Shown here one piece after another: positions 1 to 64,000 of a DNA stretch of 64,000 nucleotides. Source of the stretch: Candidatus Woesearchaeota archaeon (GTDB lineage Archaea; Nanobdellota; Nanobdellia; Woesearchaeales; SM23-78); contig JAFGDD010000008.1 of NCBI GenBank assembly GCA_016932315.1, forward strand, positions 8,588 to 72,587. The letters are read 5' to 3'. The notes beneath the pieces are model-generated. The model ran no database searches, was not told the DNA's origin, and saw nothing but the letters and a program-made list of their open reading frames with translations. Position numbers and translations under genes: made by a program. Positions within the stretch are counted from its first letter, which is position 1; the number at the start of each line of letters is the position of its first letter.

Positions 1-346
1 TTATGTCGCCGCGGTTAAAGCCGTTCCTGAAAGAATATTCCTGAAAATTAGCCTTGGTTATGTTAAGGGCAAGATAATAATCCTCGTTCTTAACCCACCA
101 ATCATCAAAATTCATTCCCTGGTGTTCCATGCTGTTGCTCACAACTGCGACTATAGGGAAGCCTGTGCCAAAGATTAGTCCAAGCCCCGGATAAACTATG
201 AACCTTATCAGGACGTAAGCCAGTATGATATTAACAATCCAGCTCCAGACAGAATTATCATGCCAGATAAAATGCCAGATTTGCTCCCATAGTGTCTTGG
301 GCTTCTTATGAGCATGAGCCTTTTCTTTTTGCTTTTTATCAATCAT
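1..346 (-). CDS. Signal peptidase I, archaeal Sec11/SPC18 type. The 3' end runs off the window start.
   Basis: Minus-strand translation from the ATG at 346 reads MIDKKQKEKAHAHKK, then a TM stretch (WSWIVNIILAYVLIRFIVYPGLGLIFG), then AVVSNSMEH...FNRGDI. This matches the S26B catalytic Ser box (SxSMEP) and the RGD(I/L) motif. No stop codon before position 1. Confidence 0.5.
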   Translation of the reverse strand, partial: MIDKKQKEKAHAHKKPKTLWEQIWHFIWHDNSVWSWIVNIILAYVLIRFIVYPGLGLIFGTGFPIVAVVSNSMEHQGMNFDDWWVKNEDYYLALNITKANFQEYSFRNGFNRGDI

Positions 347-457
347 TCTAAATCATGAGAAGCAGAGGGTTAAAAAAGCTTGTGGTTTTCATAGTTTATA
401 AATCCCTCCCAAAGCTTTAAAAACCCTGTTTGCTTCCCTTTTTTCTGTTAAGGGGGA

Positions 458-1339
458 GTGTTTTTTATGAAAGCAATTGCTCTTACATTGTGTTCTTGCA
501 ATCGTTACCTTGATAAGAATCAGTGGAAGCCTTATAAGAGTATTGAGAAGCTCGTGGCTGACAAAGTCAAGAAGCAAGTGCCAAAGGGCAAAGTATTAGT
601 TAAAAATCTTGAGCTTCCTCAAGCGCTAAAAGATAAGAGAGACCACGAAGTTATTGTCAAGGTTAAGAAGGAAGAAAAGATTATCCCAGTCAGCCTTAAG
701 CTGGTGAAGTGTGATGCTTGCGCAAGGGAAGGAACACAGTACTTTGAAGCCATCCTCCAAGTCAGGTGCAGCAATTACGAAATTCTTGAGAAGAGCATAA
801 ACTTTCTGCAGAAAAGAGTAAGTGAGCTAAGGCATAAGGGCATGTTCATCAACAAGGTAGAGCAGCAGGATGACGGCTTTGACCTGTACATGACTAACAG
901 GAAGATAACCCAGAACCTTGGCAAGGAATTACAGGAAGCATTCGGGGGAGAGTACAACGCCAGCCCTCAGCTCTTTACCAAGAACAAGCAAACCAGCAAG
1001 AACGTCTACCGCGTCAACGTGCTTGTCAGGCTGCCAAGCTTTGAAAGAGGAGACATAATCCTGGTAGATGACAGGGTTTACAAGGTTGAAAAGCTCGGAA
1101 GCAAGATAAAGCTCACAGACCTAGCCACCAATAACCAGCTAATAAGTGGTTATACAAAGCTTAGCTATGCAGTGCTCAAGAAGCACACAACTTATGTTTC
1201 AAGAACCCGCCCATACCTTGAAGTGATTAATCCTTTTGACTTCCAGAGCAGCATGGTAAGGAACAGGCCTGCTAACATGTTCGAGCTCGGCCAAGAAATA
1301 AAAGTAGTGGTACACAAAGGGATATTTGTGGTGGATTAG
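458..1339 (+). CDS. NMD3-like ribosomal export/maturation factor (tentative)
   Basis: 293-aa ORF with N-terminal Cys motifs (LCSCNRY, KCDACAREG) followed by a long beta-rich region, resembling archaeal NMD3-family proteins. Weak call from motif layout only. Confidence 0.3.
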   Translation: MFFMKAIALTLCSCNRYLDKNQWKPYKSIEKLVADKVKKQVPKGKVLVKNLELPQALKDKRDHEVIVKVKKEEKIIPVSLKLVKCDACAREGTQYFEAILQVRCSNYEILEKSINFLQKRVSELRHKGMFINKVEQQDDGFDLYMTNRKITQNLGKELQEAFGGEYNASPQLFTKNKQTSKNVYRVNVLVRLPSFERGDIILVDDRVYKVEKLGSKIKLTDLATNNQLISGYTKLSYAVLKKHTTYVSRTRPYLEVINPFDFQSSMVRNRPANMFELGQEIKVVVHKGIFVVD

Positions 1340-1354
1340 AAAATAACTAATAAT

Positions 1355-2509
1355 TTAGTCCTCTTTCCTCCTCTCCTTCTTATAATCTTCTAAAATATTC
1401 TTTAGGATATCCTTCTTTCTAATTGCTTCCTCAAGAGAATTCTTTTCTGCAATTGCAAAATTCTCATTCTGCTTTACTATTATTCCTTCTGGCTTTAGGA
1501 ATACAAATGTACTATCTCCGCGCTTTGGAACATTATCTGTTATTACCACTTTGACCTTGCCTTTTAATTCATCAATCACCTTCTGGCTTATGCTTCCAGG
1601 ATTATTGACAAACAAGATATCCCCTTGTTGTATGTCAAGGAATTTCTTTAAGATGAATTCGTCCCAGCTCAAATCATTCAGCTTCTTCACCAGCACCTTA
1701 TTTTTTAAGGCTATCAGGAAATCATCCTTCCGCCTAAGCTCTTTCTCGTAGTGCTGGGCCATTCTCATGTTGTCTTTGAGCTGCTTTGTATAAAATTTAA
1801 TCCTTTTCTCCTTGTAATCCACTAGTTCTTCTTTTGGCGCGCTTAATACTCTCTTGCTAAGCTTTCTTAGTATCACGTCCTTCTCGCCAATTAAGCGCTT
1901 TAAATTCCGATTCTCTTCTTCCAGCAAGATTATTTTTTCCTGCATCTCGCGAAGCATCTTCTCATTAAAGACAAGCTTCTCTGTCTCCTTCACTATTTGC
2001 TTTGGAGTTTCAATAATCCTGGCTTTGTCCTTTTGCTCTGCCATATTAAGAGCAGCATCAAGAGGCAGGTGTTCGTTGCGCATCATGATGAGCTTTACAG
2101 CCTCTTCAAGCTCTCTCTTATCATTCTCCTCAAGAAACTTTTCAATCTTGCCAAAGAATAACCTGTGCTTCTCAAATGCATGAACAGCAGATGCTAATGC
2201 ATCAATTTCGTGAGCATTAAGCTTGACATCAAAACCCTTGCTTATTTCGCGCTTCTCAGAAACCAATAAGTCCTGCCTTGGATAAGCCAGTTTTGCTCCA
2301 AGCTTCACTGCAAGGCTCTCTGCAAACCACGGCGGAGGATTCTTGTCGCAGCCAACAATCAAAGGCTTGCCAAAGCTTATGATATTATTTATTAGCTCAC
2401 TCATTGAAAATTCTTTTCCAGAGCCGCTGGTGATGAAATTTCCTTTATCATCAAGAACAGCATATCCTAATGTAGTGCCAGGGTCCACGCCGATAATAAG
2501 TAAAACCAT
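1355..2509 (-). CDS. DUF460-family archaeal protein with YqgF/RuvC-like RNase H-fold N-terminus and long coiled-coil
   Basis: N-terminus IIGVDPGTTLGYAVLD is a resolvase/YqgF-like motif. A K/E-rich coiled-coil middle is followed by a conserved C-terminal domain. Typical of archaeal COG2433. Confidence 0.5.
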   Translation of the reverse strand: MVLLIIGVDPGTTLGYAVLDDKGNFITSGSGKEFSMSELINNIISFGKPLIVGCDKNPPPWFAESLAVKLGAKLAYPRQDLLVSEKREISKGFDVKLNAHEIDALASAVHAFEKHRLFFGKIEKFLEENDKRELEEAVKLIMMRNEHLPLDAALNMAEQKDKARIIETPKQIVKETEKLVFNEKMLREMQEKIILLEEENRNLKRLIGEKDVILRKLSKRVLSAPKEELVDYKEKRIKFYTKQLKDNMRMAQHYEKELRRKDDFLIALKNKVLVKKLNDLSWDEFILKKFLDIQQGDILFVNNPGSISQKVIDELKGKVKVVITDNVPKRGDSTFVFLKPEGIIVKQNENFAIAEKNSLEEAIRKKDILKNILEDYKKERRKED

Positions 2510-2572
2510 GTTTTATATGCAGAAAATTTATATATTCTTATTAAGTTTGCGGAATTTTTGGGAGGGAGAGCC

Positions 2573-3598
2573 ATGGAATCTTATACTAGAGGAAAGCTTG
2601 GTATTATGAGCTGTGACTCTGGCAGGCCTTTTGCAGAGAAAGTCATTGCTGAGCTCAAATTAATGCTCGCAGATGAAGGAGCTTCTGACAGCGCAGAGAT
2701 TATCAAGACAAAGGAAACCAAGTTCGCCAATACAGAGCTAAAAACAGAGATTGGGGAGAGCATCAGAAACAGGGATGTTTACATATTCCAGGACTTAGAA
2801 AACAAGGAAGGCGGGTTGAGTGTTAATGATAATTTTATGGTCTTAAAAACAGCTATCCAGTCAGCTAATCTGGCTGATGCTCATTACATAACCGCAGTAA
2901 TCCCCGCATTCCCCTATGCCCGGCAGGATAAGCCTAAGACCAGGGAAGGCATAACTGCAGCTTTGGCTGCTTGGGAATTAGAAAGTGCAGGAGCTACTAG
3001 GGTTTTAACTCTTGACGTGCATAACGACGCTATTGCTGGCTTTTTCCGGAAGGCTAAGCTTGAGAACCTACACGCGTCAAAGAACATAATGGATTATCTG
3101 AAAGAAAAAATTGGAATAAAGGACTTAATCATTGTTGCGCCTGATGCAGGCGCTGCTGAACGGGCTGTTCATTACGCAAAAAAGCTTGGGACGCCGGTAG
3201 CATTGCTTCACAAGGAAAGGGATTATTCAAAAGTAAGCACTGTTGAGAACGTGCGCCTTGTAGGAGATGTCAATGGCAAGAAGGTTTTTGTGGTTGACGA
3301 CATAATAGACACAGCAGGAACCATGCTCAGGTCTGCGCAGAAGCTCAAGGAAGCAGGAGCAAAAGAGATATATTTTGCAGCCAGCCTTTGCCTGTTCAAC
3401 GGGCCAGCAATTGATAGGATAAACTCAGCGCATAAGGAAAAGCTGATTACCAAGATCATAGGAACAGATGCAGTATATCACGGAGAAGGATTCGCAAAAA
3501 ACAATCCTTGGTATGATGAAGTCAGCGTAGCCAAGTACTTTGCAAGAGTCATCTACAACATCAACAAAGGAATAAGCATAAGCAGACTGCTGGACTGA
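2573..3598 (+). CDS. prs: Ribose-phosphate pyrophosphokinase (PRPP synthetase)
   Basis: PRPP-binding loop VVDDIIDTAGT and the YARQDK flexible loop, length about 340 aa. GGAGGGA precedes the ATG at 2573. The ORF could alternatively start at 2558. Confidence 0.8.
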   Translation: MESYTRGKLGIMSCDSGRPFAEKVIAELKLMLADEGASDSAEIIKTKETKFANTELKTEIGESIRNRDVYIFQDLENKEGGLSVNDNFMVLKTAIQSANLADAHYITAVIPAFPYARQDKPKTREGITAALAAWELESAGATRVLTLDVHNDAIAGFFRKAKLENLHASKNIMDYLKEKIGIKDLIIVAPDAGAAERAVHYAKKLGTPVALLHKERDYSKVSTVENVRLVGDVNGKKVFVVDDIIDTAGTMLRSAQKLKEAGAKEIYFAASLCLFNGPAIDRINSAHKEKLITKIIGTDAVYHGEGFAKNNPWYDEVSVAKYFARVIYNINKGISISRLLD

Positions 3599-3636
3599 AT
3601 TGTTTTTATTCTTTTTATGTTTTTTATTCTTGCTTT

Positions 3637-5235
3637 TTATTCCTCATCATATTTCATTATAGAAGTCTGCCCTTTTCTCTTAGTTTCTTTAACCTGCACT
3701 TTTTCTTCTCGCAAGTCCTCACCTACCTGTTTCTTGATTGACAAGGCAACCATTTTTCCAATTAGTTGTGTTAGCAGGCTCAAGTCTGCTTTCTTCACAT
3801 CCTCGATGTCTTTTATCTTGTTTTGATAAAGCTTTCTCGCTCTTATTCTTCCGATGTTCTTGAATCTCAGCAACGGAAGCAGTTCTTCTTTTGCTCCGTA
3901 TTTCAGGCGCATCCTTATCTTTGCTATTTCTTTTATTAATCCGTGCAGTTTTATCAGCTTTGCAAGTTCTTCAGAAGAATACAATAGCCAATCTGCAAGG
4001 TCAAGCTTGACTCTGGTCTCTCCTGGGCGTACATTGAATTTCTCAAGCAATGTTTCCTCATCTACTTCGTTTATCCAGTCATAAAAGAATAATGCAGTCT
4101 TCATGCTTTTCAGGTATTCCTCGTATTCTGGCTCAAACATGCTAGGCTCTAGCGAGAGTATTGATGAGCTGAACTCATTGGCTTTTTGCTCTATCAAATC
4201 ATACTCTTTTACTTTTACTGTTAGCAAAGGCCTCATTTCTATTGTGTATGAAAGCATTTGCAGGAATGAGAAATCCTTTAGTATCTTGGTTTCTGCTCTT
4301 CGCATGCATGTTATCAGGTAATGAGCAGTGTAAGGGTCAAGGTAGAGCTGGCTTACTCTCTGCCCGAGTATTGTTGCTTCCAAACCTGTTTCTTTTTCTT
4401 CTTTTCGCCCCTCTTTTCCCTCATTCTTATTATCAATTATTTCTATGAACCCCCATTCTTTCAATGATTTAAGGATTCTCTTGATTATTTCTTCCAATTG
4501 CCTTACATCGCCGAATTGGTGGGCGTAGAATGTTTTCTTGAAGAAATCCATTAATGATTTTTTTGTATTAGCGTATTCTGTGGCTACTAGGCTGAGAACA
4601 TAAGTCCTTAGCACAGGCTCAACTGCTAGCTTGCTAAGTATATCCTCTGTTTCGCCGTTAATATAATTGTCAAAAATCTTTTCTTTTTCAGAATCAGTTT
4701 CTGCAATGCAAAGAGCTTCTCCGTACTCATCATTAAAGTCAGGCCTGCCTGCTCTGCCGCAGAACTGCTGGAATTCAAGCACAGGAATCCACGACATGCC
4801 TCTTGGTGAGCTAAATCTTTTCAAGTCCCGCACAATAACTCTGAAAGCAGGAAGGTTCAATCCATAAGCCAGCGTTGGCGTTGCGCAAATTATTTTTATT
4901 AATCCGCTCCTGAAATTATCCTCTATTAATTCCCTTTGCTGGGAGTGCAAGCCTGCATGATGGAAAGCAACCCCGCTCCTGACGCACAACGCAAGCCTTT
5001 GGCATTGCTTGGTAGGCTTGTCAAGCGCGTTAAGCACATTGCTGGCAAGCAATTCAAGCTTATCCCTGTCAGAACCATCAATCTTGACTTTTGCGCTAAT
5101 CCTCTCAGCCTCAGCCTCTGCGCTGCTCTTGGAATTGACAAAAACCAAAGCCTGCTTCTTCCTCTCAAGAGTGTCCAGGCAGATGTTAAGAACGCTGTGC
5201 TCATACAGATGCTTAATCTTGAGGGTTTTTTGCAT
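3637..5235 (-). CDS. Hel308/Ski2-like helicase, C-terminal portion only (RecA2 + winged-helix + ratchet + HLH). N-terminal RecA1/Walker domain absent.
   Basis: ALVFVNSKSSAE..GVAFHHAGL..IKIICATPTLAYGLNLPAFRVIVRD..QQFCGRAGRP are helicase motifs IV-VI of Hel308. No Walker A or DExH motifs. Only 38 bp separate the ORF start from the next gene, which is in another frame. Confidence 0.7.
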   Translation of the reverse strand: MQKTLKIKHLYEHSVLNICLDTLERKKQALVFVNSKSSAEAEAERISAKVKIDGSDRDKLELLASNVLNALDKPTKQCQRLALCVRSGVAFHHAGLHSQQRELIEDNFRSGLIKIICATPTLAYGLNLPAFRVIVRDLKRFSSPRGMSWIPVLEFQQFCGRAGRPDFNDEYGEALCIAETDSEKEKIFDNYINGETEDILSKLAVEPVLRTYVLSLVATEYANTKKSLMDFFKKTFYAHQFGDVRQLEEIIKRILKSLKEWGFIEIIDNKNEGKEGRKEEKETGLEATILGQRVSQLYLDPYTAHYLITCMRRAETKILKDFSFLQMLSYTIEMRPLLTVKVKEYDLIEQKANEFSSSILSLEPSMFEPEYEEYLKSMKTALFFYDWINEVDEETLLEKFNVRPGETRVKLDLADWLLYSSEELAKLIKLHGLIKEIAKIRMRLKYGAKEELLPLLRFKNIGRIRARKLYQNKIKDIEDVKKADLSLLTQLIGKMVALSIKKQVGEDLREEKVQVKETKRKGQTSIMKYDEE

Positions 5236-5272
5236 TAAAACAAAGCGAAGAGAAGCGTTCTTATAAAACTTT

Positions 5273-7159
5273 TTACTCAGTCAGCTTGTTCAGCTCTTCA
5301 ATATCCTTTTGTATTAGGTCATAGAAGTGCTGCGAGAATTCCCTGGGGCGTATGTCAAAGCCAACCTCTCTCTTGAGAACCTCTTCTATTGATGCATCAC
5401 CTGCTGACATAATATTTATTATGTTAGGCACAATTTTTTCTCCTTGCTTTTTGTACTGCTCATGCAATGCATAACCATTAATGAATCCAAATGGATAAGA
5501 AAAGTCCTGGCCAGGGGCGCAGAAAAGGTTGGATGCTGTCAGCCATTCATCCTTGAAGTATTCTGGTACATGAATGTCCTCCCCAAAATGTTCCTTAAGC
5601 CTCTTTAGGTATAGCGTGGACAAGTCTCCTATCTCTGACCTTGGAGAGTTTATCAGGTTGTGGGCTTCCTTCTCAAAATTGACAAGGAAAGCCTTTCTTA
5701 CTGTTGAATAATAAGCCTGGTCGAGGAAATGCATAATATACCTCTTTTTCAGCTCAGGATTGTCTTTGGCTTCGTCAAAGAAGTCATCAAAGAGCAACAT
5801 CTGAAAAAAGAAAGAGCTTATCTCTGCTACTGGCTCTGAGGGGTTGTATGTAAGCACATTATTCTTCTTGCAGCTAAAATAATTTTGAATGGCGTGGCCG
5901 AACTCGTGCACCGAGTCTATACAGTCATTTACAGAGCCTGTGTAATTCGTCAGGATGTAAGGCAGGATGCTTGGAGGAGTGGAATAGCAGAAGGCCCCAC
6001 ACCACTTATTCTTCTGCGGCTTGGAATGAATATATCCCTTATTTGCCATCTCCAAGATGACATTGGCTGCCTCCGGGTAAAAATTATAAAACACTTTCAA
6101 TATCCGGTTCATGCCTACTTCAAAACCTATTTTTTTATGGTTCTTGCCGTTAGAATTGATGTCAATATCAATACAGCTCATCCTTCCTCTTATGCCGATT
6201 AGTTTTCTCTTAATCTTAGAGAAATAATCAGTGGTGAACAAATGAGTGTTCTGCTTGGAAACATCTAGAAAGGTGTTGACAATGCCGTCATCAATTCCAT
6301 TCTCAAAGTTTATCTGAGCAAAGGTGGATGCATATTTCCTCTGGTCAGACTCTGCCTTAAGCTCTGTGCTCTGGACGATGAAAGAGCCTCCAACAGTATC
6401 CTTAACCTCGCCATACTTTCTGAACAACTCCTTATGAGCCTGTTCCCTCATCTGCTTTTTCTTATGATGTAGGTAAGCTCCGAGCTGTATCTCATCAAGC
6501 ACCCTGGTCCTTAGAACGTTCTTCTTCCTCTTAGAGCCTTTCCTTCTTATCTTGACGTGCTCCTGAATCGTGAATTTCAGGTTTGAAGTCACTTCTTCAT
6601 AGTATTCTGAGCGCTCCACCTGGCCGAGCATGTGCAGTGAGTTAAGGATTTTCTCAATGCCCTCATCAAGGATGTGAGGCTTAAACCTCCTCTCCTCTCT
6701 CAAGAAGGGCTCATACTCTCCCGACTGCTCGGCAAGCCTCTCAAAATTCTCATCATCAACCTCTTTTCCTACCCATGATTCAAAGAACAACAGCCTGTTG
6801 CTAATCCTGGCATCGAAAAGCCGGATATCATACCTGTTCTTCTTATTCACGTCGCTCTTATAATCCTCAGAAAATTTTAGATAACTAGCATCATAAAGCC
6901 TCCAAAGGCTTTCCTTGATACCAGCGTAATGCTGAATCAAAGAAAGAAAATCCTGGCTATCTATTGATGGCGAAAGCAAGCCCCTCCTGCTCTCAAACTC
7001 CCTCACTCTCCTCTCTATCTCCTTTTTCTTCCTATCAAGAACAGGGGAAAAGTCTCCGTCATGACGAGCCACAATCCTCTCAAGGTTTTTGCGGTTTTCT
7101 GGCGTCCCATCAGACAGCAAGTGAAGCAAATCCCAAGGCTTCAGCCTAAATCTCTTCAT
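5273..7159 (-). CDS. pepF: Oligoendopeptidase F-like M3B zinc metallopeptidase
   Basis: 628 aa with HEFGH zinc-binding motif (VHEFGHAIQNYF) and a downstream Glu. Size and layout match M3B PepF. Confidence 0.7.
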   Translation of the reverse strand: MKRFRLKPWDLLHLLSDGTPENRKNLERIVARHDGDFSPVLDRKKKEIERRVREFESRRGLLSPSIDSQDFLSLIQHYAGIKESLWRLYDASYLKFSEDYKSDVNKKNRYDIRLFDARISNRLLFFESWVGKEVDDENFERLAEQSGEYEPFLREERRFKPHILDEGIEKILNSLHMLGQVERSEYYEEVTSNLKFTIQEHVKIRRKGSKRKKNVLRTRVLDEIQLGAYLHHKKKQMREQAHKELFRKYGEVKDTVGGSFIVQSTELKAESDQRKYASTFAQINFENGIDDGIVNTFLDVSKQNTHLFTTDYFSKIKRKLIGIRGRMSCIDIDINSNGKNHKKIGFEVGMNRILKVFYNFYPEAANVILEMANKGYIHSKPQKNKWCGAFCYSTPPSILPYILTNYTGSVNDCIDSVHEFGHAIQNYFSCKKNNVLTYNPSEPVAEISSFFFQMLLFDDFFDEAKDNPELKKRYIMHFLDQAYYSTVRKAFLVNFEKEAHNLINSPRSEIGDLSTLYLKRLKEHFGEDIHVPEYFKDEWLTASNLFCAPGQDFSYPFGFINGYALHEQYKKQGEKIVPNIINIMSAGDASIEEVLKREVGFDIRPREFSQHFYDLIQKDIEELNKLTE

Positions 7160-7605
7160 CTATTAAGCTCCCATCACCCCTTCCGAAATAAACAATGTCG
7201 TCATTATTTAATAAATTTTTGGTTTTGTGTTCATCGCGGAATTTCATCGTCAATCAGCAGGATAGAAAAAATAATGAGCCCACCGTGACATTCAGAGATT
7301 TTGCATTTCGTAAGTTTCGGAGGACTTAACGAAGTTAATGCCCTCCTTAAACGCTTTTTACGAGATTTTTTGCAAAAATCTCATTTGAACACGGGACCCC
7401 ACGATATCTGCTCCCACGCTCAGAAATTCTTGGAATTTCTGGCGCCTCGCGCTTACGCGCTACGGTATCAGTCGTGTGCTCCAGTTGCCTAATACCTTTA
7501 CGAAGTCTTTCTTAGTCCGTGGAATTTCACGAAGTGAATATCCCACTTAACTTTTTCCCTTAAGGCTTTCGCAAAGGCTTACCAGGCTAAGCTATGGGCT
7601 CAAAG

Positions 7606-7693
7606 CGCCTCCAGCCGGATTTGAACCGACGACCGCGCGGTTTCAGTATAAAAAATTTAACAGCCGCGAGCTCCACCGCTAAGCTATGGAGGC
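7606..7693 (-). tRNA. tRNA-Asn (anticodon GUU) with a ~16-nt intron at the canonical 37/38 position
   Basis: Reverse complement gives GCCTCCA acceptor, D arm GCTT/AGCGGTG/GAGC and anticodon stem CGCGG/CCGCG. The loop is CTGTTA[AATTTTTTATACTGAA]A. T arm is GTCGG-TTCAAAT-CCGGC with acceptor 3' TGGAGGC-G. CCA is not encoded. Confidence 0.7.
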
Positions 7694-7765
7694 ATTTATT
7701 ATTAGGGAATTGAACTAATAAACTGTTTATATAGTTTTCTTTTAATTAATATAGAAAGAGTATTT

Positions 7766-9160
7766 TTAAATCTTCTTAACCCTCGGACCCTCAGAGGTGT
7801 CCTCGAGAACATAGCCTTTGACTTTTATATCCGCTCTAATCTTATCTGAGAGCTTGAAATCCTTTTTCTTCCTCGCTTCTTCCCGCTTATCAACAAGTTC
7901 CTGCACATCAACAGGTATGTCTATCTTTTCTTCTTTCAGCAAGTCAAAGCCGAGTATCTCGTCAAAATCAGCTATTAATTCCAGCTTGGTATTTGGGCTC
8001 ATAGCATTGTCTGTTATCATCTGGTTAAGGTTGGCGAGCGCTTGGGGCATGTTAAGGTCATCATTAACTGCTTGCATAAAAATTGTTCGGTATTTCTCCT
8101 TGAATTCAGGATTGACCTCGCCGCCTGCCTGCCTCTTTATCTCACTAATCCTGTTCTTCAAGGAATTATAAGCACTGGCTGCTGTGTCAAGCCCTTCCCA
8201 GCTGAACATTAACTGCTTCCTGTAATGAGTTCCTAAACAGAAGTATCTGTAAGCAAGAGGGTCATAGCCCTTGTCAATAAGTGATTGCAAAGTCAGGAAC
8301 CCTCCTGCACTCTTAGCCATCTTGCCCTTATCCATCACCAAGAATTCGCCGTGAAGCCAGTACTTGACCCAGGGCTTCTTCTGAAAAGCAGCCTCTGCCT
8401 GAGCAATCTCGTTAGTATGATGCACAGGAATATGATCTATCCCTCCGGTGTGGATGTCAAACTGCTCTCCTAGGTAATGCGAGCTCATGGCAGAGCACTC
8501 AATATGCCAGCCAGGATAGCCAATGCCCCAGGGGCTTTCCCATTTCATCTCCTGAGCCCCAAACTTTGACTTAGTAAACCAGAGAACAAAATCAGTCGGG
8601 CTCTTTTTGTTCTGGTCCTTGTCAGTCCTGGCGCCCTCTTTGAGTTCATCCAGTTTTAGTCTTGCCAATTTGCCGTAATCATCAAGCTTGGCAGTGTCAA
8701 AGTAAAGGTTGCCGCCTTTGAAATAAGCAAATCCGTTCTTTTCTATCTTCTCATTCATCTCAATCATCTGCTTGATATGCTCAGTAGCCTTGCAAATAAT
8801 CTCAGGCTTCTGGATGTTAAGCCTGCCTGTATCCTTAAAAAATGATTCAGTGTAAAACTTCGCAATCTCCAGAGCAGACTTATGCTCTCTCTTAGAAGCC
8901 AACAGCATCTTATCCTCTCCCTCATCAGAATCGCTTGTTAAATGGCCGACATCAGTAATGTTCATTACCTGATTGAGCTCAAAGCCGTTCTTAATAAGAG
9001 TTCTGCGCAGTATATCATTAAAGATGTAAGTCCTCAAGTTGCCAATATGGGCGTAATTATAGACAGTAGGGCCGCAAGAATACATCCCGACTTTTTTGGC
9101 ATGAATAGGCTTGAACTCCTCCTTCTTCCTTCCAAGCGTGTTATACACTTTTAATGCCAT
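7766..9160 (-). CDS. cysS: Cysteinyl-tRNA synthetase
   Basis: HIGH motif (AHIGNLRTY), KMSKS motif (KMAKSAGG) and Cys-binding WHIECS. Start taken at MALKVYNTLGRKKEEF. Confidence 0.9.
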   Translation of the reverse strand: MALKVYNTLGRKKEEFKPIHAKKVGMYSCGPTVYNYAHIGNLRTYIFNDILRRTLIKNGFELNQVMNITDVGHLTSDSDEGEDKMLLASKREHKSALEIAKFYTESFFKDTGRLNIQKPEIICKATEHIKQMIEMNEKIEKNGFAYFKGGNLYFDTAKLDDYGKLARLKLDELKEGARTDKDQNKKSPTDFVLWFTKSKFGAQEMKWESPWGIGYPGWHIECSAMSSHYLGEQFDIHTGGIDHIPVHHTNEIAQAEAAFQKKPWVKYWLHGEFLVMDKGKMAKSAGGFLTLQSLIDKGYDPLAYRYFCLGTHYRKQLMFSWEGLDTAASAYNSLKNRISEIKRQAGGEVNPEFKEKYRTIFMQAVNDDLNMPQALANLNQMITDNAMSPNTKLELIADFDEILGFDLLKEEKIDIPVDVQELVDKREEARKKKDFKLSDKIRADIKVKGYVLEDTSEGPRVKKI

Positions 9161-9278
9161 GATAAACACCAATAATATAGAGGGTTTTTTAAAGGTTACT
9201 AAAAGGAACAACAAAGATGAAATCTTTGCATGTTGTCATAAAGAAACATTAATAAACAGCTTTCTATTAAGCTCCTGG

Positions 9279-9773
9279 ATGAGTTATCTCATTATTATCC
9301 GCGGTCCTTTAGGCGTTGGCAAATCCACGGTTGCAAAGAAACTCGCACGTTCCATTAAAGGAAAATACGTCTCAGTTGATGAATTGCTTGCAAAACATGG
9401 TCTTGACAATGTTGACAGGAAAGAAGGCTGCATCCCCCTCAAGAATTTTATTAGGCTCAACGAAATCATCTTACCTGAAATAAAAAGCTTCTTAGCCAAA
9501 GGCACTGACGTTGTTGTTGACGGCAATTTCTATCATAAGGCACAGATAGAGCATTTGATTAATAGTATCCTGCCTAACAAATCTTGTGTTTTTACACTTA
9601 CTGCATCTTTAAACGATTGCATCCAAAGAGATAAATCCAGGAAAAAATGCTATGGAGCAAAGGCAACCAGAGCTGTTTATGAATTGGTTTCAAAAGTCAA
9701 TTATGGAAAAAAGGTTCTCACATCAGGCAAAACCGCAGATCAGATTGTAAAGAAAATTATTTCTTTGCAATAG
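9279..9773 (+). CDS. Small P-loop kinase (AAA_33/PSTK-Kti12-like fold)
   Basis: Walker A IIIRGPLGVGKST at the N-terminus and Walker B-like VVVDGNFY. Start moved to MSYLIII to avoid overlap with cysS. Confidence 0.5.
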   Translation: MSYLIIIRGPLGVGKSTVAKKLARSIKGKYVSVDELLAKHGLDNVDRKEGCIPLKNFIRLNEIILPEIKSFLAKGTDVVVDGNFYHKAQIEHLINSILPNKSCVFTLTASLNDCIQRDKSRKKCYGAKATRAVYELVSKVNYGKKVLTSGKTADQIVKKIISLQ

Positions 9774-10101
9774 TGCAAAGAATTTTTTTGGTTTTTAGAA
9801 AAAAATTTGCAAAAAATCAAAATGATAATATTTAAATATAAGGATTTATACATATTGAATTATAAAAATTTTGTCGTCGAGGAAAAAAAGACATTATAAG
9901 TGATGAAAAAAATATTTCAAAAACATTTTAGGTGATATGGTAGACTCGCTACTTTTAGAAAATGGATAATAATTCTACAATTGCTTCAGATCCCAGCGAT
10001 GAAGAGCCTGGCGGTTGTCCCGGCATTCTCTCACGCATACCCTTCGCTTTCCTAGATAGTTCTATAACCGCGCTTCCTGCTTCACACTCACAATTATTTG
10101 C

Positions 10102-10205
10102 AAAAGCCGCCTTTGACAGCCCGTTGGGCGCGACCCCAGTCAAAGCCACCGAACACCTTGACATAAATGTCTGCGGTGTTGTGGCGGGTGGCGGCGGCTT
10201 TTTCC
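10102..10205. mobile_element. MITE-like element, family A (TIR caaaagccgcc / ggcggcttttt), immediately upstream of the kamA-fusion gene
   Basis: GC-rich island in AT-rich DNA. Terminal inverted repeats. The internal ctttgactggggtcgcgcccaacgggctgtcaaagg (reverse complement) is shared with the copy at 63054-63260. Confidence 0.5.
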
Positions 10206-10247
10206 CTGACGCTTACTAAAAAATCAAAAAGAGGTTGAAGATATACC

Positions 10248-12332
10248 ATGAATCTTAAGGAATTCTGCAACAAATACCCTGAAGTCGTTGATGACATTCA
10301 GAAGGTTAAGAGAGTGTATCCTATGAAGCTCTCTGAATATTATTTAGGATTAATCAAGGAGAAAGGCGACGCCATCTGGAAGCAGTGCATCCCTGACATC
10401 AAAGAGTTAGAGGATAGTTTGAATGACGAGGATCCGTTGTTAGAGGAGGAGTACACTCCTGTTCCATGCCTTGTCCACAGGTATCCTGACAGAGTCTTGC
10501 TTCTTGCCAGCAACAAGTGCGCAATGTATTGCAGGTTCTGCACAAGGAAGAGAAAGGTAGGCAAGGAAGTCACCATAACCAAGGAAATGATATCCAGCGC
10601 AATTGACTACATCAGGCAGCACAAGGAAGTAAGGGACGTGATAATCTCTGGCGGAGATCCATTAATGCTTGACGATGATATTTTAGAATGGATTATTAAG
10701 GGCATCAGGGAAATCAAGCACGTCGAAATAATAAGGATAGGCACAAGGGTTCCTTGCACCTTACCGAGTAGGATTACTCCTGAGCTTGTTAACATGCTAA
10801 AAAAGTATCATCCATTGTTCGTTAACGTGCACTTCGAGCATCCTGCTGAGATTACAGAGGAGAGCAAGAAGGCTTGCGAGTTGTTGGCAGACGCAGGCAT
10901 ACCATTAAACAACCAGGCAGTGCTTCTCAAAGGAGTGAATGATGATGTAAAAGTATTGAAAGAATTATTCCACAAGCTAATCCAAATCAGGGTTAAGCCT
11001 TATTACTTGTACCAGGCAGACCAGGTCAAGGGAACAGAGCACTTCAGGACTACCATAGAGGAAGGCATTGACATAATGCACAAGATGATAGGATTCACCT
11101 CAGGCATGTGCGTGCCCCAATTCATAGTGGACGCTCCTGGAGGAGGAAAAATTCCTTTGCTGCCAGAATATGCTCAGCACAGGACAGAGGAAAGCTTGTT
11201 CCTGAAAAACTTTGAAGGCAAGATAGTGGAGTACAAGAATCCTCTTAGCATAGAGGTCAAAAAGAAATCAACTAGCGGAAGGATGAGGATTGCTGTTGTG
11301 TTCAACATGAAAAAAGAAGCAGCCAAGAACATGCCCGAGGATGCTTATGCAGAGTTTGACGAGATAACAGTGCCCTTGGCCATCAAGAAGGCTTTGGAGA
11401 AAAAAGGACATGTTGCAGAACTGGTTGAGGCTAACGAGAGCTTTGTCGAGAAGATAAAGCAAGGAGATTATGACTTTGTCTTTAACATTGCAGAAGGACT
11501 TAACAGCGGCGCAAGGGAAAGCCAGATACCTGCAATCCTTGACATGTTAGGCATTCCTTACACAGGCTCAGGAGTGCTCACTCAGGCAATAACATTGGAC
11601 AAAACCAGGACTAAGGAAATCCTGATGTATCACGGAGTCCCAACTCCAGGTTATCAGTTGTTCAATCACTGGGATGAGAAGATAAGCAAGAACATAACTT
11701 TTCCATTAATCATCAAGCCTAATGCAGAAGGCTCTTCCAAGGGAATAAGGAATAATTCTCTTGTCAACAATGAGAAAGAGCTTAGAAAAATGGTTAAGTT
11801 CGTTGTTAACAATTATAAACAAGCAGCGCTGGCAGAAGAATACCTTGAAGGAAGAGAGTTTACAGTGTCAATCATAGGCAACAACCCTCCGAAAGTGCTC
11901 CCGATTGTTGAGATAACCTTTGATTACCTGCCTTCTGGAGTTCACAAGTTTGATTCTTACGAAGTCAAATGGTACTGGGACAACCCTACCAATCCTGTTG
12001 ATCCAGTAGTCTGCCCTGCCAAGATTGATGATGAGCTCAGAAAAAAAATAGAAGACGTTGCTCTCAGGGCTTACAAAGCACTGGGCATTGTTGATCTTTG
12101 CAGGATGGACATGAGGCTTGACAAGCAAGGCACTCCGCACGTCATTGACGTCAATGCATTGCCAGGACTGATGCCTGACCCGCTTGAAAACTCAAGATTC
12201 CCAAAGGCCTGCTACACTGCAGGCATGAGCTATGAAAAGATAATCAATACAGTCCTCAGCGAAGCTATGAAGAGGTATGGCTTGCCAGCAGAGACCAAGA
12301 GGTTAAAGCATGCGAGTAGGAATTCTGTATAA
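10248..12332 (+). CDS. Fusion protein: KamA-family radical-SAM aminomutase (N-terminal ~350 aa) + D-Ala-D-Ala-ligase-like ATP-grasp domain (C-terminal ~340 aa)
   Basis: CAMYCRFCTRKRKVG matches the KamA CxxxCxxC radical-SAM box. After the KamA domain come FNIAEGLNSGARESQ, IIKPNAEGSSKGI and EEYLEGREFTVSIIGN, all Ddl-type ATP-grasp signatures. Confidence 0.8.
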   Translation: MNLKEFCNKYPEVVDDIQKVKRVYPMKLSEYYLGLIKEKGDAIWKQCIPDIKELEDSLNDEDPLLEEEYTPVPCLVHRYPDRVLLLASNKCAMYCRFCTRKRKVGKEVTITKEMISSAIDYIRQHKEVRDVIISGGDPLMLDDDILEWIIKGIREIKHVEIIRIGTRVPCTLPSRITPELVNMLKKYHPLFVNVHFEHPAEITEESKKACELLADAGIPLNNQAVLLKGVNDDVKVLKELFHKLIQIRVKPYYLYQADQVKGTEHFRTTIEEGIDIMHKMIGFTSGMCVPQFIVDAPGGGKIPLLPEYAQHRTEESLFLKNFEGKIVEYKNPLSIEVKKKSTSGRMRIAVVFNMKKEAAKNMPEDAYAEFDEITVPLAIKKALEKKGHVAELVEANESFVEKIKQGDYDFVFNIAEGLNSGARESQIPAILDMLGIPYTGSGVLTQAITLDKTRTKEILMYHGVPTPGYQLFNHWDEKISKNITFPLIIKPNAEGSSKGIRNNSLVNNEKELRKMVKFVVNNYKQAALAEEYLEGREFTVSIIGNNPPKVLPIVEITFDYLPSGVHKFDSYEVKWYWDNPTNPVDPVVCPAKIDDELRKKIEDVALRAYKALGIVDLCRMDMRLDKQGTPHVIDVNALPGLMPDPLENSRFPKACYTAGMSYEKIINTVLSEAMKRYGLPAETKRLKHASRNSV

Positions 12333-13320
12333 CCTCATAGACCAAGTTGAGAAGGGCAATGAGCTTGACAAGCTTGCTGATAATGAAGTCTATCAGACAG
12401 CTAATGCTGTAAAAGAAGCCTTGTCCAAAAAAGGCTACGAAGTAAGCATGGTCAGGATTGCATCTAATGTAAAGTCTCTCAAGAAGCAGATAAAATCATT
12501 AGAAGGCAAAATGGATTTTGTGTTCAACCTCGCTGAAGGAGTAGGCAGTGATGTTACAGAAGAACCAAGAGTAGTCCGTTATCTGAAAAAATCAGGCATC
12601 CCGTTCACAGGCTGCGATGATTATGCGCTTGCATTGTGCATGGACAAGCTCAAGACAAAAAAAGAGCTAATAAAGAATAACATACCGACGCCAGAATTCC
12701 AGCTGTTCAGGAAAGCAGATGATAAAATCAAGGCAAGCCTGAAGTTCCCATTAATAGTCAAGCCAGTGCACGAGGACGGAAGCATAGGCATAACAGAGGA
12801 CTCCATTGTTTATGATAATAAGCAGCTAAAAAGAAAAGTAAGAGATGTACTCACCAATTACAAGCAGCCAGCACTGGTAGAGGAATACATTGACGGCAGA
12901 GAGATTAACGTCGCCCTCCTTGGCAATGGCAAGCTCGAAGCGCTTCCATTGTCAGAGATAATATTTAATTTCCCCAACGGAACACCAAAGATTGTTTCTT
13001 TCGAGGCCAAATGGATTGAGGATTCTGAGCAGTACAAGGGAACAATAGGAAAATGCCCTGCAGACCTCCCTCAAGATATCCAAGAGAGGCTCTCTTCAAC
13101 TGCCAAAAAGGCTTTCCAGGTGGTTAAGTGCAGGGATTATGGAAGAGTTGACTTCAGAGTGAGAGGAGATGATGTTTATGTGCTTGAGGTGAACCCCAAC
13201 CCCTGCATCAACCCTGTCGGAGCAGGCTTCATACGCTCTGCAAACGCAGCAGGTCTCAGCTATGACGACGTAGTCACCAGGATTGTTGAGATTGCATATA
13301 AAAGGCATTCTGAGAAGTAA
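12310..13320 (+). CDS. Ddl-like ATP-grasp ligase, paralog 2
   Basis: VFNLAEGVGSDVTEEP, FPLIVKPVHEDGSIGI, EEYIDGREINVALLGN. Overlaps the upstream gene by 23 nt, suggesting translational coupling. Confidence 0.75.
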   Translation: MRVGILYNLIDQVEKGNELDKLADNEVYQTANAVKEALSKKGYEVSMVRIASNVKSLKKQIKSLEGKMDFVFNLAEGVGSDVTEEPRVVRYLKKSGIPFTGCDDYALALCMDKLKTKKELIKNNIPTPEFQLFRKADDKIKASLKFPLIVKPVHEDGSIGITEDSIVYDNKQLKRKVRDVLTNYKQPALVEEYIDGREINVALLGNGKLEALPLSEIIFNFPNGTPKIVSFEAKWIEDSEQYKGTIGKCPADLPQDIQERLSSTAKKAFQVVKCRDYGRVDFRVRGDDVYVLEVNPNPCINPVGAGFIRSANAAGLSYDDVVTRIVEIAYKRHSEK

Positions 13321-13598
13321 GCATTAAAAATTTCTATGTGCCAATATTGCGAGCTGATGCCAGAAATTTTATCAGTCAAAAAAAGTTAGAATTAATAAAA
13401 AAAAAATATTTTTCTCTTTTGCGAAACATTTTTATAATCCAAAAATAAAAAAATTATAGAAAAAAAATAAGAATTTTTTTATCGACGACAAAAAAATAAT
13501 CGGAAAAAAACAATACTTTCTGATTAAAAAATAAAAAAATAGAAAAAAAGCAGGAAAAATAAAAAAAATAGCAAAAAAAAGATTATCTTAATCTAAAA
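13321..13598. repeat. Extremely A-rich low-complexity intergenic spacer (~280 bp) between ATP-grasp paralogs 2 and 3
   Basis: Runs of aaaaaaa interspersed with t/g, such as aaaaaaaaaatattttt, aaaaataaaaaaatta and gaaaaaaaataag. No ORF. Confidence 0.6.
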
Positions 13599-14621
13599 AT
13601 GAAGGTCGCAATTGTTTATTCAGATGGTGAACAGACAACCCTTAACGGAGCTGATGACTATAAAGGAAGGAATGATGATACCAACCTGAAAAATGTTGAG
13701 GAAGCCATTAAAAGCCTTAACCATGAAGTAATCAAGCTGAACGCTGATGAAAAAATTTTCTCCAAGCTTCTGGAATTAAAAGACCAAATTGATATTATAT
13801 ACAACCTCGCAGAAGAAGGCTACAGCTTAGATATACACACAGAGCCACATATGGCAGCGCTATTTGAGATGCTTGGATTCAAGTTCACAGGCTCAAACTA
13901 CTTGTGCTTAGCCAACTGCCTTGACAAGATAAGGGCTAAGCAATTATTTGTCGTCAACGGCTTATCAACGCCTAACTTTATGATATTCAACAAAGAAATC
14001 ACTACTGATGTTAAGATTAACGGCTTGAAATTCCCGCTCATAGTAAAGCCAGGGAAAAGCGACGGGAGCATAGGCATACGGCGGAATTCTGTTGTCGAGA
14101 ATAGTGAGCAGCTGGTGATGAAAGTAAACGAGGTCATACAAACCTACGAGCAGCCAGCGCTGGTGGAAGAATTCATCGACGGCAGAGAAGTAAATGTAGC
14201 CATCTTAGGCAACAAGAGGCTTACAGTGCTTCCAATGTCTGAGATAATATTTGACTTGCCTGAAGAGGACTGGAACTTTGTGCCATACGAAGCAAAATGG
14301 CTGACCAAGACCAAATACTACAAAGGAACAACGCCAAAATGCCCTGCAGAGATAGAGCCCGCGCTAAAAGAAGAAATTGAAGAGCTTGCAAAAAAAGCTT
14401 ATACGCTCATGGGAGTCAGGGGCTATGGGAGAGTAGACTTCAGGATTGACGCCAACAACAAGCCTTACATACTCGAAGTTAACCCAAACCCTGACATATC
14501 CCGCGATGCAGGACTCGCAAGAATGATATCAGTTCATGGAATGACTTACGAAGACTTGATAGAAAAAATTCTAAGAATGGGAGTTAACAAGGACGAGCAA
14601 GACATTAGGATTCTAATATAA
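13599..14621 (+). CDS. Ddl-like ATP-grasp ligase, paralog 3
   Basis: IYNLAEEGYSLDIHTEP, FPLIVKPGKSDGSIGI, EEFIDGREVNVAILGN. Same architecture as paralog 2. Confidence 0.75.
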   Translation: MKVAIVYSDGEQTTLNGADDYKGRNDDTNLKNVEEAIKSLNHEVIKLNADEKIFSKLLELKDQIDIIYNLAEEGYSLDIHTEPHMAALFEMLGFKFTGSNYLCLANCLDKIRAKQLFVVNGLSTPNFMIFNKEITTDVKINGLKFPLIVKPGKSDGSIGIRRNSVVENSEQLVMKVNEVIQTYEQPALVEEFIDGREVNVAILGNKRLTVLPMSEIIFDLPEEDWNFVPYEAKWLTKTKYYKGTTPKCPAEIEPALKEEIEELAKKAYTLMGVRGYGRVDFRIDANNKPYILEVNPNPDISRDAGLARMISVHGMTYEDLIEKILRMGVNKDEQDIRILI

Positions 14622-14685
14622 AACACGCCTTTACACCAAGCTTTTTTTCCAAAAAATTTATATTATATTAAACTTACCTGCACTT

Positions 14686-15618
14686 ATGCAAATAAATGAT
14701 TTAATATTCCGAGAATTAGTAAAAAGAGGCTATGCGCTTGAGAGTCAAACTCGGGTCTGGAATGTTGCTGATTCTAAATTATGGTATCTCACTCCAAAAC
14801 AAGCTCAAGGTTTTCTAGATCTAGAAAAGAACCCTGCATACAAGAAAAGCATTATTGACAATGAGATAAAATTAATAAAAAAACACCTGAAAGACTTGCT
14901 CATTACAACCCAAGGCTCAATCAATATTATTGATCTCGGATGCGGTGATGGCAAGAAAGCTTCACTTTTCATAAAAGATCTGTCAAAACATATCAAAGTC
15001 AGGTATTGCCCTATTGATATAAGCGCATATATGGTGTCCAAAGCTGCAAAAACAATCCGTCAAATGAAAATTGGTGAAGTTTTAGAGTTTAAATGGAACA
15101 TATCTGATTTTGAGAATCTGAACAATATTACCCCCCTTTTCAGAGATCAACCATATAATACCCATTTTATGATGCTTCTGGGAAATACTTTGGGTAATTT
15201 TGAAGGTAAAGACTTACTCCACGGCATAAAGAAAAGCATGGAAAAGAACGATGTTCTGATCATTGGAAATGGTCTTAGTGATCATGGAAAAAATTTATCG
15301 CAGCCGTACAAGAACAAGCTATTGGATAAATTCCTCATTCATGTTATTAAGCAGATTGGCTTGAAGCCATCAGAAGTTAAATATGGCGCTCGATTCAAGA
15401 ATTCAAGAGTAGAAATGTTTTATGTAGTGAAAAAAGATAAGCTCTTAAACCATTTGGGAAGGCGTATTCATTTCAAATCAGGTGATTTAATAGTTACAGC
15501 CATTTCTTATAAGTACAGCAAATCTGGTTTTATAAAAATGCTTTCGTATTTCTTCTCAAATATAAAAACTTACACTGATGCTCACAACACATATGCCTTG
15601 TCTATATGTAAAAAATAA
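14686..15618 (+). CDS. EgtD-like (Methyltransf_33) SAM-dependent amine N-methyltransferase
   Basis: SAM motif I IIDLGCGDGKKASLF and YCPIDIS, which resembles the EgtD Y-x-P-(I/V)-D-(I/V)-S box. Size about 310 aa. Confidence 0.6.
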   Translation: MQINDLIFRELVKRGYALESQTRVWNVADSKLWYLTPKQAQGFLDLEKNPAYKKSIIDNEIKLIKKHLKDLLITTQGSINIIDLGCGDGKKASLFIKDLSKHIKVRYCPIDISAYMVSKAAKTIRQMKIGEVLEFKWNISDFENLNNITPLFRDQPYNTHFMMLLGNTLGNFEGKDLLHGIKKSMEKNDVLIIGNGLSDHGKNLSQPYKNKLLDKFLIHVIKQIGLKPSEVKYGARFKNSRVEMFYVVKKDKLLNHLGRRIHFKSGDLIVTAISYKYSKSGFIKMLSYFFSNIKTYTDAHNTYALSICKK

Positions 15619-15686
15619 TTTTCTCTTAATTAAGATTTCGCATCATTTTCACAAAAATTTATAAATAGCATTCCAACTTTATAGTT

Positions 15687-17309
15687 ATGCCTGATAAGAA
15701 GAAGAGCAACAAGAAATTCATTGTTGTGACAGGCGGCGTTCTCTCTGGCTTGGGCAAAGGAGTTGCTGCTGCGAGCATTGGAAATCTCATAACAAATGCT
15801 GGCTTGAAGGTGGTTCCTATCAAGTGCGACGGCTACCTTAATGTTGATCCTGGCACTATGAATCCTACTGAGCACGGAGAAGTTTTTGTTCTTGACGACG
15901 GCGGAGAAGTTGACATGGACTTCGGCCATTATGAAAGATTCCTTGGAGTTACTTGCAAGTTCGGCTGGAGTGTGACCATGGGCAAGGTTTATGAGCAAAT
16001 CAGGGTTAAGGAGAGAAGAGGGGATTATCTTGGCAAGACTGTCCAGCTCATCCCTCACGTTACTGACCTTATCAAGCAAATCTTTTATGACATAGCCAAT
16101 CAGGAAGACGCTGACGTTGTAATCATAGAGATCGGTGGAACTATTGGTGATATTGAGAATGAGTTGTTCGTTGAGGCTTGCCGCCAATTAAAGCGCGACA
16201 TAGGAGAAGACAAGGTTATGTATGCCCATCTCACTTATATTCCTATTCCTTCAAATGTTCATGAGCAGAAGAGCAAGCCGACCCAGCAATCTGTTGCTTT
16301 GCTAAGGGAGAGAGGCATTGAGCCTAACATTGTTATCGGCAGGTGCTCTGAATACCTTGATGAAAAGATAAAGGATAAGATAAGCACTTTCTGCGACATT
16401 GAAAAGAAAGCAGTCATCACAGGATTGGATGTTGATTCTGTCTACAAGATTCCTATCATCTTCTCAGAAGAAGGCATTAATGAGATTATAAAGGAAAAGC
16501 TAGGAATTAATTCAGGGGTGAAGCCTGAATGGAAGCAGCTGGTTGGCAACCTTGCAAAGCTTGACAAGGAAGTAAACATTGCCATCTGCGGCAAGTATAC
16601 AAAGCTTGAAGACTCCTATGCCAGCATTGTCGAGGCTATGAGGCATTGCAGTGCGAATTTGAAAGCAAAAATTCACATCAAAATGATTGATACTGAAAAA
16701 GTAAAAAATCAAGAAGACGCATCAAACCTATTGAAAGGCATTAATGGAGTTATTGTTCCTGGTGGCTTTGGCTCTCGCGGAGTAGAAGGCAAAATCCAAG
16801 TCATACAGTATTGCAGGGAAAACAACATGCCCTTCCTTGGAATATGCTTAGGCTTGCAATTAGCAACAGTAGAGTTCGCTAGGAATGTTTGCGGATTAAA
16901 GAATGCTAATCATGCTGAAATGGCTCCTGACACAAAAGAGCCAGTCATCGACATCCTTCCTGAGCAGAAAAAAATAACCGACAAAGGAGGAACCATGAGG
17001 CTCGGAGCTTATCCTGCTGTTATGAAAGAAAAAACAATCATATGGGAGCTTTACGGCAAGCAAAAACAGGTTTCTGAAAGGCACAGGCACAGGTATGAGG
17101 TAAATCCTGAGTATCACAAGGGCTTGCTGGACAATGGCATGATCTTCTCAGGCATGAGTCCAGACGGAAAGCTAGTTGAGTTCATAGAATTGCCAAAACA
17201 AAAGCACAAGTACTTCGTAGGAACCCAGGCACACCCTGAGCTAAAGAGCAAGCTGGAAAAGCCAGGGCCATTGTTCTACGGACTGATAAAGGCTTGCATT
17301 GAGAAATAA
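15687..17309 (+). CDS. pyrG: CTP synthase
   Basis: N-terminal GGVLSGLGKG P-loop and glutaminase catalytic Cys in GICLGLQ. 540 aa. Confidence 0.9.
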   Translation: MPDKKKSNKKFIVVTGGVLSGLGKGVAAASIGNLITNAGLKVVPIKCDGYLNVDPGTMNPTEHGEVFVLDDGGEVDMDFGHYERFLGVTCKFGWSVTMGKVYEQIRVKERRGDYLGKTVQLIPHVTDLIKQIFYDIANQEDADVVIIEIGGTIGDIENELFVEACRQLKRDIGEDKVMYAHLTYIPIPSNVHEQKSKPTQQSVALLRERGIEPNIVIGRCSEYLDEKIKDKISTFCDIEKKAVITGLDVDSVYKIPIIFSEEGINEIIKEKLGINSGVKPEWKQLVGNLAKLDKEVNIAICGKYTKLEDSYASIVEAMRHCSANLKAKIHIKMIDTEKVKNQEDASNLLKGINGVIVPGGFGSRGVEGKIQVIQYCRENNMPFLGICLGLQLATVEFARNVCGLKNANHAEMAPDTKEPVIDILPEQKKITDKGGTMRLGAYPAVMKEKTIIWELYGKQKQVSERHRHRYEVNPEYHKGLLDNGMIFSGMSPDGKLVEFIELPKQKHKYFVGTQAHPELKSKLEKPGPLFYGLIKACIEK

Positions 17310-17325
17310 GTTTTAGTTATGATTT

Positions 17326-17440
17326 AAAAAAAGTTGCCGCCACCAGCCGCTGCACCGCAAAAATTTTTATTAAAAATTTTAAGGTGCGTGGTGGCTTGCT
17401 CGGGGGTTGCCCCAACCGGGGTGAGCAAGGCGACTTTTTC
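17326..17440. mobile_element. MITE-like element, family A (TIR aaaaaaagttgccgcc / ggcgactttttc)
   Basis: GC-rich hairpin-prone insert (gcttgctcgggggttgccccaaccggggtgagcaagg) in the convergent pyrG/glnA intergenic region. Termini match the other family-A copies. Confidence 0.5.
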
Positions 17441-17443
17441 AAT

Positions 17444-18907
17444 TCATAGTATCGGCAGCAACTGCTCTGTTTCGTATCTTGAAAGCTTTGAATCATCTGG
17501 CAATAATTCTTTGCTATAAGCCTTGCTTTTCGCAAGTTCTTTTCTTTTTATCCTCACAAAGTCTGATAGGAATCTTTCGCCAACAACGGTCCTTACTAGC
17601 TCGCTCTTCTCTGCAAGGTTAACAGCTTGTTCAAGGCTAGCTGGCAGACTCTTGATTCCAAGCCTTTCTCTCTCCTCTTGGCTTATGTGATAAACATCAA
17701 GGTTGCTAGGCATTGGCTTTGCAAGTTTCTGCTCTATTCCTTTGAGTCCTGCGCTTATCATCATGGATAATGCAAGGTAAGGATTAGCTGCTGGATCTGC
17801 GCTTCTTAATTCTAGCCTTGCTGCTTTTTCATGGCCTGGCTCGTATTCTGGCTTTCTTATCAGGTTGCTTCTGTTCTGCGGGTCCCAGCAAATATATACT
17901 GGCGCTTCAAATCCTGGCACTAGCCTTCTGTAAGAGTTAGTCCATTGGTTAAGGAATGCTGTAATCTCAGGAACATATTGCATTAATCCTGCCATGTACT
18001 GGTAAGCTGTTTCTGACAATTCATGCTCATCATCTTTATCATAGAAAAGGTTTTTTTCAATCTTGTTTCCTTCTTTGCTGAACAATGACTGGTGGACGTG
18101 CATTCCGCTGCCATTAACTCCAATAACTGGCTTGGGCATGAAGCTGGCAAATAATCCGTGGGCATTGGCTACTCTTTTTGCAGCATACCTGTAAAGCATC
18201 ATGAAGTCTGCCATATCTAATGCATTCATGTAGTGCACATCAACTTCGTGCTGGCTTGGAGCTGCTTCATGATGGTCGTATTCAAACCTATAACCCATTT
18301 CTGACATTAGAAGTTGTATTTCCTTTCTTACAATCCCATATTTTCCTCCTTTAAAGTATCCTCCTTCATCAATTAACACGGGCTTATCATCAATTATCAA
18401 TGGATTTCCTTCATCATCTGCTTTGAACAGGAAGAACTCAAGCTCTGGACCAACATTGACTGTGTCTGCTCCTGCAACTTGTTTTGCTCTTGCAAGTGTT
18501 TTTTTAAGCTTGGTCCTTGAGTCATAAACATACTCGCCATTCTCTGGGTCTATTATGTCGCCAAAAATGATGAGTTCCTTCCACTTCCTTTCAAAGCCAG
18601 GAGTCTTGGTATTGTAAACAACCGGGAAGACTCTCGCAGTGTTCGGGTCAAAAGAAGCCAGCTTATCGCTCTCTTTTATTCTTTCTGGGTAAAGCGAGCT
18701 TGCGTCAAACCCTTTATTTAATGATTTCTTGTCAACCTCGCCAGCTGGCACTGTGAAGCTGCACTCTCTCTCGCCTAGCATGTCTGCTGTTATGAATCTG
18801 ACAAACCTTATCTCTGGCGTGTTGCGCAGCGTATGAATAAGGTCATCAATGTCTTCAAAGCCATAATTCTTTATGTTCCAATCTTTGTTATCAAATTCCT
18901 CTTGCAT
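17444..18907 (-). CDS. glnA: Glutamine synthetase (type I-like)
   Basis: GPELEFFLF and the NGSGMHVHQS ATP-binding signature. 487 aa. Confidence 0.85.
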   Translation of the reverse strand: MQEEFDNKDWNIKNYGFEDIDDLIHTLRNTPEIRFVRFITADMLGERECSFTVPAGEVDKKSLNKGFDASSLYPERIKESDKLASFDPNTARVFPVVYNTKTPGFERKWKELIIFGDIIDPENGEYVYDSRTKLKKTLARAKQVAGADTVNVGPELEFFLFKADDEGNPLIIDDKPVLIDEGGYFKGGKYGIVRKEIQLLMSEMGYRFEYDHHEAAPSQHEVDVHYMNALDMADFMMLYRYAAKRVANAHGLFASFMPKPVIGVNGSGMHVHQSLFSKEGNKIEKNLFYDKDDEHELSETAYQYMAGLMQYVPEITAFLNQWTNSYRRLVPGFEAPVYICWDPQNRSNLIRKPEYEPGHEKAARLELRSADPAANPYLALSMMISAGLKGIEQKLAKPMPSNLDVYHISQEERERLGIKSLPASLEQAVNLAEKSELVRTVVGERFLSDFVRIKRKELAKSKAYSKELLPDDSKLSRYETEQLLPIL

Positions 18908-19093
18908 CAGAAATCACCTCTTGCTCCATGTTACAACACAGCCGGAAATACATATAAATAATTTTAGGCATTTTTATTATAAAATTTTTTAATAAAAAGG
19001 ATAAATTTAAATAAATGTTTAATTTTCAGCTAAAAAATAATATTAAGACCAAACAAACGTTCAGTTTGGTTTTTTGGGATTGAGGGTGGGAGG

Positions 19094-19579
19094 ATGAAGC
19101 ATTCTGAAGTTGAGATTGATGGTATTGACAAGAAGATAATCAACAACCTGATTGACAATGCAAGGTACTCCTACAGGCAATTAGCTGGCAAGGTAGGAGT
19201 TTCTGTAGCTACTGTGATGAACAGGGTGAAGAGGCTTGAAAAGGCAGGAGTCATCGCAAAGTACACTATTGGGGTAAAGTATTCTTTCATAGGCTACGAC
19301 ATGCAAATCATAATGGACGTGCGCGTATCCAAGGGAAAGCTCTCTGAAGTAGAGGAGAAAATTGCAAAGCACCCGAATGTTTTTGCAGTCTACGATAACA
19401 CAGGACCGTTTGACGCTACAATAATCGCCAAGTTCAAGGATAGGAGGAGCGCAGACGCCTTTATCAAGCAAGTCCAGAAATATGATTTTGTTGAGAGAAC
19501 AGAGACCAAGCTGCTTCTCAAAACAGTAACAGAGCACATGATAAAGCTGCCAATCAATCCAAACAATAATGGTAACTGA
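19094..19579 (+). CDS. Lrp/AsnC-family transcriptional regulator, divergent from glnA
   Basis: N-terminal HTH (SYRQLAGKVGVSVATVMNRVKRLEKAGVI) followed by a RAM/ACT-like domain. Confidence 0.8.
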   Translation: MKHSEVEIDGIDKKIINNLIDNARYSYRQLAGKVGVSVATVMNRVKRLEKAGVIAKYTIGVKYSFIGYDMQIIMDVRVSKGKLSEVEEKIAKHPNVFAVYDNTGPFDATIIAKFKDRRSADAFIKQVQKYDFVERTETKLLLKTVTEHMIKLPINPNNNGN

Positions 19580-19583
19580 CTCG

Positions 19584-20189
19584 TCAGAAAATAACCTTCT
19601 TGCTTCTTATACTATGATCTACCAGCTCATCAACATTAATCTTTGACTCCTCGTATTCTACTTTCTCAATCTTGGAAGTCGTTGCAGGATTCTGCGATAG
19701 ATATGCGCAACCAGGGCTTTTCTGGATTGACAAATCATAAGTGCCTATTTTTCTTGCTATCTTTATTGTTTCGTTCTTGTCAAAGCCTAATAATGGCTGC
19801 AAAGTCATCATCCTGACTGCTTTGTGGATTACTGCCATGTTATCAAGAGTCTGACTGGCTACCTGCCCAAGAATCTCTCCTGTTATTATGAAGTCGCATT
19901 TTTCTTTCTGAGCAAATTTCTCTGCAACCCTGAGCATCATTCTCTTGCAGAAAATGCATGTAAGCCTTGGATTGCAGTTCTCGCGATAAGCATTATGCGC
20001 TTTTCTGATGTCTGCGAAGAATAATCTCTTAATGCCAATCTTCTTTGCAAGCTCTATTACCTTATTATCTTCTTTATCATTATCATGCATCCTAAGGTGC
20101 AAGGCAACTACTTCAACGCCTTTCTCAATAATCATCTTGCCAGCAACAGGGCTGTCAATGCCTGAGCTAAGAAGAAGTAGTCCTTTCAT
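19584..20189 (-). CDS. ThiI-like PP-loop ATP pyrophosphatase domain protein (no THUMP domain)
   Basis: LLLSSGIDSPVAG matches the SGGIDSPVA PP-loop of ThiI, with Cys residues further downstream. Only 201 aa. Confidence 0.6.
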   Translation of the reverse strand: MKGLLLLSSGIDSPVAGKMIIEKGVEVVALHLRMHDNDKEDNKVIELAKKIGIKRLFFADIRKAHNAYRENCNPRLTCIFCKRMMLRVAEKFAQKEKCDFIITGEILGQVASQTLDNMAVIHKAVRMMTLQPLLGFDKNETIKIARKIGTYDLSIQKSPGCAYLSQNPATTSKIEKVEYEESKINVDELVDHSIRSKKVIF

Positions 20190-20216
20190 GTTTCATCAGT
20201 TCGTATTTTTTATCAG

Positions 20217-20303
20217 TCAAGATAAGCCCTACTCGCTAACGCTCGTCTCGCCATGCACAACAAAAGCAAAGCTTTTGAGTTGCATATGCTGGGCTCGACG
20301 GTC
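20217..20303. mobile_element. MITE-like element, family B (TIR gtcaagataagccc / ggtcttatcttgac), overlapping the flpA 3' end
   Basis: Terminal inverted repeats. The internal tactcgctaacgctcgtctc is shared with the copy at 22922-23017. Confidence 0.5.
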
Positions 20304-20317
20304 TTATCTTGACAACA

Positions 20318-20992
20318 TCATTTCTTCTTGCACACAAAGAATGCATGGTCTCTCTCAAATGGGTCTAGCTCTCGGTAATCAACTACTGTCATAATGCTCT
20401 TATCAAGCTTTAACCGGATTTCCTTGAATATTTCCCGCGGATTCCTTGAGACGTCTATGCTTCTGGCTTTTACTGCTAGTAATCCAAATCCTCCTTTTTT
20501 CAGGAATGCATCGCAATTCTTTAGGAAAATATCTACTTGGTTTCTTTGAGCAATGTCTTGGTAGACGACATCAACCTGCGGAGTGATTAGGCTCTTGTAT
20601 TCTTCTGGGTGGTTGGCGTCTGCGAGTATTGGCGCCATGTTCTTTCTCTCTTCGCAAACAAAAACAAGGTCTCTCACTACTCTTGGCGCGACGTCAAGGC
20701 AGAAAACAAATCCTTCACTATCCACCATGTCTGAGACAAAGCTTGGCGTGTAGCCGTGACTAGCGCCAAGGTAAAGCACAATATCCTTGTCCTTAATGCC
20801 TATCTGGGATGCTCCTTTTTTTATAGCAGCGGCAAGCTTGCTCCTAGTCACATCCCAGCTTCTGTACTCAACCCCATTCTCTTTTACTAGTTCTTCTGCG
20901 AAGAATGCTATGCCAGGCATTAGGTTCTTTGTATAAATAGCTCTCCTATTCCACTTCTCCTCGTAAACATTGAATTTTTTTATTTCTTCCAT
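20318..20992 (-). CDS. flpA: Fibrillarin (2'-O-methyltransferase of C/D box sRNPs)
   Basis: VLYLGASHGYTPSFVSDMV SAM-binding motif and C-terminal DPFERDHAFFV typical of fibrillarin. Confidence 0.9.
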   Translation of the reverse strand: MEEIKKFNVYEEKWNRRAIYTKNLMPGIAFFAEELVKENGVEYRSWDVTRSKLAAAIKKGASQIGIKDKDIVLYLGASHGYTPSFVSDMVDSEGFVFCLDVAPRVVRDLVFVCEERKNMAPILADANHPEEYKSLITPQVDVVYQDIAQRNQVDIFLKNCDAFLKKGGFGLLAVKARSIDVSRNPREIFKEIRLKLDKSIMTVVDYRELDPFERDHAFFVCKKK

Positions 20993-21366
20993 TATCTGAA
21001 CACCATCTTGTAAAGGATTATCCTGCTGAGGCTTACGCTGTACATTATCACGCTTATCAGCAAGGTTATTATGACCAGGAAATCAATTCTTAAGTAATTG
21101 AATAAGAGGCTTAATGCTATGCCTGTCTGGCCGAGGATGATGTAGCTTGAAGTGTGCTCGAAATAATCATGCTTCTTGTGGTCCCTGTGAATCTTTTCCT
21201 CGTAAATCATCCAGAAATACAATAAAAAGCCTATTAGCAAAGTAATGAGATAAAATAATGATTCCTGCTTAAGCCAGTAAAACACAAACCCAAGTATTAT
21301 GACTATCACCAATGCAAGGAATTCCTGCTCAAACAATAAGAGTTTATCATGCCTGCTTATTTTCAT
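20992..21366 (-). CDS. Small hypothetical membrane protein (3-4 predicted TM helices) between nop5 and flpA
   Basis: Hydrophobic helices (LALVIVIILGFVFYWL, YLITLLIGFLLYFWMIY, FLVIITLLISVIMYSV). Start and stop overlap the neighbouring genes (ATGA-type junctions). Confidence 0.4.
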   Translation of the reverse strand: MKISRHDKLLLFEQEFLALVIVIILGFVFYWLKQESLFYLITLLIGFLLYFWMIYEEKIHRDHKKHDYFEHTSSYIILGQTGIALSLLFNYLRIDFLVIITLLISVIMYSVSLSRIILYKMVFR

Positions 21367-22097
21367 TTGAACCTCACCTCTAATTCTTGCAATAATTTGT
21401 CAGCAATAAACTTACCCTTGAAATAATCAACCCTTACAGCTAGGAATATCTTGTCAGCAACTGCCCTTGCAGCCTTTCCCCTATCCTTTGGCTTTGCCCT
21501 CTGCACTAATTGGTGCTGCAATAAGTAGCCGTACTTGGGGGGCTTGGCACCTGTCTTTATGTGCCTGAACAAGGCTTTTTCTGCTCCTAATAATTGTATT
21601 GTGCTGCTCCTCATCATTGCAAGCCTTTTTAGGCTGCCTGCTTCGCATAATAGCTTTGCACCAATGCCTGCACCTGCCAGTGTTGCAAGGTTAGGGCAGT
21701 ATGATTTCATAGTCTTCTCAAGGTAATCTTCTAATAATTTGCTCTCCCTTCCCATGTCAGCAATAATGCTTGCCATTGAAAGAATTGGCTCAATATCTTT
21801 TTTTTCAAAATCAAAACCCATCTCATCAGCCAGCTTTAATTCCTTCTGCAAAGCCTTCTTGTCCTCTTTCAAAACAAGCTTGACAAAAACCTCATGGTCA
21901 GCAATCTTCTTGTCCAAGCCAGGAAAATAAAGAGAATACCATTCCCTGAGCCTCTTGCTCAGAGTATTAATTATCTTCTGCAACTCATCAATATTATTCG
22001 CAGCATTGATTATGAACAAGTCAGGACTAACGCTCTGCCGAACTGCCTTCTTCGCCAGTTCAAGGTTCTTTTTGCGCAAATCAGCTAGCTTTGCCAT
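21363..22097 (-). CDS. nop5: Nop5 (Nop56/58) homolog consisting of coiled-coil + Nop domain only. N-terminal fibrillarin-binding domain absent.
   Basis: Nop-domain signature NLATLAGAGIGAKLLCEAGSLKRLAMMRSSTIQLLGAEKALFRHIKTGAKPPKYGYLLQH..AARAVADKIFLAVRVD. Only 244 aa. Confidence 0.8.
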   Translation of the reverse strand: MAKLADLRKKNLELAKKAVRQSVSPDLFIINAANNIDELQKIINTLSKRLREWYSLYFPGLDKKIADHEVFVKLVLKEDKKALQKELKLADEMGFDFEKKDIEPILSMASIIADMGRESKLLEDYLEKTMKSYCPNLATLAGAGIGAKLLCEAGSLKRLAMMRSSTIQLLGAEKALFRHIKTGAKPPKYGYLLQHQLVQRAKPKDRGKAARAVADKIFLAVRVDYFKGKFIADKLLQELEVRFK

Positions 22098-22279
22098 TAA
22101 AAAGCAATAATCAGTGTAATCTTTTAAATGTTGCTAAAAATACGTTTTGAGCGGAGAAACCCCGGATTTTTATGCTAGCATTTTATTAATCAGTGTTTCT
22201 ACTATGAATAAATGCAAAGCCTTAAATATTAGTTATACATAAATATAACATAAATATAATTATTTTTAAGGTGATTTGC

Positions 22280-22489
22280 ATGGCGGTCGAGATAATGCTA
22301 AGAAAATGGGGCAACTCTATTGGCGGGGTGTTCCCGAAGAGCTTTGTTGAGGAGCACGGATTAAAGCCAAATGAGAAAATATTTGTTGACGTGGTGAAAA
22401 AAACTGACCTTACGCCTATTTTTGGCAGCTTGAAGTTCAAGAGAAGCGCTCAGGCAATGAAGGACGAGGCAAGAAAAGGATGGGATTAA
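22280..22489 (+). CDS. AbrB/SpoVT (swapped-hairpin) antitoxin, VapB-like
   Basis: MAVEIMLRKWGNSIGGVFPK is characteristic of AbrB-type antitoxins. Its stop overlaps the start of the PIN gene. Confidence 0.55.
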   Translation: MAVEIMLRKWGNSIGGVFPKSFVEEHGLKPNEKIFVDVVKKTDLTPIFGSLKFKRSAQAMKDEARKGWD

Positions 22490-22869
22490 AGTCTATTAAT
22501 TCAAAGACATATTTTTTTGACACCTATGCTTTTATCGAAGCTATAAATGGAAACAAGAATTATCAGCCTTACATGAAAGGCTCTACCATCATAACAACGC
22601 TGCTCAACCTAATGGAACTACACTATATCACTCTTAAAGATATCAGCGAAAAAATTGCTGATGCACATTATGAATTCTTCAGAGACCTGGCAATTGATAT
22701 AAGTGATGAAGTAATCAAGAAGGCCAACATATTCAGATATGCCAATCGGAAGAAAAAGCTGTCCTATACTGATTGCATCGGGTACACTCTTGCAAGAATG
22801 CGCAACATAAAGTTTCTAACAGGCGACAATGCATTCAAGGGAATTGAAGGAGTGGAGTTTGTGAAATAA
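22480..22869 (+). CDS. PIN-domain ribonuclease (VapC-like toxin)
   Basis: Acidic residues in the PIN pattern (FFDTYAFIEA, LSYTDCIGYTLA, FLTGD). 129 aa. Confidence 0.6.
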   Translation: MGLKSINSKTYFFDTYAFIEAINGNKNYQPYMKGSTIITTLLNLMELHYITLKDISEKIADAHYEFFRDLAIDISDEVIKKANIFRYANRKKKLSYTDCIGYTLARMRNIKFLTGDNAFKGIEGVEFVK

Positions 22870-22921
22870 GTGCACAAAACACTACTTTTAAAAACTCTTG
22901 TAAATAAACTAATAATATGTT

Positions 22922-23017
22922 GTCAAAATAAGCCCTACTCACTAGCGCTCGTCTCAGCCATTGCAAATTTGCTGATGCAAATGTTGCAAACAAAGGCTTC
23001 GACGGTCTTATTTTGAC
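22922..23017. mobile_element. MITE-like element, family B (TIR gtcaaaataagccc / ggtcttattttgac)
   Basis: Same termini and internal tactcactagcgctcgtctc block as the 20217-20303 copy. Sits between the vapC stop and the aRF1 start. Confidence 0.5.
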
Positions 23018-23034
23018 TTAATACGTGATTTATC

Positions 23035-24159
23035 ATGGCAGATGACAAGAAAGACCAGGTAAAGGTTAGTGCAAAGGAAAAGCTCAAGCTCAAGCACATA
23101 ATAAAGGAACTTGAGCATCATAGAGGTAGGCATACTGAACTTGTGTCTGTTTACGTCCCGGCAGGCTATGACCTTAACAAGATTATCAATCATCTCCAGC
23201 AGGAGCAAGGAACTGCTTCCAACATCAAGAGCGCGCAGACAAGGAATAATGTTATCAGCTCATTGGAAAGAATGGTTCAGCACCTGAAGCTCTTCAAGCA
23301 GACCCCGCCGAACGGCTTGGCTGTTTTCTCTGGCAACGTTGCTGAGCGCGAGGGCCAGCAGGATTTTAAGGTTTGGAGTCTTGAGCCGCCAGTGCCTCTT
23401 AACATCCGTATTTATCGCTGCGACAAGGAATTTGTGCTTGAACCTTTGCAGCAAATGGTGCAACACGAAGAAGTTTACGGCTTGGTAGTGCTTGACAGGA
23501 GGGATGCTACCATTGCATTATTGAAAGGCAAGACTATTGTTCCTTTACAAAGCACTCACTCAGAAGTTCCTGGAAAGATAAGGGCAGGAGGACAATCAGC
23601 TCCGAGGTTTGCAAGATTAAGAGAGATTGCGATAAAGGATCATTACAAGAAAATCGCTGATTACATGAAAGAGCAGTTCCTTTACACGAAAGAGTTGAAA
23701 GGAATACTAATAGGAGGACCAAGCACCACTACTAATGAGTTCGTCACTCACGGCTACCTGACAGGAGACATACAGGCAAAAGTAATTGCTGTCAAGGACT
23801 TATCTTATACTGACGAATTCGGGTTGCAGGAATTATTGGAGAAAAGCCAGGATGTACTGGCTGAGGAAGAAGTTGCAAAGGAAAAGGTTGTTGTCCAGAA
23901 ATTCTTTAACCTCCTCGCTACAAGGCAGGAAATGGTCAGCTATGGAGAAAAATATGTGAGGGACTGCCTTGCAATGGGAGCAGTGGACACCTTGCTATTA
24001 TCAGAAACTGTTGATGACAAGCTGATGGACGAGTTTGACAAGGAAGCCCAAAAGTTTGGCACCAAGACAGAAGTAATATCCACAGAAACAAGGGAAGGAG
24101 TGCAGCTCAAGGAAATGGGCGGAATTGCAGCCATACTCAGGTATCCTGTGCATGTGTAA
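23035..24159 (+). CDS. prf1: Peptide chain release factor aRF1
   Basis: NIKS stop-codon recognition motif (TASNIKSAQTRNNV) and GGQ motif (RAGGQSAPRFARL). Confidence 0.95.
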   Translation: MADDKKDQVKVSAKEKLKLKHIIKELEHHRGRHTELVSVYVPAGYDLNKIINHLQQEQGTASNIKSAQTRNNVISSLERMVQHLKLFKQTPPNGLAVFSGNVAEREGQQDFKVWSLEPPVPLNIRIYRCDKEFVLEPLQQMVQHEEVYGLVVLDRRDATIALLKGKTIVPLQSTHSEVPGKIRAGGQSAPRFARLREIAIKDHYKKIADYMKEQFLYTKELKGILIGGPSTTTNEFVTHGYLTGDIQAKVIAVKDLSYTDEFGLQELLEKSQDVLAEEEVAKEKVVVQKFFNLLATRQEMVSYGEKYVRDCLAMGAVDTLLLSETVDDKLMDEFDKEAQKFGTKTEVISTETREGVQLKEMGGIAAILRYPVHV

Positions 24160-24237
24160 GATTTCTAAATAAGCAGAGCATCAACATTTTTCTTACAGCA
24201 GGTTTTCTCTCATAACAGATCCCGGAAATTGCAACAT

Positions 24238-25332
24238 TTACAACAAATTGTAGAAGTTGGTTATCACATTGCAGCAGCCGTAAAGCCCAATGTTTGTGTT
24301 CATTATCACAAAGACAGGGACTTTTCTCAGGAGAGCTTCTTCCCTTGCGTGCTTGTGGAACTCATCAATGAACCTGCTGTCCTTGAAAGCAGCCAGTTTT
24401 TTCAGCACAATTTTGCCGTCAAGGAATAATCCCCCGTAGCACTCTGACACCAATGCAAGGTTCTTGGCAGCCCTTGCATAATATTTTGCGAACAAGTCAA
24501 TGGTCTTGGTGCAAAGCTCATCCTTGCCATAACCAGAATCTATCAATTCAAACTTCTCATCGCCGTTCGCAGAATCAATTCTCTTAACAAGTTCTGTAAC
24601 CGCCGCATTATTCTTGCTTCTCAGGAAATCATATATGTTGCCAAAGCCTCTGCCTGACAATAAAATCTCGTATTCTGGCTGGAAATTTAAGGAGTGTTTC
24701 TTTTTCAGGAACTCCAGCAACTCCCTGTCATCATCGCCATAAGGAGCAAAATCCATGTGCCCTCCTTCAGACGGCAAAGGAACATAAAGGTGCTTGTGGC
24801 GGTTGTAATAAGCAATGCTCATGCCCAGCCCGGTTCCTGCTCCGATGACAGCCCTGGTGTTGCCGAAAACCCCTGCAACATCAGGCTTCAAAGAAAAAAT
24901 GTCCTTGCTGAAATCCAGGCAGTCAAGCCCAAAGCCAATAGCCTCGAAATCATTAATCAACCCAACATGAGCAAGCAGAGTATTTGAGAGGATTTCTGAT
25001 TTCTTTATTTCAAGCCCTGCATTCATTAGCCTGATATGGTCTCTTTTCCTGGAAACAGGTCCTGCGGCGCAGATGCAGCAGCGGCTAATCTCAATCCCGA
25101 AGCGCTCATAAGACTGCTTAAGAATTTCATTAAGCAGCTGATGGATTTCAGAGATCTCCTTCGTTGGGATGTAATGCTTGTAGAGCAGGTCATAATGCAC
25201 GTCGCTCTTAACGCCAAAAACAGCAAAATAAGAATTAGTTCCGCCTATGTCTGCGACAACGCAAAAAAACCTGTAGCAAGACTTGTCAAACTCATAAGTA
25301 GGAAAAACAAACACCTCTTTTAGCATAATCAT
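24238..25332 (-). CDS. Glucokinase (Glk family, ROK-like sugar kinase fold)
   Basis: VVADIGGTNSYFAV matches the Glk phosphate-1 motif and GAGTGLG the phosphate-2 motif. 364 aa. Confidence 0.65.
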   Translation of the reverse strand: MIMLKEVFVFPTYEFDKSCYRFFCVVADIGGTNSYFAVFGVKSDVHYDLLYKHYIPTKEISEIHQLLNEILKQSYERFGIEISRCCICAAGPVSRKRDHIRLMNAGLEIKKSEILSNTLLAHVGLINDFEAIGFGLDCLDFSKDIFSLKPDVAGVFGNTRAVIGAGTGLGMSIAYYNRHKHLYVPLPSEGGHMDFAPYGDDDRELLEFLKKKHSLNFQPEYEILLSGRGFGNIYDFLRSKNNAAVTELVKRIDSANGDEKFELIDSGYGKDELCTKTIDLFAKYYARAAKNLALVSECYGGLFLDGKIVLKKLAAFKDSRFIDEFHKHAREEALLRKVPVFVIMNTNIGLYGCCNVITNFYNLL

Positions 25333-25392
25333 AGAGAAGGGTAAAGGAGTATATAAATATTATCAATTCACTTAGGCTCTGTTGAAAATTTC

Positions 25393-25498
25393 GAAAAAGT
25401 GCTCTACTCTGCACCCCGAAGGGGTAACCCCCGCCGAGCAACCGCCTTGCCTAGCCTTTTGGCGTCGGCAACGGTGGCGGGTGACGCGCACTTTTTCA
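25393..25498. mobile_element. MITE-like element related to family A (TIR gaaaaagtgc / gcactttttc)
   Basis: Perfect 10-bp TIRs. GC-rich core (gcaccccgaaggggtaacccccgccgagcaaccgcc) in an AT-rich intergenic region. Confidence 0.45.
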
Positions 25499-25615
25499 AC
25501 ACACACCAATTCACTTAGTTATTATCTGAGCCTGTTTTAATAATAGGAACCTGTTTTTATTATTTGAATCTGTTTTATACGAGCCCATCAGAATAGATGC
25601 ATCACTCATCACATA

Positions 25616-26320
25616 TCAGAGATACCTTCCGCTGAAAGGTATTCTTGAAGGCTTTTTTATCCTGTCATTAAAGAAAACAGCCATCCAGCCTTTGTCAGAA
25701 GGAACAGGGTCAAACCACCGCTTATTGAACTCATCGTAATCAAGAGCATAATAAAATGATTGATTGCCATAAATCTTGGCGCCGGGATCAGCCACAAATA
25801 TTTTATGCTTTCTGTTGTCTAGCATTTCAAAACCTCTGATGATTGAATAATGCCCGACCAAGTTGTCATCCTTTGTTGGCCTGAGATACTGCCAGTTGAC
25901 AAGAACAGGCAGCTTGTTCTGCAAAAAATATTTAAGTTCGTCAAGAGAAGCATTCTTCTTGATAAATCCTTTAAGCCCGACTTCCTTTGCTATGGCTATT
26001 ATTCCTGTAGTGCCGCAGCCTTCGTCAGGCTGCTTAAGTATTCCGTCATGCTCAATGCTCTGGAGATGCTTCTCAGCATTGTAACTGATATCGAACAATC
26101 TTTCCTGGGAAACTTCTCTTCCAGTAAGATAAAATATATAGCTTTGCATGGATGCCAGGGCGCAAAAATAGCCGTTCTTCTGCTCACGCATCACCAAGTC
26201 TTCAAGCATTATTTTATCCATGAAAATCATCACATCATAAGCATTATAGTCTGGCGGACTCATTAATGGTTTATAACCCTTTTGATAATGAAAATTTTTA
26301 TATTTTCGCCTTAATATCAT
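25616..26320 (-). CDS. Putative papain-like cysteine peptidase (C39-like)
   Basis: Candidate Cys (QPDEGCGTTG), His (VGHYSIIRGF) and Asp (FVADPG) in the order expected for C39/papain-like folds. Weak. Confidence 0.3.
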   Translation of the reverse strand: MILRRKYKNFHYQKGYKPLMSPPDYNAYDVMIFMDKIMLEDLVMREQKNGYFCALASMQSYIFYLTGREVSQERLFDISYNAEKHLQSIEHDGILKQPDEGCGTTGIIAIAKEVGLKGFIKKNASLDELKYFLQNKLPVLVNWQYLRPTKDDNLVGHYSIIRGFEMLDNRKHKIFVADPGAKIYGNQSFYYALDYDEFNKRWFDPVPSDKGWMAVFFNDRIKKPSRIPFSGRYL

Positions 26321-26711
26321 CCCTTATTTTCAGAAGTACCTCAAGAGGGATGTTTTTTTTAGGATAAGGAGCATAATTTCCTGTTGGGTTTGGGTCTATA
26401 AATTCGATTCCATAAAATTTTCTTGGAGAATAAAACCTTGGTATCAGATGAGCGTGAAGGTGGGGGGTTTCATTGCCAAATATTGCAATATTCGGCCTTA
26501 TCTCTCCGTAAATCTCGCTGATTACTTTTTCCCATAACGGAATAATCGTTGAGAATAGTTCTTCTCTCTCATCAAGATTCATGTCAGAAACTTTGTCAGC
26601 CTCTGGCCTAATAGCCCAGGCATAGCATCTTCCAATATAAGGGAACTGTTTTTCATGAAGGTATAACCCCCATCGGTCAAAATTCTTAATCTTGAATTGT
26701 TCATAACCCAT
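26298..26711 (-). CDS. HIT-family nucleotide hydrolase/transferase
   Basis: Histidine triad HLHAHLIPR. 137 aa. Confidence 0.7.
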   Translation of the reverse strand: MGYEQFKIKNFDRWGLYLHEKQFPYIGRCYAWAIRPEADKVSDMNLDEREELFSTIIPLWEKVISEIYGEIRPNIAIFGNETPHLHAHLIPRFYSPRKFYGIEFIDPNPTGNYAPYPKKNIPLEVLLKIRDDIKAKI

Positions 26712-26804
26712 GAATACTAGGAAACTTGTGCTATATTATATGCTTTTGCGTTTATTCCATTAAATTAGAAATTTTTATAAGCCTAACCAGCAGTTCACAT
26801 CATC

Positions 26805-27506
26805 ATGAACCTTGCTGAACGCGCATTTTCTGAATTGTTCCCTGAGAAAAAATCATCAAGGCAAATGGTCGTCAAGTATTCTAGGGCTTTCAATGCTTAC
26901 AACGCAAATGTCAAGTACACTGCCTTTTCAATGACTTTCAGCCTTTCACGGCAATGGAAGAAGGTTGGCAGTGAAATCCAGATAGGATTAATCCAGTCAT
27001 TGCTGCTCAAGGTTTACAAGGAGAAGAAAAACACTATTAATATTGACTTGTACAACAAGTTCATTAAGAGCATCGGGGATTATTCAGAGGTTACTGAGAG
27101 TGATCCTGTTTTAGAGCAGAGCTTTAACCGCGTCAATGAGAAATACTTTTATGGCATGCTTGACAAGCCCAACCTTAAATGGGGTGGTAACAGCTTTTCA
27201 AAGCTAGGCACTTATGAGTATGGAGCCAACATGGTGACAATATCTAGCATCTTCAAGGCAAGGGAGGATGATAAGCAAGCAGAGGAACTGCTGGATTATA
27301 TCATGTACCATGAGCTATTGCACAAGAAGCACAAGTTCAGCACCAAAAACGGCAGGAGCTATCATCACACCAAGCATTTCAGGGAGAAAGAAAAGGCTTT
27401 TGAAAACCCTAACATTGAGGATGAATTAAAAAAATTCCTTAACAGGAAAAGTATAAGGCACGCATTCACTCCGAGAAAAAAATCCTGGATTATGAGGTTC
27501 TTCTAG
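26805..27506 (+). CDS. Zincin-like protein with HExxH motif (SprT/DUF45-like)
   Basis: MYHELLHKKH contains HExxH, preceded by NLKWGGNSFSKLGTYEYGANMVTISSIF, which is SprT-like. Confidence 0.4.
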   Translation: MNLAERAFSELFPEKKSSRQMVVKYSRAFNAYNANVKYTAFSMTFSLSRQWKKVGSEIQIGLIQSLLLKVYKEKKNTINIDLYNKFIKSIGDYSEVTESDPVLEQSFNRVNEKYFYGMLDKPNLKWGGNSFSKLGTYEYGANMVTISSIFKAREDDKQAEELLDYIMYHELLHKKHKFSTKNGRSYHHTKHFREKEKAFENPNIEDELKKFLNRKSIRHAFTPRKKSWIMRFF

Positions 27507-28447
27507 GTTTCAGGCTTGAAAAAGTCTTTAAGCTTGTAAGTTCTATGCAGCCTTGTCTTGAGCTCTGGATCAGGATAGTTATTAGGGAACTCTTTGATTA
27601 ATGTAAGGAGAATCTTCTTGTGAGCATCTTTGAACTGCTCCTGGCTGTCAGCAATCTCTTTTTTCACTTTCTCAAGATCAAAAATTTTCTCTACGGAATC
27701 ATGAGATAATGATTGGAATATATGGCTTTCCACAAGCCTAGTTTGGAACTCTTTAAAATAATCTATTTCTTTATTGTAAATATCAGCATGCAGCAATAGC
27801 TTATTCTCCTTTACTTCAACCACATCATAAAGCGTTTCCAACGGTATTGGGCTCTTAAGAGGAATTTGCTCGCGAGGTCCTTTCTTTTTTGCGTCGGGCG
27901 CTACTAAGTCGTAAAGTCTTAGCATGTCATCTATACCCACTCTTATGCAGCCGTTAGAGCAAGGTAGGCCAATGGTGAATGCGTCACTTGTTGAATGAAT
28001 CACATATCCTGGGTTCATATAGCCAGAAGGCATCTTCATCAGGGTTCCTAAACCTCGCATCTTATCATAAGGCATTGGCAGCTTTAATGAATTGCCTTGA
28101 TCATCAAATGTCCATGTATCATACATAACTTCTCCCTTTTTGGCTCCGCGCTCAGGCTTATCATGCTCAAAAAAGAAATGAATCATAGGACGCTTATCAA
28201 TGATTTGTCCAGTCGTTATAGGAGTTGGTTTCCGCCAATACCTGCCTCGACCAACACCAACCATAAAAGTAAATTGTTCATTGAGCTTGTTACCCACATA
28301 ATTGAAGAGCTTTAACTCATAAGAAGGAATGTTAACCAAAACTTTTTGCTCTAAATGCTCTGGCACTAATATTTGGGGATCAAGAACTAATCCTGCTGAG
28401 AGCATTGCAGATGCTTTCATAAAGTCCCTTCTATTCATAGATCCCAA
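27503..28447 (-). CDS. L,D-transpeptidase (YkuD domain) with Tat signal peptide
   Basis: N-terminal MNRRDFMKASAMLSAGL twin-arginine signal. Catalytic GYVIHSTSDAFTIGLPCSNGCIRV (His...Ser-x-Gly-Cys-(I/L)-Arg). Confidence 0.7.
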   Translation of the reverse strand: MGSMNRRDFMKASAMLSAGLVLDPQILVPEHLEQKVLVNIPSYELKLFNYVGNKLNEQFTFMVGVGRGRYWRKPTPITTGQIIDKRPMIHFFFEHDKPERGAKKGEVMYDTWTFDDQGNSLKLPMPYDKMRGLGTLMKMPSGYMNPGYVIHSTSDAFTIGLPCSNGCIRVGIDDMLRLYDLVAPDAKKKGPREQIPLKSPIPLETLYDVVEVKENKLLLHADIYNKEIDYFKEFQTRLVESHIFQSLSHDSVEKIFDLEKVKKEIADSQEQFKDAHKKILLTLIKEFPNNYPDPELKTRLHRTYKLKDFFKPET

Positions 28448-28516
28448 TCCATATAACTGCTTTTTTATAAGCTTTATGAAAAATGGAGCAAAGGTAAAGA
28501 ACTAACTACTACAGGT

Positions 28517-29281
28517 TCATTTGCTGGCGACGAGGAGTGGCACCTTCTTGCTAGCCTTCTCTACTTCCTCGTTGAATTTCTCTTCCAGCATCGCAGGGTT
28601 CTTCCTGCACACCAGCTCTAGCGCGCTGGCTGCTGTGTGCGCTGACTTAAACCTGTTACCTCTCCTGTGCTTTAACTGCTGCTCCTCCTCAACATAATAG
28701 CTCCAGTTCTTAAGCATCAAATTTCTCTCGTATAATTCGTGCAAAAGAACAAACTTCCTCTCTTCAGGGCTTAAATCGTCATCAATCCATATCTCGTTCT
28801 CTGGCACAAAGGCATAGACCTTGTCATGGCCTCCTTCTGTGAAGCATATGTACAAGGCGCTCCTCACAAGCTCACCATCCACAATCCATACATTGACATC
28901 GCCGTATTCTGCAAGCAATTCCTTGTGAACCAGTTGAATAATATCGTTTTCAAAGCCCTGATTTTTTATCTCCATCATCTTCTTTGATTTCATCCTCTCA
29001 TCTAGCTCTTCCCTGTCTGCCTCGTCAAGGGCGTCATCATAGCTCTTTCCTCCAGTCATAAGTCTGTGCTCTGCTAACATGTGAGTTATGAAGAAGTGCT
29101 CTTCTCCTGGCGCGTATTCCTTGTCAATCCAGAACTCGTTGTCAGGTATGAAATCAAACCTTAGGTGCTGGCCAAAATTGGTGAACTCAATATCTATATT
29201 GTCCCTTATGTAAGTCCCGTCCACTATCCACACTGTAAAGCCAGAAATTTTTTTGAATTCCTGCAAATAAGGCGCATTCAT
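28517..29281 (-). CDS. Hypothetical protein built from two internally duplicated ~120-aa domains
   Basis: Both halves contain VWIVDG-IR-...-F-PDNEFWIDKE...H-LAEHRLM and VWIVDGELVR...FVPENEIWIDDD...LLHELYERNLM respectively. Confidence 0.35.
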   Translation of the reverse strand: MNAPYLQEFKKISGFTVWIVDGTYIRDNIDIEFTNFGQHLRFDFIPDNEFWIDKEYAPGEEHFFITHMLAEHRLMTGGKSYDDALDEADREELDERMKSKKMMEIKNQGFENDIIQLVHKELLAEYGDVNVWIVDGELVRSALYICFTEGGHDKVYAFVPENEIWIDDDLSPEERKFVLLHELYERNLMLKNWSYYVEEEQQLKHRRGNRFKSAHTAASALELVCRKNPAMLEEKFNEEVEKASKKVPLLVASK

Positions 29282-29367
29282 TTCTTATCGTCGATTATGA
29301 ATATTATACTATTTTTTAGGAATTATTAGAATTTAAATGTTACGATTATGAAAAATTTTTTCTACTA

Positions 29368-30084
29368 TCAATTCTTTGCCATCTTCCACAATTCCTGGAA
29401 ATACTGCTGGAATGATTTTGATACTGGTTGGCTCGTAATAAGTGTTGCCATCGGCGTGTCACCCCAGCTAAAAATGGCGGTTTTTTCTCCGTATACTATA
29501 ATTGTAACTGGAAGGGCTAATGAATCGGGCAGGTATTTAAAGCTTGCATAGGCAACTCTCCTCAACTCAATGTTTTTTCTGGCTGACTCTGCCTGCACTA
29601 TCTTAGAATCAATCCTTAGCTCCCTCTTCCTGTTCTGGAAAGCTACAAAATCGTGCTTCATTATCTCAAGAAACTTGCCTGAAGATCCAAAAGCCACGTA
29701 TTTCCTGTAAAGAAGCACATCATTGAGTATTGACTTTATGCCTTTTCTTCCTACAAAAATTTCTGTCCCTTCTTTTGCTTTTGAAGAATTAAAAAGAGCA
29801 TTCAGTTCAGGAAGCACATCAGAAATGGCTTCTTTCCGCTCCTTGAGCTGCTCGTTAAACACGTTAGGGTGTGCGGGCTTGAAGACTTTCCTGTTTGCTG
29901 ATGAGTAATGGCTCACCAACCCTTTCTCCATCAAGCGGTCAAGCGCATCATATGTTGCTGGCCTGTTCATCTGGGCTGCTTTGCTTATTCTTCCTGCCTG
30001 CGCTTCTCCTAATGACAGCAGTGAGAGATATATTCTTGCCTCATTTCGTGATAGGCCAAGGGATTCTAGTTTCTTCAAGTCCAT
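29368..30084 (-). CDS. TrmB-family transcriptional regulator
   Basis: N-terminal wHTH (LGLSRNEARIYLSLLSLGEAQAGRISKAAQMNRPATYDALDRLMEKGLV) plus a C-terminal TrmB effector domain. Confidence 0.75.
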   Translation of the reverse strand: MDLKKLESLGLSRNEARIYLSLLSLGEAQAGRISKAAQMNRPATYDALDRLMEKGLVSHYSSANRKVFKPAHPNVFNEQLKERKEAISDVLPELNALFNSSKAKEGTEIFVGRKGIKSILNDVLLYRKYVAFGSSGKFLEIMKHDFVAFQNRKRELRIDSKIVQAESARKNIELRRVAYASFKYLPDSLALPVTIIVYGEKTAIFSWGDTPMATLITSQPVSKSFQQYFQELWKMAKN

Positions 30085-30166
30085 TGTTGTAAATATCTTT
30101 ACAACATAAATTAATATATAAGCTTTATGATACTATTATCATGAAGTAACATTATGAGGTGTTAAC

Positions 30167-30664
30167 ATGAACAAAATCAGCAAAATAATCTCTGGTGCCG
30201 TAGCAATCGGCGCATTAATCTGCGGAAGCAGCATGACAGCATACAGGCTGGGCGCAAAACAACAGGTGCAAAAACCAAGCGGCTACTATCAAGTTGATAT
30301 TATCAGGCGCAACGAACAGATAGAAGATGTGAGAATCAGATATCACCAAGAGAATAATCCATTTGATTACGACCACACAAAGCCGGAAACCAATTATGCA
30401 AACCAATCGCTGGATGAATTAGCAAAAAAACTGCAAGAGCATGAGAGAAATAATTATCTGCTCATGAAAGAAGGATATGAAAAAAAAGATTTGCCCAAAA
30501 GTGTGATCGGAACAGCGAATCTGCTAAGTGCAGCCAGCCTATGTGAAGATGGAACAAACCAAACAATCAATAAAGTGATCTATCTAAGGCTTATGCATGA
30601 CAGCAACGTTAAGGTCATGGTAATAAATAAAGACTCAAATAAAAGAGAGCATAGTAACCGCTAG
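30167..30664 (+). CDS. Hypothetical N-terminally membrane-anchored or secreted protein
   Basis: N-terminal hydrophobic segment IISGAVAIGALICGSS, then a hydrophilic domain. Confidence 0.3.
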   Translation: MNKISKIISGAVAIGALICGSSMTAYRLGAKQQVQKPSGYYQVDIIRRNEQIEDVRIRYHQENNPFDYDHTKPETNYANQSLDELAKKLQEHERNNYLLMKEGYEKKDLPKSVIGTANLLSAASLCEDGTNQTINKVIYLRLMHDSNVKVMVINKDSNKREHSNR

Positions 30665-31168
30665 CCGAATATCTCAAAGAACGCTGCCCTCCTGATGCAA
30701 TAATCCGCGCCAATCATTCATATGCAAGCACTGCATAGAATAATGACACAAAAATGTTTATGCCTGCTGCAAACATACCTGCTCTTAGCAAGAGTAAGCC
30801 TATACTTGAATGGCTACTCATAAAAGCTAAGCCGCCCATGATGGCAAAGAAAGTCGCAACCGGCAATAATATGTCAATTCTAACCAAGTGTGAAATCAGC
30901 TCCGCAACCCTGAAGGCCGCAATGGACTAGTTTTTCCTCTTGTTTTTTTAACTCGTCGCGCCAAAAGAATAAAAGGCGTTAGTCCCGCAAGGACTTATGT
31001 TTTCTTGGTTAAGCTAGTATATATATTTTGCTATGAAAAATTATTGACGACAAAATAGACGAAAAGAATTGTTGGTGAAAATCCTTGAGATTGAAGCATG
31101 CCTTCTGGCCTAATCATTCCTTTCAGCATGCAAAAAATTTAAAAGAAAGGCTGAAAACTCATTGCTTA

Positions 31169-32152
31169 ATGAAAAGAATCAATCAGCTCATAATCATTGC
31201 TCTTCTTATATTCCTGATAGTGTGGGTTGTTGTGAAGAAGCAGGAACAATCCGTCATTGTGATTAACAATACTGATGGCAAGAATTTTTCATCTGCGTAT
31301 CCTATAATACTTGTGCACGGCTGGATGGGCAAGGCTGTTGATTTTTCTGATTACGCCTTAACCTTGCAGGAGGAAGGGGTGGCAGCTTACAAGGGAGCAA
31401 TTGATAGTGCCAGCGATAACTCGATATGCCCTGAGAAATGGCCTTCATCTATTAGCGTGAGTGCAGAGTATTATACTGAAAAGAACAAGAATCAAGGCAT
31501 TGAGGATTATGCAAAGGAGCTTGAGCCCATTATTGATCTTACCTTGCAGTGCACAGACTCTGACCAGGTTATATTATTGGCGCATAGCATGGGCGGGCTG
31601 GTTTCAAGGCAGTATATTGCAGAAGCAGGAGGAGGCCATGTAAAGAAGCTCATCACCCTTGCAACTCCTCATTACGGATTCAATGACTTCACCAGGTCAG
31701 AGATAATCCTTATGCTTCTTGACATATTCACAGGCAGGACTTTAGAGGTTGAGCAGATGATGCCTGACAGTGATTTCATAAAAAGCCTTGACAAAGAAGA
31801 CATTAGCTACAGGAATAAGATGGTAAGCATAGGCACTTATAATCTTGACAACGAAACATTATTGTTTGACCTTCCGGTTCTCACAGAGGATATGCGTGAG
31901 CAACAGAAGAAACTATTCTCAAACACAGACATCATAGTGCCTTTGGATTCCACCAAGCTTTCAGGGGCAAAATATTATCAGGTCAAGGGATGCACGCACA
32001 CCCAGATAATTAATTTTAAGAGCGCGCCTGGCAAAGGGCCTATTAATGATGCAAAAGCCTGCCCAGAAGCATACCAGCTGGTTAAAGACGAGATTGCTCA
32101 GCTATCCAACAGAATTATAATAACATACTCAGTTAGCCCTGGTGAATCTTAG
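31169..32152 (+). CDS. Alpha/beta-hydrolase lipase/esterase (PGAP1/LCAT-like) with N-terminal TM anchor
   Basis: GxSxG nucleophile elbow LLAHSMGGLVSRQY, ILVHGWMG oxyanion-region motif, N-terminal TM LIIIALLIFLIVWVVV. Confidence 0.6.
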   Translation: MKRINQLIIIALLIFLIVWVVVKKQEQSVIVINNTDGKNFSSAYPIILVHGWMGKAVDFSDYALTLQEEGVAAYKGAIDSASDNSICPEKWPSSISVSAEYYTEKNKNQGIEDYAKELEPIIDLTLQCTDSDQVILLAHSMGGLVSRQYIAEAGGGHVKKLITLATPHYGFNDFTRSEIILMLLDIFTGRTLEVEQMMPDSDFIKSLDKEDISYRNKMVSIGTYNLDNETLLFDLPVLTEDMREQQKKLFSNTDIIVPLDSTKLSGAKYYQVKGCTHTQIINFKSAPGKGPINDAKACPEAYQLVKDEIAQLSNRIIITYSVSPGES

Positions 32153-33370
32153 GTAAAGCCTTTTAACCATTTCTTTGCTCGCAAACCTGGCTAGTTCTTT
32201 CATCTTCTCAAAATCTATCTGACCCCCTTCAAAAGCTTTTTGGAGCTTGTACTTGTCCAAGATGCTGAAATCATCCCATAATCCTTGCAGCTTTAGCAGC
32301 TTTACAAATTCTTGGTAGCACTGATCTTCTTTTACAGGAAACTTTAAGCAGTCTTTTTTCCAAACAGTGACTGCTGCGTCAGAGCCGTACAGCCTATCCA
32401 GCTTTTTTGCTTCTGCAAACCTGAAAATCTTTTCCTTCAGCTCATCAATCTTTTTTGCCAGCCTATCTTCCTCTGCCTTGAGCACTGCATACTCATTCAC
32501 CAGCTTTACTCCGTCGTCAGCAAGAAACTCTTCTGGCTTCTTGTCTTCCAGCTCTACAAGGTGGCTGAATTTTGGGCATAAACTCCTGAAATCGCACCAA
32601 TTGCAAAGAGCGCTCTCATTAGGCTGGAAATCCTTTGTGCTCTCAATCTGCTTTATTGCATTAATAACTTCTTTCTTTAGCTCTCCGAGCTGCTCCTCGC
32701 TCCTCTCACTCCTAACCTCCTTGTCAAAAGCAAGGTAGTGCCATATCAAGATTACTTTTTTGCAGTCAGAGAACATCTCTTTCACAGCAATGGCATAAAG
32801 GGCTAGTTGCCTGTCAGTATCAGCATCATCCTGGGTAGGCAAAGTGTTTGCTGTCTTGTAATCATGAATCTCATAAATCCCGTCTTTTGGCGAGGCCAGC
32901 CTGTCAATAAACCCTTGGAGGACGTATTCTCCTTTCTCATCAAGCTTAATCTCAATTCTCATCTCAAGCCCAATAGTTTTTGCCTGGTCAAAAGGAGCAT
33001 AGCGATTATAATAATCTGTTATGAACTTCTCACCCATCTTCTTGAAATTATTCTTATCATACTCTTCGCGCACAATAAGGATGTTGTCGTTCCAGTTCTT
33101 CTCCCATTCAGAATTATAGAAGTCTAGCAGTTGCTGCAAAGAATTAATCTTCTGGAATTTCAAGTCCTTGTAAAGCTTCTCCAAAGCCTCGTGAACCCTT
33201 GAGCCAAGAAAAGCCTCTGCAGTGCCTTCAACCTCTACCTCTGCCTCATCAATGTACTGATACTTGAATTTTAGCGGGCACTGCTCAAAAGTCGAAATCC
33301 TGCTGTGAGAATAGATAGTCATAGGAAAAACAAAAACATAAGTCTTATTTAAAGTTTGTTCTGGATTCAT
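32129..33370 (-). CDS. PD-(D/E)xK nuclease of the Cas4/RecB/AddB-nuclease family with 4-Cys cluster and C-terminal coiled-coil extension
   Basis: YSHSRISTFEQCPLKFKYQY has the N-terminal Cys. GFIDRL...IYEIHDYKT is the D...ExK motif. QLALYA is present. CNWCDFRSLC supplies the C-terminal three Cys. No CRISPR array nearby. Confidence 0.6.
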   Translation of the reverse strand: MNPEQTLNKTYVFVFPMTIYSHSRISTFEQCPLKFKYQYIDEAEVEVEGTAEAFLGSRVHEALEKLYKDLKFQKINSLQQLLDFYNSEWEKNWNDNILIVREEYDKNNFKKMGEKFITDYYNRYAPFDQAKTIGLEMRIEIKLDEKGEYVLQGFIDRLASPKDGIYEIHDYKTANTLPTQDDADTDRQLALYAIAVKEMFSDCKKVILIWHYLAFDKEVRSERSEEQLGELKKEVINAIKQIESTKDFQPNESALCNWCDFRSLCPKFSHLVELEDKKPEEFLADDGVKLVNEYAVLKAEEDRLAKKIDELKEKIFRFAEAKKLDRLYGSDAAVTVWKKDCLKFPVKEDQCYQEFVKLLKLQGLWDDFSILDKYKLQKAFEGGQIDFEKMKELARFASKEMVKRLYLRFTRAN

Positions 33371-33385
33371 GCATAGCGAAAGTCT

Positions 33386-33519
33386 GAAAAAAAGTCGCCG
33401 CCTGGGCCTTAAGGTGAGCGAAGCGAATAGGAAGCGAAGCTTAACTGCAGGAACAAATTTTCTTCAAATTATTTGAGTCTAAAAATTTGCTGAGCTCACG
33501 GCCAAGGCGACTTTTTTCA
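33386..33519. mobile_element. MITE-like element, family A (TIR gaaaaaaagtcgcc / ggcgacttttttc)
   Basis: 13-14 bp TIRs. Near-identical in organisation to the copy at 40380-40511 (shared gagcgaagcgaa...taggaagcgaagctt...aattttcttca...ctaaaaatttgctgagc..acggccaaggcga). Confidence 0.6.
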
Positions 33520-33555
33520 AAACATTTAAATAATTCCTTAACAGAAGTTCTGGCT

Positions 33556-34149
33556 ATGGGAGTTGCGAAATTAAGGCCGGGGGACCCGAGGGATATCCTG
33601 GCTACCAAGTTTGAGATTGAGAATGAGGAAGTGTTCCACCTGAAGAACCTTTACAAGCTTGTTCATGAGTGGCTGGTTGATGAAGGTTTCGAGTCTGCTG
33701 ATGGCGACGCTGACAAGTTCGAAACACTTTATCTTGACAGGATGAAAGAGTCTGGCGAGAAAGAGCATCATATCTGGTGGCGAACAGTCCAGACTCCTAG
33801 AGGCAATAATTATTATAGGTATTTCCTGAAGATTGACTGGCAAACGCTTTACATGAAAAAGATTGAGATTATGCATAAAGGCCAGAAGTTCAGCACTAAC
33901 AAGGGAGACGTAATCCTTAGAGTTGAGGCTTGGCTCCAATTAGACTATGACGATAAGTGGAAGGATAGCAAGTTCTTATCATTCTTTGAAAGGTGGTTTA
34001 GGGAAAGGTTTTATCTTGATAAGATAAAGAGCTACAGGCAAGACCTCTACCTGACTGCATTCAGGCTGCACACAGTAGTCAAGCAGTATCTACAACTCAA
34101 GGCTCCTGTTGACTGGGGCAAGCCGTTCCACCCGGTAAAGGGATTATAA
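33556..34149 (+). CDS. Hypothetical protein
   Basis: ORF with start moved to MGVAKL to clear the MITE. W-rich (HHIWWRTVQTP, DWQTLYMKK). No recognisable motifs. Confidence 0.3.
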   Translation: MGVAKLRPGDPRDILATKFEIENEEVFHLKNLYKLVHEWLVDEGFESADGDADKFETLYLDRMKESGEKEHHIWWRTVQTPRGNNYYRYFLKIDWQTLYMKKIEIMHKGQKFSTNKGDVILRVEAWLQLDYDDKWKDSKFLSFFERWFRERFYLDKIKSYRQDLYLTAFRLHTVVKQYLQLKAPVDWGKPFHPVKGL

Positions 34150-34185
34150 AACCTTTATTCTTCTAATTTTAGAAAGTTGGGATGG

Positions 34186-34905
34186 TTAGAATAATGATTT
34201 AATATAACTTATTTCTTTTTTTACAAACTCCAAATCCTCTATTCGTATATCTTCTTCTATCACTATGGGCACGTTTAATTCCTTTACATTGCTGATTGAC
34301 TTAAGAAAGGTTGGCGAAACGCTCTGTAGAGGGACATGATCCTTTCCTTTGTACATACCGCTAAAATGAATCTGAGTAATGTTATCCCTAAAGTGCCTGA
34401 TAAGCCTTTCTGTTTCGTTTCGAGACCAAGAGTAAGCGTGTGCTACATCCAGGCATAATCCCATCCCTTTGTATTTCTTAAGTATTCTCTCGAGGTTTTT
34501 GATAGTGATATGCCTTTTTTTAGGCAGATTTTCAGTGGAGAAATGCATATCATATTTTGAGAGTATTTTAATATTTGGCAAATCATTAGGATGGATTATC
34601 ACATTCTTTGCGTTAACTTCCCTATAAACGGTCCTTATGTAATCGAGCTGCTTAATCAAATCATTCTCATCTGTTGAATTCCTGACCAGCTTGAAAGGAG
34701 CGTGGATGCTGACATAATCAAGATTACGCAGCCATTGCCTCTGAGCATCAGTCATTTTGAAGCTGAGCAACTCCTCTTTTGTTGACATGGTAAGTTCAAC
34801 TCCTAAAATATCAAGTTTTTGAGCGTATTTTATAAGTCTAGCACGATTTTTAAGCTTGGTCCAAGACCAGATATTCCCTAGTGCAAAGCAAAAAACTCTT
34901 TTCAT
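34186..34905 (-). CDS. Xylose-isomerase-like TIM-barrel (AP_endonuc_2) sugar-phosphate isomerase/epimerase family protein
   Basis: VSIHAPF, LCLDVAHA and IHFSG metal-ligand motifs characteristic of the fold. Confidence 0.45.
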   Translation of the reverse strand: MKRVFCFALGNIWSWTKLKNRARLIKYAQKLDILGVELTMSTKEELLSFKMTDAQRQWLRNLDYVSIHAPFKLVRNSTDENDLIKQLDYIRTVYREVNAKNVIIHPNDLPNIKILSKYDMHFSTENLPKKRHITIKNLERILKKYKGMGLCLDVAHAYSWSRNETERLIRHFRDNITQIHFSGMYKGKDHVPLQSVSPTFLKSISNVKELNVPIVIEEDIRIEDLEFVKKEISYIKSLF

Positions 34906-35007
34906 AATGTTGTTTCAACACATCAAAGTTATAAATTTTTCTAAGTTCTTAATCATTAAAATGAATAACAAATTTTATAAATATGCTCTCATGTAAATTC
35001 ATTTAAG

Positions 35008-36003
35008 ATGTTTGACATTATAACCATGGGCAGCAATACAGTGGACATTTTTGTCCACACAGACCAATCTGATGTCATTGACATTCGCTCGCGCTCTGGC
35101 AATCGGGAATTCATTTCTTACCCTGTCGGTACCAAGATGCTCATAACTAAGCACATGGAAAGCTTTGGAGGCAACGGAACTAATGCTGCTGTGACTTGCG
35201 CCAGGCTTGGTCTTAAGACTGCTTATCTGGGGGAAATAGGCAGGGATGATAATGGCAACAAGATTCTTGCCAACCTGAAGAAGGAGAAGGTTAGCTTTAT
35301 TGGGCCGCGAGGAGCAGAATCAGGTTTCTCAATAATACTTGACTCCATAGAAGAGGACAGAACCATTTTAGTTTACAAAGGATGCAATAATGATTTGAGC
35401 TACAAGGAGATTAAGACTGCCTTGCTCAAGACTAAGTGGTTTTATCTCTCTTCAATGCTCGGCGAGAGCCTTAATGCTATGAAGGCGGTTGCTAATTATG
35501 CCAGCCAGCACAACATCAAGATAGCTTTTAATCCTTCTGCTACATTGCTGGAGAAGGAGACTAAAACAGCCATTGACTTGTTAAGGTATAGCGACGTTCT
35601 TGTGTTGAACAAGGAAGAAGCAGAGTCATTAGTAGGCATGAACACTCCTGAGGTTAATATCAAGAAGTTATTGGTTTATGGCCCGCAAATAATTGCAATT
35701 ACTGACGGCAAGAACGGGGCAATTGCTTATCATGACGGCTATTATTACAAAGTACGCCCAAGACCTGAGGTAAAGGTTGTTGAGACTACAGGTGCAGGAG
35801 ACGCATTTGCAGCCACGCTCGTAGCAGGCCTTATCATGAAGAAGCCTTTTGAGCTCTGCCTGAAAATGGCTATTAACAATGCAGAATCAAACATCTCACA
35901 TGCAGGAGCCCAGGAAATCCTTCTCACAAGAAAGAAGATTCTGGAGATCGTGAAGAAAGACCACAGATCTGTGGAGAAGAGAAAGGATGGTCTTGCAGAT
36001 TAA
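35008..36003 (+). CDS. PfkB-family carbohydrate/nucleoside kinase (ribokinase-like)
   Basis: GGNGTNAAV N-terminal motif and the TGAGDAF anion-hole motif. Confidence 0.8.
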   Translation: MFDIITMGSNTVDIFVHTDQSDVIDIRSRSGNREFISYPVGTKMLITKHMESFGGNGTNAAVTCARLGLKTAYLGEIGRDDNGNKILANLKKEKVSFIGPRGAESGFSIILDSIEEDRTILVYKGCNNDLSYKEIKTALLKTKWFYLSSMLGESLNAMKAVANYASQHNIKIAFNPSATLLEKETKTAIDLLRYSDVLVLNKEEAESLVGMNTPEVNIKKLLVYGPQIIAITDGKNGAIAYHDGYYYKVRPRPEVKVVETTGAGDAFAATLVAGLIMKKPFELCLKMAINNAESNISHAGAQEILLTRKKILEIVKKDHRSVEKRKDGLAD

Positions 36004-36018
36004 TTCTTAGTTAGAGAC

Positions 36019-36096
36019 AAAATCATCGTCTGGGCCAAGGGCGAGCGAAGCGAACGAACAAAAATCTGTGCTGAGCGAGCGGCCAAGATGATTTTA
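36019..36096. mobile_element. Short deletion-derivative of the family-A MITE (TIR aaaatcatc / gatgatttt)
   Basis: Internal ctgggccaagggcgagcgaagcgaa...ctgagcgagcggccaag matches the core of the 33386 and 40380 copies. Confidence 0.4.
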
Positions 36097-36172
36097 GCAC
36101 TGAATTTCTGCGAAGAATTTATATATTAGAAACGCGGTAAATAAGATTATATGACAGGGAAAGAGGGTAGTT

Positions 36173-37549
36173 ATGCTTAGATACGTCATTACTCTTAACA
36201 ATGTGAACCAGGCAGATGTCCAGCACCTCGGCTTCAGGGCAGTAGACTTGGCTAATATTAAGGAGAAAAGGCTTAATATTCCCTTAACATTCGTTGTTAA
36301 CAGCCAGGCTTTTGAGGATTTCTTGGATGAGAATAATATCAGGCAGAAAGTTGAGAGCATAATCAAGGAGGAGAAGCCTGCAGATGCTTATGCCTTGATT
36401 GCAGAGCTTTTCTCAAAGTCAGCATTGCCTAAGGAGCTGGAAGCAGAGCTTTATGATGCTTATGAGTCATTAACCATTGAGCCAGGAGCAGATGCCAGCA
36501 GCATAGTTTCAAAATGGGATTTCCCGTTTGTCACATTGTTCAGGAGCACTAATTACTTGTTAAGCACAGAGGATGATGAAGGTATTGTGCAGAATGTTCG
36601 CGGCAAGGAAAATGTTGGTGCTGCATTGAAGTTTGTCTGGGCTTCGCTTTATTCTCCGCGCTCAGCCATTTACAGGGATAAGTCAGGCATTAAGCCTCCT
36701 TTTAGTACTGGCGTGATAGTGCAGAAGATGAAGAAGATAAGGCAGAGTGCAATTGCTTATTCGCGCTGCGAAGATGATGAGAAAACCATACTTGTAAAAT
36801 GCTTTTTCGGCTTGCCTGATTATGGCTTTGAAAAGGAGGTTATGGGTAAGGATGAGTTCTTTGTTGACATGAACTCACTAATGATAAAGAAAGGCGAAGT
36901 CAATATGCAGGAATACTCTATTGACAGGGACTTTGACACAGAAGAGCTCATAGCAAGGCAGTTAGGAGATAACGGGACCAATCAAAAGGTTAATGAGAAA
37001 TTGGTGTGCGAGATTGCAAGGCTTGCCAAGAGGTCCAAAAGCTTTATTGGAAAAGACATAAAAATATACTTTGGAGTAAAGGATGAGTACATATTCATAT
37101 TCCTAGCCAACAGGATGGTGGGCGGGACTAAGAGAGTGATTGAGGAAGCAGAGAATGTGGAAGTCAAGTTTGACGCCAAGGGAGGAAAAACCATCACCCA
37201 GAGCCAAGAGATTATGGGCGCGCCAAAAGAAACTAAGATAAGCTTTGAGATGCCTAAGATACTAAGCATTGAGGAGGCAAAGCAGGAGTTGCTTAAAGAG
37301 AAAAGAGTTGAAGACTGGAGTGAATCAGAAGTAGAAGTCGAAGCTCCTCCCAGAGTAGAAGTTTACGAGGAGAAAACAGCCCAGGAAGAAGAAGTGGAGA
37401 AAGAAATAAATTTAATGGAAGAAGTCCTCGGAATAAAGGAAATAACCGAGAGGATGGAAGAGCACGCGCTCAACAATAACAAGGAAGCATATGAGAGAGA
37501 AGCCAGAGAATTGAAAAGCAAGATAAGAAGGATAAGGGATGAAGAATAA
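36173..37549 (+). CDS. Stand-alone PEP-synthase/PPDK N-terminal (PPDK_N, ATP-grasp-like) domain protein with acidic K/E-rich C-terminal tail
   Basis: KFVWASLYSPRSAIYR and VIVQKM match the conserved PPDK_N blocks (ASLF..RAI.YR and VQ.MV). No phosphohistidine or PEP-utilising domains follow. Confidence 0.5.
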   Translation: MLRYVITLNNVNQADVQHLGFRAVDLANIKEKRLNIPLTFVVNSQAFEDFLDENNIRQKVESIIKEEKPADAYALIAELFSKSALPKELEAELYDAYESLTIEPGADASSIVSKWDFPFVTLFRSTNYLLSTEDDEGIVQNVRGKENVGAALKFVWASLYSPRSAIYRDKSGIKPPFSTGVIVQKMKKIRQSAIAYSRCEDDEKTILVKCFFGLPDYGFEKEVMGKDEFFVDMNSLMIKKGEVNMQEYSIDRDFDTEELIARQLGDNGTNQKVNEKLVCEIARLAKRSKSFIGKDIKIYFGVKDEYIFIFLANRMVGGTKRVIEEAENVEVKFDAKGGKTITQSQEIMGAPKETKISFEMPKILSIEEAKQELLKEKRVEDWSESEVEVEAPPRVEVYEEKTAQEEEVEKEINLMEEVLGIKEITERMEEHALNNNKEAYEREARELKSKIRRIRDEE

Positions 37550-37610
37550 TTCTTTCTATTTCTTTCAGGTAATTTTTTGAACTTTTTTCTAAACCTTTAA
37601 AAACAGCAAA

Positions 37611-38567
37611 TTGATTCTAAGCATTATGAAAGATAAGAAAAAGCACTGCCTAAAATGCGAGAAGCCGATTTACTGTTCTAACTTATGTCATCACCACTTT
37701 ATGAATTATTTTGAGAGAAAAATAATCAGGACAATACTCAAGTTTAATCTCTTCTCAAAGAAGGACAGGGTTGCAGTTGCTGTGAGCGGGGGCAAGGATT
37801 CTACAGTCTGCCTTTATGTGCTAAAAAAGCTTGGCTATAATGTTGAGGCAATAACTGTTGATGTATTGATTGGCAATTATACCAAGAAAAATCTTGATAA
37901 TATCAGGAAGGTTTGCAAGAAGTATAATATTAATCTTCACGAGGTATCCTTTAAGGACGATTTTGGTAAATCATTGCCTCAGATCGAGTCAGCAGTTCAT
38001 AAGAAAGGGATTGGTTATTCGTCATGCACAATATGCGGAGTGCTAAGAAGGTATTTGCTTAACAAGTATGCTAAGAAGCTGGGCTTTGACTGCATCTGCA
38101 CAGGGCATAATCTTGATGATGAAGCCCAAGCTTTTGTGATGAACATCTTCAGGAATGACTTGCAATTAGCCAAGAGGCAAGGGCCAATTACTGGAGCAGG
38201 AGCTAACAAGTCATTTGTCAATAGAGTAAAGCCTTTATACCTCTGCACTGAAAAAGAAACAACTGCTTATTCAAGGATGATGAAGTTCCCGGTTAATTAT
38301 GGCGACTGCCCTTGCAGGGAAGGAGCTTATCGCAAGGAATACGCAGACATGCTTGACAAGTTCGAGAAGAAATTCTCCCCTACAAAATACAATATTATAA
38401 GCTTTTTCCTTAGGACTATTTACAATATGAAAGATGAAACAGTTAGAAAAGAGAAAATAAATGATGAAATTGAAGTTAAAGAAATCAATGCCTGCCAGTA
38501 CTGCGGAGAGCCGTGCTCAAAAGAAGTTTGCAAAAGATGCGAGATACTGATTGCATTGAAAAAATAA
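37611..38567 (+). CDS. ttuA: TtuA/NcsA-like tRNA 2-thiolation PP-loop ATPase with N- and C-terminal zinc fingers
   Basis: PP-loop VAVSGGKDS, CTICG...CICTGHNLDDEAQ Fe-S/Zn ligands, N-terminal CLKCEKPIYC and C-terminal CQYCGEPC..CKRC ribbons. Confidence 0.75.
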   Translation: MILSIMKDKKKHCLKCEKPIYCSNLCHHHFMNYFERKIIRTILKFNLFSKKDRVAVAVSGGKDSTVCLYVLKKLGYNVEAITVDVLIGNYTKKNLDNIRKVCKKYNINLHEVSFKDDFGKSLPQIESAVHKKGIGYSSCTICGVLRRYLLNKYAKKLGFDCICTGHNLDDEAQAFVMNIFRNDLQLAKRQGPITGAGANKSFVNRVKPLYLCTEKETTAYSRMMKFPVNYGDCPCREGAYRKEYADMLDKFEKKFSPTKYNIISFFLRTIYNMKDETVRKEKINDEIEVKEINACQYCGEPCSKEVCKRCEILIALKK

Positions 38568-38594
38568 TTTCTGGCTGTTCTCTTGTTAGTCTCG

Positions 38595-38924
38595 TTAGAA
38601 ATCCATCCTGAATTCTTTTCCGTACACCTTGAATCCGAGTTTCTTGTAAAGCTCGTGCACAGGGCATCTTCCATGCCTGCTCGTGGCTATGAGTTTGTAG
38701 CATCCCTGCTTCCTGGCTTCTTCTATAACCATTTTTACCAAGCCAGTGCCTAATCCCTTGCCCCTAACTTGTTTTTCGACAAAAACATCTTCCATCAGGC
38801 CAAAGGGCTCTTTGTGAAGGCCATTGTTCAAGACGTAAAGATAAGCCCTGGCTACTTCTTTGCCTTTGTCCATTACAAAAAACTTGAATCCTTTACCAAC
38901 AGTTCTCATAGTTTCCATGTTCAT
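38595..38924 (-). CDS. Small GNAT-family N-acetyltransferase
   Basis: Acetyl-CoA-binding motif A VRGKGLGTGLVKMVIEEARKQG. Confidence 0.7.
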   Translation of the reverse strand: MNMETMRTVGKGFKFFVMDKGKEVARAYLYVLNNGLHKEPFGLMEDVFVEKQVRGKGLGTGLVKMVIEEARKQGCYKLIATSRHGRCPVHELYKKLGFKVYGKEFRMDF

Positions 38925-39025
38925 TCAAGGAAGAAATAGTTTATGGGTATAAAAAAATTATGAAAAAAGCTTTCATCTCCCACTATGGAAAATAAATCAC
39001 AATATTTAAAAGAAAGCTGTATTAT

Positions 39026-39370
39026 ATGGATGGTATGCAGAAAAAAAGAGGGCGACCAATCGGTAGTAATATTCGGCAGAACCTGGTTGAGATTCTTTAT
39101 TTTCACAAGAAAGCTTATGGCTATGATCTTTACAAGGATTATTGCGAATTATTTCCGAAAGTAACTTTGCGGGTTATCTATTATCATCTTAAGAAAGGCA
39201 TTTCTCTGGGAGAATTCCTGCTTGAGGGCGTTCGCATGGAGAGGGGCCGCTATTCATGGGGCGGAGAGGCTGAGAAGAAATATTATAAGCTCGGGCCTAA
39301 TGCCAAGCCAAGAGTTGATAAGAAGGTTAAGGCTTATTTTGAGAAGAAAAAAGAGGCTAGGAAAAAATAA
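39026..39370 (+). CDS. Putative DNA-binding protein (AT-hook + PadR-like winged helix)
   Basis: KRGRPIG AT-hook at the N-terminus. GYDLYKDY..VIYYHLKKGISLGEF resembles the PadR wHTH. Confidence 0.4.
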   Translation: MDGMQKKRGRPIGSNIRQNLVEILYFHKKAYGYDLYKDYCELFPKVTLRVIYYHLKKGISLGEFLLEGVRMERGRYSWGGEAEKKYYKLGPNAKPRVDKKVKAYFEKKKEARKK

Positions 39371-39381
39371 GGTTTTAAAAA

Positions 39382-40371
39382 ATGATTAGGACTTATCTTT
39401 GCATAAAGAATAAGCTTGTCAAGAATATTCCCCTTAAGAAGCTCAAGCAATACATTGGCAAGAAGAACGTCACAATATGGGCTGATTTGTTCCAAGCCAC
39501 ACCAGACGAATACAAGCAAATCCATGGCCTATTCAAATTCCACCCATTAACAATGGAGGACGTAAGAAAATCAATAGAGCTGCCTAAGGTTGAGGTTTTT
39601 GATAACTACATATTTGTAGTTTTACACAGCATAATCCAAAGCCAGCAGGATAAATACCCGAAAAAAAGAGAGATAGACTTTTTCTTGGGATGCAATTATC
39701 TTGTATCCGTACATATCCATGAATCTCTCGGGGTTGAGCATTTAGCGGAAAAACTGGAGAAAAACAATTCCGCCACTTCCCAAAAACCTGACTTCATGAT
39801 GTATGAAATTGTCGACTACTTTGTCGACCAATATTTCCCATTGCTGGAGATATGGGATGACAAGATAGAGGCGTTGGAAGCCAACATTATCTCCCAAAAA
39901 AACCTCCATAATACCTTAAAGGACATTATGTACATAAAAAGAGAGTTGCTCTACCTAAAAAAGAGCATTGCCCCTCAAAGAGATGTTATTAACAAGCTCG
40001 CTAGAAGAGACTTCCCTCTAATCCATCCTAGAACCAGCGTTTATTTCAGGGATGTTTATGACCACATCATGAGGGCTTATGCAGAGCTCGAGATCCAAAG
40101 GGACATCCTCAGCGGCAACTTTGAGGCTTATACTTCAGTACTCTCAAACAGGCTTGCTCTCATATCCAACAAGATGAACGAGGTAATGAAACGGCTCACA
40201 GTCATCGCAACCATCTTCATGCCCTTGACATTCCTCGCAGGGGTTTATGGTATGAACTTCCATTATTTCCCAGAAATCAGCTGGAGGTACGGCTACTACA
40301 TATTCTGGGTTTTATGCGTGATTATCGGGTTATTCATGTACTGGTTCTTCAGGAGAAGAAAGTGGGCTTAG
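39382..40371 (+). CDS. corA: CorA magnesium/cobalt transporter
   Basis: C-terminal two TM helices with the GVYGMNF (GMN) signature. Confidence 0.9.
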   Translation: MIRTYLCIKNKLVKNIPLKKLKQYIGKKNVTIWADLFQATPDEYKQIHGLFKFHPLTMEDVRKSIELPKVEVFDNYIFVVLHSIIQSQQDKYPKKREIDFFLGCNYLVSVHIHESLGVEHLAEKLEKNNSATSQKPDFMMYEIVDYFVDQYFPLLEIWDDKIEALEANIISQKNLHNTLKDIMYIKRELLYLKKSIAPQRDVINKLARRDFPLIHPRTSVYFRDVYDHIMRAYAELEIQRDILSGNFEAYTSVLSNRLALISNKMNEVMKRLTVIATIFMPLTFLAGVYGMNFHYFPEISWRYGYYIFWVLCVIIGLFMYWFFRRRKWA

Positions 40372-40379
40372 GCCTGAAT

Positions 40380-40511
40380 AAAAAAATTCGCCGCCATGGC
40401 CAAGATGTGAGCGAGGCTGATAGGAAGCGAAGCTTGAAAGGCAGGGACAAATTTTCTTCAGATTTTAATAATCTAAAAATTTGCTGAGCGAACGGCCAAG
40501 GCGAATTTTTT
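40380..40511. mobile_element. MITE-like element, family A (TIR aaaaaaattcgcc / ggcgaatttttt)
   Basis: Near-copy of the 33386-33519 element, in the convergent corA/SpoU-MTase intergenic region. Confidence 0.6.
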
Positions 40512-40524
40512 ATTATCAACAATT

Positions 40525-41211
40525 TTAATTTATCTTCTTCAAGAATCCCATCAGCGCATAAGCTTCTCGCTTGGTCATGAAAGACTTAGTTATCATGCGT
40601 TTCCACACCTTCTCCTGGGTTTCTTTTTTCTTCTGCAGGGTAAAATCCATCTTGTTCATTGCAATCTTGAGCAGCTTCATAATCTGCTCTTTTTCTTTTC
40701 TGCTGATAGGGGTATAGGGTCGCATCATTTCCTTAATTATCTTCTCTTTATGAATCTCATAGAGCAAAACAGCCAATGCATGGCTTATGTTCATTGACTT
40801 GTAGCTCTTGCTCGTAGGTATGGTTACCATGAAGTCGCACAGCTTAACTTCATTATTGCGCAAGCCCTCGCTCTCCCTTCCCAGTATTAGCGCTATCTTT
40901 CTCTTCTTGATACCCTTAAGCTTCTCTGCCAATTGAGCAGGAGTCATCGGGCTTCTCGGAATATTATAATCAGTTCCAAGCTTTGAAGTAGTGCCAATCA
41001 GGTAATCAAATTTTCCTAGTATGCTGAAGCCGTTAACCTTTGCCTTGTCAAGGATATAATTAGCATTTTTTGCTAATCTTCTTGATTCCTCATTAATCCT
41101 GCACTTCGGATGAACAAGAACCAAGTCTTTTAGTCCAAAATTTGCCATGACCCTTGCAACGCTGCCAACATTGCCAGAATGCTCAGCTTCAATAAGCACA
41201 ACAGTAATCAT
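40525..41211 (-). CDS. SPOUT (SpoU/TrmH/TrmJ-like) RNA 2'-O-methyltransferase
   Basis: LVLVHP, LILGRESEGL and IPTS..SMNISHA SPOUT motifs. C-terminal extension resembles TrmJ-type enzymes. Confidence 0.7.
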   Translation of the reverse strand: MITVVLIEAEHSGNVGSVARVMANFGLKDLVLVHPKCRINEESRRLAKNANYILDKAKVNGFSILGKFDYLIGTTSKLGTDYNIPRSPMTPAQLAEKLKGIKKRKIALILGRESEGLRNNEVKLCDFMVTIPTSKSYKSMNISHALAVLLYEIHKEKIIKEMMRPYTPISRKEKEQIMKLLKIAMNKMDFTLQKKKETQEKVWKRMITKSFMTKREAYALMGFLKKIN

Positions 41212-41273
41212 AAAATGAAAGAACTAGTGAGGTGTTTAAAAATTTAATTAAAAAATTAAAATCTCAAGAAAAA

Positions 41274-42458
41274 CTAGATTAATGTTTTCAGGTAATTAAC
41301 AGCATTGGTTATGATTGGAACGAATATTAGCAGTATGAAGATGAGCACTGTTAGCTTGTTAATGAAGAGCCATAGCTGCTTGGCAACTGCTTTGTTCTTG
41401 ATGAGCCTGTTGAAGAGCACTTGCAGTATTCTTGCTCCATCTGTTATGAAGATAGGCAGGAAGTTGATAAGCCCGATGTTGAAACCTATGAATGCCAGCC
41501 AGAAGAACAGTTCAATAAGCCAGGTTAGCAGTTGGAATATTATCTTGTTGGCCGGGCCAGGATTTTTCATGTCTGCTTTGTAGATGTTAATGCCGAACTG
41601 CCCTGCGCTAGTATTCTCAGGGTTTTCTCTTGCAGTTACTGGAATAATCCTGCCGTCAATGGTATGAAATGTATGCGTTGTGTTGGGAAGAATAACTCCT
41701 AAATTCTTGAAATCATCCGGCATGGTAATAGGAGTATCGTCTATCCTGGTTATGATGTCGCCATCCCTTATCCCGCTTAATTCTGCAGGCAAGCCAGGCA
41801 TTACTGTTAATTTCACTCCCTTGGTAAGCATGGCATCTGCTGCTGGCGCAAGCAAGAAGCTGAGTATCAGGAAGAATAATACACTGGTGATGATATTAGC
41901 ATTAGGCCCTGCTGCGAACACGCTGCACTGCACATGGTCCTTTTGCTTCTGCAATTTGTTCTCGTCAATCTCAACAAATGCTCCTGGTATCGGGCCGAAG
42001 AAGGCTATGCCTGTGGACTTAATCTTCTGCTTAAATGCTTTTGCAACAATGCCGTGGCTTCCTTCATGAATTATTATGATGAGCAAGAGGCTTATCCAGC
42101 CGATTATCAAAGGAAACTTGATGCCCATTCCAATAATAGGAGCTCCTGGAAGGACAGGCCCTACTCTAACAACAGTTGGCGCCTGGAACATGGTGATTAA
42201 TAATTGGATTACAAAATAAAAGACAGCCATTATTCCTATGTAGCCTAGAAAAATTCCTATGATGCCTATTATTTGGATAAGCTTTTCCTTGTTCCTAACA
42301 AACTTTTCTATGAACTTAACGCCTATCTGGGTTTTGTAAAGAGCTATAATCTTGGCTTGTATCTCAAACCTTTTCCTGTTGAAATAAACCAGCAGTATTA
42401 AGGCTAAATAGAATAATAAAACCCACTTGTACTCTGCTAAAAAACTCACAAAACTCAT
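41274..42458 (-). CDS. Site-2 protease (M50) family intramembrane metalloprotease with PDZ domain
   Basis: HExxH inside a TM helix (IIIHEGSHGIVAKAF), multiple TM helices, central PDZ-like region. Confidence 0.8.
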   Translation of the reverse strand: MSFVSFLAEYKWVLLFYLALILLVYFNRKRFEIQAKIIALYKTQIGVKFIEKFVRNKEKLIQIIGIIGIFLGYIGIMAVFYFVIQLLITMFQAPTVVRVGPVLPGAPIIGMGIKFPLIIGWISLLLIIIIHEGSHGIVAKAFKQKIKSTGIAFFGPIPGAFVEIDENKLQKQKDHVQCSVFAAGPNANIITSVLFFLILSFLLAPAADAMLTKGVKLTVMPGLPAELSGIRDGDIITRIDDTPITMPDDFKNLGVILPNTTHTFHTIDGRIIPVTARENPENTSAGQFGINIYKADMKNPGPANKIIFQLLTWLIELFFWLAFIGFNIGLINFLPIFITDGARILQVLFNRLIKNKAVAKQLWLFINKLTVLIFILLIFVPIITNAVNYLKTLI

Positions 42459-42554
42459 AATAAAGAACTAATTGCATCATCCCTTTTTATTTGTTGCGGT
42501 TATTGATGATTAATTAAGCAAAACTTTTTATAAGAATCGTATTTCTCTTCTATC

Positions 42555-43184
42555 ATGAGTGATAATCTAGAGGAGATATTGGGAAAGATTCATTCGATTG
42601 ATGATATCTTGCCTGGAAGCTTGCCAGGATATTTATTTCCAAAACTCATTGTTTTAAATCACTTAATAATTGAGCCTTATAGCGACGCTTCTGTAGGAAA
42701 CATTTGCTATTACTTGCATTTCAACAATAAGTTCAGGCTGCCCAAGCGTAGTGATAAGTCAATCAACCTTTTATCAAAGGAATCAATTGAGGCGGCTTTT
42801 GAGCCTTACAAGGAGATGGATGAATTTTTTTTAGAGCCCGGCAAGAGCGTGATTGCGCAATCCTACGAAAAGGTAGGAGTTTCAGAATGGCTTCTTTGCA
42901 AGCTCGAGAACACTTCAGCGCTTGGAAGAGTCTTAATAAACCATGCATCTCACGGATTTATTCATCCTGGACATGGAATTAACAAGCCTTTCCAGGTAAT
43001 GATGGAGTTAACGAATTTGGGCGAAAAACCTGTTGAAATTCTTCCTGCTCGTCAAGAGAATGGTGTGGTGAAAGGGCCTGAGGCGTTCAGGCTTTATGTC
43101 GAAAAGCTGCCCTATGCTGCTAGGGAATATCAAAGCGTCAGTTCTGTAAATAAGTTAAAGATGGATTCTAAAGACGGAAGTTAA
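42555..43184 (+). CDS. Hypothetical protein
   Basis: 209-aa ORF with no recognisable motifs. Confidence 0.3.
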   Translation: MSDNLEEILGKIHSIDDILPGSLPGYLFPKLIVLNHLIIEPYSDASVGNICYYLHFNNKFRLPKRSDKSINLLSKESIEAAFEPYKEMDEFFLEPGKSVIAQSYEKVGVSEWLLCKLENTSALGRVLINHASHGFIHPGHGINKPFQVMMELTNLGEKPVEILPARQENGVVKGPEAFRLYVEKLPYAAREYQSVSSVNKLKMDSKDGS

Positions 43185-43224
43185 AAAAATTAAGACTATG
43201 TTAGAACTTTAGTTTAATATTTAT

Positions 43225-43386
43225 TTACTTCTTCCTTACAGGCCTTAATATCTTGTAGTTGCATTTCCTGCACTTAACCTTGCCAGCCATTACTTTGAGA
43301 ACCGGCGCTTTTATCTTGGCCTTGCATCTCCTGCATACAAAGATGTTCTTGAAAAGCCTTCCTTCAGCTTCTGGGAATTTTACCAT
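43225..43386 (-). CDS. rpl40e: Ribosomal protein L40e (53 aa). Not in the supplied ORF track because it is shorter than 60 aa.
   Basis: Minus-strand translation [53 protein letters not shown]. The conserved N-terminal RFPEAE(A/G)RL and a C4 zinc ribbon (CRRC...CRKC) match L40e. Confidence 0.6.
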
Positions 43387-43419
43387 TATGTATCACCATG
43401 AATCTTTCATTACAAAATT

Positions 43420-43821
43420 CTAGCCTGATTTAATCTGCTTCATTATTTTTTCATTCAGTATTGTCCAGTAAACCACTGTGGCATTCTCCGCGATATTGTC
43501 TTTCAGGTCTTCTGGTATTGCGAGGTCAAAGGTTTCATAAGTCTCTGAGTCCATTACATTGGCAACATCGCCGCTTATGTTTAATACCTGGGCGTTTCGT
43601 TTCTCAATCACCGGAACATCAAGCTCGTCGTGGCCAGGCACCACTATCTGCCTTTTCTTATTGTCAATCATGCCGACAGCCTCCAGCCTTACTTTTGAAT
43701 GACCGTGCTTGCCAGGCTTTGACGTCTGGATGCCTGAAACAGTGCATGCAACACCATCAATTATAACGTAGTTGCCAACCTGAAAGTTGACCGCTCCTTT
43801 CCTCTTAACCTCACCTGCCAT
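43420..43821 (-). CDS. eif5a: Translation initiation factor 5A (aIF5A)
   Basis: Hypusine loop TSKPGKHGHSKV. Start placed at MAGEVKRKG, which gives about 133 aa. The upstream extension in the ORF track overlaps a MITE. Confidence 0.85.
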   Translation of the reverse strand: MAGEVKRKGAVNFQVGNYVIIDGVACTVSGIQTSKPGKHGHSKVRLEAVGMIDNKKRQIVVPGHDELDVPVIEKRNAQVLNISGDVANVMDSETYETFDLAIPEDLKDNIAENATVVYWTILNEKIMKQIKSG

Positions 43822-43902
43822 ATTATCACCATTAAAAATTGTATTCCTTAAAGAGATAATAAACCCTTTAAAAATCTTGCGGAAAAGATTAAGAAGCATT
43901 AT

Positions 43903-44306
43903 AAAAGTCGCCGCAGCCTGCAGCAATGCTAAGTGCGATAACAAATTTTAATTTGTTGAGAACTTGGCTTGTGGCTGCAGGGGCAGGGGCTGCCCCACAG
44001 GCTTTCGTCTCAAAGCCTGGGGATTGCAAAACTTTGTTTTGCAATATCAAAAACCAAATGTTTTTGCTTAAAGTTGTGCTACACTCGCCTTGAACATGCT
44101 CGGTAGCACTCAACGCATGGAATGGGACACCAAATCCAATGGTTTTGGGGCTCAAAATTCCATCAGGGAATTTTGTTGCTTCCGAAGGAATGCCCCATAA
44201 TAATCCTTTTACCAGATTTCATCCAAACTTGTTTTGGATGAACCAGCAAATCGAAGATTTGCTTGTTTTGTATGAAAATCTGTCGGGGGTGCCGAAGGCG
44301 ACTTTT
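43903..44306. mobile_element. Larger (~400 bp) family-A TIR element (TIR aaaagtcgccgcagcc / ggcgactttt)
   Basis: Same termini as the other family-A copies. The 5' end (gtcgccgcagcctg) is shared with the 63054 copy. GC-rich, and its only ORFs are short overlapping antisense ones. Confidence 0.5.
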
Positions 44307-44332
44307 CAAAAAAAGGCATAAGATATTAATCT

Positions 44333-45103
44333 TTATTGCTGGCTCTGAGCTAATATGAGAGACCAGTTCTGCCTTTTCTTCTTTTGCAGCTTTTTTTTCA
44401 GGAAAACTTGCTCCATAAGCCCTTCTCTTAGCACTGCGCCGAACATCCTCCTGAAAAAGAGGTGTGGAGGCATCGGGTGAGTGACGAGCTTTATCTTGTT
44501 GCGCTTCACAGCTTCAATAACAGCGTCCTTGGTCTTTGCGCTGTCTATCATGGTGTAGGTTGTTCCGAGCTCGTATAATTTGTGGGAATCAGAAGTGCCT
44601 ATTAATGGCTTGTGATATTTCTCAGCTATTAGTCTTGCCTTGGGGTTTCCTGCTATGAATTTGAATAATGGGTTTAGCATAACTTTTGTGTAGAAGTGGC
44701 TGAATTCTATTGCATGAAAACTGTTGATGTGCTGCTCTAGCTTGTTCTCAAGGCAGTGGCCTGTCAGGAAGAAGGGGTGCGGGGCTATTATAAGGGCAGA
44801 ATCCTTTATCTTGTCAAGATCATTGAGTTTTTTCAATTTTCTCAATTCTTCATTAGTAGTGTTTAATATTAATACGTCCTTGTGCTCAATGAAAGGCTCT
44901 GCGCCAGGTATTAGGAGTATGCCTTTTTTTCTTGCGTAGCTCTTTATTTCCTGGTTAAAGAATACTCTTCTGTGATGCGTTATTGAGAGTACCTGGAATT
45001 TCTGCTTTGCAGCAGCCCTTATCAGGTCTTTTGCAGAGTACTTCACGAGCCAGAAATCAAACGGGTCTTCGTGAGTGTGTAGGTGCAAATCTGCCTTGAG
45101 CAT
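44333..45103 (-). CDS. PHP-domain metal-dependent phosphoesterase
   Basis: N-terminal DLHLHTHEDPFDF His cluster. Further His/Asp ligands downstream. Confidence 0.65.
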   Translation of the reverse strand: MLKADLHLHTHEDPFDFWLVKYSAKDLIRAAAKQKFQVLSITHHRRVFFNQEIKSYARKKGILLIPGAEPFIEHKDVLILNTTNEELRKLKKLNDLDKIKDSALIIAPHPFFLTGHCLENKLEQHINSFHAIEFSHFYTKVMLNPLFKFIAGNPKARLIAEKYHKPLIGTSDSHKLYELGTTYTMIDSAKTKDAVIEAVKRNKIKLVTHPMPPHLFFRRMFGAVLREGLMEQVFLKKKLQKKKRQNWSLILAQSQQ

Positions 45104-45131
45104 GTATCATATCACCCTAATTGATTCGTAT

Positions 45132-46238
45132 CTAATCAAGCAATTCCTGCTTCTTTATCTTTTCTGGCAAGTACCTTTCAGAAATAAAGCTTATGCCTTT
45201 TGATGACAATGCCTGGATTTCTACTTTTGCTCCGAAGTCTTTCATCATCTTGAACTGGCGCTGCCATTCCTTGTGCTTGACAAACCATTCATAGTTCTGC
45301 ATCTGCTTAAGTCGTGATATGTCTTTGTCTGTTAATTTGATGAAGTGCCTTTTCAAATCATAATTTATTACATCGTCGCATGTTATTCCCAGGAACTTAA
45401 CTTGAGGTATTGCCATCTCATCTGCCATGTGAGCTAGACTAATACTGCCGAACTTGAGGACAGAGTAAATGTACCACCCCCACGGGTCGTTGTCTGCCAG
45501 CACGTAAATCGGCAGCTTGTGCTCTGAGCTTAATCTCTGCAAAAGCCTCCTTATGCCTCTTGTGGTTTGTCCTTGTGATGACATGATTATGCAGTTCTGC
45601 TTCTCCCAGAATTTATCCTCGTGAAGACGCTCCCATACTGCTGCTTTTTCCATGTAGATGACGTACTTCGCATCTACTTTCTTGAACTTTATGTTCTCCA
45701 CATTACTTGGTATTGACCATCCTCCGCTTCCTAGCTTTGACCAGTCTATTGTGTCTCCAGAGTCTTCAACAACTACCTTGCCTGCTACGCTTCCCATCTT
45801 GTTGGCGTTGACATTAAGGTTTTCTCTTGAGTAGCCGGTTATTAGCTCTAAGTCCTCGATTGCTTTGTCAGATTCTGTCTGCTCATCCACAACATTGATT
45901 TTGGTGTTAGGAATAGTTCTTTTTGCCATGTAAAAGACGTCTCTCAGGCTTGCGTGCTTGTTAACGTCGAGGAGTGCCTTTGTTATTGATGCAATCTCTA
46001 TGGTTTGCAGGAATTTTTTTGAGTGAGCAACATTGAAGAAGAACCTTTGAGCTGTCTTGTCGCCCAGAGCCAGGGTTTTGGACTGCTTGTCATAGACTAC
46101 GTTGCTTAAGCCTCTGACTGATAATTCTATGTGAGGATTCTTGCCTTTCTTTATGTCATCAATGACGCTGTAGCCTAGCTTGATTAGTTCTTTTTTTGCG
46201 TCTGCATTAGCTGCTGCTTCTTTTTTTGCTTCAGGCAT
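45132..46238 (-). CDS. top6A: DNA topoisomerase VI subunit A (Spo11-like)
   Basis: Toprim YVLADNDPWGWYIYSV and an upstream 5Y-CAP region. 368 aa. Confidence 0.9.
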   Translation of the reverse strand: MPEAKKEAAANADAKKELIKLGYSVIDDIKKGKNPHIELSVRGLSNVVYDKQSKTLALGDKTAQRFFFNVAHSKKFLQTIEIASITKALLDVNKHASLRDVFYMAKRTIPNTKINVVDEQTESDKAIEDLELITGYSRENLNVNANKMGSVAGKVVVEDSGDTIDWSKLGSGGWSIPSNVENIKFKKVDAKYVIYMEKAAVWERLHEDKFWEKQNCIIMSSQGQTTRGIRRLLQRLSSEHKLPIYVLADNDPWGWYIYSVLKFGSISLAHMADEMAIPQVKFLGITCDDVINYDLKRHFIKLTDKDISRLKQMQNYEWFVKHKEWQRQFKMMKDFGAKVEIQALSSKGISFISERYLPEKIKKQELLD

Positions 46239-46240
46239 TT

Positions 46241-47881
46241 TCAGTCTTTCTCTCCATTACCATTCCCATTGTTACCATTATCATCTGCTTTTTCATCATC
46301 AGCTTCTCCTTTGAGTGATTCCATCTCCATTATTTCTTCCTGGATTTCTTTCTTCTTTATCATCTCATTAAGATGCTTTACAATCTTGTCCTTGCTTTCT
46401 CCTGTTAATCTTGCAAGAGCATCAGCAACTTCTGGAATATACCTCTCAAAAAGATTTGCTCTTTCTAATTGGTTCTTTACTCTGTGCTTCTTGTGAACAT
46501 AAGTCTGAAGCCTTCTTCCTGCTTCCTGCAATGCAAGCCTTATCTCGTCTATAATCTCAGGGTAGTGAGCTATTGCTTCTTTGCTTTCACTGGTGAAAGG
46601 AACCCACACGCTTGCTATATGCACTGCAATGGTTACTGGCCCTGTTGGCAGTGCTCCGTTGCTCTGCTGCAACCCATAAGGCTTCCAATTTGTTTGAGTT
46701 ACGCTCTTGTAAATGCTGCAAGCTCCTTGCTGGTAGAGCAATGGGACCCTGTTGGCGAATCGTAATAAGTTAATTGAGCCGTCTGCCTGTTGGTTTCCTC
46801 CATAAGCAATTGCTACTTCTACCTGGAACGGGTTGCCTCTGTAAACTGTCGGGCTCCTGCTGACTGCGCAGTAGAATTCTGCGTTAACCTCTTTTCTTAA
46901 TCCTTTCTCAAATAATTCCTCGCCTATCGGGCTTATGCAGTCTGTTGGCGGGCTTATTATTTTTGTCTCCTTGATTGCATTGATGAGCTTTTCAGCATCG
47001 TCTCTTGAAACCTTTTTTGGAGCTGTATTAGGAGGCACCAATGCTTTTTCGCAGATTTCCTTTGCAGTGCCAGGCCCGACTCTTGAGAACTCATTAGTAA
47101 GAAAGGCTTGCAATGTGCGGAACTCTGTGTTACTCATCATCTTCAAAAGAATTCCGAGCTCTACCCCGTATGGGTGAGGCTTTATCTCTTTTGGCTGCTT
47201 AGGCATTTGCTCGCTTGCTCTTGGAAATATTATCTGCTCTGCCTTAGGATTAACATAAGTGATTGTGACGTGAGGATTAATGATTGCAGTCTCTTTCAAG
47301 TATTCGTCAACGCTTTGAAGGCCTTTGAGATAGCTTCCTTCAATGTCAAGCTCTACCCTTGTTCCGTGAGGCTTATCCCATTCCTTGGCTTCATCTCCTA
47401 ATATTAATGGCTTGTTAGTGATTGTGTCTATTTTTAGCTCATAATAATTAGCAGGCTTGTTAGGAGCAATCTTGCTAAGGATTCTTGCAGGCCTGCCTGT
47501 TGTTAATTGGGCGTACATCACGCTTGCGCTTATTCCTATTCCTTGCTGCCCTCTGCCCTGCTTTAATCTGTGGAACTTGCTGCCGTAGAGAAGCTTTGCA
47601 AAGACTTTTGGTATTTGTTCCTTTACAATGCCTGGCCCATTATCCTCGACAACGACGCGAAAGCGCTCATTGCCCATGTCTATTAGTTCTACAAGTACTT
47701 CCGGCACTATTTCTGCTTCTTCGCAAGCATCTAATGAGTTGTCAACAGCTTCTTTTACTGCTGTTAGCAAGGCTTTTCTCTTATTATCAAAGCCTAGTAA
47801 GTGCCTGTTTTTCTCAAAGAATTCTGCAACAGAGATTTCTCTCTGCTTCTTTGCTAATTCCTCAGCCTTAGTAGTAGCCAT
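46241..47881 (-). CDS. top6B: DNA topoisomerase VI subunit B (GHKL ATPase)
   Basis: Bergerat-fold motifs (EAVDNSLDA, VEDNGPGI, GQQGIGISA). Immediately upstream of top6A. Confidence 0.9.
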   Translation of the reverse strand: MATTKAEELAKKQREISVAEFFEKNRHLLGFDNKRKALLTAVKEAVDNSLDACEEAEIVPEVLVELIDMGNERFRVVVEDNGPGIVKEQIPKVFAKLLYGSKFHRLKQGRGQQGIGISASVMYAQLTTGRPARILSKIAPNKPANYYELKIDTITNKPLILGDEAKEWDKPHGTRVELDIEGSYLKGLQSVDEYLKETAIINPHVTITYVNPKAEQIIFPRASEQMPKQPKEIKPHPYGVELGILLKMMSNTEFRTLQAFLTNEFSRVGPGTAKEICEKALVPPNTAPKKVSRDDAEKLINAIKETKIISPPTDCISPIGEELFEKGLRKEVNAEFYCAVSRSPTVYRGNPFQVEVAIAYGGNQQADGSINLLRFANRVPLLYQQGACSIYKSVTQTNWKPYGLQQSNGALPTGPVTIAVHIASVWVPFTSESKEAIAHYPEIIDEIRLALQEAGRRLQTYVHKKHRVKNQLERANLFERYIPEVADALARLTGESKDKIVKHLNEMIKKKEIQEEIMEMESLKGEADDEKADDNGNNGNGNGEKD

Positions 47882-48050
47882 TGCTTAATTCCTTAATTCT
47901 TAAGTCTATCTTGTTAACAGTAAGAAAAAAGGACATAAGTTATTTATAAGGTTTGTGGAAAGAAGACAAAAAGGTTACAAAGATAGAAAGTTTTCTTGAA
48001 ATAAATAAGTTCTTCCGGATTTTTATAATAGCATTATTTAAACCAGTTGC

Positions 48051-48386
48051 TTGAATGATAAGCCCTGTTTCACAATGAACGGGCTTGAAAAGATTAAAAA
48101 ATTCCTTGAAGAAATTAAGGACGAAGACGTCATATTCAAATTGCATTTTTATGAAAGGACAGCTGACAGGCCGATATCAGAAGAACTGGTAAGAAGAAGC
48201 ATTAAAAACACAACTAACTTACTCAAAGCAGAAGAGCAGCCTGCGAGAAGGTTTGAAGAGAACAAGTACAAGCTGTGGATAAAGCTAAGCAACAAATACT
48301 GCCTGGTTTTGGTAATCGTAATAAAGGGAAAAACTTTATATATCATAACAGGCTGGAATAGTGATACAAAATGGCTAAAAAAATAA
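48051..48386 (+). CDS. DUF4258-like small protein (putative toxin of a DUF4258/DUF2283 pair)
   Basis: FKLHFYERTADRPISEELVRRSIKN...YCLVLVIVIKGKTLYIITGW resembles DUF4258. Overlaps the DUF2283-like gene by 16 nt. Confidence 0.4.
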   Translation: MNDKPCFTMNGLEKIKKFLEEIKDEDVIFKLHFYERTADRPISEELVRRSIKNTTNLLKAEEQPARRFEENKYKLWIKLSNKYCLVLVIVIKGKTLYIITGWNSDTKWLKK

Positions 48387-48715
48387 TATATGACAGCGAG
48401 GAAGACATATTATCCCTGACAAAAGGGGTAAAGGTGAAGTCATCCATGGACATAGGGGACTTTGTGATAGACATAGACCATGAAGGATTCATTTCCGGAA
48501 TAGAAATACTCAACGCTTCCCAGAATCTCGGCATTGAGGAAGAACAGCTGAAAACAATAGAAGAAGCGAGCATGAACATAACCTACAAGCCAGGGCATGT
48601 ATTGATATCGCTCTTATTAAAATCAAAAAGAAAAGAAAAAGAAATAGCCATACCATTAACAGTTGATTTAGGGCGCACTGCAAAAACAGAAAAGACCAGA
48701 TTTGCGATAGCCTAG
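48371..48715 (+). CDS. DUF2283-like small protein (putative antitoxin partner)
   Basis: KIIYDSEEDILSL...IDIDHEGFISGIEILNAS closely follows the DUF2283 consensus (YD.E.D.LYI...D.D..G.IVGIEIL.AS). Confidence 0.5.
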   Translation: MAKKIIYDSEEDILSLTKGVKVKSSMDIGDFVIDIDHEGFISGIEILNASQNLGIEEEQLKTIEEASMNITYKPGHVLISLLLKSKRKEKEIAIPLTVDLGRTAKTEKTRFAIA

Positions 48716-48866
48716 CAATTAATCTTGCGAACAGCCATAGAAGCTTTTATGAATTTCTCTATCTCATTAATCAATTCAGGGTCCTCGCTTAATTCAGTCT
48801 TCTTAGCCATGATGTTATGGGAGGAAGAGCGATTATATAAATTTTATTAAGAAGAGAAAGGAAGGA

Positions 48867-49289
48867 TTACGGATAAAATTCTTTCAGGTTCTCCTTTATT
48901 ATGCTGTTCTTCATTTCAAGAGTTTTCCTGATTATGATTTTTCCTTGCTTTAACCCTATTTTTGTGCCGTAGTAATTGATGTTGTTCCTGATGAACCTTA
49001 ATCTGTCAAACAAATCATATTTTGCTCTTCCAAGAGCATCCTTTAGCAGGAGCCCAAGGCAGACGTGCGAGGTCACTTTGTAGCCTTTTGATATGCACAA
49101 TGCTTCCAAAGCTTCCCTTAAAGAGTCATAGGCTAGTGAAGCATAGACTGATATGTTTTCAGTGTCAAGGACTATTTTCCTTATTGCTTTTTCTTTTAGA
49201 TCGGACATCTCTATCAAGGATTTGATTAGATTAGAATCTATTCTTGTCTTCTTGATTAATCCTTTTTCAAAGCACTCATCGATGTCCAT
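48867..49289 (-). CDS. HEPN-like domain protein (partner of the upstream nucleotidyltransferase)
   Basis: All-alpha protein with RLRFIRNNINYYG, which is Rx4-6H-like with Tyr in place of His. 35-nt overlap with the MNT gene. Confidence 0.4.
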   Translation of the reverse strand: MDIDECFEKGLIKKTRIDSNLIKSLIEMSDLKEKAIRKIVLDTENISVYASLAYDSLREALEALCISKGYKVTSHVCLGLLLKDALGRAKYDLFDRLRFIRNNINYYGTKIGLKQGKIIIRKTLEMKNSIIKENLKEFYP

Positions 49290-49801
49290 TCCACGCTTCC
49301 CTGCAGGGTAATCCCGTTCAAGAGGTTGTTTATTAAATGCGTGTTGCTAAAATCGGAGATTTTCCGGGCGGTTAGCAAATGGATATTGTGCTTTAATTTT
49401 GATTCGTATTGCTTTAATTCCTTTGGAACACTGGTTTTCTCGCTGATGATTGCGATGTCCAAGTCACTGGTTTCTGTGTCGTAGCCTGATGAGAAAGAGC
49501 CGAATAAGATGATGATGGGCTTCAGGTAATAATTGTTCAGGAAGCTGATTAAGCCTGATTCTTTTATTGATTTTATATTATAATAAACCTTTAAGTCCCT
49601 GTATTCTTCTGATTCAATGTTTGCCTTGAAAAGTAAAAGATTCTTGAAATTTCTTTGCTTTAACAAGGATTTAGCAAAAGACTTTAACTTCTTGCTGGCA
49701 CTTGCAGGCGAGATATTTATTATTCTTGCTATTTCCCTTACATTGAATTCTTTCGTTGGGTTAATTAGGAAAGGCTTTAAAATGTTTAATTCATTAAACA
49801 T
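49256..49801 (-). CDS. wHTH + minimal nucleotidyltransferase (MNT) protein
   Basis: ILFGSFSSGYDTETSDLDIAIISE is the GS-x(n)-DxD Pol-beta-type NTase motif. N-terminal wHTH (FNVREIARIINISPASASKKL). Confidence 0.65.
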   Translation of the reverse strand: MFNELNILKPFLINPTKEFNVREIARIINISPASASKKLKSFAKSLLKQRNFKNLLLFKANIESEEYRDLKVYYNIKSIKESGLISFLNNYYLKPIIILFGSFSSGYDTETSDLDIAIISEKTSVPKELKQYESKLKHNIHLLTARKISDFSNTHLINNLLNGITLQGSVEWTSMSALKKD

Positions 49802-49823
49802 ATGTTTAAAATAATGAACGAGA

Positions 49824-49840
49824 ATATATAAATGTTACGG
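49824..49840 (-). promoter_or_regulatory. Putative archaeal BRE-TATA promoter (minus-strand ccgtaacatttatatat) ~25-30 nt upstream of the MNT gene start
   Basis: A 17-mer identical except at one position recurs at 51238-51254, upstream of the paralogous MNT gene. Confidence 0.4.
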
Positions 49841-49857
49841 TAATCTGAATAAACAAT

Positions 49858-50049
49858 CTACAAACCCAGCAGCTTGAACACCAGGAAAGCAGGCCAGAAC
49901 AAAGCCTTGATTATTCCTAGCAACGCGTTCCAAAAAGACGTTGATGCTGAAATGTAATAAACAGCAGCGCCAATAAAGCCCATACCGTAAACAGCACTAC
50001 CAGAATGGCAATGAACACTCCCATAATTACTCTTCTTCTTAGGCATCAA
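49858..50049 (-). CDS. Small hypothetical membrane protein (63 aa)
   Basis: Gly/Ala-rich hydrophobic helices (GMGFIGAAVYYISAS, LLGIIKALFWPAFLVF). Could be spurious. Confidence 0.2.
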   Translation of the reverse strand: MMPKKKSNYGSVHCHSGSAVYGMGFIGAAVYYISASTSFWNALLGIIKALFWPAFLVFKLLGL

Positions 50050-50157
50050 AAATCACCTCCTGATTTTTGGGCCTTCAAAAAACAATGTTTTTTGATAGGC
50101 ATACGAATCACCTCAGAGAGGATACTGGGGATAAGAGTATAAAAAGGTTGCGGGACT

Positions 50158-50676
50158 TTATGCTTCCAGCATCATGCTAATCTTAGCTATGAACTTTGTT
50201 GCGTTATTGAATATCTCTTCCAGTCTTCGCTGAGTGTAAGTCTTTATGGCTGAGTACCTTGCTATGCGGCTTTCTTTTTTTGCATCCTCAAAGTACTTCA
50301 CGTATTCATCCTCAAATATTTTGTAAGCTTGGTTTAATAGTTCTAAATCCTGTTTTTCCATTTCATCCGGCACTAGAAGGTAACCCAGTGCTATTTGCGC
50401 TGCATCATGGTCCCTTGCTTCATAGCCTTTGCTCAGGATGGCTGCTTTGGCTGAATAAAGCATTGAGTAATATGATACTGTGATTGCCCAGTAATCCCAG
50501 AAGAGCTTTTTAGGCTCTTTCAGCCTGATATCTTTCAAATGCTTTGCTATTAATAAGCTGTTCTTGGCTTTTTCCATGAACAATTTTATCTTGAAGAACT
50601 GGCTTGATTTCTTGATTCTGCTGTCTTTTAAGAATTCTTTGAATGATTCCTTGTACTCTTCCATGCAATCTCCCAA
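50158..50676 (-). CDS. HEPN-like all-alpha protein (partner of the upstream nucleotidyltransferase)
   Basis: 172-aa helical protein overlapping the MNT gene by 49 nt. Same arrangement as the 48867/49256 pair. Confidence 0.35.
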   Translation of the reverse strand: MGDCMEEYKESFKEFLKDSRIKKSSQFFKIKLFMEKAKNSLLIAKHLKDIRLKEPKKLFWDYWAITVSYYSMLYSAKAAILSKGYEARDHDAAQIALGYLLVPDEMEKQDLELLNQAYKIFEDEYVKYFEDAKKESRIARYSAIKTYTQRRLEEIFNNATKFIAKISMMLEA

Positions 50677-51212
50677 AAGGAAGAGGGGTTATTTAAAATG
50701 ATATGATTAATTTTCGCTTGTTTTCCGACGTTTTCGTCAGGCTTTCGGAGCATTGCCTTGAACTCAGACTCCTTTATGAAAATTGCATTGACTTTCTTTT
50801 TGTGCAATAATTCGAAAGAAGAAGATGAGAAAGACTTATTTCCTTTCTTGTTAATAACTAATAAATCAATATCGCTCTTGTCAGAAAATGAATTGTCAGC
50901 ATAGCTGCCGAACAATAAGATGATGTCATTTGATAATTCCTTTGAGAGCAAGGAGATTAATTTATTATGCTTAAGATAATCATTCTTTTCCTCAAAAGAA
51001 GAAACTGCAAGGTAAGACGAGATGATTGGATTGCCAGCTAATGAGATGATCTTAGCCTTGCCGACAGGCTTGATTATTAATAAATCCTTCATCCTGCTGA
51101 CAGTTCGGTAAAAAGTTGCATAAGGAATCTTAAGGATAGAACTAAGATTATGCATGGTAAAAGATTGATCGTTCTTACCCAGATAATTAATGATTCTTAA
51201 AATATTATCCAT
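50628..51212 (-). CDS. wHTH + minimal nucleotidyltransferase (MNT) protein, paralog
   Basis: LLFGSYADNSFSDKSDIDLLVI NTase motif. N-terminal wHTH (FTMHNLSSILKIPYATFYRTVSRM). Confidence 0.65.
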   Translation of the reverse strand: MDNILRIINYLGKNDQSFTMHNLSSILKIPYATFYRTVSRMKDLLIIKPVGKAKIISLAGNPIISSYLAVSSFEEKNDYLKHNKLISLLSKELSNDIILLFGSYADNSFSDKSDIDLLVINKKGNKSFSSSSFELLHKKKVNAIFIKESEFKAMLRKPDENVGKQAKINHIILNNPSSFWEIAWKSTRNHSKNS

Positions 51213-51237
51213 AAACGAATAATATTAACCAGAAATG

Positions 51238-51254
51238 ATATATAAAGGTTACGG
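51238..51254 (-). promoter_or_regulatory. Putative BRE-TATA promoter (minus-strand ccgtaacctttatatat)
   Basis: Same 17-mer, with one mismatch, as the one upstream of the paralogous MNT gene at 49824-49840. Confidence 0.4.
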
Positions 51255-51529
51255 AAAGAGGGATGCATGGGGCGAAAAGAACTCATTGCGCTTTTTCTGC
51301 AAAATCTACGCTTTTTTATAATAGCATTTTATTAAGAACTTAATAAAAAATAATTTCATGGTCAATGAATTTACCACTGAAAAAAGCGCGGCACACTTAT
51401 ATTTTAAAAACAAAATAGATTTGTCTTTGTATCAACAACTCTTACAAAAAATTGCGGAAAGAAGGCATAAGAATGAAATTCTAAAAAAGAAAAATAGAAG
51501 AAGTATGTCATCGACAAAGTGGAACTGAG

Positions 51530-53404
51530 CTAGGCTTCCATCCTACTTCTAAAAAATCTTTCAACATCTTTATCCATAAAGTATACGTAACAGCCTTTCA
51601 TTCCACGTGAAAGCAATACGCGATAGACGTTTTTTACATATTTGACAAATTCATCTTTAGATCGTTTAACTTGAGAATCTGCCGAGTTTTCGGGTCGACC
51701 AATCCATTCCTGTTTATCGAAATCATATCCTAAATCTTTACCAACTATCACACCAACATAATCAAATTCAAATCCTTGAATCGTATAAATGCTTCCTGCC
51801 TGATTAACGCCGTTTGGGTCGTAAGCCCAAAGTGCAGCACGAGGAACGCCAGAGGCTAAAAATCTCGCTTCATTCTTACCTTCCCAAGTAATCTTAAAAT
51901 CCCCAATTACAACATCTTCTTTAAGAGTTCCATCTGGGTTTGGATCGCTCCACGACCAGCAAAATCCGGCAACTAATCTTGCAGAATTAGGTTTTTCTTT
52001 ATTTTTACCCTTTATTGTTTCATAAAGTTCTTGTGGAGAGCTAAATATTTTGAATTCAAAAGATTCTTTCTCATTCCATAATATGTTAGCAGTCTTTTTT
52101 ATCCCTAAAGTATTATTAATCCAATTAACAAACGCATCTGAACCTTGACATCTAAATTGCGCTTCCAGCTCGTATTCAAATATATTGCATGCATGCAGTT
52201 GAGCATATTCTTTTATATATGCTGTTGACCCCATCTCATCAGGTCGAACGTTTTGATCATCATCTATAAAAAAAACGCATACTTTGGCGACCTTTAAAAG
52301 CTCCTCTATTTGTGTTCCCCTTGACCTTTGGAGTGCAGGTGTAAATCTGCTGTTGCTAGTTTTTCTTATTCTGTGAGATTCATCAGAAATTAAAACATCG
52401 ATTTCATTTGGTTGAGCCTCGCGATAGCTGTTAAAATATTTAAACTGAATCGAACCACGAACCCCAATTATTTTTCTTAAAGTCTCTGTAAAAGCCTTTG
52501 ATCCTGTAGCATAATGCGCGTTATAACTTTTGAGTAAAAGGTCAGCCATTAAATTTATTGCAATAACTGATTTTCCCGTACCAGGCCCCCCTTTTACGAT
52601 TATAACGGCTTTCTGCTTATCATGAAAACCTTTTTTTGCGCAACTAAGAACTTTGTCATAAACAATTAACTGTTCATCCAATAAGATGTACTCTGATTTT
52701 CCTTTAATAATGCTTCCCACATGATCCATTAATTTTTTACTGGGTCGAAACTTGCTATTCTCTATTTTTGAAAGGATTTCCAAACCTTGTCCTTTATCTA
52801 GTTTGTGAAGTAAAAAATCTTTTAACTTTTCCACGTCATCCGCCGTAAATAAAGGAAATTTTTCAATTAATTTCTGGAATTTCTCTGAAAATATTACGTC
52901 GCTTTCATCAAAATGATAATTGTGTAAATATGTGCATGAATCCAGTTTAATATTATCTCCTTCACTATTGAATGCAGTATGTGAATCTTCTAAATACATT
53001 TGATACTGCCCTACTTGAGCAGAAGGATGCAGAACTTCTCTTTTACCTCCTCCTACCCAGGTTAAAACTTCATTTTCTCCGCTAGCATCTTCACACTTAT
53101 CCCATTGCTTAAGTTCAATAATGATTGCGTGCTCATTACCAGCCTCATCTTTGCCTGAAATCATACAGTCAAGCCTTTTAGAAGTTAAAGGCAACTGATA
53201 TTCTAAAATTATCCCATGATCCATTAAATTAGCGTATTGAAAAACTTGTGATATGGCACGCAATGAATTTCTCCAAGAAGTTATTTCTGCTGGGGAAGGA
53301 TTGAATCTGAAGTAGTTAAAAAAAGCAATTTTTAATTTTTCACTGATTTGGTTTTGTACAGTATCCTGAATGAATTGTTGAGATGAACCAGAATAAAGTC
53401 TCAT
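51530..53404 (-). CDS. PD-(D/E)xK nuclease-like N-terminal domain fused to DUF2075/Schlafen-like SF1-type P-loop ATPase
   Basis: N-terminus RLDCMISG...AIIIELKQW has the D...ExK pattern. The central region has Walker A IIVKGGPGTGKS and Walker B VLISDESHRI. Conserved DUF2075-like blocks (VFFIDDDQNV, RCQGS) lie toward the C-terminus. 624 aa. Confidence 0.65.
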   Translation of the reverse strand: MRLYSGSSQQFIQDTVQNQISEKLKIAFFNYFRFNPSPAEITSWRNSLRAISQVFQYANLMDHGIILEYQLPLTSKRLDCMISGKDEAGNEHAIIIELKQWDKCEDASGENEVLTWVGGGKREVLHPSAQVGQYQMYLEDSHTAFNSEGDNIKLDSCTYLHNYHFDESDVIFSEKFQKLIEKFPLFTADDVEKLKDFLLHKLDKGQGLEILSKIENSKFRPSKKLMDHVGSIIKGKSEYILLDEQLIVYDKVLSCAKKGFHDKQKAVIIVKGGPGTGKSVIAINLMADLLLKSYNAHYATGSKAFTETLRKIIGVRGSIQFKYFNSYREAQPNEIDVLISDESHRIRKTSNSRFTPALQRSRGTQIEELLKVAKVCVFFIDDDQNVRPDEMGSTAYIKEYAQLHACNIFEYELEAQFRCQGSDAFVNWINNTLGIKKTANILWNEKESFEFKIFSSPQELYETIKGKNKEKPNSARLVAGFCWSWSDPNPDGTLKEDVVIGDFKITWEGKNEARFLASGVPRAALWAYDPNGVNQAGSIYTIQGFEFDYVGVIVGKDLGYDFDKQEWIGRPENSADSQVKRSKDEFVKYVKNVYRVLLSRGMKGCYVYFMDKDVERFFRSRMEA

Positions 53405-53406
53405 TT

Positions 53407-53772
53407 TTATAATTCCGTATATTTTTTATTTAATCCCTTTATTTTTTCAACAGGGTATCTCTTTTCGTTTTTATCCATTTTTTTATTTAGTGCTGTTGTC
53501 AAATCAATATCGTATTTTTGTGATAGTCTTAAAAGAAAATAAAGAACGTCAGCCATTTCTTCAGATATTTCGCTTCTTTTTTCAGAATTACTAAATAACT
53601 CTTCCATTTGCGTACTAGTTTTAAATCTAAAATGGTCAAGAAGTTCTCCAGCTTCAGTTATTACGCCAATTGCCAATTCTTTAGCATCATGATATTGATC
53701 CCAGTCCCTGACTTCACAGAATATTCTTATTTTATCTTTGAGTTCCTGAATATTTGTTTTGGAATCCATCAT
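53407..53772 (-). CDS. MazG-like all-alpha NTP pyrophosphohydrolase (121 aa)
   Basis: Two EExxE/D metal-binding helices (GVITEAGELLDHF and ISEEMADVLYFLLRL). Its stop is 2 nt from the start of the DUF2075 gene. Confidence 0.6.
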   Translation of the reverse strand: MMDSKTNIQELKDKIRIFCEVRDWDQYHDAKELAIGVITEAGELLDHFRFKTSTQMEELFSNSEKRSEISEEMADVLYFLLRLSQKYDIDLTTALNKKMDKNEKRYPVEKIKGLNKKYTEL

Positions 53773-54026
53773 GAATGAGTGCTTTAAAAGAATATAAAAA
53801 CTTTCCTCTTTTTTCGGAATTCTTCCGCTTCCCCCTCTTCTCGTTAGAATTCGTGTTTGGAAGCGCCCAGATTTAATTTTCTTCTCGTTTTCTGAATAAG
53901 AATATCAATAATTGCCATTATTTCATCTCTATAAGTGCTAGACCGGTGATTTCGTTTAACATATTGATAGAATTAGTTTATAAGCTTCACGCGAGGATGT
54001 CCAGTGTGCACGGAATTCTTTCGGAA

Positions 54027-54056
54027 AATAAGCACTAGCACTGGACATGTTGACGT
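54027..54056. repeat. 30-nt repeat aataagcactagcactggacatgttgacgt (copy 1), ~100 nt upstream of the RHH-PIN pair
   Basis: Exact second copy at 55321-55350. The cactggacat core is mirrored by atgtccagtg at 53997-54006. Confidence 0.7.
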
Positions 54057-54156
54057 AGGATATTTAAATCGATATTCTTATCTTCCTCTCGGCATGTTAC
54101 CGAAACATTTAAATATTTGCACTGATTACACAGTTTTAGATGCAGAGGTAAATTTC

Positions 54157-54396
54157 ATGCCAACAATAACCTTGTCAGTGCCAGAGGATTTGAAAAAGGA
54201 AATGGACGAGTTAGAGTTCATCAACTGGTCTGCTGTTGCGAGAGAGGCTATCAAGGAAAAAGTATCTGAGCTCAGCTTGTTCAAGTCAATTGTTTCCAAG
54301 AGCAAGCTTAAAGAAAAAGACGCCTCAAAAATAGCAGACAGGATATCAGCTTCTATGCACAAGAAGTACAAGGAAAAGTTTCCTGGGCTGAAATAA
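54157..54396 (+). CDS. Ribbon-helix-helix (CopG/VapB-like) antitoxin
   Basis: MPTITLSVPEDLKKEMDE..NWSAVAREAIKEKV is a typical RHH N-terminus. Stop is adjacent to the PIN gene start. Confidence 0.5.
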   Translation: MPTITLSVPEDLKKEMDELEFINWSAVAREAIKEKVSELSLFKSIVSKSKLKEKDASKIADRISASMHKKYKEKFPGLK

Positions 54397-54831
54397 ATGA
54401 GAATAGTAGTGGATGCTAATGTACTCTGCGCAGCATTGCTTGCCAAGGGCAAGACTGCAGAACTCTTGTTCTCAGATCAGATAGAGCCCATTGCTCCTGA
54501 ATTATTGTTCACAGAACTTGAAAGGAACAGGGAAGAGCTTCTTGAAAAAACTAAGTTATCTGAAAATGATTTTAACATTCTCATAGCACTTTTCAGGAAA
54601 AGAATAAGAATAATCCCTGCAATAGAGTTCGCAGATAAGCTGATAGAAGCCAACCAGCTCTTAAAAAATCATAAAAAAGATACTGAGTTCGTCGCATTAG
54701 CTCTAAAACTTCATTGCCCATTATGGTCTAAGGAAAAAAGGCTCAAAAAGATTAATGGAATCCTTGTTCTGGATGCAAATGATATTACCGGAAGATTCTT
54801 TCCCGCTTCAAGCAAGGATGGTACAATCTAA
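54397..54831 (+). CDS. PIN-domain ribonuclease (VapC-like toxin)
   Basis: MRIVVDANVLCAALL opens with the first conserved Asp, and other acidic residues (E..ELE, LVLDAND) follow. 144 aa. Confidence 0.6.
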   Translation: MRIVVDANVLCAALLAKGKTAELLFSDQIEPIAPELLFTELERNREELLEKTKLSENDFNILIALFRKRIRIIPAIEFADKLIEANQLLKNHKKDTEFVALALKLHCPLWSKEKRLKKINGILVLDANDITGRFFPASSKDGTI

Positions 54832-55229
54832 CCAACTCTTTTCTCGAACTCCTTCCGGGAAATATGCTTGCTTTTAATTATATTATCAAGCTTTTTCTTG
54901 TAATCAGGTCTCAGCTTCTTGGCTAGTTCAGGGTTCCAGATGTATGCTATGCTGCCTTTCTTGTCCAGGGCTACCTTGTTTATGCTTTCAAGGTAATCCA
55001 ATGCCACAAGGTAAGTTTGCCACATCACTTTTTTCGGCAGGTTCTTCCATAGCTTTGTCCGGTCGTATTCCCCGCTGTGCTTCTCTATTGCTTTCTCTAT
55101 CATGAGCACTGTGCTAAGAGTCGGAGACCTTTCATAAGGGCTTTTTCGCATAAACAAGGTATATATCAATTGATATATAAAGCTTTCGTTCCTGAACTGA
55201 ACCATGAAAATACTCTTTGAACTGCTCAT
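54828..55229 (-). CDS. Hypothetical protein
   Basis: 133-aa ORF. Its start codon lies inside the 29-nt repeat at 55226-55254. Confidence 0.3.
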   Translation of the reverse strand: MSSSKSIFMVQFRNESFIYQLIYTLFMRKSPYERSPTLSTVLMIEKAIEKHSGEYDRTKLWKNLPKKVMWQTYLVALDYLESINKVALDKKGSIAYIWNPELAKKLRPDYKKKLDNIIKSKHISRKEFEKRVG

Positions 55230-55254
55230 TTATATAATGCTACTAAGAATTTTC
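55226..55254. repeat. 29-nt repeat tcatttatataatgctactaagaa(t)tttc (copy 1)
   Basis: Second copy at 57043-57071 with one mismatch. Contains a TATA-like ttatataa. Confidence 0.7.
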
Positions 55255-55320
55255 GTGAATCCGATGTCATAATCGTAATCCTTTCAATATGCCCAGTATT
55301 TCTTTCAATTTATCGTCAAT

Positions 55321-55350
55321 AATAAGCACTAGCACTGGACATGTTGACGT
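55321..55350. repeat. 30-nt repeat aataagcactagcactggacatgttgacgt (copy 2), ~110 nt upstream of mazE
   Basis: Identical to 54027-54056. Confidence 0.7.
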
Positions 55351-55459
55351 CAGGCATATAAACATTCCCTGTTAAGCATCTTCAATCAAAACATTTATAT
55401 ACCTTTCCTTACTTTTCTTACAAGTAAGAAAGGTGATATTCATGGGGTTGTTAATCGGT

Positions 55460-55714
55460 ATGAGAACAGCAACAATAACAGACAAGGGGCAGATAGCCAT
55501 TCCAAAAGACATGAGAGAGATTAATGGCTTTGAAGAAGGCGACAAAGTGGCGATAATAACCTATAATGACCATATAGAGCTCAGGCCGTTAGATCAAGTC
55601 AGAAAAAAGCTTGACTTCACAAAGGAAGGAATCCAAACCGCAGTTTTAAGCGAAAAATCTTTAGCAAAGATTTGGCTTACAAAAGAAGAGGATGAAGCAT
55701 GGAAAAACCTTTGA
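55460..55714 (+). CDS. mazE: MazE/AbrB-type antitoxin
   Basis: MRTATITDKGQIAIPKDMREINGFEEGDKVAI is a SpoVT/AbrB swapped-hairpin motif. Overlaps mazF by 16 nt. Confidence 0.55.
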   Translation: MRTATITDKGQIAIPKDMREINGFEEGDKVAIITYNDHIELRPLDQVRKKLDFTKEGIQTAVLSEKSLAKIWLTKEEDEAWKNL

Positions 55715-56031
55715 AGGGCGAAGTGATTGTAATTCATTTCCCGTTTACTAATATGAGCGCATCCAAAAGAAGACCTGCTTTGGTGCTTGCTGATATACGA
55801 GGCGATGATGTAATCACTTGCCCAATCTCAAGCCAATCGAGAGGAGCGGATTACGCGATCTCTTTGGAAGATTCTGATTTTTCAAAAGGAAAATTGCCGC
55901 TTGCGAGCTTCATAAGGCCTAATGTGTTATTCACAGCCGATAAATCGCTGATTGAAAAGAAGGTAGGCGTATTAAAAAATAAGAAGACTGATGAAGTCAT
56001 TGAAGAAATCTGCAGGATGCTTAGGAAATAG
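55699..56031 (+). CDS. mazF: MazF/PemK-family endoribonuclease toxin
   Basis: GEVIVIHFPFTNMSASKRRPALVL and the downstream CPISSQ match MazF/PemK blocks. 110 aa. Confidence 0.7.
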   Translation: MEKPLKGEVIVIHFPFTNMSASKRRPALVLADIRGDDVITCPISSQSRGADYAISLEDSDFSKGKLPLASFIRPNVLFTADKSLIEKKVGVLKNKKTDEVIEEICRMLRK

Positions 56032-56176
56032 TTAAGAAATTCAGCTTAACCAGGCGATATACGTAATTCTTTCGTTCTCCACTGGACAACAAAAGCTGCT
56101 GCTTTTGAGCCCATTGGCTTCGCCACTGGACAACCGCTCGTAAGGTTTATAAGCTTGTATTCTCTTCTATAATATC

Positions 56177-57025
56177 ATGACAGAAAACGTTAATCATGAC
56201 AAAGCACTGGTTGTTTTCCAGGACAAAAAAATCAGAAGAGTTTGGCATAACAACGAATGGTTTTTCTCTGTTGTGGACGTTGTTCAGGCTTTGACAGAGA
56301 GTGCTGATGCTAAAGATTATTGGTACAGGCTCAAACAAAGAGAGGCAGAATCAAGCGGAATCGAGTTATCGACATTTTGTCGACAACTGAAATTACTAGC
56401 TTCTGATGGCAAACGTTATGAAACAGACTGCGCTAACACAAAGAGCATCTTCAGGATTATTCAGTCAATCCCATCACCCAAGGCTGAGCCTTTCAAATTA
56501 TGGCTTGCCAAAGTAGGCTATGAGCGTGTGCAGGAAATACAAGACCCTGAATTAGCTCAGAAGCGTATGAAAGAGCTTTACCGGGCAAAAGGATACTCTG
56601 ATGAATGGATTGAGAAGAGAGTCAGGGGTATCGCTATAAGGCAGGAGCTGACTGATGAGTGGAAGAACAGAGGCGTTGATGAGAATGTTGAGTTCGCGAT
56701 ATTAACCAATGATATTAGCAAGGCTACTTTTGGCAAGACTGTTGAGGAGTTCAAGCAATTCAAAGGTTTAAACAAGCAGAACTTAAGGGATCATATGAAT
56801 GATTTAGAATTAATATTTACTATGCTTGGTGAGAAAGTTACTTCAGAAATTACTCAAGCAAAAGACTCGCAAGGATTCAGGCAATGCCAGGATTCAGCAA
56901 AAAGAGGAGGAAGGGTTGCTGGAAAAGCTAGGAAAGAAGCTGAGAAAGAGATAGGCAAACCCATAACCGCGAAAGAAAACTTTCTTTCTGAGCCTGAAAA
57001 AGCCAAGAGAAAGAAGCTAAGGTGA
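56177..57025 (+). CDS. Bro-N domain protein (DinD / antirepressor-like)
   Basis: N-terminal IRRVWHNNEWFFSVVDVVQAL is Bro-N-like. The remainder resembles DinD-type proteins and has a basic C-terminal tail. Confidence 0.45.
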   Translation: MTENVNHDKALVVFQDKKIRRVWHNNEWFFSVVDVVQALTESADAKDYWYRLKQREAESSGIELSTFCRQLKLLASDGKRYETDCANTKSIFRIIQSIPSPKAEPFKLWLAKVGYERVQEIQDPELAQKRMKELYRAKGYSDEWIEKRVRGIAIRQELTDEWKNRGVDENVEFAILTNDISKATFGKTVEEFKQFKGLNKQNLRDHMNDLELIFTMLGEKVTSEITQAKDSQGFRQCQDSAKRGGRVAGKARKEAEKEIGKPITAKENFLSEPEKAKRKKLR

Positions 57026-57042
57026 AAACTTTATTATATTAA

Positions 57043-57071
57043 TCATTTATATAATGCTACTAAGAACTTTC
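57043..57071. repeat. 29-nt repeat tcatttatataatgctactaagaa(c)tttc (copy 2)
   Basis: Matches 55226-55254 with one mismatch. Confidence 0.7.
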
Positions 57072-57095
57072 ATAGCCTTTCCGGGAAATTAAGAA

Positions 57096-57815
57096 TTAGT
57101 TCATATATCCATTATCTTTCAAGAATTTGAATGCCAATTTTCTTAATTCTTTGAGCTCATAGAGTGTGTGCGCGTCGCTATTAACATAAATCTGGTCTGA
57201 ATGGTCAAGCATTAATTTTATCGCATCAATGGTTTTCTTCTTAACATCTTCCTCTCTTCTCTTAGTATTCGAGCTTATGAACAAGTACTTAGCATTCAGC
57301 TCCAAAGGTATATTGTACTTGTTAGCCAGCTCAACAATTCGGACAATATCAAGGTCTACTCCGTCAAGAATAGAAATATAAAGATGCCCTATAATGTTAA
57401 TCTTGTCATGATGCTTCTCAATAGCATTGATGAAAGCCTGGGTAAGCTTGCTCATATCGCCAGTGTAAACTCTTTTATGGTATGAAAGAATAACAAAGTC
57501 AGACTTCTTGTTATCAATCTCATCGCAAATATCCCCTGCTTCATTCAACAAGTCAGCTTCTACGCCAAAAACCACTTCCACCTTGTTATGAACATTCTGC
57601 CACCTGTTATCACTGACAATAGTCCTGAAAGTCTTGGGAGGAAGACCTTCTGCCTTCATAGCTGCCTGGGAATGGTCTGCAAACACCAGCTTCTTCATCC
57701 CAAGCTTGCCTGCAAATATTACCATCTCATCAATTGTGTTAAAGCCGTCTGAAAATATCAGTGAGTGAACATGATAATCCTCTTTCTCAGTGTTAAGTAT
57801 CTTTATCTTCTTCAC
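57096..57815 (-). CDS. PHP-domain phosphoesterase (second paralog in window)
   Basis: N-terminal EDYHVHSLIFSDG His cluster. Later His/Asp (FADHS, IGHLY, NSDAH). Confidence 0.55.
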   Translation of the reverse strand: MKKIKILNTEKEDYHVHSLIFSDGFNTIDEMVIFAGKLGMKKLVFADHSQAAMKAEGLPPKTFRTIVSDNRWQNVHNKVEVVFGVEADLLNEAGDICDEIDNKKSDFVILSYHKRVYTGDMSKLTQAFINAIEKHHDKINIIGHLYISILDGVDLDIVRIVELANKYNIPLELNAKYLFISSNTKRREEDVKKKTIDAIKLMLDHSDQIYVNSDAHTLYELKELRKLAFKFLKDNGYMN

Positions 57816-58502
57816 CTAAAACCCTCTCTCTTCCCTCTTAGCCTTTCTTCTCAAGTCCTCAAGCCACTTGTAAACTGTGGAGTGCATGCTGCCCTTAATC
57901 AACAGCTCAACAGCTCTTTTAGCATTAGAAACAGGGCCTGCTTCGCCAATAATGCCTATAGTCTTGCCATAAACGCAAATCTGGCTGCCAGTTAATTCCT
58001 CGATCACCCTGCGAGCCTTGCCACCAGTTCCTATCACCCTTGCTCTTACTCTTCTGAGTTTGTTAGGATTATCCAAGCCATAATCCTTAAGATTGATAAT
58101 CTCGAGCATGTAATCAGGCTTCATTAAGAGCTGGGCAGTCTCAGGGCTGAAACCCCTGCTGATAGCCTGGATTACTTCCTTAAGCTCAAAAAGCTTGATA
58201 GCATCCTTGCCAAAAATAATAACGTCGCCCTCTGTGGAGTCAACATGAATCTTGGCATGAGCCCATTCCTCCAAATCCTTCTTGTCCTTGCCCTTAACGC
58301 CGATAAGCACAGCAATCCTGTCCTTAGGAATCTTGATAGTATAAGAATATTCACTGCTGTTACTGATAACAACGCTTTCCTTGCTTATCCTGGGCTTGAC
58401 AGAAGAGCTCATGTCATCATCTTCTAATCCGTCATGAGACTCAAAACTATCCTGCTCAGCCAATTCTCCCTCCTGCTTCTTCCTAGCCTTCTTAACAGCC
58501 AT
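57816..58502 (-). CDS. KH-domain RNA-binding protein, archaeal Dim2/Pno1-like, with acidic N-terminal extension
   Basis: Two KH-like GxxG regions (IGVKGKDKK and IGTGGKARRVIEELTG). Acidic ~60-aa N-terminus. Confidence 0.6.
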   Translation of the reverse strand: MAVKKARKKQEGELAEQDSFESHDGLEDDDMSSSVKPRISKESVVISNSSEYSYTIKIPKDRIAVLIGVKGKDKKDLEEWAHAKIHVDSTEGDVIIFGKDAIKLFELKEVIQAISRGFSPETAQLLMKPDYMLEIINLKDYGLDNPNKLRRVRARVIGTGGKARRVIEELTGSQICVYGKTIGIIGEAGPVSNAKRAVELLIKGSMHSTVYKWLEDLRRKAKREERGF

Positions 58503-58601
58503 AATGCTCCGGAGAAAAAGAGTTTTTATAAATGTTTGGTAAATTTAATCACGCTATCATTTTCAATAAATTTATTAACTAAAGCTTTAAAAAATGAAAT
58601 T

Positions 58602-59183
58602 ATGAGGCTCATATTAACAAGGCACGGGGAGACAGAGGAGAATAAGAAAGATATTTCTCAAGGGCATATTCCTGGAAAGCTGTCTGCAGATGGCAAAAAG
58701 CAGGCAGAGAAAGTCGCTCTCAGGCTTAAGAATGAAAAGCTTGACTGTATCTACTCCAGCGACTTAGCCAGGGCAATTGATACTGCAAGATTCATTGCAA
58801 AACACCACAAGAAAACGCCTTTAATCATTACAAAGGATTTGCGGGAAACTGATTTAAGGAAATGGTCTGGCAAAGTAATACCTTTTGACATAAGAACAGA
58901 AGCGAATCGGAAACGTTTCTATGGTCAAATTGAGAGCAGGGCGAGCATGCGGCGCAGAGCAAAAAAGGCTCTTGACAAGGCTTACAAAAAATATCCTGAT
59001 GGCTGCGTATTATTCGTAGGGCACGCAGGCATAAACAAGGCATTGATAAGCGTGATTATGAAAAAACCGGTTTCTTTCATGAGCAAGTTAAAGCAGCACA
59101 ACACAGCAGTCAATATTTTTGAGATAAGAGAGGATGGCAAGCACAAAATCCATTTATTGAACTGCAAGAAGCATCTTGAATAA
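58602..59183 (+). CDS. Histidine phosphatase superfamily (phosphoglycerate-mutase-like) protein
   Basis: RHG motif in MRLILTRHGETEEN and the catalytic His region FVGHAG. Start moved to MRLILT. Confidence 0.7.
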   Translation: MRLILTRHGETEENKKDISQGHIPGKLSADGKKQAEKVALRLKNEKLDCIYSSDLARAIDTARFIAKHHKKTPLIITKDLRETDLRKWSGKVIPFDIRTEANRKRFYGQIESRASMRRRAKKALDKAYKKYPDGCVLFVGHAGINKALISVIMKKPVSFMSKLKQHNTAVNIFEIREDGKHKIHLLNCKKHLE

Positions 59184-59221
59184 AATAATTTTATGTGATC
59201 TTGTGATCTTATCAGGTTCTT

Positions 59222-59794
59222 TTATTCCAAAAGCATCATTGCAGCTTCATATTTTGGCTTGATTATCTTTTGGGCTTCAGGCATTAGCTTGTTCCATGAA
59301 CGCTGAAGCTTACTCTTCACCCATTCCTTTGCTGAATCCAAATCCTTCTTCTTCACCACCAAGGCTACAAAAAACAAGCCATTGATAAAATCAAAATGAG
59401 CCATGGCGTCTGCGCTTGCAACGCATTGCGCTTCAAGTGTTTCTCTTTTGCCTTGAGAGCTTCCTCGGTGCATGAGTATGCAGTATTTTATTTTTGCAAT
59501 TTTTTCAGCAGGACAACCTAATTCTTTAAGGTATTTCTCAGCATATTCAGCCCCAATTTTCTCGTGTATTTCAGGATCGCCTTTAAGCCTGCCTATGTCG
59601 TGAAGCCAGGCTGAGATTTCCACAATTTCCTCATCTGCTCCTGTCAATTTAGCCAGTTCTTTAGCATACTTTACTACAGGAACGATATGGTGCGAGAAGT
59701 CTGAATCACCAAAGCTTGATCCTTTTTGCGAAGCGCAAGCTTCTTCAACATGAGCCTTGATTCGAACAATAAAGTTATTAGATTTTCTTTTCAT
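59222..59794 (-). CDS. HD-domain phosphohydrolase
   Basis: HD metal-ligand pattern (H..H...LHDIGR...H...D). Confidence 0.6.
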   Translation of the reverse strand: MKRKSNNFIVRIKAHVEEACASQKGSSFGDSDFSHHIVPVVKYAKELAKLTGADEEIVEISAWLHDIGRLKGDPEIHEKIGAEYAEKYLKELGCPAEKIAKIKYCILMHRGSSQGKRETLEAQCVASADAMAHFDFINGLFFVALVVKKKDLDSAKEWVKSKLQRSWNKLMPEAQKIIKPKYEAAMMLLE

Positions 59795-60495
59795 TTTTTA
59801 ATCATCTCTGCCAGTACTTCCTTCTCAACAGCCTTTACTCCTAGCTTCTTGAAGAACTTCACTATGTTTATAATGTCCCTCTCAAGAAATTCCCTAGCTT
59901 GCGGGTGCTCTATAGTGGTTGCCTGGCTTAAGTCAATGAAAACAGGCTCTTCCTCAAAATTAAGAATATTAAATTCAGAAAGGTCAGCATGAACTAATCC
60001 TATACCATACAATGACTTGATGCTCTTTATGGTTCTGTCATAGAATTCTTTTGGGTTCTTGGGCTTTGCATCCTTTAATTTAGGCGCTAATTCTCCATCC
60101 CTGCCTATGAATTCCATAACCAAGATATTATCCTTGACAGCTATTGGCTTCGGAACCCTGATTACTTCCCTGGCTTTCAGCAGGTTGCGGTACTCCCTCT
60201 GGACCCATGAAAATATCACCAATCTTCTCCTTTTCTTCAATCCCTGAAACCTAGGGTCAGGCGCAATATACCTATACATCTGGTTGAAGTTGCAGTTCTC
60301 AAGACGATAAATCTTGACAATAACAGTATCCTCGCCCTTGCTAGCAGTGAAGATATTAGCTTCTTTTCCCAGGGCTATCGGGCTTTGCAGTTCATCAAAG
60401 TGCCCTTCGCTCCTTAATTTCTCAAGATTCAAGAGAGCCCACTGGTCGAATACGTTCTTATAAGTCTTCCATTCCTCACGGGATGAGCGTGGCAT
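59791..60495 (-). CDS. RIO-type serine kinase (Rio1-like, no N-terminal wHTH)
   Basis: GKEANIF P-loop-like, catalytic LVHADLSEFNIL and metal-binding IDLSQA. Confidence 0.85.
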   Translation of the reverse strand: MPRSSREEWKTYKNVFDQWALLNLEKLRSEGHFDELQSPIALGKEANIFTASKGEDTVIVKIYRLENCNFNQMYRYIAPDPRFQGLKKRRRLVIFSWVQREYRNLLKAREVIRVPKPIAVKDNILVMEFIGRDGELAPKLKDAKPKNPKEFYDRTIKSIKSLYGIGLVHADLSEFNILNFEEEPVFIDLSQATTIEHPQAREFLERDIINIVKFFKKLGVKAVEKEVLAEMIKK

Positions 60496-60534
60496 GAGAT
60501 TATAGAATAAATTAATGGTTTAAAAAATGTTGTG

Positions 60535-61257
60535 TTATTTTGATTTCCCCCACAACTCATCCCACATCTTGTGGTATTGCTCTGCTATTTCCTTTGAACT
60601 TATCAATATGGAAACTGGCTTTTCAGATAGTGACATCATCAGGATTTTATCGCCGAATATATTCATGGCAGGAGGTATTTTCTGCTCTGTAAATCTTACA
60701 GAAGACGCTTTGTAGTCTTTTAGGCGACCTTTGCTCTTTTTCTCTGCAATTCCATGAACTATTATTCTTTTCTCTTTTTTCAGCTTGTCAACTTTTGCAA
60801 AGAATTTCAAGGCTTCATCAGATAGCAGAGTTTCTTCTGCTGCGAAGAATTTGTAAATTTCTCCTGATTTGCCTGCCTCTATCATCTCGAGCGTTGCTGT
60901 GAACAATCCTTTCCATCCTTCATATACTTCTGCAAAAACAGGATTCAGTATAGCAGTTATCCCGAGAGTTTTAAGCTCTGGAAGCACAGCATGAAATTCC
61001 TGCCTTTGTGCTTCAATATATTTCTCAATAAGCTCTGGCTCTGCTGCGAGGTAATGCTTAATCTTGCCTTCGAGTATGTGCTTTACAAAGCCTTTCTCTG
61101 TAAGAGTATTCAAGGCGTTGTGGACAACAGAGCTCTGCAATCCGGTTAGTTTGATTATTCTGCCTGACTTAGTTCTGCCCAGCTTTAGGAGCGCTAAGTA
61201 AACTATTGCCTCTGACTTTGAGAATCCTATCTGCTCAAGTACGTCGTTGTGCTTCAC
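60535..61257 (-). CDS. TrmB-family transcriptional regulator (second paralog)
   Basis: N-terminal wHTH IGFSKSEAIVYLALLKLGRTKSGRIIKLTGLQSSVVHNALNTLTEKGFV. Confidence 0.75.
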   Translation of the reverse strand: MKHNDVLEQIGFSKSEAIVYLALLKLGRTKSGRIIKLTGLQSSVVHNALNTLTEKGFVKHILEGKIKHYLAAEPELIEKYIEAQRQEFHAVLPELKTLGITAILNPVFAEVYEGWKGLFTATLEMIEAGKSGEIYKFFAAEETLLSDEALKFFAKVDKLKKEKRIIVHGIAEKKSKGRLKDYKASSVRFTEQKIPPAMNIFGDKILMMSLSEKPVSILISSKEIAEQYHKMWDELWGKSK

Positions 61258-61376
61258 AAGATAATGCTAGGTTTCGTGCTATTTAAATCTTTCTAATTAC
61301 TCACCAAAAAAGGTGAGTTATTATTTATATACTGAAGAATATATTACTCAAAAATAGCAAAAATGGAGGGGTCAAA

Positions 61377-61703
61377 ATGAAGGCAACAAAATTCATTCCG
61401 TTTGTAGAATGCGATTATATTGAGGGATGTAAAAGAAAAGCTGTGTGGAGTGTAATAGGTCTGTTGACAGGAGCCGCAGGATTCATGTATCTTTTTTCCA
61501 AAGCCTCAGAACCGCTTAAATTTGATCCTGCTTATGTTAACCCGCAAACATCAAGCATGCGATTAAATCAGAATGATATAAACAAAGACGGCCTCGGCGA
61601 GCCCATATTAGAGTGGAGAGGTAACGATGGCCGATGGTATCAAGTAGATTTAACCTATTCAAACCTTGAGAGAATTGCAAAAAAACATGAAAGAATAAAG
61701 TAA
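61377..61703 (+). CDS. Hypothetical small membrane-anchored protein
   Basis: One hydrophobic helix (AVWSVIGLLTGAAGFMYLF), then a short hydrophilic domain. Confidence 0.3.
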   Translation: MKATKFIPFVECDYIEGCKRKAVWSVIGLLTGAAGFMYLFSKASEPLKFDPAYVNPQTSSMRLNQNDINKDGLGEPILEWRGNDGRWYQVDLTYSNLERIAKKHERIK

Positions 61704-61751
61704 AATAAAAAATCTAAAATAATTTATTGCGCCTCAGTCGGCGGCGGGCCT

Positions 61752-63032
61752 TTACAAGTCATCACTTATTAATATGTTGACTCTGCCCTGGCTCTTGAGT
61801 TTTGTGTCCATTGCTACCAGGAAGCTTACGTTAGCTCTTTCTGCTATTACCAGAAGGTCCTTGTCAACTACTCCGTCGAATATTACTGCGTATACTCCTG
61901 AGCGTAAGCTCTTGATTGTTCCTTGAAGCTCTGATAATGGAACTTTTCCTAATATAGTTAATTTCTCGTCAAGCAAGTAAGCTCCTCTTGTTCCAATTAA
62001 GTCCTCAAGCATCTCCTCAAACACTTCCTTCTCGTGAGGCGTTGGCTCTTTTGGCTTGCCTCCAGGCATTGGTGCCTGCATTTGAGGTGGCTGCATTGGC
62101 CTTGGTGCTTGCTGCTGCTGAGGCATGGGTCTCCTGTCGCGGTTGTCCCTGTAATCCCTGCTCGGCTGAGGCCTTCTTTCCTCTATCCTCATGCTGTCTG
62201 AGGGCATTTCTGTCTTTGCCTGCTCAAAAGCAACCCTGGCTCTTAATGCCTTGTGGATTTCCTTCTTTGTAAGCTCTTCTACTTCTTTGCCGTCTGGCGC
62301 CTTGGTCACAAAGTCTATCTCTGCGACTCCGCCCAGCTCCTTGATTATCAAGTCTCCGCCTCTGTCGCCATCTACAAAAATTGTCAGTGTCTTCTTCTTG
62401 CTCAAGTCAATAATGGTTTCTGGCACGCTGGTGCCGTTCATTGCAATAACATTCTTGAAGCCTTGCTTTAAGAGGTTGAGAACATCAGCTCTTCCTTCGA
62501 CAACAATTACTTCGTCGCTCTCATCCACTGCTGGTCCTGCCGGTAATCTGTCCTTGCCGTATTCCTGGATTTCCATCACTCTCACAGCATAAGATACTTC
62601 GTCTGCGAGTTCCTGGCTGTCAGGCATGGTGGCTTCAATAAGGTTCTTTAATAGCTCCTTTGCCCTGTCAATCACAAACTGCCTCTTAGAAACCCTTACA
62701 TCCTCAATATTCACAACTTTTATCTTTGCATTGCAAGGTCCTATTCGCTGGATTACTTCAAGGCTTGCAGCCACAATGCTGGTCTCTGCCTTGTCCAAAG
62801 AACTTGGTATTATGATGACGCCTGCTGATTTTCCGCTCTTGATGTCAACATTAACCTCTATCCTTCCTATTCTTCCGCTTCTCTGCAATTCCCTTAATTC
62901 CAGGTCTGCTCCTAGCAAGCCTTCTGTCTGCCCGAAAATAGCTCCTATCACATCAGGCCTGTCTACGACGCCGTCAATCTGGATCTCTGCATGCACTATG
63001 TATTTTGCTGATACTTGCGCTATCTTTGCCAT
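61752..63032 (-). CDS. dnaG: Archaeal DnaG primase (Toprim) with P/Q-rich low-complexity insert
   Basis: N-terminal [41 protein letters not shown] is the archaeal DnaG signature. Toprim region [21 protein letters not shown]. Insert [25 protein letters not shown]. Confidence 0.85.
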
Positions 63033-63053
63033 TGTTTTTCACCTTTAGTTTTG

Positions 63054-63260
63054 CAAAAAAATCGCCGCAGCCTGTGCTCAGAAGTGCGCTTCTGGCACCT
63101 CAAAAGCAAAGCTTTTGTTGGCAGCAAGTGCGACGAAGTTCACAATGTGAACGAGTTGCACGCTGGCTGCTTTGACTGGGGTTGCGCCCCATGGGCTGTT
63201 GCTAGATCAAGCCTAGCAACTCCAAAAGTTTACTTTTGGCTGTCAAAGGCGATTTTTTCC
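63054..63260. mobile_element. MITE-like element, family A (TIR caaaaaaatcgccgcagcc / ggcgattttttcc), 21 bp upstream of the dnaG start codon
   Basis: Shares gtcgccgcagcctg with the 43903 copy. Shares ctttgactggggttgcgcccc...ggctgtcaaaggcg with the 10102 copy (opposite orientation). Confidence 0.55.
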
Positions 63261-63818
63261 TTTTGATTATGTTTTTTCAGAAAGAGCTATCTGTATCATC
63301 GGCTAGTACAAAGTTCAAATATTTTGAGTATTCGTTAACAATATTTGTGAACATGGTATAATAGCAAATGATTTTTTGCTCTTTCCTCTTTAGAACAAGC
63401 ACTTGATTCTTTTCGTTTACCCTGGGCTTTTTGCTTTTCAAAATAAAAAAGTCTTTCTTATGCCCAAAATATTTTGATAATAAATGATGTGAGTATGATG
63501 AAAAGGCTTTTGCGCCTGTTCTTGTCTTCTTTCGTTGTCTTTTTCTGCTAAAAAAATTTCCTTTAACTTATCTTTGAATATTATAAGCTAATTGTAGCCC
63601 AACACTAACTCACAATGCTCACAGCCAAGAGCTATGCGCTCAGGCTCGCATGAGCAACTCTGTGCCGGGCCTGGAAAAGAGTAGTATAAGGGGGTTTTTA
63701 AATGTTTGGGTTTTGGAGTTATCGACGTAAAATAATGTTCATGACTTTCAAAATAGTTACTTCTAAGTTATTAAAAAATGAAAGGGTAATGATATTAAAA
63801 AATAAAAATTTTCGCGAT

Positions 63819-64000
63819 TTAAGCAGTGCATCCTGTAATCTGCGACAGCTGTTGCGTCGTTTGTATTCCCATGACTTTCTCGTTATTGATTATCCAAGTA
63901 GGATAAGCTAGTATGCCTGCTTCCTTGCAGATGCTGGCCTGAGCTCGGTAGTCTCCCTGCACCCCGCACTCAATATAATTAATCTTTGCCATGTCTGCTC
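63819..64000 (-). CDS. Partial CDS (C-terminal end only; gene start lies beyond the window), possibly thioredoxin-fold
   Basis: Minus-strand frame reads ...MAKINYIECGVQGDYRAQASICKEAGILAYPTWIINNEKVMGIQTTQQLSQITGCTA then stop. AYPTWIIN resembles the thioredoxin cis-Pro region. Very tentative. Confidence 0.2.
   Translation of the reverse strand, partial: ADMAKINYIECGVQGDYRAQASICKEAGILAYPTWIINNEKVMGIQTTQQLSQITGCTA

Follow-up and report, generated by a model that had tools for sequence, protein, structure and literature searches.

Branched-hairpin repeats of DPANN archaea and a MITE form probably mobilized by an IS1-like transposase

INTRODUCTION

Members of the IS1 family have GGnnnTG ends, generate TSDs of 8 to 10 bp, show a preference for AT-rich targets, and encode InsA and, via a frameshift at an A-run, InsB'. 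The InsA/InsAB' organization of the family has been described previously (PMC8944449). Nonautonomous archaeal MITEs whose TIRs and TSDs match those of resident IS families are known from Sulfolobus (SM1-4), Halobacterium, and Haloquadratum (PMC10969869). For DPANN archaea the report so far is a bulk density figure only, a published census giving about 105 MITEs per Mb in a Woesearchaea genome (PMC11602168). Among bacterial elements, SPRITEs are short multicopy intergenic repeats, often found at gene ends, with a body formed by a stable hairpin and then a T-run, giving terminator-like copies (PMC10969869). The Correia elements of Neisseria (CREE/NEMIS) are MITEs of 100 to 160 bp with TIRs, located mostly immediately upstream of genes; they are cotranscribed, form hairpins, and can influence both promoters and termination (PMC10969869). 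They are characterized by a TA duplication, sigma-70 promoters, and an IHF site, with no identified IS1-like partner. Enterobacterial REP/BIME sequences are GC-rich intergenic palindromes without classical TIRs or TSDs, often lying between convergent genes or inside operons, which act as mRNA-end hairpins; REPs are simple hairpins of 20 to 40 nt spread by RAYT (IS200/IS605-like) transposases.

Here, we describe a repeat family found in a 64,000-nucleotide stretch of DNA from a Candidatus Woesearchaeota archaeon (referred to as the window). The window encodes the archaeal markers Topo VI-B, aIF5A, archaeal DnaG, and a Hel308-like helicase, and its glucokinase has 100% sequence identity with a protein of a Candidatus Woesearchaeota.

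RESULTS

A sequence-only reading of the window had reported eight GC-rich islands as a single family of short elements with TIRs. All eight were confirmed, with the positions and termini described for them, and they were also picked up by GC-island scanning; they measure 78 to 404 nt and are noncoding. A scan for exact stems (AAAA plus 6 nt, followed by the reverse complement plus TTTT) returned 10102-10202, 33389-33516, 40383-40509, 43903-44306, and 63057-63257. The islands are intergenic, as had been proposed, with the exception that an 85-amino-acid ORF (9962-10219), probably spurious, runs across one copy (el1); no other noteworthy ORF was present in the copies.

The eight islands are related copies of one branched-hairpin repeat family, in which two core subtypes can be distinguished, A (el1, el2, el3, el7, and el8) and B (el4, el5, and el6). 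Two covariance models were used, R1 representing type B and R2 built from nonwindow sequences only. R1 scored el4 (33386-33519) at 86.4 bits on the plus strand versus 29.8 on the minus strand, el6 (40379-40513, plus strand) at 83.7 bits, el2 (17325-17442) at 33.5 bits, el5 (36014-36100, plus strand) at 31.2 bits (E = 2e-7), and el1 (10098-10206, minus strand) at 25 bits. R2 gave 98.8 bits for el2 on the plus strand (E = 3e-27), 93.7 bits for el1 on the minus strand (E = 1e-25) versus 25.8 on the plus strand, 36.9 bits for the core of el3 (25391-25499, minus strand), 32.6 bits for part of el8 (63111-63250), and 25.7 bits for part of el7 (43899-44010). Together the models recognize all eight window copies, and as a search with either one returned no ninth copy in the window, eight is the correct count. 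The internal blocks said to be shared by the copies are real, but each is confined to one subtype: gagcgaagcgaa and ggccaagg occur in type B (el4 to el6), and gtcgccgcagcctg and ctttgactggggtYgcgccc in type A (el1, el7, and el8). Similarity over the full length was found only for el4 and el6 (33387-33517 and 40380-40511; 82.6%).

The shared termini, AAAAAGTCGCC...GGCGACTTTTT, had been interpreted as TIRs. They are instead the closing stem (P1) of a branched-hairpin core of 100 to 400 nt and are therefore internal; the true inverted repeats (GGCTCTGTAG...) lie outside P1. Seven window copies show none, and their flanks resemble an IR no more than random DNA does. P1 usually pairs an A-run plus GUCGCC with GGCGAC plus a U-run, and it encloses a three-way junction. 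The stem covaries (G-C, A-U, and U-A), with a compensated change from GUCGCC/GGCGAC in el4 to UUCGCC/GGCGAA in el6 and a wholly different stem in the copy at L018:5792. In type B, 96.6% of cells are paired, compared with 37 to 43% with slid partners, and 35 double changes were counted versus 13.5 in shuffles (0/500), while 17 of the 33 pairs in type A show compensatory changes. That such changes keep the core stems indicates that pairing matters. The variation in length, previously ascribed to decay by internal deletion, is better described as hairpin arms expanding and contracting around the conserved, compensatorily paired junction. Only el5, already singled out as a deletion derivative (36019-36096), looks like one, as it retains P1 (AAAAUCAUC/GAUGAUUUU), a GGCC helix, and a GA-rich helix, with both inner hairpins gone. 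Folding of the GC-rich cores, which had been suggested as a check, showed that every island folds better than its dinucleotide shuffles, with z scores ranging from -2.2 for el5 (36010-36105) through -3.3 (el1), -4.0 (el2), and -5.8 (el8) to -7.2 for el7 (43898-44312).

Two copies lie close to gene starts. The 5' end of el1, a type A solo core of about 100 nt without outer IRs or a TSD, is 43 nt (counted from 10205) from the ATG of a KamA/ATP-grasp fusion gene on the opposite strand (gene start, 10248). An expanded type A core of about 201 nt, el8 (63054-63260, plus strand), is antisense to the archaeal DnaG/Toprim gene (61752-63032, minus strand) and begins 21 nt upstream of its ATG (63032). 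Both distances agree with those given earlier. For dnaG, the accompanying proposal that transcription must start within the element or pass through it is reasonable, with a Shine-Dalgarno-like sequence (AAAGGTGA) located between el8 and the ATG. For the kamA fusion the proposal does not follow of necessity, with an A-rich TATA-like box lying between el1 and the ATG. A 31-nt block of el8 is 90% identical to el1, and el8 also has a CAAAAGCAAGCUUUUG hairpin in common with L046 and L048, large type A MITEs bearing TIRs and TSDs.

The remaining solo cores occupy a variety of spacers. The type A core el2 is flanked by convergent genes for CTP synthase (stop, 17309) and glutamine synthetase (stop, 17444), identified by Pfam, and the type B core el6 lies between convergent CorA (stop, 40369-40371) and SpoU methylase (stop, 40525) genes; el5 begins 16 nt downstream of the stop codon of a pfkB-family kinase gene. 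In total, five or six of the eight copies are within 30 nt of a stop codon. The expanded type A core el7 (43899-44310, plus strand; approximately 404 nt) lies between a PHP-domain gene (minus strand; stop, 44333) and aIF5A (minus strand; probable ATG near 43811), and its first 112 nt, which fit the type A model, are followed by about 290 nt of extra small hairpins before the 3' strand of P1. The type B core el4 is located between divergent genes, a PD-(D/E)XK nuclease gene on the left (probable true ATG near 33316; TATA box, 33343-33350) and a plus-strand gene starting near 33556, and has beside it a TATA-like motif scoring 9.5 that is 32 nt off the core.

The copy at 25393-25498, described earlier as merely related, is in fact the sole complete MITE of the window (el3; 25375-25507, minus strand). 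Its type A-like core is bounded by outer IRs at 25375-25393 (GGCTCTGTTGAAAATTTCG) and 25497-25507 (...CAACACACACC); the IR (GGCTCTGTTG...) matches GGCTCTGTAGAAAA with one mismatch and aligns to the IRs of other MITEs and of an IS1-like IS. A search for TSDs identified a 10-bp direct repeat, AATTCACTTA, on both sides of el3 (25365-25374 and 25508-25517), where the flanking direct repeat reaches 12/12 at canonical geometry, and none at any of the remaining window copies. On the gene strand, the TSD is followed by 3 nt, AATATTTATATA, 21 nt, and the ATG of the glucokinase gene (25332), placing el3 directly upstream of the glucokinase promoter.

The two-ended P1 pattern was used to search 185,579 species genomes. 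Of the 41 matches, 38 were in 18 DPANN MAGs, several of which contained three or four copies, and identical copies were found at contig ends. At least 60 copies were identified in 18 other MAGs and in metagenome contigs. Judged from these sequences, the family appears to be specific to Woesearchaeota, Pacearchaeota, and "Nanoarchaeia" (DPANN). True MITEs containing these cores occur in 18 other DPANN genomes, and most nonwindow copies possess outer IRs (GGCTCTGTAGAAAAAGTCGCC.../...GGCGACTTTTTCGAGATTTTCTACAGAGCC) and copy-specific direct repeats of 9 to 10 bp. A flanking repeat score of at least 9 was obtained for 25 of 59 units, compared with 5% for mismatched flanks, and the geometry was always identical. 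The original claim of one family is borne out by this MITE form with TIRs and TSDs, by its presence in many copies and genomes, and by an IS that shares its ends. The closest relatives of the window genome (73 to 75% amino acid identity, nonsyntenic) were free of copies over 42 kb, their glucokinase promoters included.

A TATA/BRE-like motif (ATATATAAAGnTT) ends 2 to 3 nt from the TSD. Its distance from the core is 22±2 nt in 24 of 28 copies. The left side carries it in 18 of 29, and the right side, in mirror image, in 10 of 29. In 16 cases the ATG of a long ORF was found 31 to 40 nt away, matching the spacing of leaderless promoters.

No transposase had been seen in the window, and a tblastn search with the IS1-like transposase likewise returned zero matches there. 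A search for a transposase-bearing parent had been proposed, and an IS1-like IS with matching ends was identified outside the window, in related genomes (L044 and L053-L060). In L044, the IS interrupts a DUF1648/SdpI gene and is flanked by an 8-bp TSD (GTCTATAT), and the IS in L057 also has an 8-bp TSD (AAGAATTA), differing in length from the 9- to 10-bp duplications of the MITEs. It contains two overlapping ORFs and an A8 run, with the frameshift at the A-run. The InsA zinc ribbon was recognized by PF03811 (28.5 bits; cutoff, 26.1), and NF050000 gave 28.6 (cutoff, 28). The fused product matched the NCBIfam IS1 transposase NF033558 with an E value of 4e-18, but its 66 bits fall short of the cutoff (100), which marks the transposase as distant within the IS1 family. 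The ends of the IS, GGCACTG and GGCTCTG, fit GGnnnTG. The relatives in L053-L060 have the IRs GGCACTGTCTTA... and GGCTCTGTCCTAAAATAG, the second of which is identical over 13 to 14 nt to the MITE IRs in L030 and L028. No core-like sequence was found inside the IS; thus, simple deletion within the IS does not account for the MITE.

DISCUSSION

We consider it likely, though well short of certain, that these elements form a DPANN core family with a MITE form moved by an IS1-family transposase, and that the seven solo cores of the window are probably relics. The mobile form would consist of the core plus outer IS1-type inverted repeats with GGnnnTG ends. An IS1-family InsAB' would move it in trans, making staggered cuts of 9 to 10 bp, and insertion would be preferred 2 to 3 bp outside a TATA/BRE-like promoter motif; el3 would then be an insertion immediately upstream of the glucokinase promoter. 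The role of the IS1-like transposase is deduced from sequence. Only el3 among the window copies keeps true transposon ends, and we therefore see in the family a genome parasite of a well-known class, not a system of a new kind. The solo cores, which occupy short spacers at both gene ends and gene starts, are most likely old immobilized insertions, or else copies spread by another route. With T-runs on both strands, each core could plausibly serve in both directions as a terminator or insulator, or form a hairpin at mRNA ends. Hairpins are not required for archaeal termination.

Several findings weigh against this reading: seven window copies are without outer IRs and TSDs, the IS duplicates 8 bp but the MITEs 9 to 10 bp, the IS interior has no core-like sequence, and no transposase was found in the window. 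One observation is awkward for a simple relic model, as homology between copies ends exactly at the A/T runs, even between el1 and L033:4575-4675, a locus in another Woesearchaeota MAG; this hints at spread independent of TIRs. Like REP/BIME or SPRITE elements, the cores could be a repeat in their own right, selfish or belonging to the host, that spread without IS1-type ends through, for example, a hairpin-specific enzyme or template switching, in which case the seven window copies would be primary and the IS1-ended MITEs a later capture. We regard this as unlikely, although it is consistent with el1 and L033 being 84% identical in different gene contexts with an IR or TSD at neither, with the absence of the core from the IS interior, with the combination of the same core with different outer sequences (L030) or a different closing stem (L018:5792), and with the like orientation, relative to the adjacent gene start, of all seven TIR-less type A cores. 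However, neither an enzyme nor a target signature was found for such spread, and no near-identical TIR-less copies occur within one genome, whereas the IR-bearing ones are near identical. Six TIR-less copies (L025, L032, L035, L038, L047, and L037:7023) are spaced canonically from a TATA-like motif, retaining about 20 nt of unrecognizable spacer in place of the IR plus TSD, and TIR-less type B copies score below IR-bearing ones on the family model, as expected if they are older.

That the cores are structured-RNA genes or cis-regulatory elements of DPANN archaea, such as a small RNA that binds protein or a regulatory hairpin between cistrons, with only an incidental link to a transposon, is improbable. 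Strong compensatory covariation around the conserved three-way junction would fit this reading, as would the conserved loops (AUUCGUAAGA in type B; GGGGUYGC-CCC-loop-GGG in type A), tandem G·A motifs in a type B helix, a conserved G·U pair in 6 of 11 type A sequences, the clear strand asymmetry of the R1 and R2 scores, and the very negative z scores of el7 and el8. Cores are also found between grpE and dnaK, between rpl10 and rpl12, and upstream of dnaG and aIF5A, followed by a Shine-Dalgarno-like sequence. Against it, type B has G·U and A·C mismatches in roughly equal numbers, which gives no evidence for selection on one RNA strand, and no Rfam family was matched by any element at the gathering threshold, by the whole window up to an E value of 0.5, by four related loci up to 1, or by el7 up to 10. 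The window copies show no evident promoter of their own, 42 kb from close relatives contains no cores, and loci are not conserved, the same core lying by unrelated genes across genomes. Moreover, TSDs prove the insertion of at least 25 copies, and near-identical multicopy sets and contig breaks are traits of mobile repeats.

Very improbably, the islands are unrelated intrinsic-terminator-like hairpins converging on an A-run, GC stem, and T-run design, as every copy has 3' runs of four to seven T's on both strands and a GC-rich closing stem and five or six copies lie within 30 nt of a stop codon, with two copies between convergent genes, but this is contradicted by homology that reaches far past the stem (E = 1e-24 to 1e-27 with R1 and R2 models of 118 to 129 positions, including the one not built from the window), by lengths of 100 to 400 nt with conserved internal junctions that are not terminator-like, by the presence of only eight islands among about 65 genes, and by the TIRs and TSDs of the family elsewhere. 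The sequence-only reading had itself raised this alternative; extra copies and a parent IS do exist elsewhere, and the elements are homologous rather than convergent.

Among the closest known systems are the SPRITEs, which resemble the family in being short, multicopy, and intergenic, often at gene ends, and in their terminator-like copies. SPRITEs are bacterial, whereas the present elements are archaeal, with a three-way-junction core in two subtypes, T-runs on both strands, and a mobile form with IS1-type IRs, 9- to 10-bp TSDs, and a TATA/BRE-adjacent target. Correia elements are similar in size and in their position upstream of genes and differ in their duplication and target, which here are 9 to 10 bp and archaeal TATA/BRE-like; the core of the present family also covaries across genomes. 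The seven solo cores resemble REP/BIME sequences in their GC richness, intergenic location, and lack of classical TIRs and TSDs; unlike REPs, they are branched, 100 to 400 nt long, and accompanied elsewhere by IS1-type ends. Like other archaeal MITEs, the complete elements are nonautonomous with ends matching those of an IS family, but none of those is reported with a structured core that covaries or with a target at the edge of a promoter. Finally, GGnnnTG ends, TSDs of 8 to 10 bp, and an InsA zinc ribbon with a frameshifted InsB' are shared with IS1-family ISs and their MITE derivatives, from which the present family is distinguished by a distant transposase and by a MITE interior that is an unrelated structured hairpin.

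Hairpin islands of two subtypes in the window

The window has a composition of approximately 40% GC, and the Pfam assignments of topoisomerase VI-B (46241-47881), aIF5A (43420-43944), an archaeal Toprim DnaG (61752-63032), and a Hel308-type helicase indicate an archaeal host. All eight GC-rich islands (el1 to el8, in coordinate order) that the sequence-only reading had listed were found in place, with termini consisting of an A-run plus G/A-TCGCC at one end and GGCGA-C/T plus a T-run at the other, and a GC-island scan set against the gene map bore out its claim that they occupy intergenic spacers. Folding of the islands was far above that of dinucleotide shuffles (z of -2.2 to -7.2). Full-length similarity was confined to 33387-33517 and 40380-40511 (82.6%); 36019-36096 is a shorter relative, and 63169-63199 is matched at 90%, inverted, by 10116-10146. 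By eye and by alignment, two subtypes with a common closing stem (P1) were recognized. Type A comprises el1 (10098-10206, minus strand), el2 (17325-17442), the core of el3 (25391-25499, minus strand), el7 (43899-44310), and el8 (63054-63260), and type B comprises el4 (33386-33519), el5 (36014-36100), and el6 (40379-40513). The covariance models for type B (R1) and type A (R2, built without any window sequence) together recognized all eight islands, each on the strand inferred from its motifs, and returned no further copy over the 64-kb window; covariance-model searches of two 21-kb loci from the nearest relatives also returned no copy. No Rfam family matched the elements at any threshold tried, and known RNA families (RNase P, SRP, small RNAs, and ribozymes) were rejected. 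Rather than novel RNA genes, the islands of the window are repeat elements.

Distribution of the family

A two-half pattern of the closing stem was found at 41 places in 185,579 species genomes, 38 of them within 18 Woesearchaeota, Pacearchaeota, or 'Nanoarchaeia' MAGs, often with three to four per MAG; the other three were chance bacterial matches. The type-A pattern was identified at eight additional places in metagenomes. A viral origin was rejected, as two scans of viral contigs yielded no copy. Identical copies are carried at contig ends, the signature of an assembly-breaking repeat, and the family explains assembly breaks in Woesearchaeota MAGs. In one MAG (DATDTM01), the left flank of locus L040 and the right flank of locus L021 belong to contigs that both end inside identical MITE copies; as both outer flanks carry TTTTAAACC, the contigs probably represent opposite sides of a single insertion at which the assembly broke.

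Outer inverted repeats and target site duplications

In most of the copies from other genomes, the hairpin lies inside a slightly larger element with a left end of GGCTCTGTAGAAAAAGTCGCC... and a right end of ...GGCGACTTTTTCGAGATTTTCTACAGAGCC; the outer inverted repeat (IR) can be written as the pattern GGCNCTGT. These larger elements are bounded by copy-specific direct repeats of 9 to 10 bp, such as CTATTGTTGA, GGTAGATATA, ACAAAAAAT, and GGTGTATTA. A flanking-repeat score of at least 9 was reached in 25 of 59 units, compared with 5% when left and right flanks were paired across different copies, and the geometry was constant; therefore, these are real MITEs. Searching the window with the outer repeat gave a single match, at 25375 with one mismatch, adjoining el3, which is a complete MITE (25375-25507) flanked by AATTCACTTA at 25365-25374 and 25508-25517. 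Outer repeats and duplications are both missing from the other seven window copies, and similarity between the flanks of these solo cores and any IR variant was no greater than that of random DNA. The shared termini previously taken for transposon ends are thus the wrong repeats, the true ones lying outside the hairpin and, in the window, only at el3; the proposal of a MITE family holds at the level of the family, with its outer IRs and 9- to 10-bp target site duplications (TSDs), but is unproven for seven of the eight window copies.

Beside el6, the CorA stop codon TAG lies within GGCTTAG (40365-40371), 8 nt ahead of the element, and this heptamer matches the start of the MITE IR variant GGCTTAGTAG at 7 of 7 positions. 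The match may be due to chance, the flanks of solo cores being random-like as a set. IR remnants beside solo cores (GGCTTAG at el6 and GTCTG at el4) were rejected for the same reason.

The window glucokinase (24238-25332) is 100% identical to a protein of a Candidatus Woesearchaeota archaeon. The closest other relatives share just 73 to 75% identity with it, and an empty-site test through its homologues was rejected because these relatives are too distant and not syntenic; that their glucokinase promoters are empty of copies is, at such distances, a weak statement.

An IS1-like partner

Contig L044, from an organism related to that of the window, contains a 1.07-kb insertion (5279-6345) that interrupts a DUF1648/SdpI gene; the gene is uninterrupted in the sister contig L043. 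The insertion ends in 25-bp inverted repeats beginning GGCACTGTCTTA, is flanked by an 8-bp duplication (GTCTATAT), and codes for an InsA-type zinc-ribbon protein followed by an A-run and a second frame (InsB'). The fused product matched the NCBIfam IS1 transposase model with an E value of 4e-18 and 66 bits, which is below the equivalog cutoff; it is therefore a distant member of the IS1 transposases. Homologues of the IS were identified on many short contigs, with one protein present in 75 index blocks, 57 of which had contigs of less than 2 kb. The repeats of its relatives include GGCTCTGTCCTAAAATAG, of which 13 to 14 nt are identical to the MITE ends in L030 and L028 and which closely resembles both the canonical MITE end and the end of el3. 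Nothing resembling the hairpin core was found in the IS interior, and the MITE thus consists of IS1-type ends around foreign cargo. The transposase is absent from the window and from the MITE-bearing loci. IS903/IS5 parentage, first suspected from the IR of IS903 and its 9-bp TSD, was rejected when the matching ends were found on an IS1-like IS.

Structure and covariation of the core

In order, the type-B core consists of P1 (11 bp), a GCCUA/AA loop, a GGCC/GGCC helix, an AAGAU bulge, a 6- to 9-bp helix with tandem G·A, and two hairpins, the first having the conserved loop AUUCGUAAGA and the second, of 7 bp, a loop that varies. Across 14 type-B sequences, 96.6% of cells were paired, compared with 37 to 43% with slid partners, and 35 double-change cells were counted against 13.5 in shuffles (0 of 500). 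Type A comprises P1, a variable arm, and a 7-bp helix around GGGGUYGC-CCC-loop-GGG, with compensatory change at 17 of 33 pairs (n = 11 sequences); the large forms el7 and el8 keep this frame with added small hairpins, one of which, from el8, also occurs in the IR- and TSD-bearing L046 and L048. P1 covaries as well, its first position being G-C, A-U, or U-A, with GCGCC in L037 at 7019. A type-B core at 5792-5945 of L018, which lacks the A/T runs, has the closing stem GUAGGAACACCACC/GGUGGUGUUCCUAC, fully covaried relative to the usual AAAAAGUCGCC, so it is the pairing of P1, not its sequence, that is kept.

Core pairing is maintained, and the balance of G·U and A·C favors neither strand, nor RNA over DNA: the two mismatches are equally common in type B, and as a test of strand they gave no signal there and only one conserved G·U in type A. 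Bulge-helix-bulge or intron readings of the closing stem were rejected since the bulges lie on the same strand, and hammerhead and K-turn motifs were rejected after comparison with their consensus by hand.

Other RNA genes and repeats in the window

A tRNA gene with a 16-nt intron is present at 7605-7693 (minus strand; Rfam, 51.7 bits); it is missed by ARAGORN under default settings; only when introns are allowed does the program call it, as Ser(tga), placing the intron at position 32/33. Next to it, 7268-7600 (minus strand) begins with a sequence resembling a tRNA 5' half (GAGCCCAUAGCUUAGCCUGGUAAGC) and ends with ...CCGUGUUCAAAU, approximately 110 nt, and CACGGUGGGCUC. This stretch is possibly a tRNA interrupted by several long introns at noncanonical positions; ARAGORN made no call there with a single intron allowed. 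Dispersed short repeats of 76 to 91% identity, unrelated to the hairpin-core family, were identified at 20216-20249 and 22922-22955 and at 54027-54068 and 55321-55362, the latter with an inverted arm at 53976-54006. The last set of these repeats (22162, 48015, and 51308) looks like a shared promoter-type 33-mer.

Context of copies at gene boundaries

Both el2 and el6 fill the spacer of a convergent gene pair, and el5 lies 16 nt beyond a stop codon. Between divergent genes, el4 is separated by 32 nt from the left gene's TATA box when the start of that gene is moved to approximately 33316. The remaining solo cores (el1, el7, and el8) lie between codirectional genes, with the 5' end 3 to 43 nt from the opposite-strand ATG of the downstream gene, a placement also seen in L024 (grpE>dnaK), L033 (rpl10>rpl12), L045, and L049. 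In most of these codirectional cases a Shine-Dalgarno-like sequence separates core and ATG, and this arrangement makes transcripts through or out of el8 reasonable for dnaG. The earlier proposal that transcripts must start in or cross the element is accordingly acceptable for dnaG but not compelling for the kamA fusion, where an A-rich box between element and ATG provides an alternative.

An 85-amino-acid ORF (9962-10219, plus strand) runs across el1, and its upstream part (9987-10100) is GC rich though outside the element. It directly precedes a stretch (10248-15618) with a radical-SAM (KamA-like)/ATP-grasp fusion and, after it, three ATP-grasp paralogues that have a 100-nt repeat block in common. 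These genes could be a peptide-modification cluster with its precursor gene, or the ORF could be fortuitous. An extremely A-rich stretch with a periodicity of approximately 43 nt lies between two of the ATP-grasp genes (13431-13568). Beyond el8, approximately 560 nt (63261-63818) hold no plausible ORF, include a GC-rich patch (63620-63676), and have no Rfam match; the next gene is a small thioredoxin-like C terminus on the minus strand.

Insertion at promoter edges

When 29 duplication-bearing insertions were aligned on the duplication, a sharp ATATATAAAGnTT signal was seen at -15 to -3; in 24 of 28 copies, the distance between the end of the motif and the core was 22±2 nt. Scored with a leave-one-out matrix, the motif was left of the duplication in 18 of the 29 insertions and mirrored on the right in 10, with both sides positive in 4 and neither in approximately 5. 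The kind of target is thus symmetric, with no significant orientation rule, and a strict insertion orientation relative to the promoter was rejected. In 16 motif-bearing flanks a long ORF directed away from the element begins 31 to 40 nt from the duplication, placing the ATG approximately 25 nt from the box, as is usual for the TATA boxes of leaderless genes in archaea. Near-identical copies in one genome adjoin unrelated boxes; thus, the box is target, not cargo. The el3 insertion fits this rule, with the duplication followed by 3 nt, AATATTTATATA, 21 nt, and the glucokinase ATG. Two insertions of the IS itself (L044 and L057) had no promoter-edge target motif. The promoter-edge position may arise from a preference of the transposase, from targeting guided by a factor, or from biased survival.

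Overall interpretation

Taken together, these data make it fairly probable that the family is a hairpin-core repeat specific to DPANN archaea and mobile in the form of an IS1-type MITE, with one intact insertion in the window and seven solo cores that are relics or copies made by another route and are predicted to be, probably, bidirectional terminator-like hairpins. Two linked propositions are more doubtful and are put forward tentatively: that integration is fixed in position, with the TSD beginning 2 to 3 bp outside the BRE/TATA element of promoters, and that the covarying core is a selected functional module. Such a module could be a bidirectional terminator or an insulator shielding the promoter; alternatively, it could be a cruciform by which the two ends of a very short element are brought into synapsis. 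With either role, the persistence of solo cores at gene boundaries long after decay of the ends would be explained. If the hairpin core is functional, the transposon would be disseminating a regulatory module.

What this means in practice for the window is modest. Because DPANN archaea are uncultivated and their genomes very small and densely packed with genes, little has been described of their mobile DNA or transcription signals; the family offers a defined repeat for searches, with two covariance models, the outer IR GGCTCTGTAG, and an IS1-like partner, and it pinpoints promoters to the base in organisms that lack transcriptomes. Natural insertions between essential codirectional genes (grpE-dnaK and rpl10-rpl12, and upstream of dnaG and aIF5A) are tolerated, which informs on archaeal termination and operon expression. 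Two features might set the family beyond known MITEs, namely its promoter-edge target and its covarying cargo. The transposase would read either promoter DNA shape or the TBP/TFB-bound complex, many of the target promoters apparently being those of leaderless genes. Should such targeting prove mechanistic, it would represent a novel route by which a prokaryotic transposon reaches safe sites, and fixed promoter-edge integration would be an archaeal counterpart of the promoter-targeted integration of Ty3 or Tf1.

Follow-up and report, generated by a model that had tools for sequence, protein, structure and literature searches.

In methanogens, AblA/AblB produces a compatible solute and, like the cassettes described here, combines a KamA-family lysine 2,3-aminomutase with a GNAT acetyltransferase in a compact operon. 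The cassettes differ in having two or three ATP-grasp ligases between aminomutase and GNAT, and their GNATs are of another, shorter type; in the window (the whole 64,000-nucleotide stretch analysed here) there is none, and the aminomutase misses the AblA cutoff. In the EpmB/EpmA pair, a KamA-family enzyme without the Zn/tetramerisation domain, as here, feeds β-lysine to a ligase encoded alongside, but EpmA is a paralogue of LysRS instead of an ATP-grasp enzyme, and β-lysine is attached to a lysine of the protein EF-P. In the NAGGN pathway (NCBIfam model TIGR03103), Ngg comprises a GNAT and an ATP-grasp dipeptide synthetase, and AsnO carries out amidation. There, an ATP-grasp enzyme fused to a GNAT makes an N-acetylated short peptide without ribosome or NRPS, and the L2::GNAT fusion of locus L083 resembles it in architecture; the ligases here belong to another, Ddl-like ATP-grasp subfamily, and the β-amino acid would come from a radical SAM mutase. 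Carnosine synthase (ATPGD1) is likewise an ATP-grasp enzyme and joins a β-amino acid (β-alanine) to an amino acid, but is a single eukaryotic enzyme with no aminomutase partner.

For the chemistry proposed in the initial annotation, an N-methylated β-lysine peptide, the negamycin cluster is the nearest precedent. It brings together β-lysine formation, an ATP-grasp amide ligase and an N-methyltransferase, so that the statement that the gene set matches no nameable pathway has to be softened. It is, however, one of the specialised antibiotic clusters of actinomycetes, with enzymes for hydrazine formation and hydroxylation, and not a four-gene operon of many phyla, and the comparison of the methyltransferases is one of proposed chemistry. 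Blasticidin S biosynthesis is a similar case with β-arginine.

Gene layout and the aminomutase-ligase fusion

Four ORFs lie on the + strand at 10248-15618: a 694-aa fusion of a KamA domain and a first ligase, L1 (10248-12332), two further ligases, AG2 (12310-13320, 336 aa) and AG3 (13599-14621, 340 aa), and a Methyltransf_33 protein (14686-15618, 310 aa). Positions, strand and the 23-nt overlap of the first two genes (12310-12332) are as initially annotated, and the quoted motifs (CAMYCRFCTRK, IIDLGCGDGKK and YCPIDIS) were all located. The overlap is identical in the relatives L086 and L094 and is consistent with translational coupling of the fusion gene and AG2. Every domain named in the initial annotation gives a significant profile match: Radical_SAM (E-value 1.2e-18), LAM_C (9.8e-16) and Dala_Dala_lig_C (3e-36) in the fusion, Dala_Dala_lig_C in AG2 (1.1e-35) and AG3 (2e-38), and Methyltransf_33 in the fourth ORF (2.6e-31; PF10017, 109 bits), all far beyond chance.

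The KamA domain (10248-11249, residues 1-334 of the fusion), a radical SAM/PLP lysine 2,3-aminomutase, passes the KamA family model (TIGR00238; 303 bits, cutoff 199). AblA is the highest-scoring equivalog model (452 bits, under its cutoff of 525), with the glutamate 2,3-aminomutase equivalog near it (428 bits, also below cutoff). The domain is 52% identical to the lysine 2,3-aminomutase (LAM) 2A5H, of which C125/C129/C132, R134, D293, D330 and K337 are kept and C268 is replaced by Asp; it has neither the Zn ligand nor the C-terminal tetramerisation domain found in clostridial LAM. The kept residues do not vary among the 89 KamAs compared, cassette-linked and classical alike, and at position 330 the domain has the Asp of LAM and not the Glu of E. 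coli EpmB. The functions given here to D293, D330, R134 and K337 are those reported for LAM by Lepore (2005), Chen (2006) and Ruzicka & Frey (2007). With Fe-S, PLP-lysine and lysine-binding residues all intact, this is a genuine KamA-family domain, and since all residues used by lysine 2,3-aminomutase are kept, its product is likely β-lysine.

A flexible linker (11250-11285, about residues 335-346) leads in frame to L1 (11286-12332), a class-1 Ddl-like ATP-grasp ligase. Among the 120 best database clusters, about 100 are fused proteins of ~690-740 aa that come from independent sources, and an assembly error or frameshift as the origin of the fusion is therefore ruled out. The AF2 model likewise contains both parts, each a well-folded domain (mean pLDDT 86), with structural matches to LAM 2A5H and to Ddl; linker residues 335-343 have a pLDDT <50, and because the pTM is 0.53, the model does not fix the orientation of the domains.

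The Ddl-like ligases and the conserved operon

The three ligases share the fold and catalytic residues of Ddl and of Ddl-like L-amino-acid ligases: K97, K144, E180, E187, K215, R255, D257, E270 and N272 of DdlB are kept in all of them, their closest solved relatives are Ddl throughout (Foldseek, L1 domain: target TM ~0.83, 25-28% identity), and a further match is to BL00235 (3VOT), an L-amino-acid ligase (4.8e-11). They differ from Ddl in the D-Ala site, in the absence of a cell-wall context and in always having a KamA partner. L1 (195 bits) and AG2 (173 bits) fail the Ddl subfamily model (cutoff 243), the archaeal pseudomurein Ddl model gives 54 against a cutoff of 500, and Ddl substrate residues are replaced across the ligases (Y216W, S150A/G, L282G, H63E). 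L1 has Trp at Y216 and an invariant Glu at the H63 position, and AG2 has Trp, Gly and Gly at Y216, S150 and L282. Mur ligases and other wall genes were not found in the parts of the window covered or in syntenic relatives. The ligases are Ddl-like, as initially annotated, without being Ddl orthologues.

In bacterial cassettes, the orthologue of L1 is the first ligase gene. AG2 is a class-2 (L2) ligase, whose orthologues adjoin the fusion in L086, L087 and L083, the last being 47% identical and fused to a GNAT. AG3, also of class 2 and 40% identical to AG2, is an old paralogue of it; its orthologue in the Methanocellales locus L081 (49-53% identity) lies right after the fusion and before the GNAT, and its position is syntenically conserved in L094 and L086. 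An A-rich spacer of 278 nt (13321-13598) separates AG2 from AG3, two minus-strand genes occupy its position in L086, and AG3 may be transcribed separately from its own promoter.

Comparison of about 170 loci reveals a conserved operon of KamA, L1, L2 and GNAT in at least ten phyla of bacteria and in several lineages of archaea, arranged as 'L1 L2 GNAT KamA' (49 times), 'KamA L1 L2 GNAT' (40 times) or in fused variants (13 times), with a constant L1-L2-GNAT order and median gaps of <=12 nt. Adjacent components are repeatedly fused, as KamA::ligase, in the reversed order ATP-grasp::KamA (P0244, P0246, P0250), as L1::L2 (L078, P0251) and as L2::GNAT (L083), which places all four in one pathway; the co-conservation of KamA and ligases is strong. 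The window carries a DPANN variant, in which KamA::L1 is followed by two class-2 ligases. No linked GNAT was found at the window cassette, nor does the surrounding clade have one, and since nearly all other cassettes do, the window product may differ. Extra genes in the cassettes of relatives encode a decarboxylase or a MurL-like enzyme, and an adenylating PP-loop-like enzyme is encoded in some of the DPANN cassettes. No curated model names the cassette proteins and no description of the cassette was found in the literature searched; the gene set is widespread yet unstudied, and occurs here in fused form in a Woesearchaeota genome.

Proposed assembly and alternatives

We consider it fairly likely that 10248-14621 is a three-gene, four-domain cassette for the ATP-grasp assembly of a β-lysine-containing small molecule, to which the methyltransferase is most likely unrelated. 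Stepwise assembly, as initially proposed, remains the best reading of the sequence because KamA and ligases are co-conserved and fused, the KamA domain is intact and the ligases are not Ddl. The KamA domain, with its [4Fe-4S]/SAM and PLP sites, would convert L-lysine to β-lysine, a step well supported by its residues. The fused L1, judging from the fusion and its enzyme class, would take the β-lysine and form an amide bond via an acyl-phosphate, and AG2 and AG3 may each add one further unit, giving a short β-lysine oligo-amide or pseudopeptide. The product is presumably N-acetylated in most lineages and, as the GNAT is absent there, would be uncapped in the window's clade; a compatible solute or a polycation are candidate roles.

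An AblA/AblB pathway to the osmolyte N-epsilon-acetyl-β-lysine, or classical lysine fermentation, beside unrelated ligases could explain why AblA is the top equivalog and why a GNAT adjoins KamA in most cassettes. Yet the domain stays below the AblA cutoff, the GNATs of the cassettes have a mere 160-190 aa and do not match the AblB model, and the window lacks a linked one; lysine-fermentation neighbours occur only at ligase-free clostridial loci, and KamA-ligase fusions in both orders link the ligases to KamA, which makes this scarcely credible. It is very unlikely, too, that the ligases build a D-amino-acid envelope peptide, such as a peptidoglycan- or pseudomurein-like stem with a β-lysine residue. 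Their closest solved relatives are all Ddl, and the cassette of L098, a 75% relative, includes a Peptidase_M15_4 gene, of the D-Ala-D-Ala carboxypeptidase family, and a ~445-aa protein weakly resembling the peptide epimerase MurL; but neither gene occurs in the window or in bacterial cassettes, all three ligases stay under the Ddl cutoffs with altered substrate residues, and no wall genes were found in the regions and syntenic relatives covered. RimK and similar ATP-grasp enzymes modify proteins, and attachment of β-lysine to a protein, as by EpmB/EpmA on EF-P or in RimK tailing, would agree with the truncated architecture that KamA shares with EpmB, with weak RimK matches of AG2 and AG3 (30-33 bits) and with the lack of a transporter gene in the cassette. 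We hold it to be quite unlikely: the domain reaches 244 bits against the EpmB equivalog (cutoff 369), EpmA, EF-P and aIF5A genes were not found nearby, so that the domain is not the EpmB-type enzyme considered in the initial annotation, and the ligases resemble Ddl (123-132 bits) far more than RimK. Furthermore, the comparison turned up no conserved gene as a candidate target, and the variable ligase number, the GNAT and the relatives' additional enzymes resemble small-molecule tailoring.

The downstream methyltransferase

The SAM-dependent methyltransferase (14686-15618) had been taken as the last of five modules, yielding an N-methylated β-lysine peptide or betaine. It lies on the same strand, 64 nt after AG3, the EgtD-type GxTxGN Asn and xSxK Ser are conserved in its family, negamycin provides a precedent for the combination, and the slot ahead of pyrG that it fills holds a GNAT capping enzyme in L098, which leaves some probability for a tailoring role. 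Nevertheless, membership is unlikely. The gene is absent from the 93% (L094) and 83% (L086) syntenic relatives, which retain the fusion, AG2 and AG3, and occurs in 0 of ~120 other cassette loci, while its homologues in DPANN and CPR (55-69% identical) lie beside tRNA-binding/SerRS genes, ribosomal protein genes or Dus, and never beside KamA or ATP-grasp genes. The spacing says little, as pyrG is about equally close (68 nt), and an oligo-T run (14642-14648) followed by a TATA-like element (TTTATATTATATT, 14657-14669), which in so AT-rich a genome are candidates for an archaeal terminator and promoter, separates the methyltransferase from AG3. 'EgtD-like' is true of the Pfam family but not of the EgtD equivalog (95 bits, cutoff 291), and a single-sequence search gave no solved relative. 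Missing from syntenic relatives and all other cassettes, and with unrelated contexts across its family, the methyltransferase is probably an incidental neighbour, most likely a functionally unrelated, lineage-specific insertion into a variable slot. The common fourth enzyme of the cassettes is the GNAT acetyltransferase, which was invisible to the initial annotation from the sequence alone.

The fused aminomutase–ligase gene and its companion ligases

Four open reading frames (ORFs) occupy positions 10248-15618 of the forward strand and are laid out exactly as described in the initial annotation, which had taken them as a candidate pathway: a 694-aa protein (10248-12332, +) with Pfam Radical_SAM, LAM_C and Dala_Dala_lig_C domains, two ATP-grasp ligases, AG2 (336 aa; 12310-13320, +) and AG3 (340 aa; 13599-14621, +), each with a Dala_Dala_lig_C domain, and a 310-aa methyltransferase (14686-15618, +) with a Methyltransf_33 domain. 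Pfam E-values across the four ORFs range from 1e-16 to 1e-38, and the first gene overlaps that of AG2 by 23 nt. Database annotation describes the 694-aa protein as ‘KamA family radical SAM protein’ only; the fusion of its KamA domain to a Ddl-like ligase domain (AG1), already recognized in the initial annotation, is real. Of the best 120 database clusters, about 100 consist of fusions 690-740 aa long that come from independent assemblies. The AlphaFold2 model (mean pLDDT 86) is composed of two folded domains with a low-confidence linker (residues 335-343) between them; one domain matches the lysine 2,3-aminomutase structure 2A5H at 52% identity and the other matches Ddl structures at 25-28% (target TM ~0.83). 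The arrangement of the two domains relative to each other is not confidently placed (pTM 0.53), and for this reason we make no claim of a channelling geometry.

The aminomutase domain passes the KamA family model (TIGR00238; 302.8 bits vs a cutoff of 199.2) and stays below the equivalog cutoffs for AblA (451.8 vs 525.4 bits), glutamate 2,3-aminomutase (TIGR04368; 428.5 vs 650 bits) and arginine 2,3-aminomutase (343 vs 600 bits). An EpmB-type enzyme, named in the initial annotation as the alternative, is likewise not indicated, as the domain scores 244 bits vs the EpmB cutoff of 369.3 and neither a LysRS paralogue nor an EF-P/aIF5A gene is present among the neighbours of the fusion gene in the window and in syntenic relatives. 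When aligned with 2A5H, CAMYCRFC falls on C125/C129/C132 and GGGK on the PLP lysine K337, and both the CxxxCxxC Fe-S motif and the PLP lysine are invariant in 89 KamA relatives, which bears out the assignment to KamA. Residues R134, D293 and D330 (2A5H numbering) are all kept in the alignment; we take the first to bind the substrate carboxylate and the other two to bind the ε-ammonium group of lysine. These roles are said to go back to work of Lepore, of Chen, and of Ruzicka and Frey (2005, 2006 and 2007), and glutamate 2,3-aminomutase, reportedly from the same three papers, has both aspartates replaced. Because both acidic side-chain-binding residues are kept, a cationic substrate is favoured over glutamate, and since the same D/D pair is found in 17/17 classical lysine-fermentation KamAs, which served as a control (E. 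coli EpmB has D/E), the domain likely converts L-lysine to β-lysine. The domain also departs from 2A5H: the Zn ligand C268 is replaced by Asp, this cysteine being kept in 0/72 cassette KamAs vs 11/17 classical ones, and the alignment stops at residue 370, where the ATP-grasp domain follows and the C-terminal Zn/tetramerisation domain is missing.

Ddl enzymes are the nearest solved proteins to all three ligases, which are grouped here into class 1 (L1; AG1) and class 2 (L2; AG2 and AG3). All score below the cutoff of 243 bits of the Ddl model NF002378 (AG1, 194.9; AG2, 172.9; AG3, 160.5 bits), AG2 reaches 53.6 bits vs the cutoff of 500 for the archaeal pseudomurein Ddl-like model NF053643, and no cell-wall genes are found among the neighbours of the window cassette, which together place the ligases outside genuine Ddl, in line with the initial annotation. 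Residues were mapped onto E. coli DdlB (NC_000913) in AG1-AG3 and 136 relatives. K97, K144, E180, E187, K215, R255, D257, E270 and N272 are kept throughout and, since these catalytic and Mg/ATP residues are all present, AG1-AG3 should be active ATP-grasp ligases. The D-Ala site, for which the E15-S150-Y216 triad, H63 and S281/L282 were checked, is changed: Y216 is replaced by Trp in AG1, AG2 and AG3 (and in 66/66 class-2 and 47/70 class-1 ligases), H63 by a Glu that is invariant across class 1, including AG1, and class-2 ligases have Ala/Gly at S150, Gly at L282 and Asp/Cys at G276, AG2 and AG3 themselves having Gly at S150 and L282 and Ala at S281. These changes suggest Ddl-like ligases with substrates other than those of Ddl; it is speculation that the invariant class-1 Glu fits a diamino substrate, for example, β-lysine. 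Mutual identity among AG1, AG2 and AG3 is 33-40%. A recent tandem duplication as the origin of AG2 and AG3 was rejected, as identity between the two is 40% and other archaea carry a distinct orthologue of each. The fusion is followed by the AG3 orthologue (49-53% identity) in Methanocellales, and by the AG2 orthologue (47-49%) in Thermoplasmatota and another Woesearchaeote. Judged from these comparisons, AG2 and AG3 are old paralogues.

A conserved cassette in bacteria and archaea

Scans of species-representative genomes and metagenomes yielded about 170 loci, whose architectures were assigned by ORF calling and profile matching. The arrangements L1-L2-GNAT-KamA (49 loci) and KamA-L1-L2-GNAT (40 loci) are accompanied by fused variants (13 loci) and by KamA alone, of the clostridial lysine-fermentation type and with its own conserved neighbours (47 loci). 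The L1-L2-GNAT order is constant in all cassettes, KamA lies before or after it, the gaps between genes have medians of at most 12 nt, and the GNAT gene (~160 aa; 55 loci in the first set) is the sole further gene conserved across lineages. None of the cassette members reaches an NCBIfam equivalog cutoff, and the cassette GNATs are not AblB-type. Named bacterial carriers are found in Bacteroidota, Ignavibacteriota, Aminicenantes/Acidobacteriota, Planctomycetes (Planctomycetota), Desulfobacteria (Desulfobacterota), Calditrichaceae (Calditrichota), Lentisphaerae (Lentisphaerota), Verrucomicrobiota, Fibrobacterota, Spirochaetota and Myxococcales, and archaeal carriers in Woesearchaeota, Nanoarchaeota, Methanocellales and Thermoplasmatota. 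Neighbouring components have been fused repeatedly: KamA to L1 in the window and its clade, L1 to L2 at locus L078 and in database protein P0251, L2 to GNAT at locus L083, and ATP-grasp to KamA in the reverse order in database proteins P0244, P0246 and P0250. From these independent fusions we infer that the four activities are chained as one pathway in a fixed order. The co-conservation of KamA and ligases in relatives, on which the initial annotation depended, is thus borne out by the ~170 loci, the fixed order and the repeated fusions, and the core of the locus is a genuine, widely conserved β-lysine/ATP-grasp cassette, of which the window holds a fused DPANN variant. No description of a KamA plus ATP-grasp cassette was found in the literature searched; an earlier mention in the Iyer/Aravind 2009 amidoligase survey is possible.

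Other KamA fusions were also observed in the protein database (P0253, P0309, P0255 and P0266), including KamA::GNAT (717 aa) and GNAT-containing proteins in which KamA is C-terminal (920 aa), along with KamA proteins 850-900 aa long that have no Pfam match over the N-terminal 450-500 residues.

In the window, the cassette takes the form K::L1-L2(AG2)-L2(AG3), with KamA, L1 and the class-2 ligases adjoining on one strand and L1 before L2. A GNAT gene is linked to the cassette neither here nor in the closest relatives, L094 and L086; the only candidate elsewhere in the window, a generic 109-aa ORF (38595-38924, -), lies 23 kb away and was rejected. The same form without GNAT is found in the 93% and 83% syntenic relatives (L094, L086/L099 and L097). 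Other DPANN loci with the fusion vary in what follows it: two ligases and a GNAT (L088), one ligase and a ~445-aa protein (L087), a LysA/FslC-like decarboxylase and a member of the same 445-aa family (L089), or a ligase, a Peptidase_M15_4 protein, a 445-aa family member and a GNAT (L098).

The PLP decarboxylase of L089 (9078-10487) replaces the class-2 ligase and overlaps the fusion gene as AG2 does; its role could be to make lysine from diaminopimelate or, alternatively, to decarboxylate a β-lysyl-diamino-acid product to give an amide-linked polyamine. The M15 gene of L098 (10100-10981), of the D-Ala-D-Ala carboxypeptidase/VanY-like family, lies within a cassette whose fusion protein is 75% identical to that of the window and hints at D-amino-acid chemistry or product turnover. 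The ~445-aa family (L098, 11135-12478; L087, 10369-11691; L089, 10484-11830; L088, 11619-13010 on the minus strand) combines a PP-loop-like SFGKDS motif with an SC...WCxxCxxC cluster at the C-terminus, lacks a Pfam assignment, and weakly matches QueC and MurL (MurL, 28 bits vs a cutoff of 700). MurL is an ATP-dependent, AMP-forming epimerase that acts on the C-terminal residue of a peptide (PMC5808125). The resemblance hints that the product has an adenylatable free terminal carboxylate, which the ~445-aa protein may adenylate for epimerisation or amidation. The family was found neither in the window nor in bacterial cassettes, and a search of the window for a PP-loop/MurL-like protein or an M15 peptidase gave none.

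Proposed pathway and relation to known systems

In the proposed model, the KamA domain would convert L-lysine to β-lysine, a step supported by its residues, and the fused L1 ligase, as suggested by the fusion and the enzyme class, would capture β-lysine and form an amide via an acyl-phosphate. AG2 and AG3 would then carry out one further ligation each. N-capping would be absent in the clade of the window, with most lineages predicted to acetylate. Possible partners include β-lysine itself (self-condensation), the omega-amine of a diamino acid, as suggested by the decarboxylase of L089, or ordinary amino acids. An intracellular product is favoured, because no transporter is conserved with the cassette. 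We tentatively propose, as a reading that may well be right but falls a little short of probable, that the cassette is an old, widespread and unrecognised pathway to a new class of β-lysine-containing, usually N-acetylated oligo-amides, which might serve as a compatible solute or be a peptide-like polycation. Being fused, having three ligases and lacking a cap, the Woesearchaeota form would give a longer, more cationic product variant.

β-Lysine has known roles as a precursor of osmolytes, an intermediate in fermentation, a modification of EF-P and a building block of antibiotics. Among known systems, the locus comes closest to AblA/AblB, the NAGGN pathway, EpmB/EpmA, Ddl and L-amino-acid ligases, and negamycin-type antibiotic clusters. 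It works like these systems, and its formal membership extends to KamA, the ATP-grasp/Ddl-like superfamily and Methyltransf_33 only. The NAGGN pathway combines a GNAT and ATP-grasp fusion with an amidating enzyme, and the negamycin cluster brings together β-lysine formation, an ATP-grasp enzyme and N-methylation.

The operon is compact and couples the synthesis of β-lysine with a pair of Ddl-like ligases and one acetyltransferase. It extends over many anaerobic bacterial phyla as well as Thermoplasmatota, Methanocellales and DPANN archaea, and its retention by the genome-reduced DPANN archaea is notable; if it makes a new metabolite, this metabolite is likely common in anoxic sediments and groundwater. 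The cassette is small and self-contained and occurs in lineages with cultured members, which makes it directly testable; one carrier is a MAG of the species Ignavibacterium album (L041). The present analysis also corrects a database habit, namely that the cassette ligases are named ‘D-alanine--D-alanine ligase’.

The methyltransferase and the surroundings of the cassette

The initial annotation had included an EgtD-like methyltransferase as the last enzyme of the pathway. The Methyltransf_33 assignment stands (PF10017; 109.3 bits vs a cutoff of 23, with the match running from position 43 to 303 of the 304-position profile), whereas the likeness to EgtD is distant: the protein scores 95.2 bits vs the cutoff of 290.9 of the EgtD equivalog TIGR03438, and a search against solved EgtD gave no match with the single sequence and only 47 bits with the family profile. 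The position of EgtD Glu282, presumably the imidazole-binding residue, is Ala, and the Asn of GxTxGN and one Ser are kept. The ergothioneine genes egtA/B/C/E are absent beside the gene and from three homologue contexts. Members of the family (~311 aa) form a tight group in Woesearchaeota, Nanoarchaeia and CPR bacteria (55-69% identity) with their own conserved 55-residue N-terminus. Based on the score of 95 bits vs the cutoff of 291 and the Ala at the imidazole-binding Glu, the NCBI name ‘L-histidine N(alpha)-methyltransferase’ is probably an over-annotation, a second database habit, in DPANN/CPR Methyltransf_33 proteins, that the present analysis corrects.

As to its membership in the cassette, the interval between AG3 and pyrG (14622-15686) is a slot whose content differs among Woesearchaeota genomes that are syntenic in other respects: it holds the methyltransferase in the window, is empty in L086 and contains three opposite-strand genes, including one for glutamate dehydrogenase, in L094. 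In L098 the slot before pyrG is taken by the M15, PP-loop-like and GNAT genes, and a GNAT at the very place of the methyltransferase would suit a tailoring enzyme acting on the cassette product. Against such a role, the methyltransferase is missing from both close syntenic relatives, L086 and L094, and from all other cassette loci, and KamA or ATP-grasp genes are never found near its homologues in three distinct other contexts, where the neighbours are genes for FKBP, a tRNA-binding protein and SerRS in one, for ribosomal proteins L1 and L10 in another, and for Dus in the third. Its best non-self match is only 69% identical, whereas those of the fusion protein are 93% and 83% identical. Downstream of the AG3 stop codon come a T7 run and then TTTATATTATATT, the latter centred ~23 nt before the methyltransferase ATG, an arrangement weakly consistent with a separate archaeal transcription unit in this AT-rich genome. 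A tailoring role thus appears quite improbable, and the methyltransferase is probably a bystander; of the pathway first proposed, the β-lysine/ATP-grasp cassette is retained and the methyltransferase is set aside. In the relatives L090-L093, the family usually lies among translation-related genes.

The surroundings in the window are ordinary archaeal housekeeping genes, including those for NMD3, PRPP synthetase, a helicase, an M3 peptidase, CysRS, an AAA_33 kinase, pyrG, glnA, an AsnC regulator, ThiI, fibrillarin, Nop56/58, aRF1 and glucokinase. A defence-system reading was rejected, as PADLOC was negative, with only a generic radical SAM match to pVip (19 bits). Just upstream of the fusion gene, a GC-rich stretch (9940-10235, +) stands out from its AT-rich intergenic surroundings. 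Within it lies an 85-aa ORF that is similar in its N-terminus to a 55-aa called gene found at the equivalent position of the 83% relative, and the stretch ends with a long GC hairpin and then a T-run. Rfam returned nothing for this stretch at gathering or permissive thresholds, and a cis-regulatory RNA or small carrier-peptide gene was rejected (fold z-score -1.6; conservation of the leader does not extend past the 83% relative). At 7606-7693 (-), Rfam (RF00005, 51.7 bits) detects an intron-containing tRNA, in which 17 nt are inserted directly behind the anticodon loop; it is probably tRNA-Asn, as the anticodon loop is CU-GUU-A. ARAGORN gave no tRNA for any part of the window. Peptidase_C39-like cysteine protease genes occur in the window (25616-26320, -) and, in the syntenic relatives L086 (6137-6583) and L094 (5749-6195), close to the cassette; the L094 gene has an MFS transporter gene on either side and lies immediately upstream of the fusion.

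Follow-up and report, generated by a model that had tools for sequence, protein, structure and literature searches.

Two wHTH–nucleotidyltransferase/HEPN modules and a DUF4258/DUF2283 pair as likely toxin–antitoxin-like cassettes in a Woesearchaeota accessory island

Class II HEPN/MNT gene pairs (PF05168 + PF01909) were predicted by Makarova and Koonin and named by Yao et al. 2020 (PMC7641770). Their HEPN proteins lack RX4HXY, GSX10DXD and a conserved Tyr are kept, and no biochemistry is reported for them (PMC7641770); the MNT proteins are said to be without a DNA-binding domain (PMC7641770). PDC-M05 is an archaeal-enriched, unvalidated defence candidate (PMC12988326). In the DUF4258 toxin family an antitoxin-first (A/T) gene order is usual, and an MqsA-type partner is found in fusions (PMC11980606).

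Here we describe three gene pairs in a 64,000-nt window (the whole stretch of DNA analysed) from a Woesearchaeota/Nanoarchaeia (DPANN) archaeon. Two of them fall into Class II of the HEPN/MNT modules and correspond to the PADLOC candidate PDC-M05. As in that archaea-enriched class, a leading MNT gene runs into the HEPN gene that follows it, the GSX10DXD motif is preserved, and the HEPN proteins have the conserved Tyr and no RX4HXY; HEPN2 passes PF05168, and HEPN1 is predicted to adopt an AF0298/UPF0332 fold. They differ from the described members, however: the MNT proteins here are not “minimal”, since their N-terminal portion of about 75 aa forms a wHTH; HEPN1 has diverged too far to be recognised by the Pfam model; and the modules reside in mesophilic DPANN archaea, whereas hyperthermophiles are the hosts usually cited.

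The accessory island and its DUF4258/DUF2283 pair

All three pairs lie in a low-GC island of 9.2 kb (Table 1) that is, as judged from synteny and GC content, accessory and horizontally acquired. Over 48-54 kb the GC fraction is 0.33-0.37, whereas the flanks have about 0.41-0.43. According to tblastn synteny (80 related loci), KH/PHP2 typically adjoins topoVI-B: the KH gene, at 57816-58502 in the window, is in sampled relatives typically directly upstream of topoVI-B, with or without PHP2. The island is missing from the topoVI-B site in all sampled relatives, some of which have unrelated inserts of 0.7-5 kb there. No tRNA was found in the window, and no integrase among the island proteins scanned. 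PADLOC and Pfam label the neighbours as RHH-PIN, MazEF, MazG with a DUF2075/Schlafen-type helicase, and Bro-N (PDC-S13). An earlier note on this DNA had described a dense accessory TA/defence neighbourhood with RHH-PIN, MazEF and MazG/DUF2075 genes and a housekeeping flank ending at 48 kb; this picture holds, the topoisomerase VI gene stopping at 47881, and the synteny comparison that the note had proposed for finding the island borders places them at 47,882 and 57,095. The ORFs of all three pairs were likewise found at or near where it had put them.

Table 1. Features of the island, in window coordinates (O1 and O2, operator-like sites).
Feature	Coordinates	Strand	Remarks
Strain-specific accessory island	47882..57095	.	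Between topoVI-B (end 47881) and PHP2 (start 57096)
DUF4258-like protein, 103 aa from ATG	48075..48386	+	Alternative TTG start at 48051
DUF2283 protein, 114 aa	48371..48715	+	Pfam PF10049, 34.7 bits (cut-off 23)
32-aa ORF, MAKKTELSEDPELINEIEKFIKASMAVRKINC	48712..48810	-	Called as gene on Logan contig L001
HEPN1, 140 aa	48867..49289	-	Class II (UPF0332-like) HEPN
MNT1, 181 aa	49256..49801	-	N-terminal wHTH fused to minimal nucleotidyltransferase (Pfam, PDB profile, PADLOC)
Module 1 O2, palindrome TGTTTAATGAATTAAACA	49783..49800	-	Over MNT1 codons 1-6
Module 1 O1, palindrome CGTTCATTATTTTAAACA	49803..49820	-	Between TATA box and start codon
Module 1 BRE+TATA, CCGTAACATTTATATAT	49824..49840	-	Ends 22 nt before MNT1 ATG
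Hydrophobic ORF, 62/63 aa	49858..50049	-	Between the two MNT/HEPN modules; GGAGGTGA upstream
HEPN2, 168 aa from ATG	50158..50664/50676	-	PF05168-type (Class II) HEPN
MNT2, 194 aa	50628..51212	-	wHTH + long helix + nucleotidyltransferase (Pfam, AlphaFold, Foldseek)
Module 2 O2, GGATAATATTTTAA	51197..51210	-	MNT2 codons 1-5
Module 2 O1, palindrome GGTTAATATTATTC	51217..51230	-	Family consensus GGATAATATTATCC
Module 2 BRE+TATA, CCGTAACCTTTATATAT	51238..51254	-	Ends 25 nt before MNT2 ATG

The DUF4258-like and DUF2283 genes overlap by 16 nt. Of the two domains that the earlier note had recognised in this overlapping pair, DUF2283 exceeds its Pfam cut-off, whereas the DUF4258-like protein itself stays below it (PF14076, 20.3-20.6 bits, cut-off 25) and is supported through its homologs, 25 of 37 of which match PF14076 at E<=1e-3. 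An identical protein is named “DUF4258 domain-containing” by NCBI. We regard this protein as a putative BECR-fold RNase-type toxin and the DUF2283 protein as its putative partner or antitoxin. As in the DUF4258 family, a small partner gene overlaps, and the overlapping pair is kept elsewhere, recurring in a different genomic context (contigs L180/L181); in contrast to that family, the putative toxin gene comes first and the partner is DUF2283.

Two small ORFs are also present. The 32-aa ORF has no Pfam match; its ATG is preceded, at a distance of 23 nt, by TTTATATA (48834-48841). The hydrophobic ORF likewise has no Pfam match and no homolog among the fetched loci, and its sole NCBIfam match, SecE, is non-significant (E=0.1, 12.9 bits, cut-off 106).

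The two MNT/HEPN modules

The GSx(n)DxD motif noted earlier is present in both MNT translations as an exact GSX10DXD (G101-S102...D113-L-D115 in MNT1, G102-S103...D114-I-D116 in MNT2), and both proteins score above the Pfam thresholds of Polbeta and NTP_transf_2 (34.2 and 28.3 bits, respectively, for MNT1). Their wHTH + MNT architecture, also proposed before, is borne out by profile searches and a structure model. Against the PDB, the MNT1 family profile matches the wHTH of BlaI and CadC over residues 4-72 and MntA (5yep_A) over residues 78-140, while the AlphaFold model of MNT2 (pLDDT 90.8) has an H-H-H-strand-strand wHTH topology and retrieves Sso10a-2, ArsR/MarR wHTH proteins and the MntA antitoxins 7bxo_A and 8xeo with Foldseek. 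The MNT and HEPN genes overlap by 34 nt in pair 1 and by 37 nt in pair 2. This linkage extends to relatives: an MNT1 homolog is directly upstream and overlapping in 86/87 HEPN1-homolog loci, and a HEPN of 170-174 aa follows the MNT2 homolog in six of the eight distinct contexts examined.

The HEPN assignments stand on different footings. HEPN2 is recognised by Pfam (PF05168, 25.1 bits, cut-off 22), with weak PDB sequence matches to AF0298 (2hsb) and 9xbd. HEPN1, which has no match by sequence in Pfam, NCBIfam or PDB, is recovered by fold: the best Foldseek match of its AlphaFold model (pLDDT 91.6) is the HEPN protein AF0298 (2hsb; prob 1.0, TM 0.66/0.72), followed by HepT toxins. HEPN1 homologs are named “UPF0332 family” by JGI. 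Family alignments reveal invariant S74-H75, R98, R101-N102 and N105-Y106-Y107-G108 in HEPN1, and H86 and Y137 in HEPN2. PADLOC assigns MNT1 to PDC-M05A (E=4.1e-15 over residues 6-142, wHTH region included), MNT2 to M05A (1.1e-8) and HEPN1 to PDC-M05B (E=1.6e-5); unlike the complete M05A nucleotidyltransferase + M05B HEPN system, HEPN2 has no M05B match, and pair 2 is therefore only half-recognised as PDC-M05.

Type VII HepT/MntA is similar in folds (MntA 7bxo_A and 8xeo, and HepT 7ae6 and 7bxo, are among the structural matches), gene order, GSX10DXD and the conserved Tyr near the C-terminal helix. In contrast to HepT, however, both HEPN proteins are without the Rx4-6H/RX4HXY RNase motif in their family alignments and fall outside DUF86/PF08780, and the antitoxin carries a DNA-binding domain that MntA does not have. 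Because the catalytic Rx4-6H is missing, these modules are not HepT/MntA, the HepT/MntA mechanism cannot simply be assumed, and toxin activity is not assured. The missing motif had been overlooked by the earlier note.

That note had also taken the two pairs for tandem duplicates; on such a view they would be products of a recent local duplication, with the 17-mer upstream of each MNT gene as its remnant. The pairs are alike in architecture and strand, adjacent, and share the 17-mer at 16/17 positions, and their MNT profiles are homologous over the full length (hhalign, 19% identity over 152 columns, prob 97.5%). Protein identity, however, is about 19-36% over partial lengths (pairwise BLAST, 36% over 44 aa for MNT1 and MNT2 and 31% over 59 aa for HEPN1 and HEPN2), the HEPN profiles align over 26 columns at 50% probability, DNA similarity is restricted to the 17-mer, and the operator-like sites are wholly different. 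Far closer kin of each pair occur elsewhere: other DPANN genomes contain hundreds of members of each family at 50-80% identity (at least 300 homologs for pair 1 and at least 521 for pair 2). In the other DPANN contigs L173 and L179, unlike MNT/HEPN modules are again lined up in tandem, which suggests co-insertion rather than duplication. A recent duplication is thus extremely improbable; on these sequence comparisons, the pairs belong to two old, separately mobile families that are widespread in DPANN archaea.

Basal promoters and operator-like palindromes

The 17-mers had been placed exactly, shuffles expect 0.33 matches at <=3 mismatches, and their interpretation as BRE+TATA is reasonable. 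Their interpretation as an “identical”, module-specific signal fails, as GTAAC[AC]TTTAWA is also found upstream of housekeeping genes at 9188 and 29332. Among MNT2-family loci, TTTATATAT is kept in 6/8 and TTTATATA in 7/8; MNT1-family promoters are of the type TATTTAAAC, have TTTATATA in 1/59 only, and match the 17-mer with 4 mismatches at best. The window's MNT1 BRE/TATA departs from its own family consensus and resembles the MNT2 type, so that the two neighbouring cassettes may have exchanged promoter sequence locally, through a short gene-conversion tract or a swap. We consider such an exchange unlikely: the identity ends exactly at the BRE/TATA edges, CGTAAG/CGTAAC-type BREs are frequent in Woesearchaeota promoters, and these together with the housekeeping copies make host-driven convergence enough to explain the likeness. 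The shared 17-mer is a consensus-like basal BRE+TATA, neither a module-specific regulatory site nor a trace of duplication.

Conservation of another kind surrounds the start codons, where each module has two operator-like sites with an O1-to-O2 spacing of 20 bp, built on TGTTYA-N6-TAAACA in module 1 and GGATAATATTATCC in module 2. Across 60 unique loci, module 1 O1 is kept at -19..-2 even though the encoded proteins share just 46-57% identity; conservation in the MNT1 family starts abruptly at -41, and information content is about 0 upstream of -42. TGTT[CT]A-N6-T[AG]AACA has 95 matches <=25 nt from MNT1-homolog starts versus 4 elsewhere in 1.65 Mb, and the sole exact TGTTYA-N6-TAAACA in the 64-kb window is module 1 O2. 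Within the MNT1-family genes, codons 2, 5 and 6 do not vary at their synonymous sites, contrary to the genes' own codon usage, codon 6 being AAC in 51/51 versus 30% AAC in the rest of the gene. Module 2 O1 is kept at about -17..-4 in 8 MNT2-family loci (proteins 52-80% identical); at O2, ATGGATAATA is kept in 7/8 family loci, and most homologs have the GGATAAT half-site alone (8 loci compared). Recognition-helix residues are invariant within each family, ISPATASK in MNT1 versus IPYATFYR in MNT2. We interpret the palindromes as probable operators for the fused wHTH, acting on a transcript predicted to be leaderless. This deeply conserved, family-specific pair of sites in each module had gone unnoticed.

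Alternatively, the start-codon sequences could act as RNA, for example as a 5' hairpin controlling translation or stability of a leaderless mRNA; O2 is inside the transcript, where an 8-bp hairpin that takes in the AUG can form, and constraint at synonymous sites fits RNA structure. O1, however, is conserved as strongly as O2 although its position, past the TATA box but ahead of the predicted TSS, should keep it out of the transcript. The predicted hairpin is weak (-5.9 kcal/mol, z=-1.4, not significant versus shuffles), and the TATA-palindrome-ATG-repeat design recurs in the second family with another sequence and recognition helix. A role in RNA is accordingly quite improbable, and we retain the operator interpretation.

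A proposed mechanism and its alternative

Each MNT/HEPN cassette brings its own promoter, a BRE/TATA 22-25 nt before the ATG and then the palindrome. Since the BRE+TATA of module 1 ends 22 nt before the ATG, a leaderless MNT mRNA is predicted, its TSS being placed by the usual archaeal TATA-to-TSS distance. A wHTH dimer of the MNT protein would bind the palindromes and block recruitment of TFB/RNA polymerase, so that the operon would repress itself in the manner of those with classical type II antitoxins (MazE, RHH, HTH). In those systems, too, palindromic sites extend over the core promoter and the start site, and it is the first gene that encodes the DNA-binding domain; unlike them, the domain here is fused to an enzyme, and the putative repression would target an archaeal BRE/TATA promoter. 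By analogy with type VII HepT/MntA, the nucleotidyltransferase domain may AMPylate the conserved HEPN Tyr (HEPN1 Y106/Y107, HEPN2 Y137) and hold the HEPN inactive, and unmodified HEPN would be growth-inhibitory via a non-canonical active site around the conserved His (H75/H86). Toxicity, AMPylation, DNA binding and the TSS of these cassettes are all features that we infer. In the third cassette, a DUF4258 (BECR-fold, RNase-like) toxin would act with its DUF2283 partner.

The MNT/HEPN modules could instead be two-subunit nucleotidyltransferases and not TA at all, with HEPN binding substrate or regulating (compare kanamycin nucleotidyltransferase), some other target such as a small molecule, nucleic acid end or viral component, and the wHTH controlling expression only. 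Such a function agrees with the missing Rx4-6H in both HEPNs, with the role of inactive HEPNs as MNT substrate-binding domains (Anantharaman et al., PMC3710099), and with the fact that toxicity was never demonstrated for Class II (PMC7641770). The MNT-first overlapping order, the mobility and the defence-island context, however, fit a TA/defence module, as do the invariant Tyr and His of the HEPNs and the discovery of the PDC-M05 type by PADLOC through defence association; we give the purely enzymatic function a minor chance. Overall, we consider it likely that this horizontally acquired island of a DPANN archaeon holds three independent two-gene TA-like cassettes, two of them with probable operators for their own wHTH, and all three pairs are new members of already catalogued families.

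Two unlike nucleotidyltransferase/HEPN modules

Here we show that the two minus-strand gene pairs, each composed of a nucleotidyltransferase with a fused winged helix-turn-helix (wHTH) domain (MNT1, MNT2) and an overlapping downstream HEPN gene (HEPN1, HEPN2), are different mobile modules that landed next to one another. The open reading frames claimed in the earlier note all exist as translated ORFs of the window, and identical proteins are filed at NCBI under Candidatus Woesearchaeota, with JW756_03290 as the locus tag of HEPN1. The same island, with identical gene calls, is present on a Logan assembly contig, where a 32-aa ORF is called in addition. This ORF is convergent with the DUF2283 gene and overlaps its stop codon, has its own TTTATATA 23 nt 5' of the ATG, and found no family match in a Pfam search.

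Positions of genes and sequence elements in the region of the two modules
Feature	Position	Strand	Remark
23-mer TTTTTATAATAGCATT..., first copy	48020-48042		promoter-like
DUF4258-like gene	48075-48386	+	alternative TTG start at 48051
DUF2283 gene	48371-48715	+	overlaps DUF4258-like gene
32-aa ORF	48712-48810	-	called on the Logan contig
HEPN1	48867-49289	-	
MNT1	49256-49801	-	
O2, module 1	49783-49800		sole exact match to the pattern in the 64 kb window
O1, module 1	49803-49820		
17-mer, MNT1	49824-49840		
Hydrophobic ORF, 62/63 aa	49858-50049	-	between the two MNT/HEPN modules
CCGCAACCTTTTTATAC	50137-50153		BRE/TATA-like
HEPN2	50158-50664	-	
MNT2	50628-51212	-	
O2, module 2	51197-51210		20 bp from O1, as in module 1
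O1, module 2	51217-51230		
17-mer, MNT2	51238-51254		
23-mer, second copy	51313-51335		promoter-like
56-aa ORF	51358-51528	+	unannotated
CACTGGACA site	53976-54006	-	
42-nt repeat, first copy	54027-54068		
CACTGGACA site	54039-54068	+	
29-nt repeat, first copy	55226-55254		start of 133-aa ORF
42-nt repeat, second copy	55321-55362		
CACTGGACA site	55333-55362	+	
CACTGGACA site	56080-56157	+	
Bro-N domain gene	56177-57025	+	
29-nt repeat, second copy	57043-57071		between Bro-N and PHP2, at the island's right edge

The assignment of nucleotidyltransferases with a GSx(n)DxD motif was borne out. Both MNT1 and MNT2 score above the Pfam cut-offs for Polbeta and NTP_transf_2 (PF01909), give sub-threshold matches to the NCBIfam MntA antitoxin model, and in translation contain an exact GSX10DXD (GS-FSSGYDTETS-DLD and GS-YADNSFSDKS-DID, respectively), the residues of which are invariant in the alignments of both families. 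The wHTH domain, also claimed earlier, is N-terminal in both proteins. In an AlphaFold model of MNT2 (pLDDT 90.8), a helix-helix-helix-hairpin wHTH is joined by a long helix to the transferase fold, and Foldseek finds resemblance to Sso10a-2, ArsR/MarR regulators, and MntA antitoxins; in the MNT1 family profile, residues 4-72 match the BlaI and CadC wHTH and residues 78-140 match MntA in the PDB.

Domain searches agreed with the proposed HEPN identity for HEPN2, which reaches 25.1 bits on Pfam HEPN (PF05168, cut-off 22). HEPN1 gave nothing usable in Pfam, NCBIfam, or the PDB, whether as a single sequence or as a family profile, and was placed solely by structure prediction with fold search and by PADLOC: its AlphaFold model (pLDDT 91.6) has a HEPN fold, best matched by the AF0298 HEPN protein 2hsb (probability 1.0, TM 0.66/0.72), with HepT toxins ranking next. 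It has at least 300 homologs at 55-67% identity, several of them named "UPF0332 family" by JGI. Invariant in the HEPN1 family are R101-N-N-I-N-Y106-Y107 (RNxINYYG), lacking a His at the motif position, and S74-H75; in the alignment of the HEPN2 family, H86 and Y137 are invariant.

The earlier note had described the modules as tandem duplicates, and a recent duplication was rejected on the levels of identity. By pairwise BLAST, MNT1 and MNT2 are 36% identical over 44 residues and HEPN1 and HEPN2 31% over 59; by hhalign, homology between the MNT family profiles extends from end to end, at 19% identity, and the HEPN profiles align across just 26 columns around a common KGYxxxSH motif. Other genomes contain many closer relatives of each pair. 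An MNT1 homolog overlaps upstream at 86 of 87 HEPN1-homolog loci, and a HEPN of 170-174 aa follows MNT2 homologs in six of the eight distinct contexts examined. Two unlike wHTH-MNT/HEPN modules also stand in tandem on the same strand of two other DPANN contigs (L173, 1188-4076; L179, 1501-3573), so that side-by-side accumulation of such cassettes is recurrent.

With the type VII HepT/MntA system, the modules share the GSX10DXD feature of the MNT antitoxin. However, family alignments of HEPN1 and HEPN2 lack the Rx4-6H (RX4HXY) RNase motif, and neither protein matches, at E<=1 in a Pfam search, the HEPN families of that system, DUF86 (PF01934) and NTase_sub_bind (PF08780); since the HEPNs are without Rx4-6H, membership fails on a defining feature. 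By analogy, a putative AMPylation-based mechanism akin to type VII, in which the MNT antitoxin AMPylates a Tyr of a toxin that by itself inhibits growth, is the most likely working model. The Class II HEPN/MNT pairs of Yao et al. (PF05168 plus PF01909), commoner in archaea, combine GSX10DXD with a conserved Tyr and have no RX4H (PMC7641770). Here, HEPN2 passes PF05168 and both MNTs pass PF01909, HEPN1 fits through its 2hsb fold match and UPF0332 homolog names and not through Pfam, and RX4H is absent while conserved Tyr residues are present (Y106/Y107 in HEPN1, Y137 in HEPN2). The conserved-His pattern of both HEPNs agrees with the HEPN-T/PF05168 class of Anantharaman et al., in which another residue takes the place of the motif His and a His at a different position is conserved (PMC3710099). 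PADLOC recognises both genes of pair 1 as PDC-M05, an adjacent M05A nucleotidyltransferase and M05B HEPN (MNT1, 4.1e-15; HEPN1, 1.6e-5), and in pair 2 only MNT2 as M05A (1.1e-8), HEPN2 being without an M05B match. The modules belong to a known, biochemically uncharacterised kind, and nothing about them is new in kind: no biochemistry of Class II pairs had been reported as of 2020 (PMC7641770), their antiviral role is unconfirmed (PMC7641770, PMC12988326), and PDC-M05 is an archaeal-enriched defence candidate whose antiviral protection is unvalidated for any member (PMC12988326).

Basal promoters and family-specific palindromes

Archaeal core promoters consist of a TATA box with a purine-rich BRE directly upstream, located about 25-27 nt before the transcription start, and a TATA box ending 22-25 nt before the ATG is the usual archaeal spacing for a leaderless transcript. 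The BRE-plus-TATA 17-mer ahead of each MNT gene lies where the earlier note placed it, with 16 of 17 positions identical between the two sites. It ends 22 nt (MNT1) and 25 nt (MNT2) before the ATG and matches TTTAWATA at 8/8 positions in both promoters, in a layout like that of many window genes; judging from the TATA-ATG spacing, both mRNAs are probably leaderless. As GTAAC[AC]TTTAWA also precedes housekeeping genes of the window (9188, 29332), and CGTAAG/CGTAAC-type BREs are common in Woesearchaeota promoters, the 17-mer reads as a consensus-like basal promoter. Its interpretation as a specific shared operator was rejected because the two wHTHs differ, the family-specific sites lie downstream of it, and housekeeping genes carry similar BRE/TATA elements. 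Exchange of a short promoter stretch between the two adjacent cassettes would also explain the near-identical 17-mers, and would fit a window MNT1 BRE/TATA that is atypical for its own family (consensus aAtAGAAAgaTaTTTAAACA), TTTATATA occurring in 1 of 59 MNT1-family promoters and TTTATATAT being retained in 6 of 8 MNT2-family loci; we consider such an exchange unlikely.

Downstream of the basal promoter, conservation is specific to each family. In the MNT1 family (60 unique loci; proteins 46-57% identical), it begins abruptly at the DNA level at -41 and comprises the BRE, the TATA box, and an operator-like palindrome, TGTTYA-N6-TAAACA, at -19..-2 (O1), which is repeated at +2..+19 within codons 1-6 (O2). 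Of this palindrome, 95 occurrences lie within 25 nt of the starts of MNT1 homologs and 4 in the remainder of 1.65 Mb. At codon 6, all 51 of 51 cases have AAC (versus 30% elsewhere in the gene), and codons 2 and 5 are TTC in 79% and TTA in 89%, respectively, versus 25% and 36% in the genes' own usage. Start-codon clustering, synonymous constraint, and the presence of both sites in the window argue for a function at the DNA level. The MNT2 family (8 loci; proteins 52-80% identical) has the same design in a different sequence: TTTATATATCA is followed by the palindrome GGATAATATTATCC, which occupies about -17..-4, and GGATAAT returns at +3..+9. Invariant recognition-helix residues are ISPATASK in the MNT1 family versus IPYATFYR in the MNT2 family.

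Two hallmarks of an autoregulated antitoxin are present, a conserved palindrome over the promoter and an antitoxin with a DNA-binding domain, and binding between them is predicted. The simplest reading of these sequences is autorepression, in which the fused wHTH would bind O1 and O2 and repress its own promoter by blocking polymerase recruitment. In a weak alternative, O2 would act through a hairpin in the RNA, at the 5' end of MNT1; the predicted hairpin is itself weak and non-significant, and O1 would be left unexplained.

The hydrophobic ORF has a ribosome-binding site (GGAGGTGA) and, about 90 nt upstream, CCGCAACCTTTTTATAC; it has no Pfam match, its sole NCBIfam match (SecE, E=0.1) is non-significant, and the fetched loci contain no homolog. 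The similar 23-mers lie ahead of the DUF4258 gene and of the 56-aa ORF, which may be a real small gene and had no match in a Pfam search.

An accessory island beside topoisomerase VI

Both modules lie in 9.2 kb of DNA (47,882-57,095) inserted upstream of the topoisomerase VI-B gene (topoVI-B), which is 62-87% identical to its counterparts in Woesearchaeota/Nanoarchaeia MAGs and thereby identifies the host as a DPANN archaeon. A KH-domain gene is directly upstream of topoVI-B in most of 80 related loci, with PHP2 between the two in several of the closest relatives. In no relative are island genes found at the KH/PHP2-topoVI-B position, unrelated inserts of 0.7-5 kb occupy this slot in some, and GC in the island falls to 0.33-0.37. 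The insert is window-specific among the 80 loci; the slot empty of these genes, the GC drop, and the PADLOC and Pfam assignments of the neighbours uphold the earlier view of a dense, accessory TA/defence neighbourhood.

Of the proposed DUF4258/DUF2283 pair, the DUF2283 assignment is secure (34.7 bits on PF10049, cut-off 23), and for DUF4258 the window protein is itself a marginal case (20.6 bits on PF14076, under the cut-off of 25), the assignment holding at family level, with E<=1e-3 for 25 of 37 homologs (best 2e-6). The overlapping pair is also found elsewhere in a different genomic context. The island further contains MazG-like and DUF2075/Schlafen-type helicase genes with PADLOC PDC-S41/AbiO/Nhi-like matches, RHH-PIN, a 133-aa gene, MazEF, and a Bro-N domain protein that matches, along its whole length, PDC-S13 (E=3e-121), a single-gene defence candidate. 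A Bro-N homolog, 51% identical, lies just downstream of the topoVI-A gene in a related locus (L022).

A search for island borders found no tRNA, integrase, or convincing flanking direct repeats, the sole candidates (a border match at 16/20 positions and an inverted pair of 17 nt) being no better than other chance pairs, and an Rfam scan of 47.5-57.5 kb returned no RNA family. A 42-nt direct repeat, its first 30 nt identical (AATAAGCACTAGCACTGGACATGTTGACGT), flanks the 1.3 kb segment of RHH-PIN and the 133-aa ORF and could be a duplicated promoter region or a cassette-insertion scar; a 29-nt repeat is 28/29 identical (TCATTTATATAATGCTACTAAGAAYTTTC) and includes TTTATATA. Integron attC sites have an RYYYAAC/GTTRRRY structure, and an attC-like reading of the repeats was dropped as none was seen. 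Across Woesearchaeota, the KH/PHP2-topoVI-B slot measures from 60 nt to 5 kb (L078, 9071-9883; L002-L081, immediately 5' of the topoVI-B match at coordinates that differ between loci) and may be an insertion hot spot. Read by eye, its ORFs in relatives include HD-domain proteins, hydrolases, and helicases and, in one relative, a tyrosine-recombinase-like ORF directly adjoining topoVI-B.

A shared upstream element and wider implications

In the island's right half, four promoters have in common CACTGGACA, often doubled, which precedes a BRE-like CGTAAG/CGTCAG and a TATA box by about 12 nt. Within the 64 kb window, the element has five exact copies, all of which lie in intergenic DNA of the island and precede MazG/DUF2075, RHH-PIN, MazEF, and Bro-N. 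The same layout is found in L012, L031, L032, L037, L038, L049, L074, and L173, and the genes downstream in other Woesearchaeota loci encode PIN, PD-(D/E)XK, LAGLIDADG, RNase H-like, HATPase_c, and two wHTH-MNT proteins. In 1.7 Mb of Woesearchaeota loci, a TATA box follows 9-17 nt after 12 of 23 copies, versus a mean of 0.05 for permuted 9-mers. CACTGGACA has the appearance of an upstream promoter element that serves accessory, selfish, and defence genes throughout the lineage. The at least 120 single, scattered matches to CACTGGACA-N9-17-TATA in viral contigs are uninformative, as the pattern is too degenerate for a database of that size.

It is conceivable, if somewhat doubtful, that Class II (PDC-M05) modules of DPANN are self-contained autoregulated cassettes whose first protein would be both a promoter-occluding repressor, with its wHTH seated on paired palindromes at 20-bp spacing across a leaderless mRNA start, and an enzyme chemically silencing a non-canonical, Rx4H-less HEPN effector; and, separately, that the Woesearchaeota-wide CACTGGACA about 12 nt 5' of BRE/TATA marks TA, nuclease, homing-endonuclease, and defence promoters, four of them in the island, hinting at a dedicated regulator of an accessory "defensome".

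The initial observation was thus largely right, and its interpretation partly so, the accessory TA/defence character standing and the duplication falling. CRISPR and restriction-modification systems are scarce in DPANN archaea, which seem reliant on such compact modules. Class II HEPN/MNT pairs rank among the commonest TA/defence modules predicted in archaea. For these, our comparative analysis yields exact candidate operators together with the recognition helices expected to bind them, Tyr and His residues as mutation targets, and evidence that MNT/HEPN modules carry their own promoter when moving, and it documents a variable insertion slot beside topoisomerase VI in Woesearchaeota. Its added value is a concrete, testable model of autoregulation.
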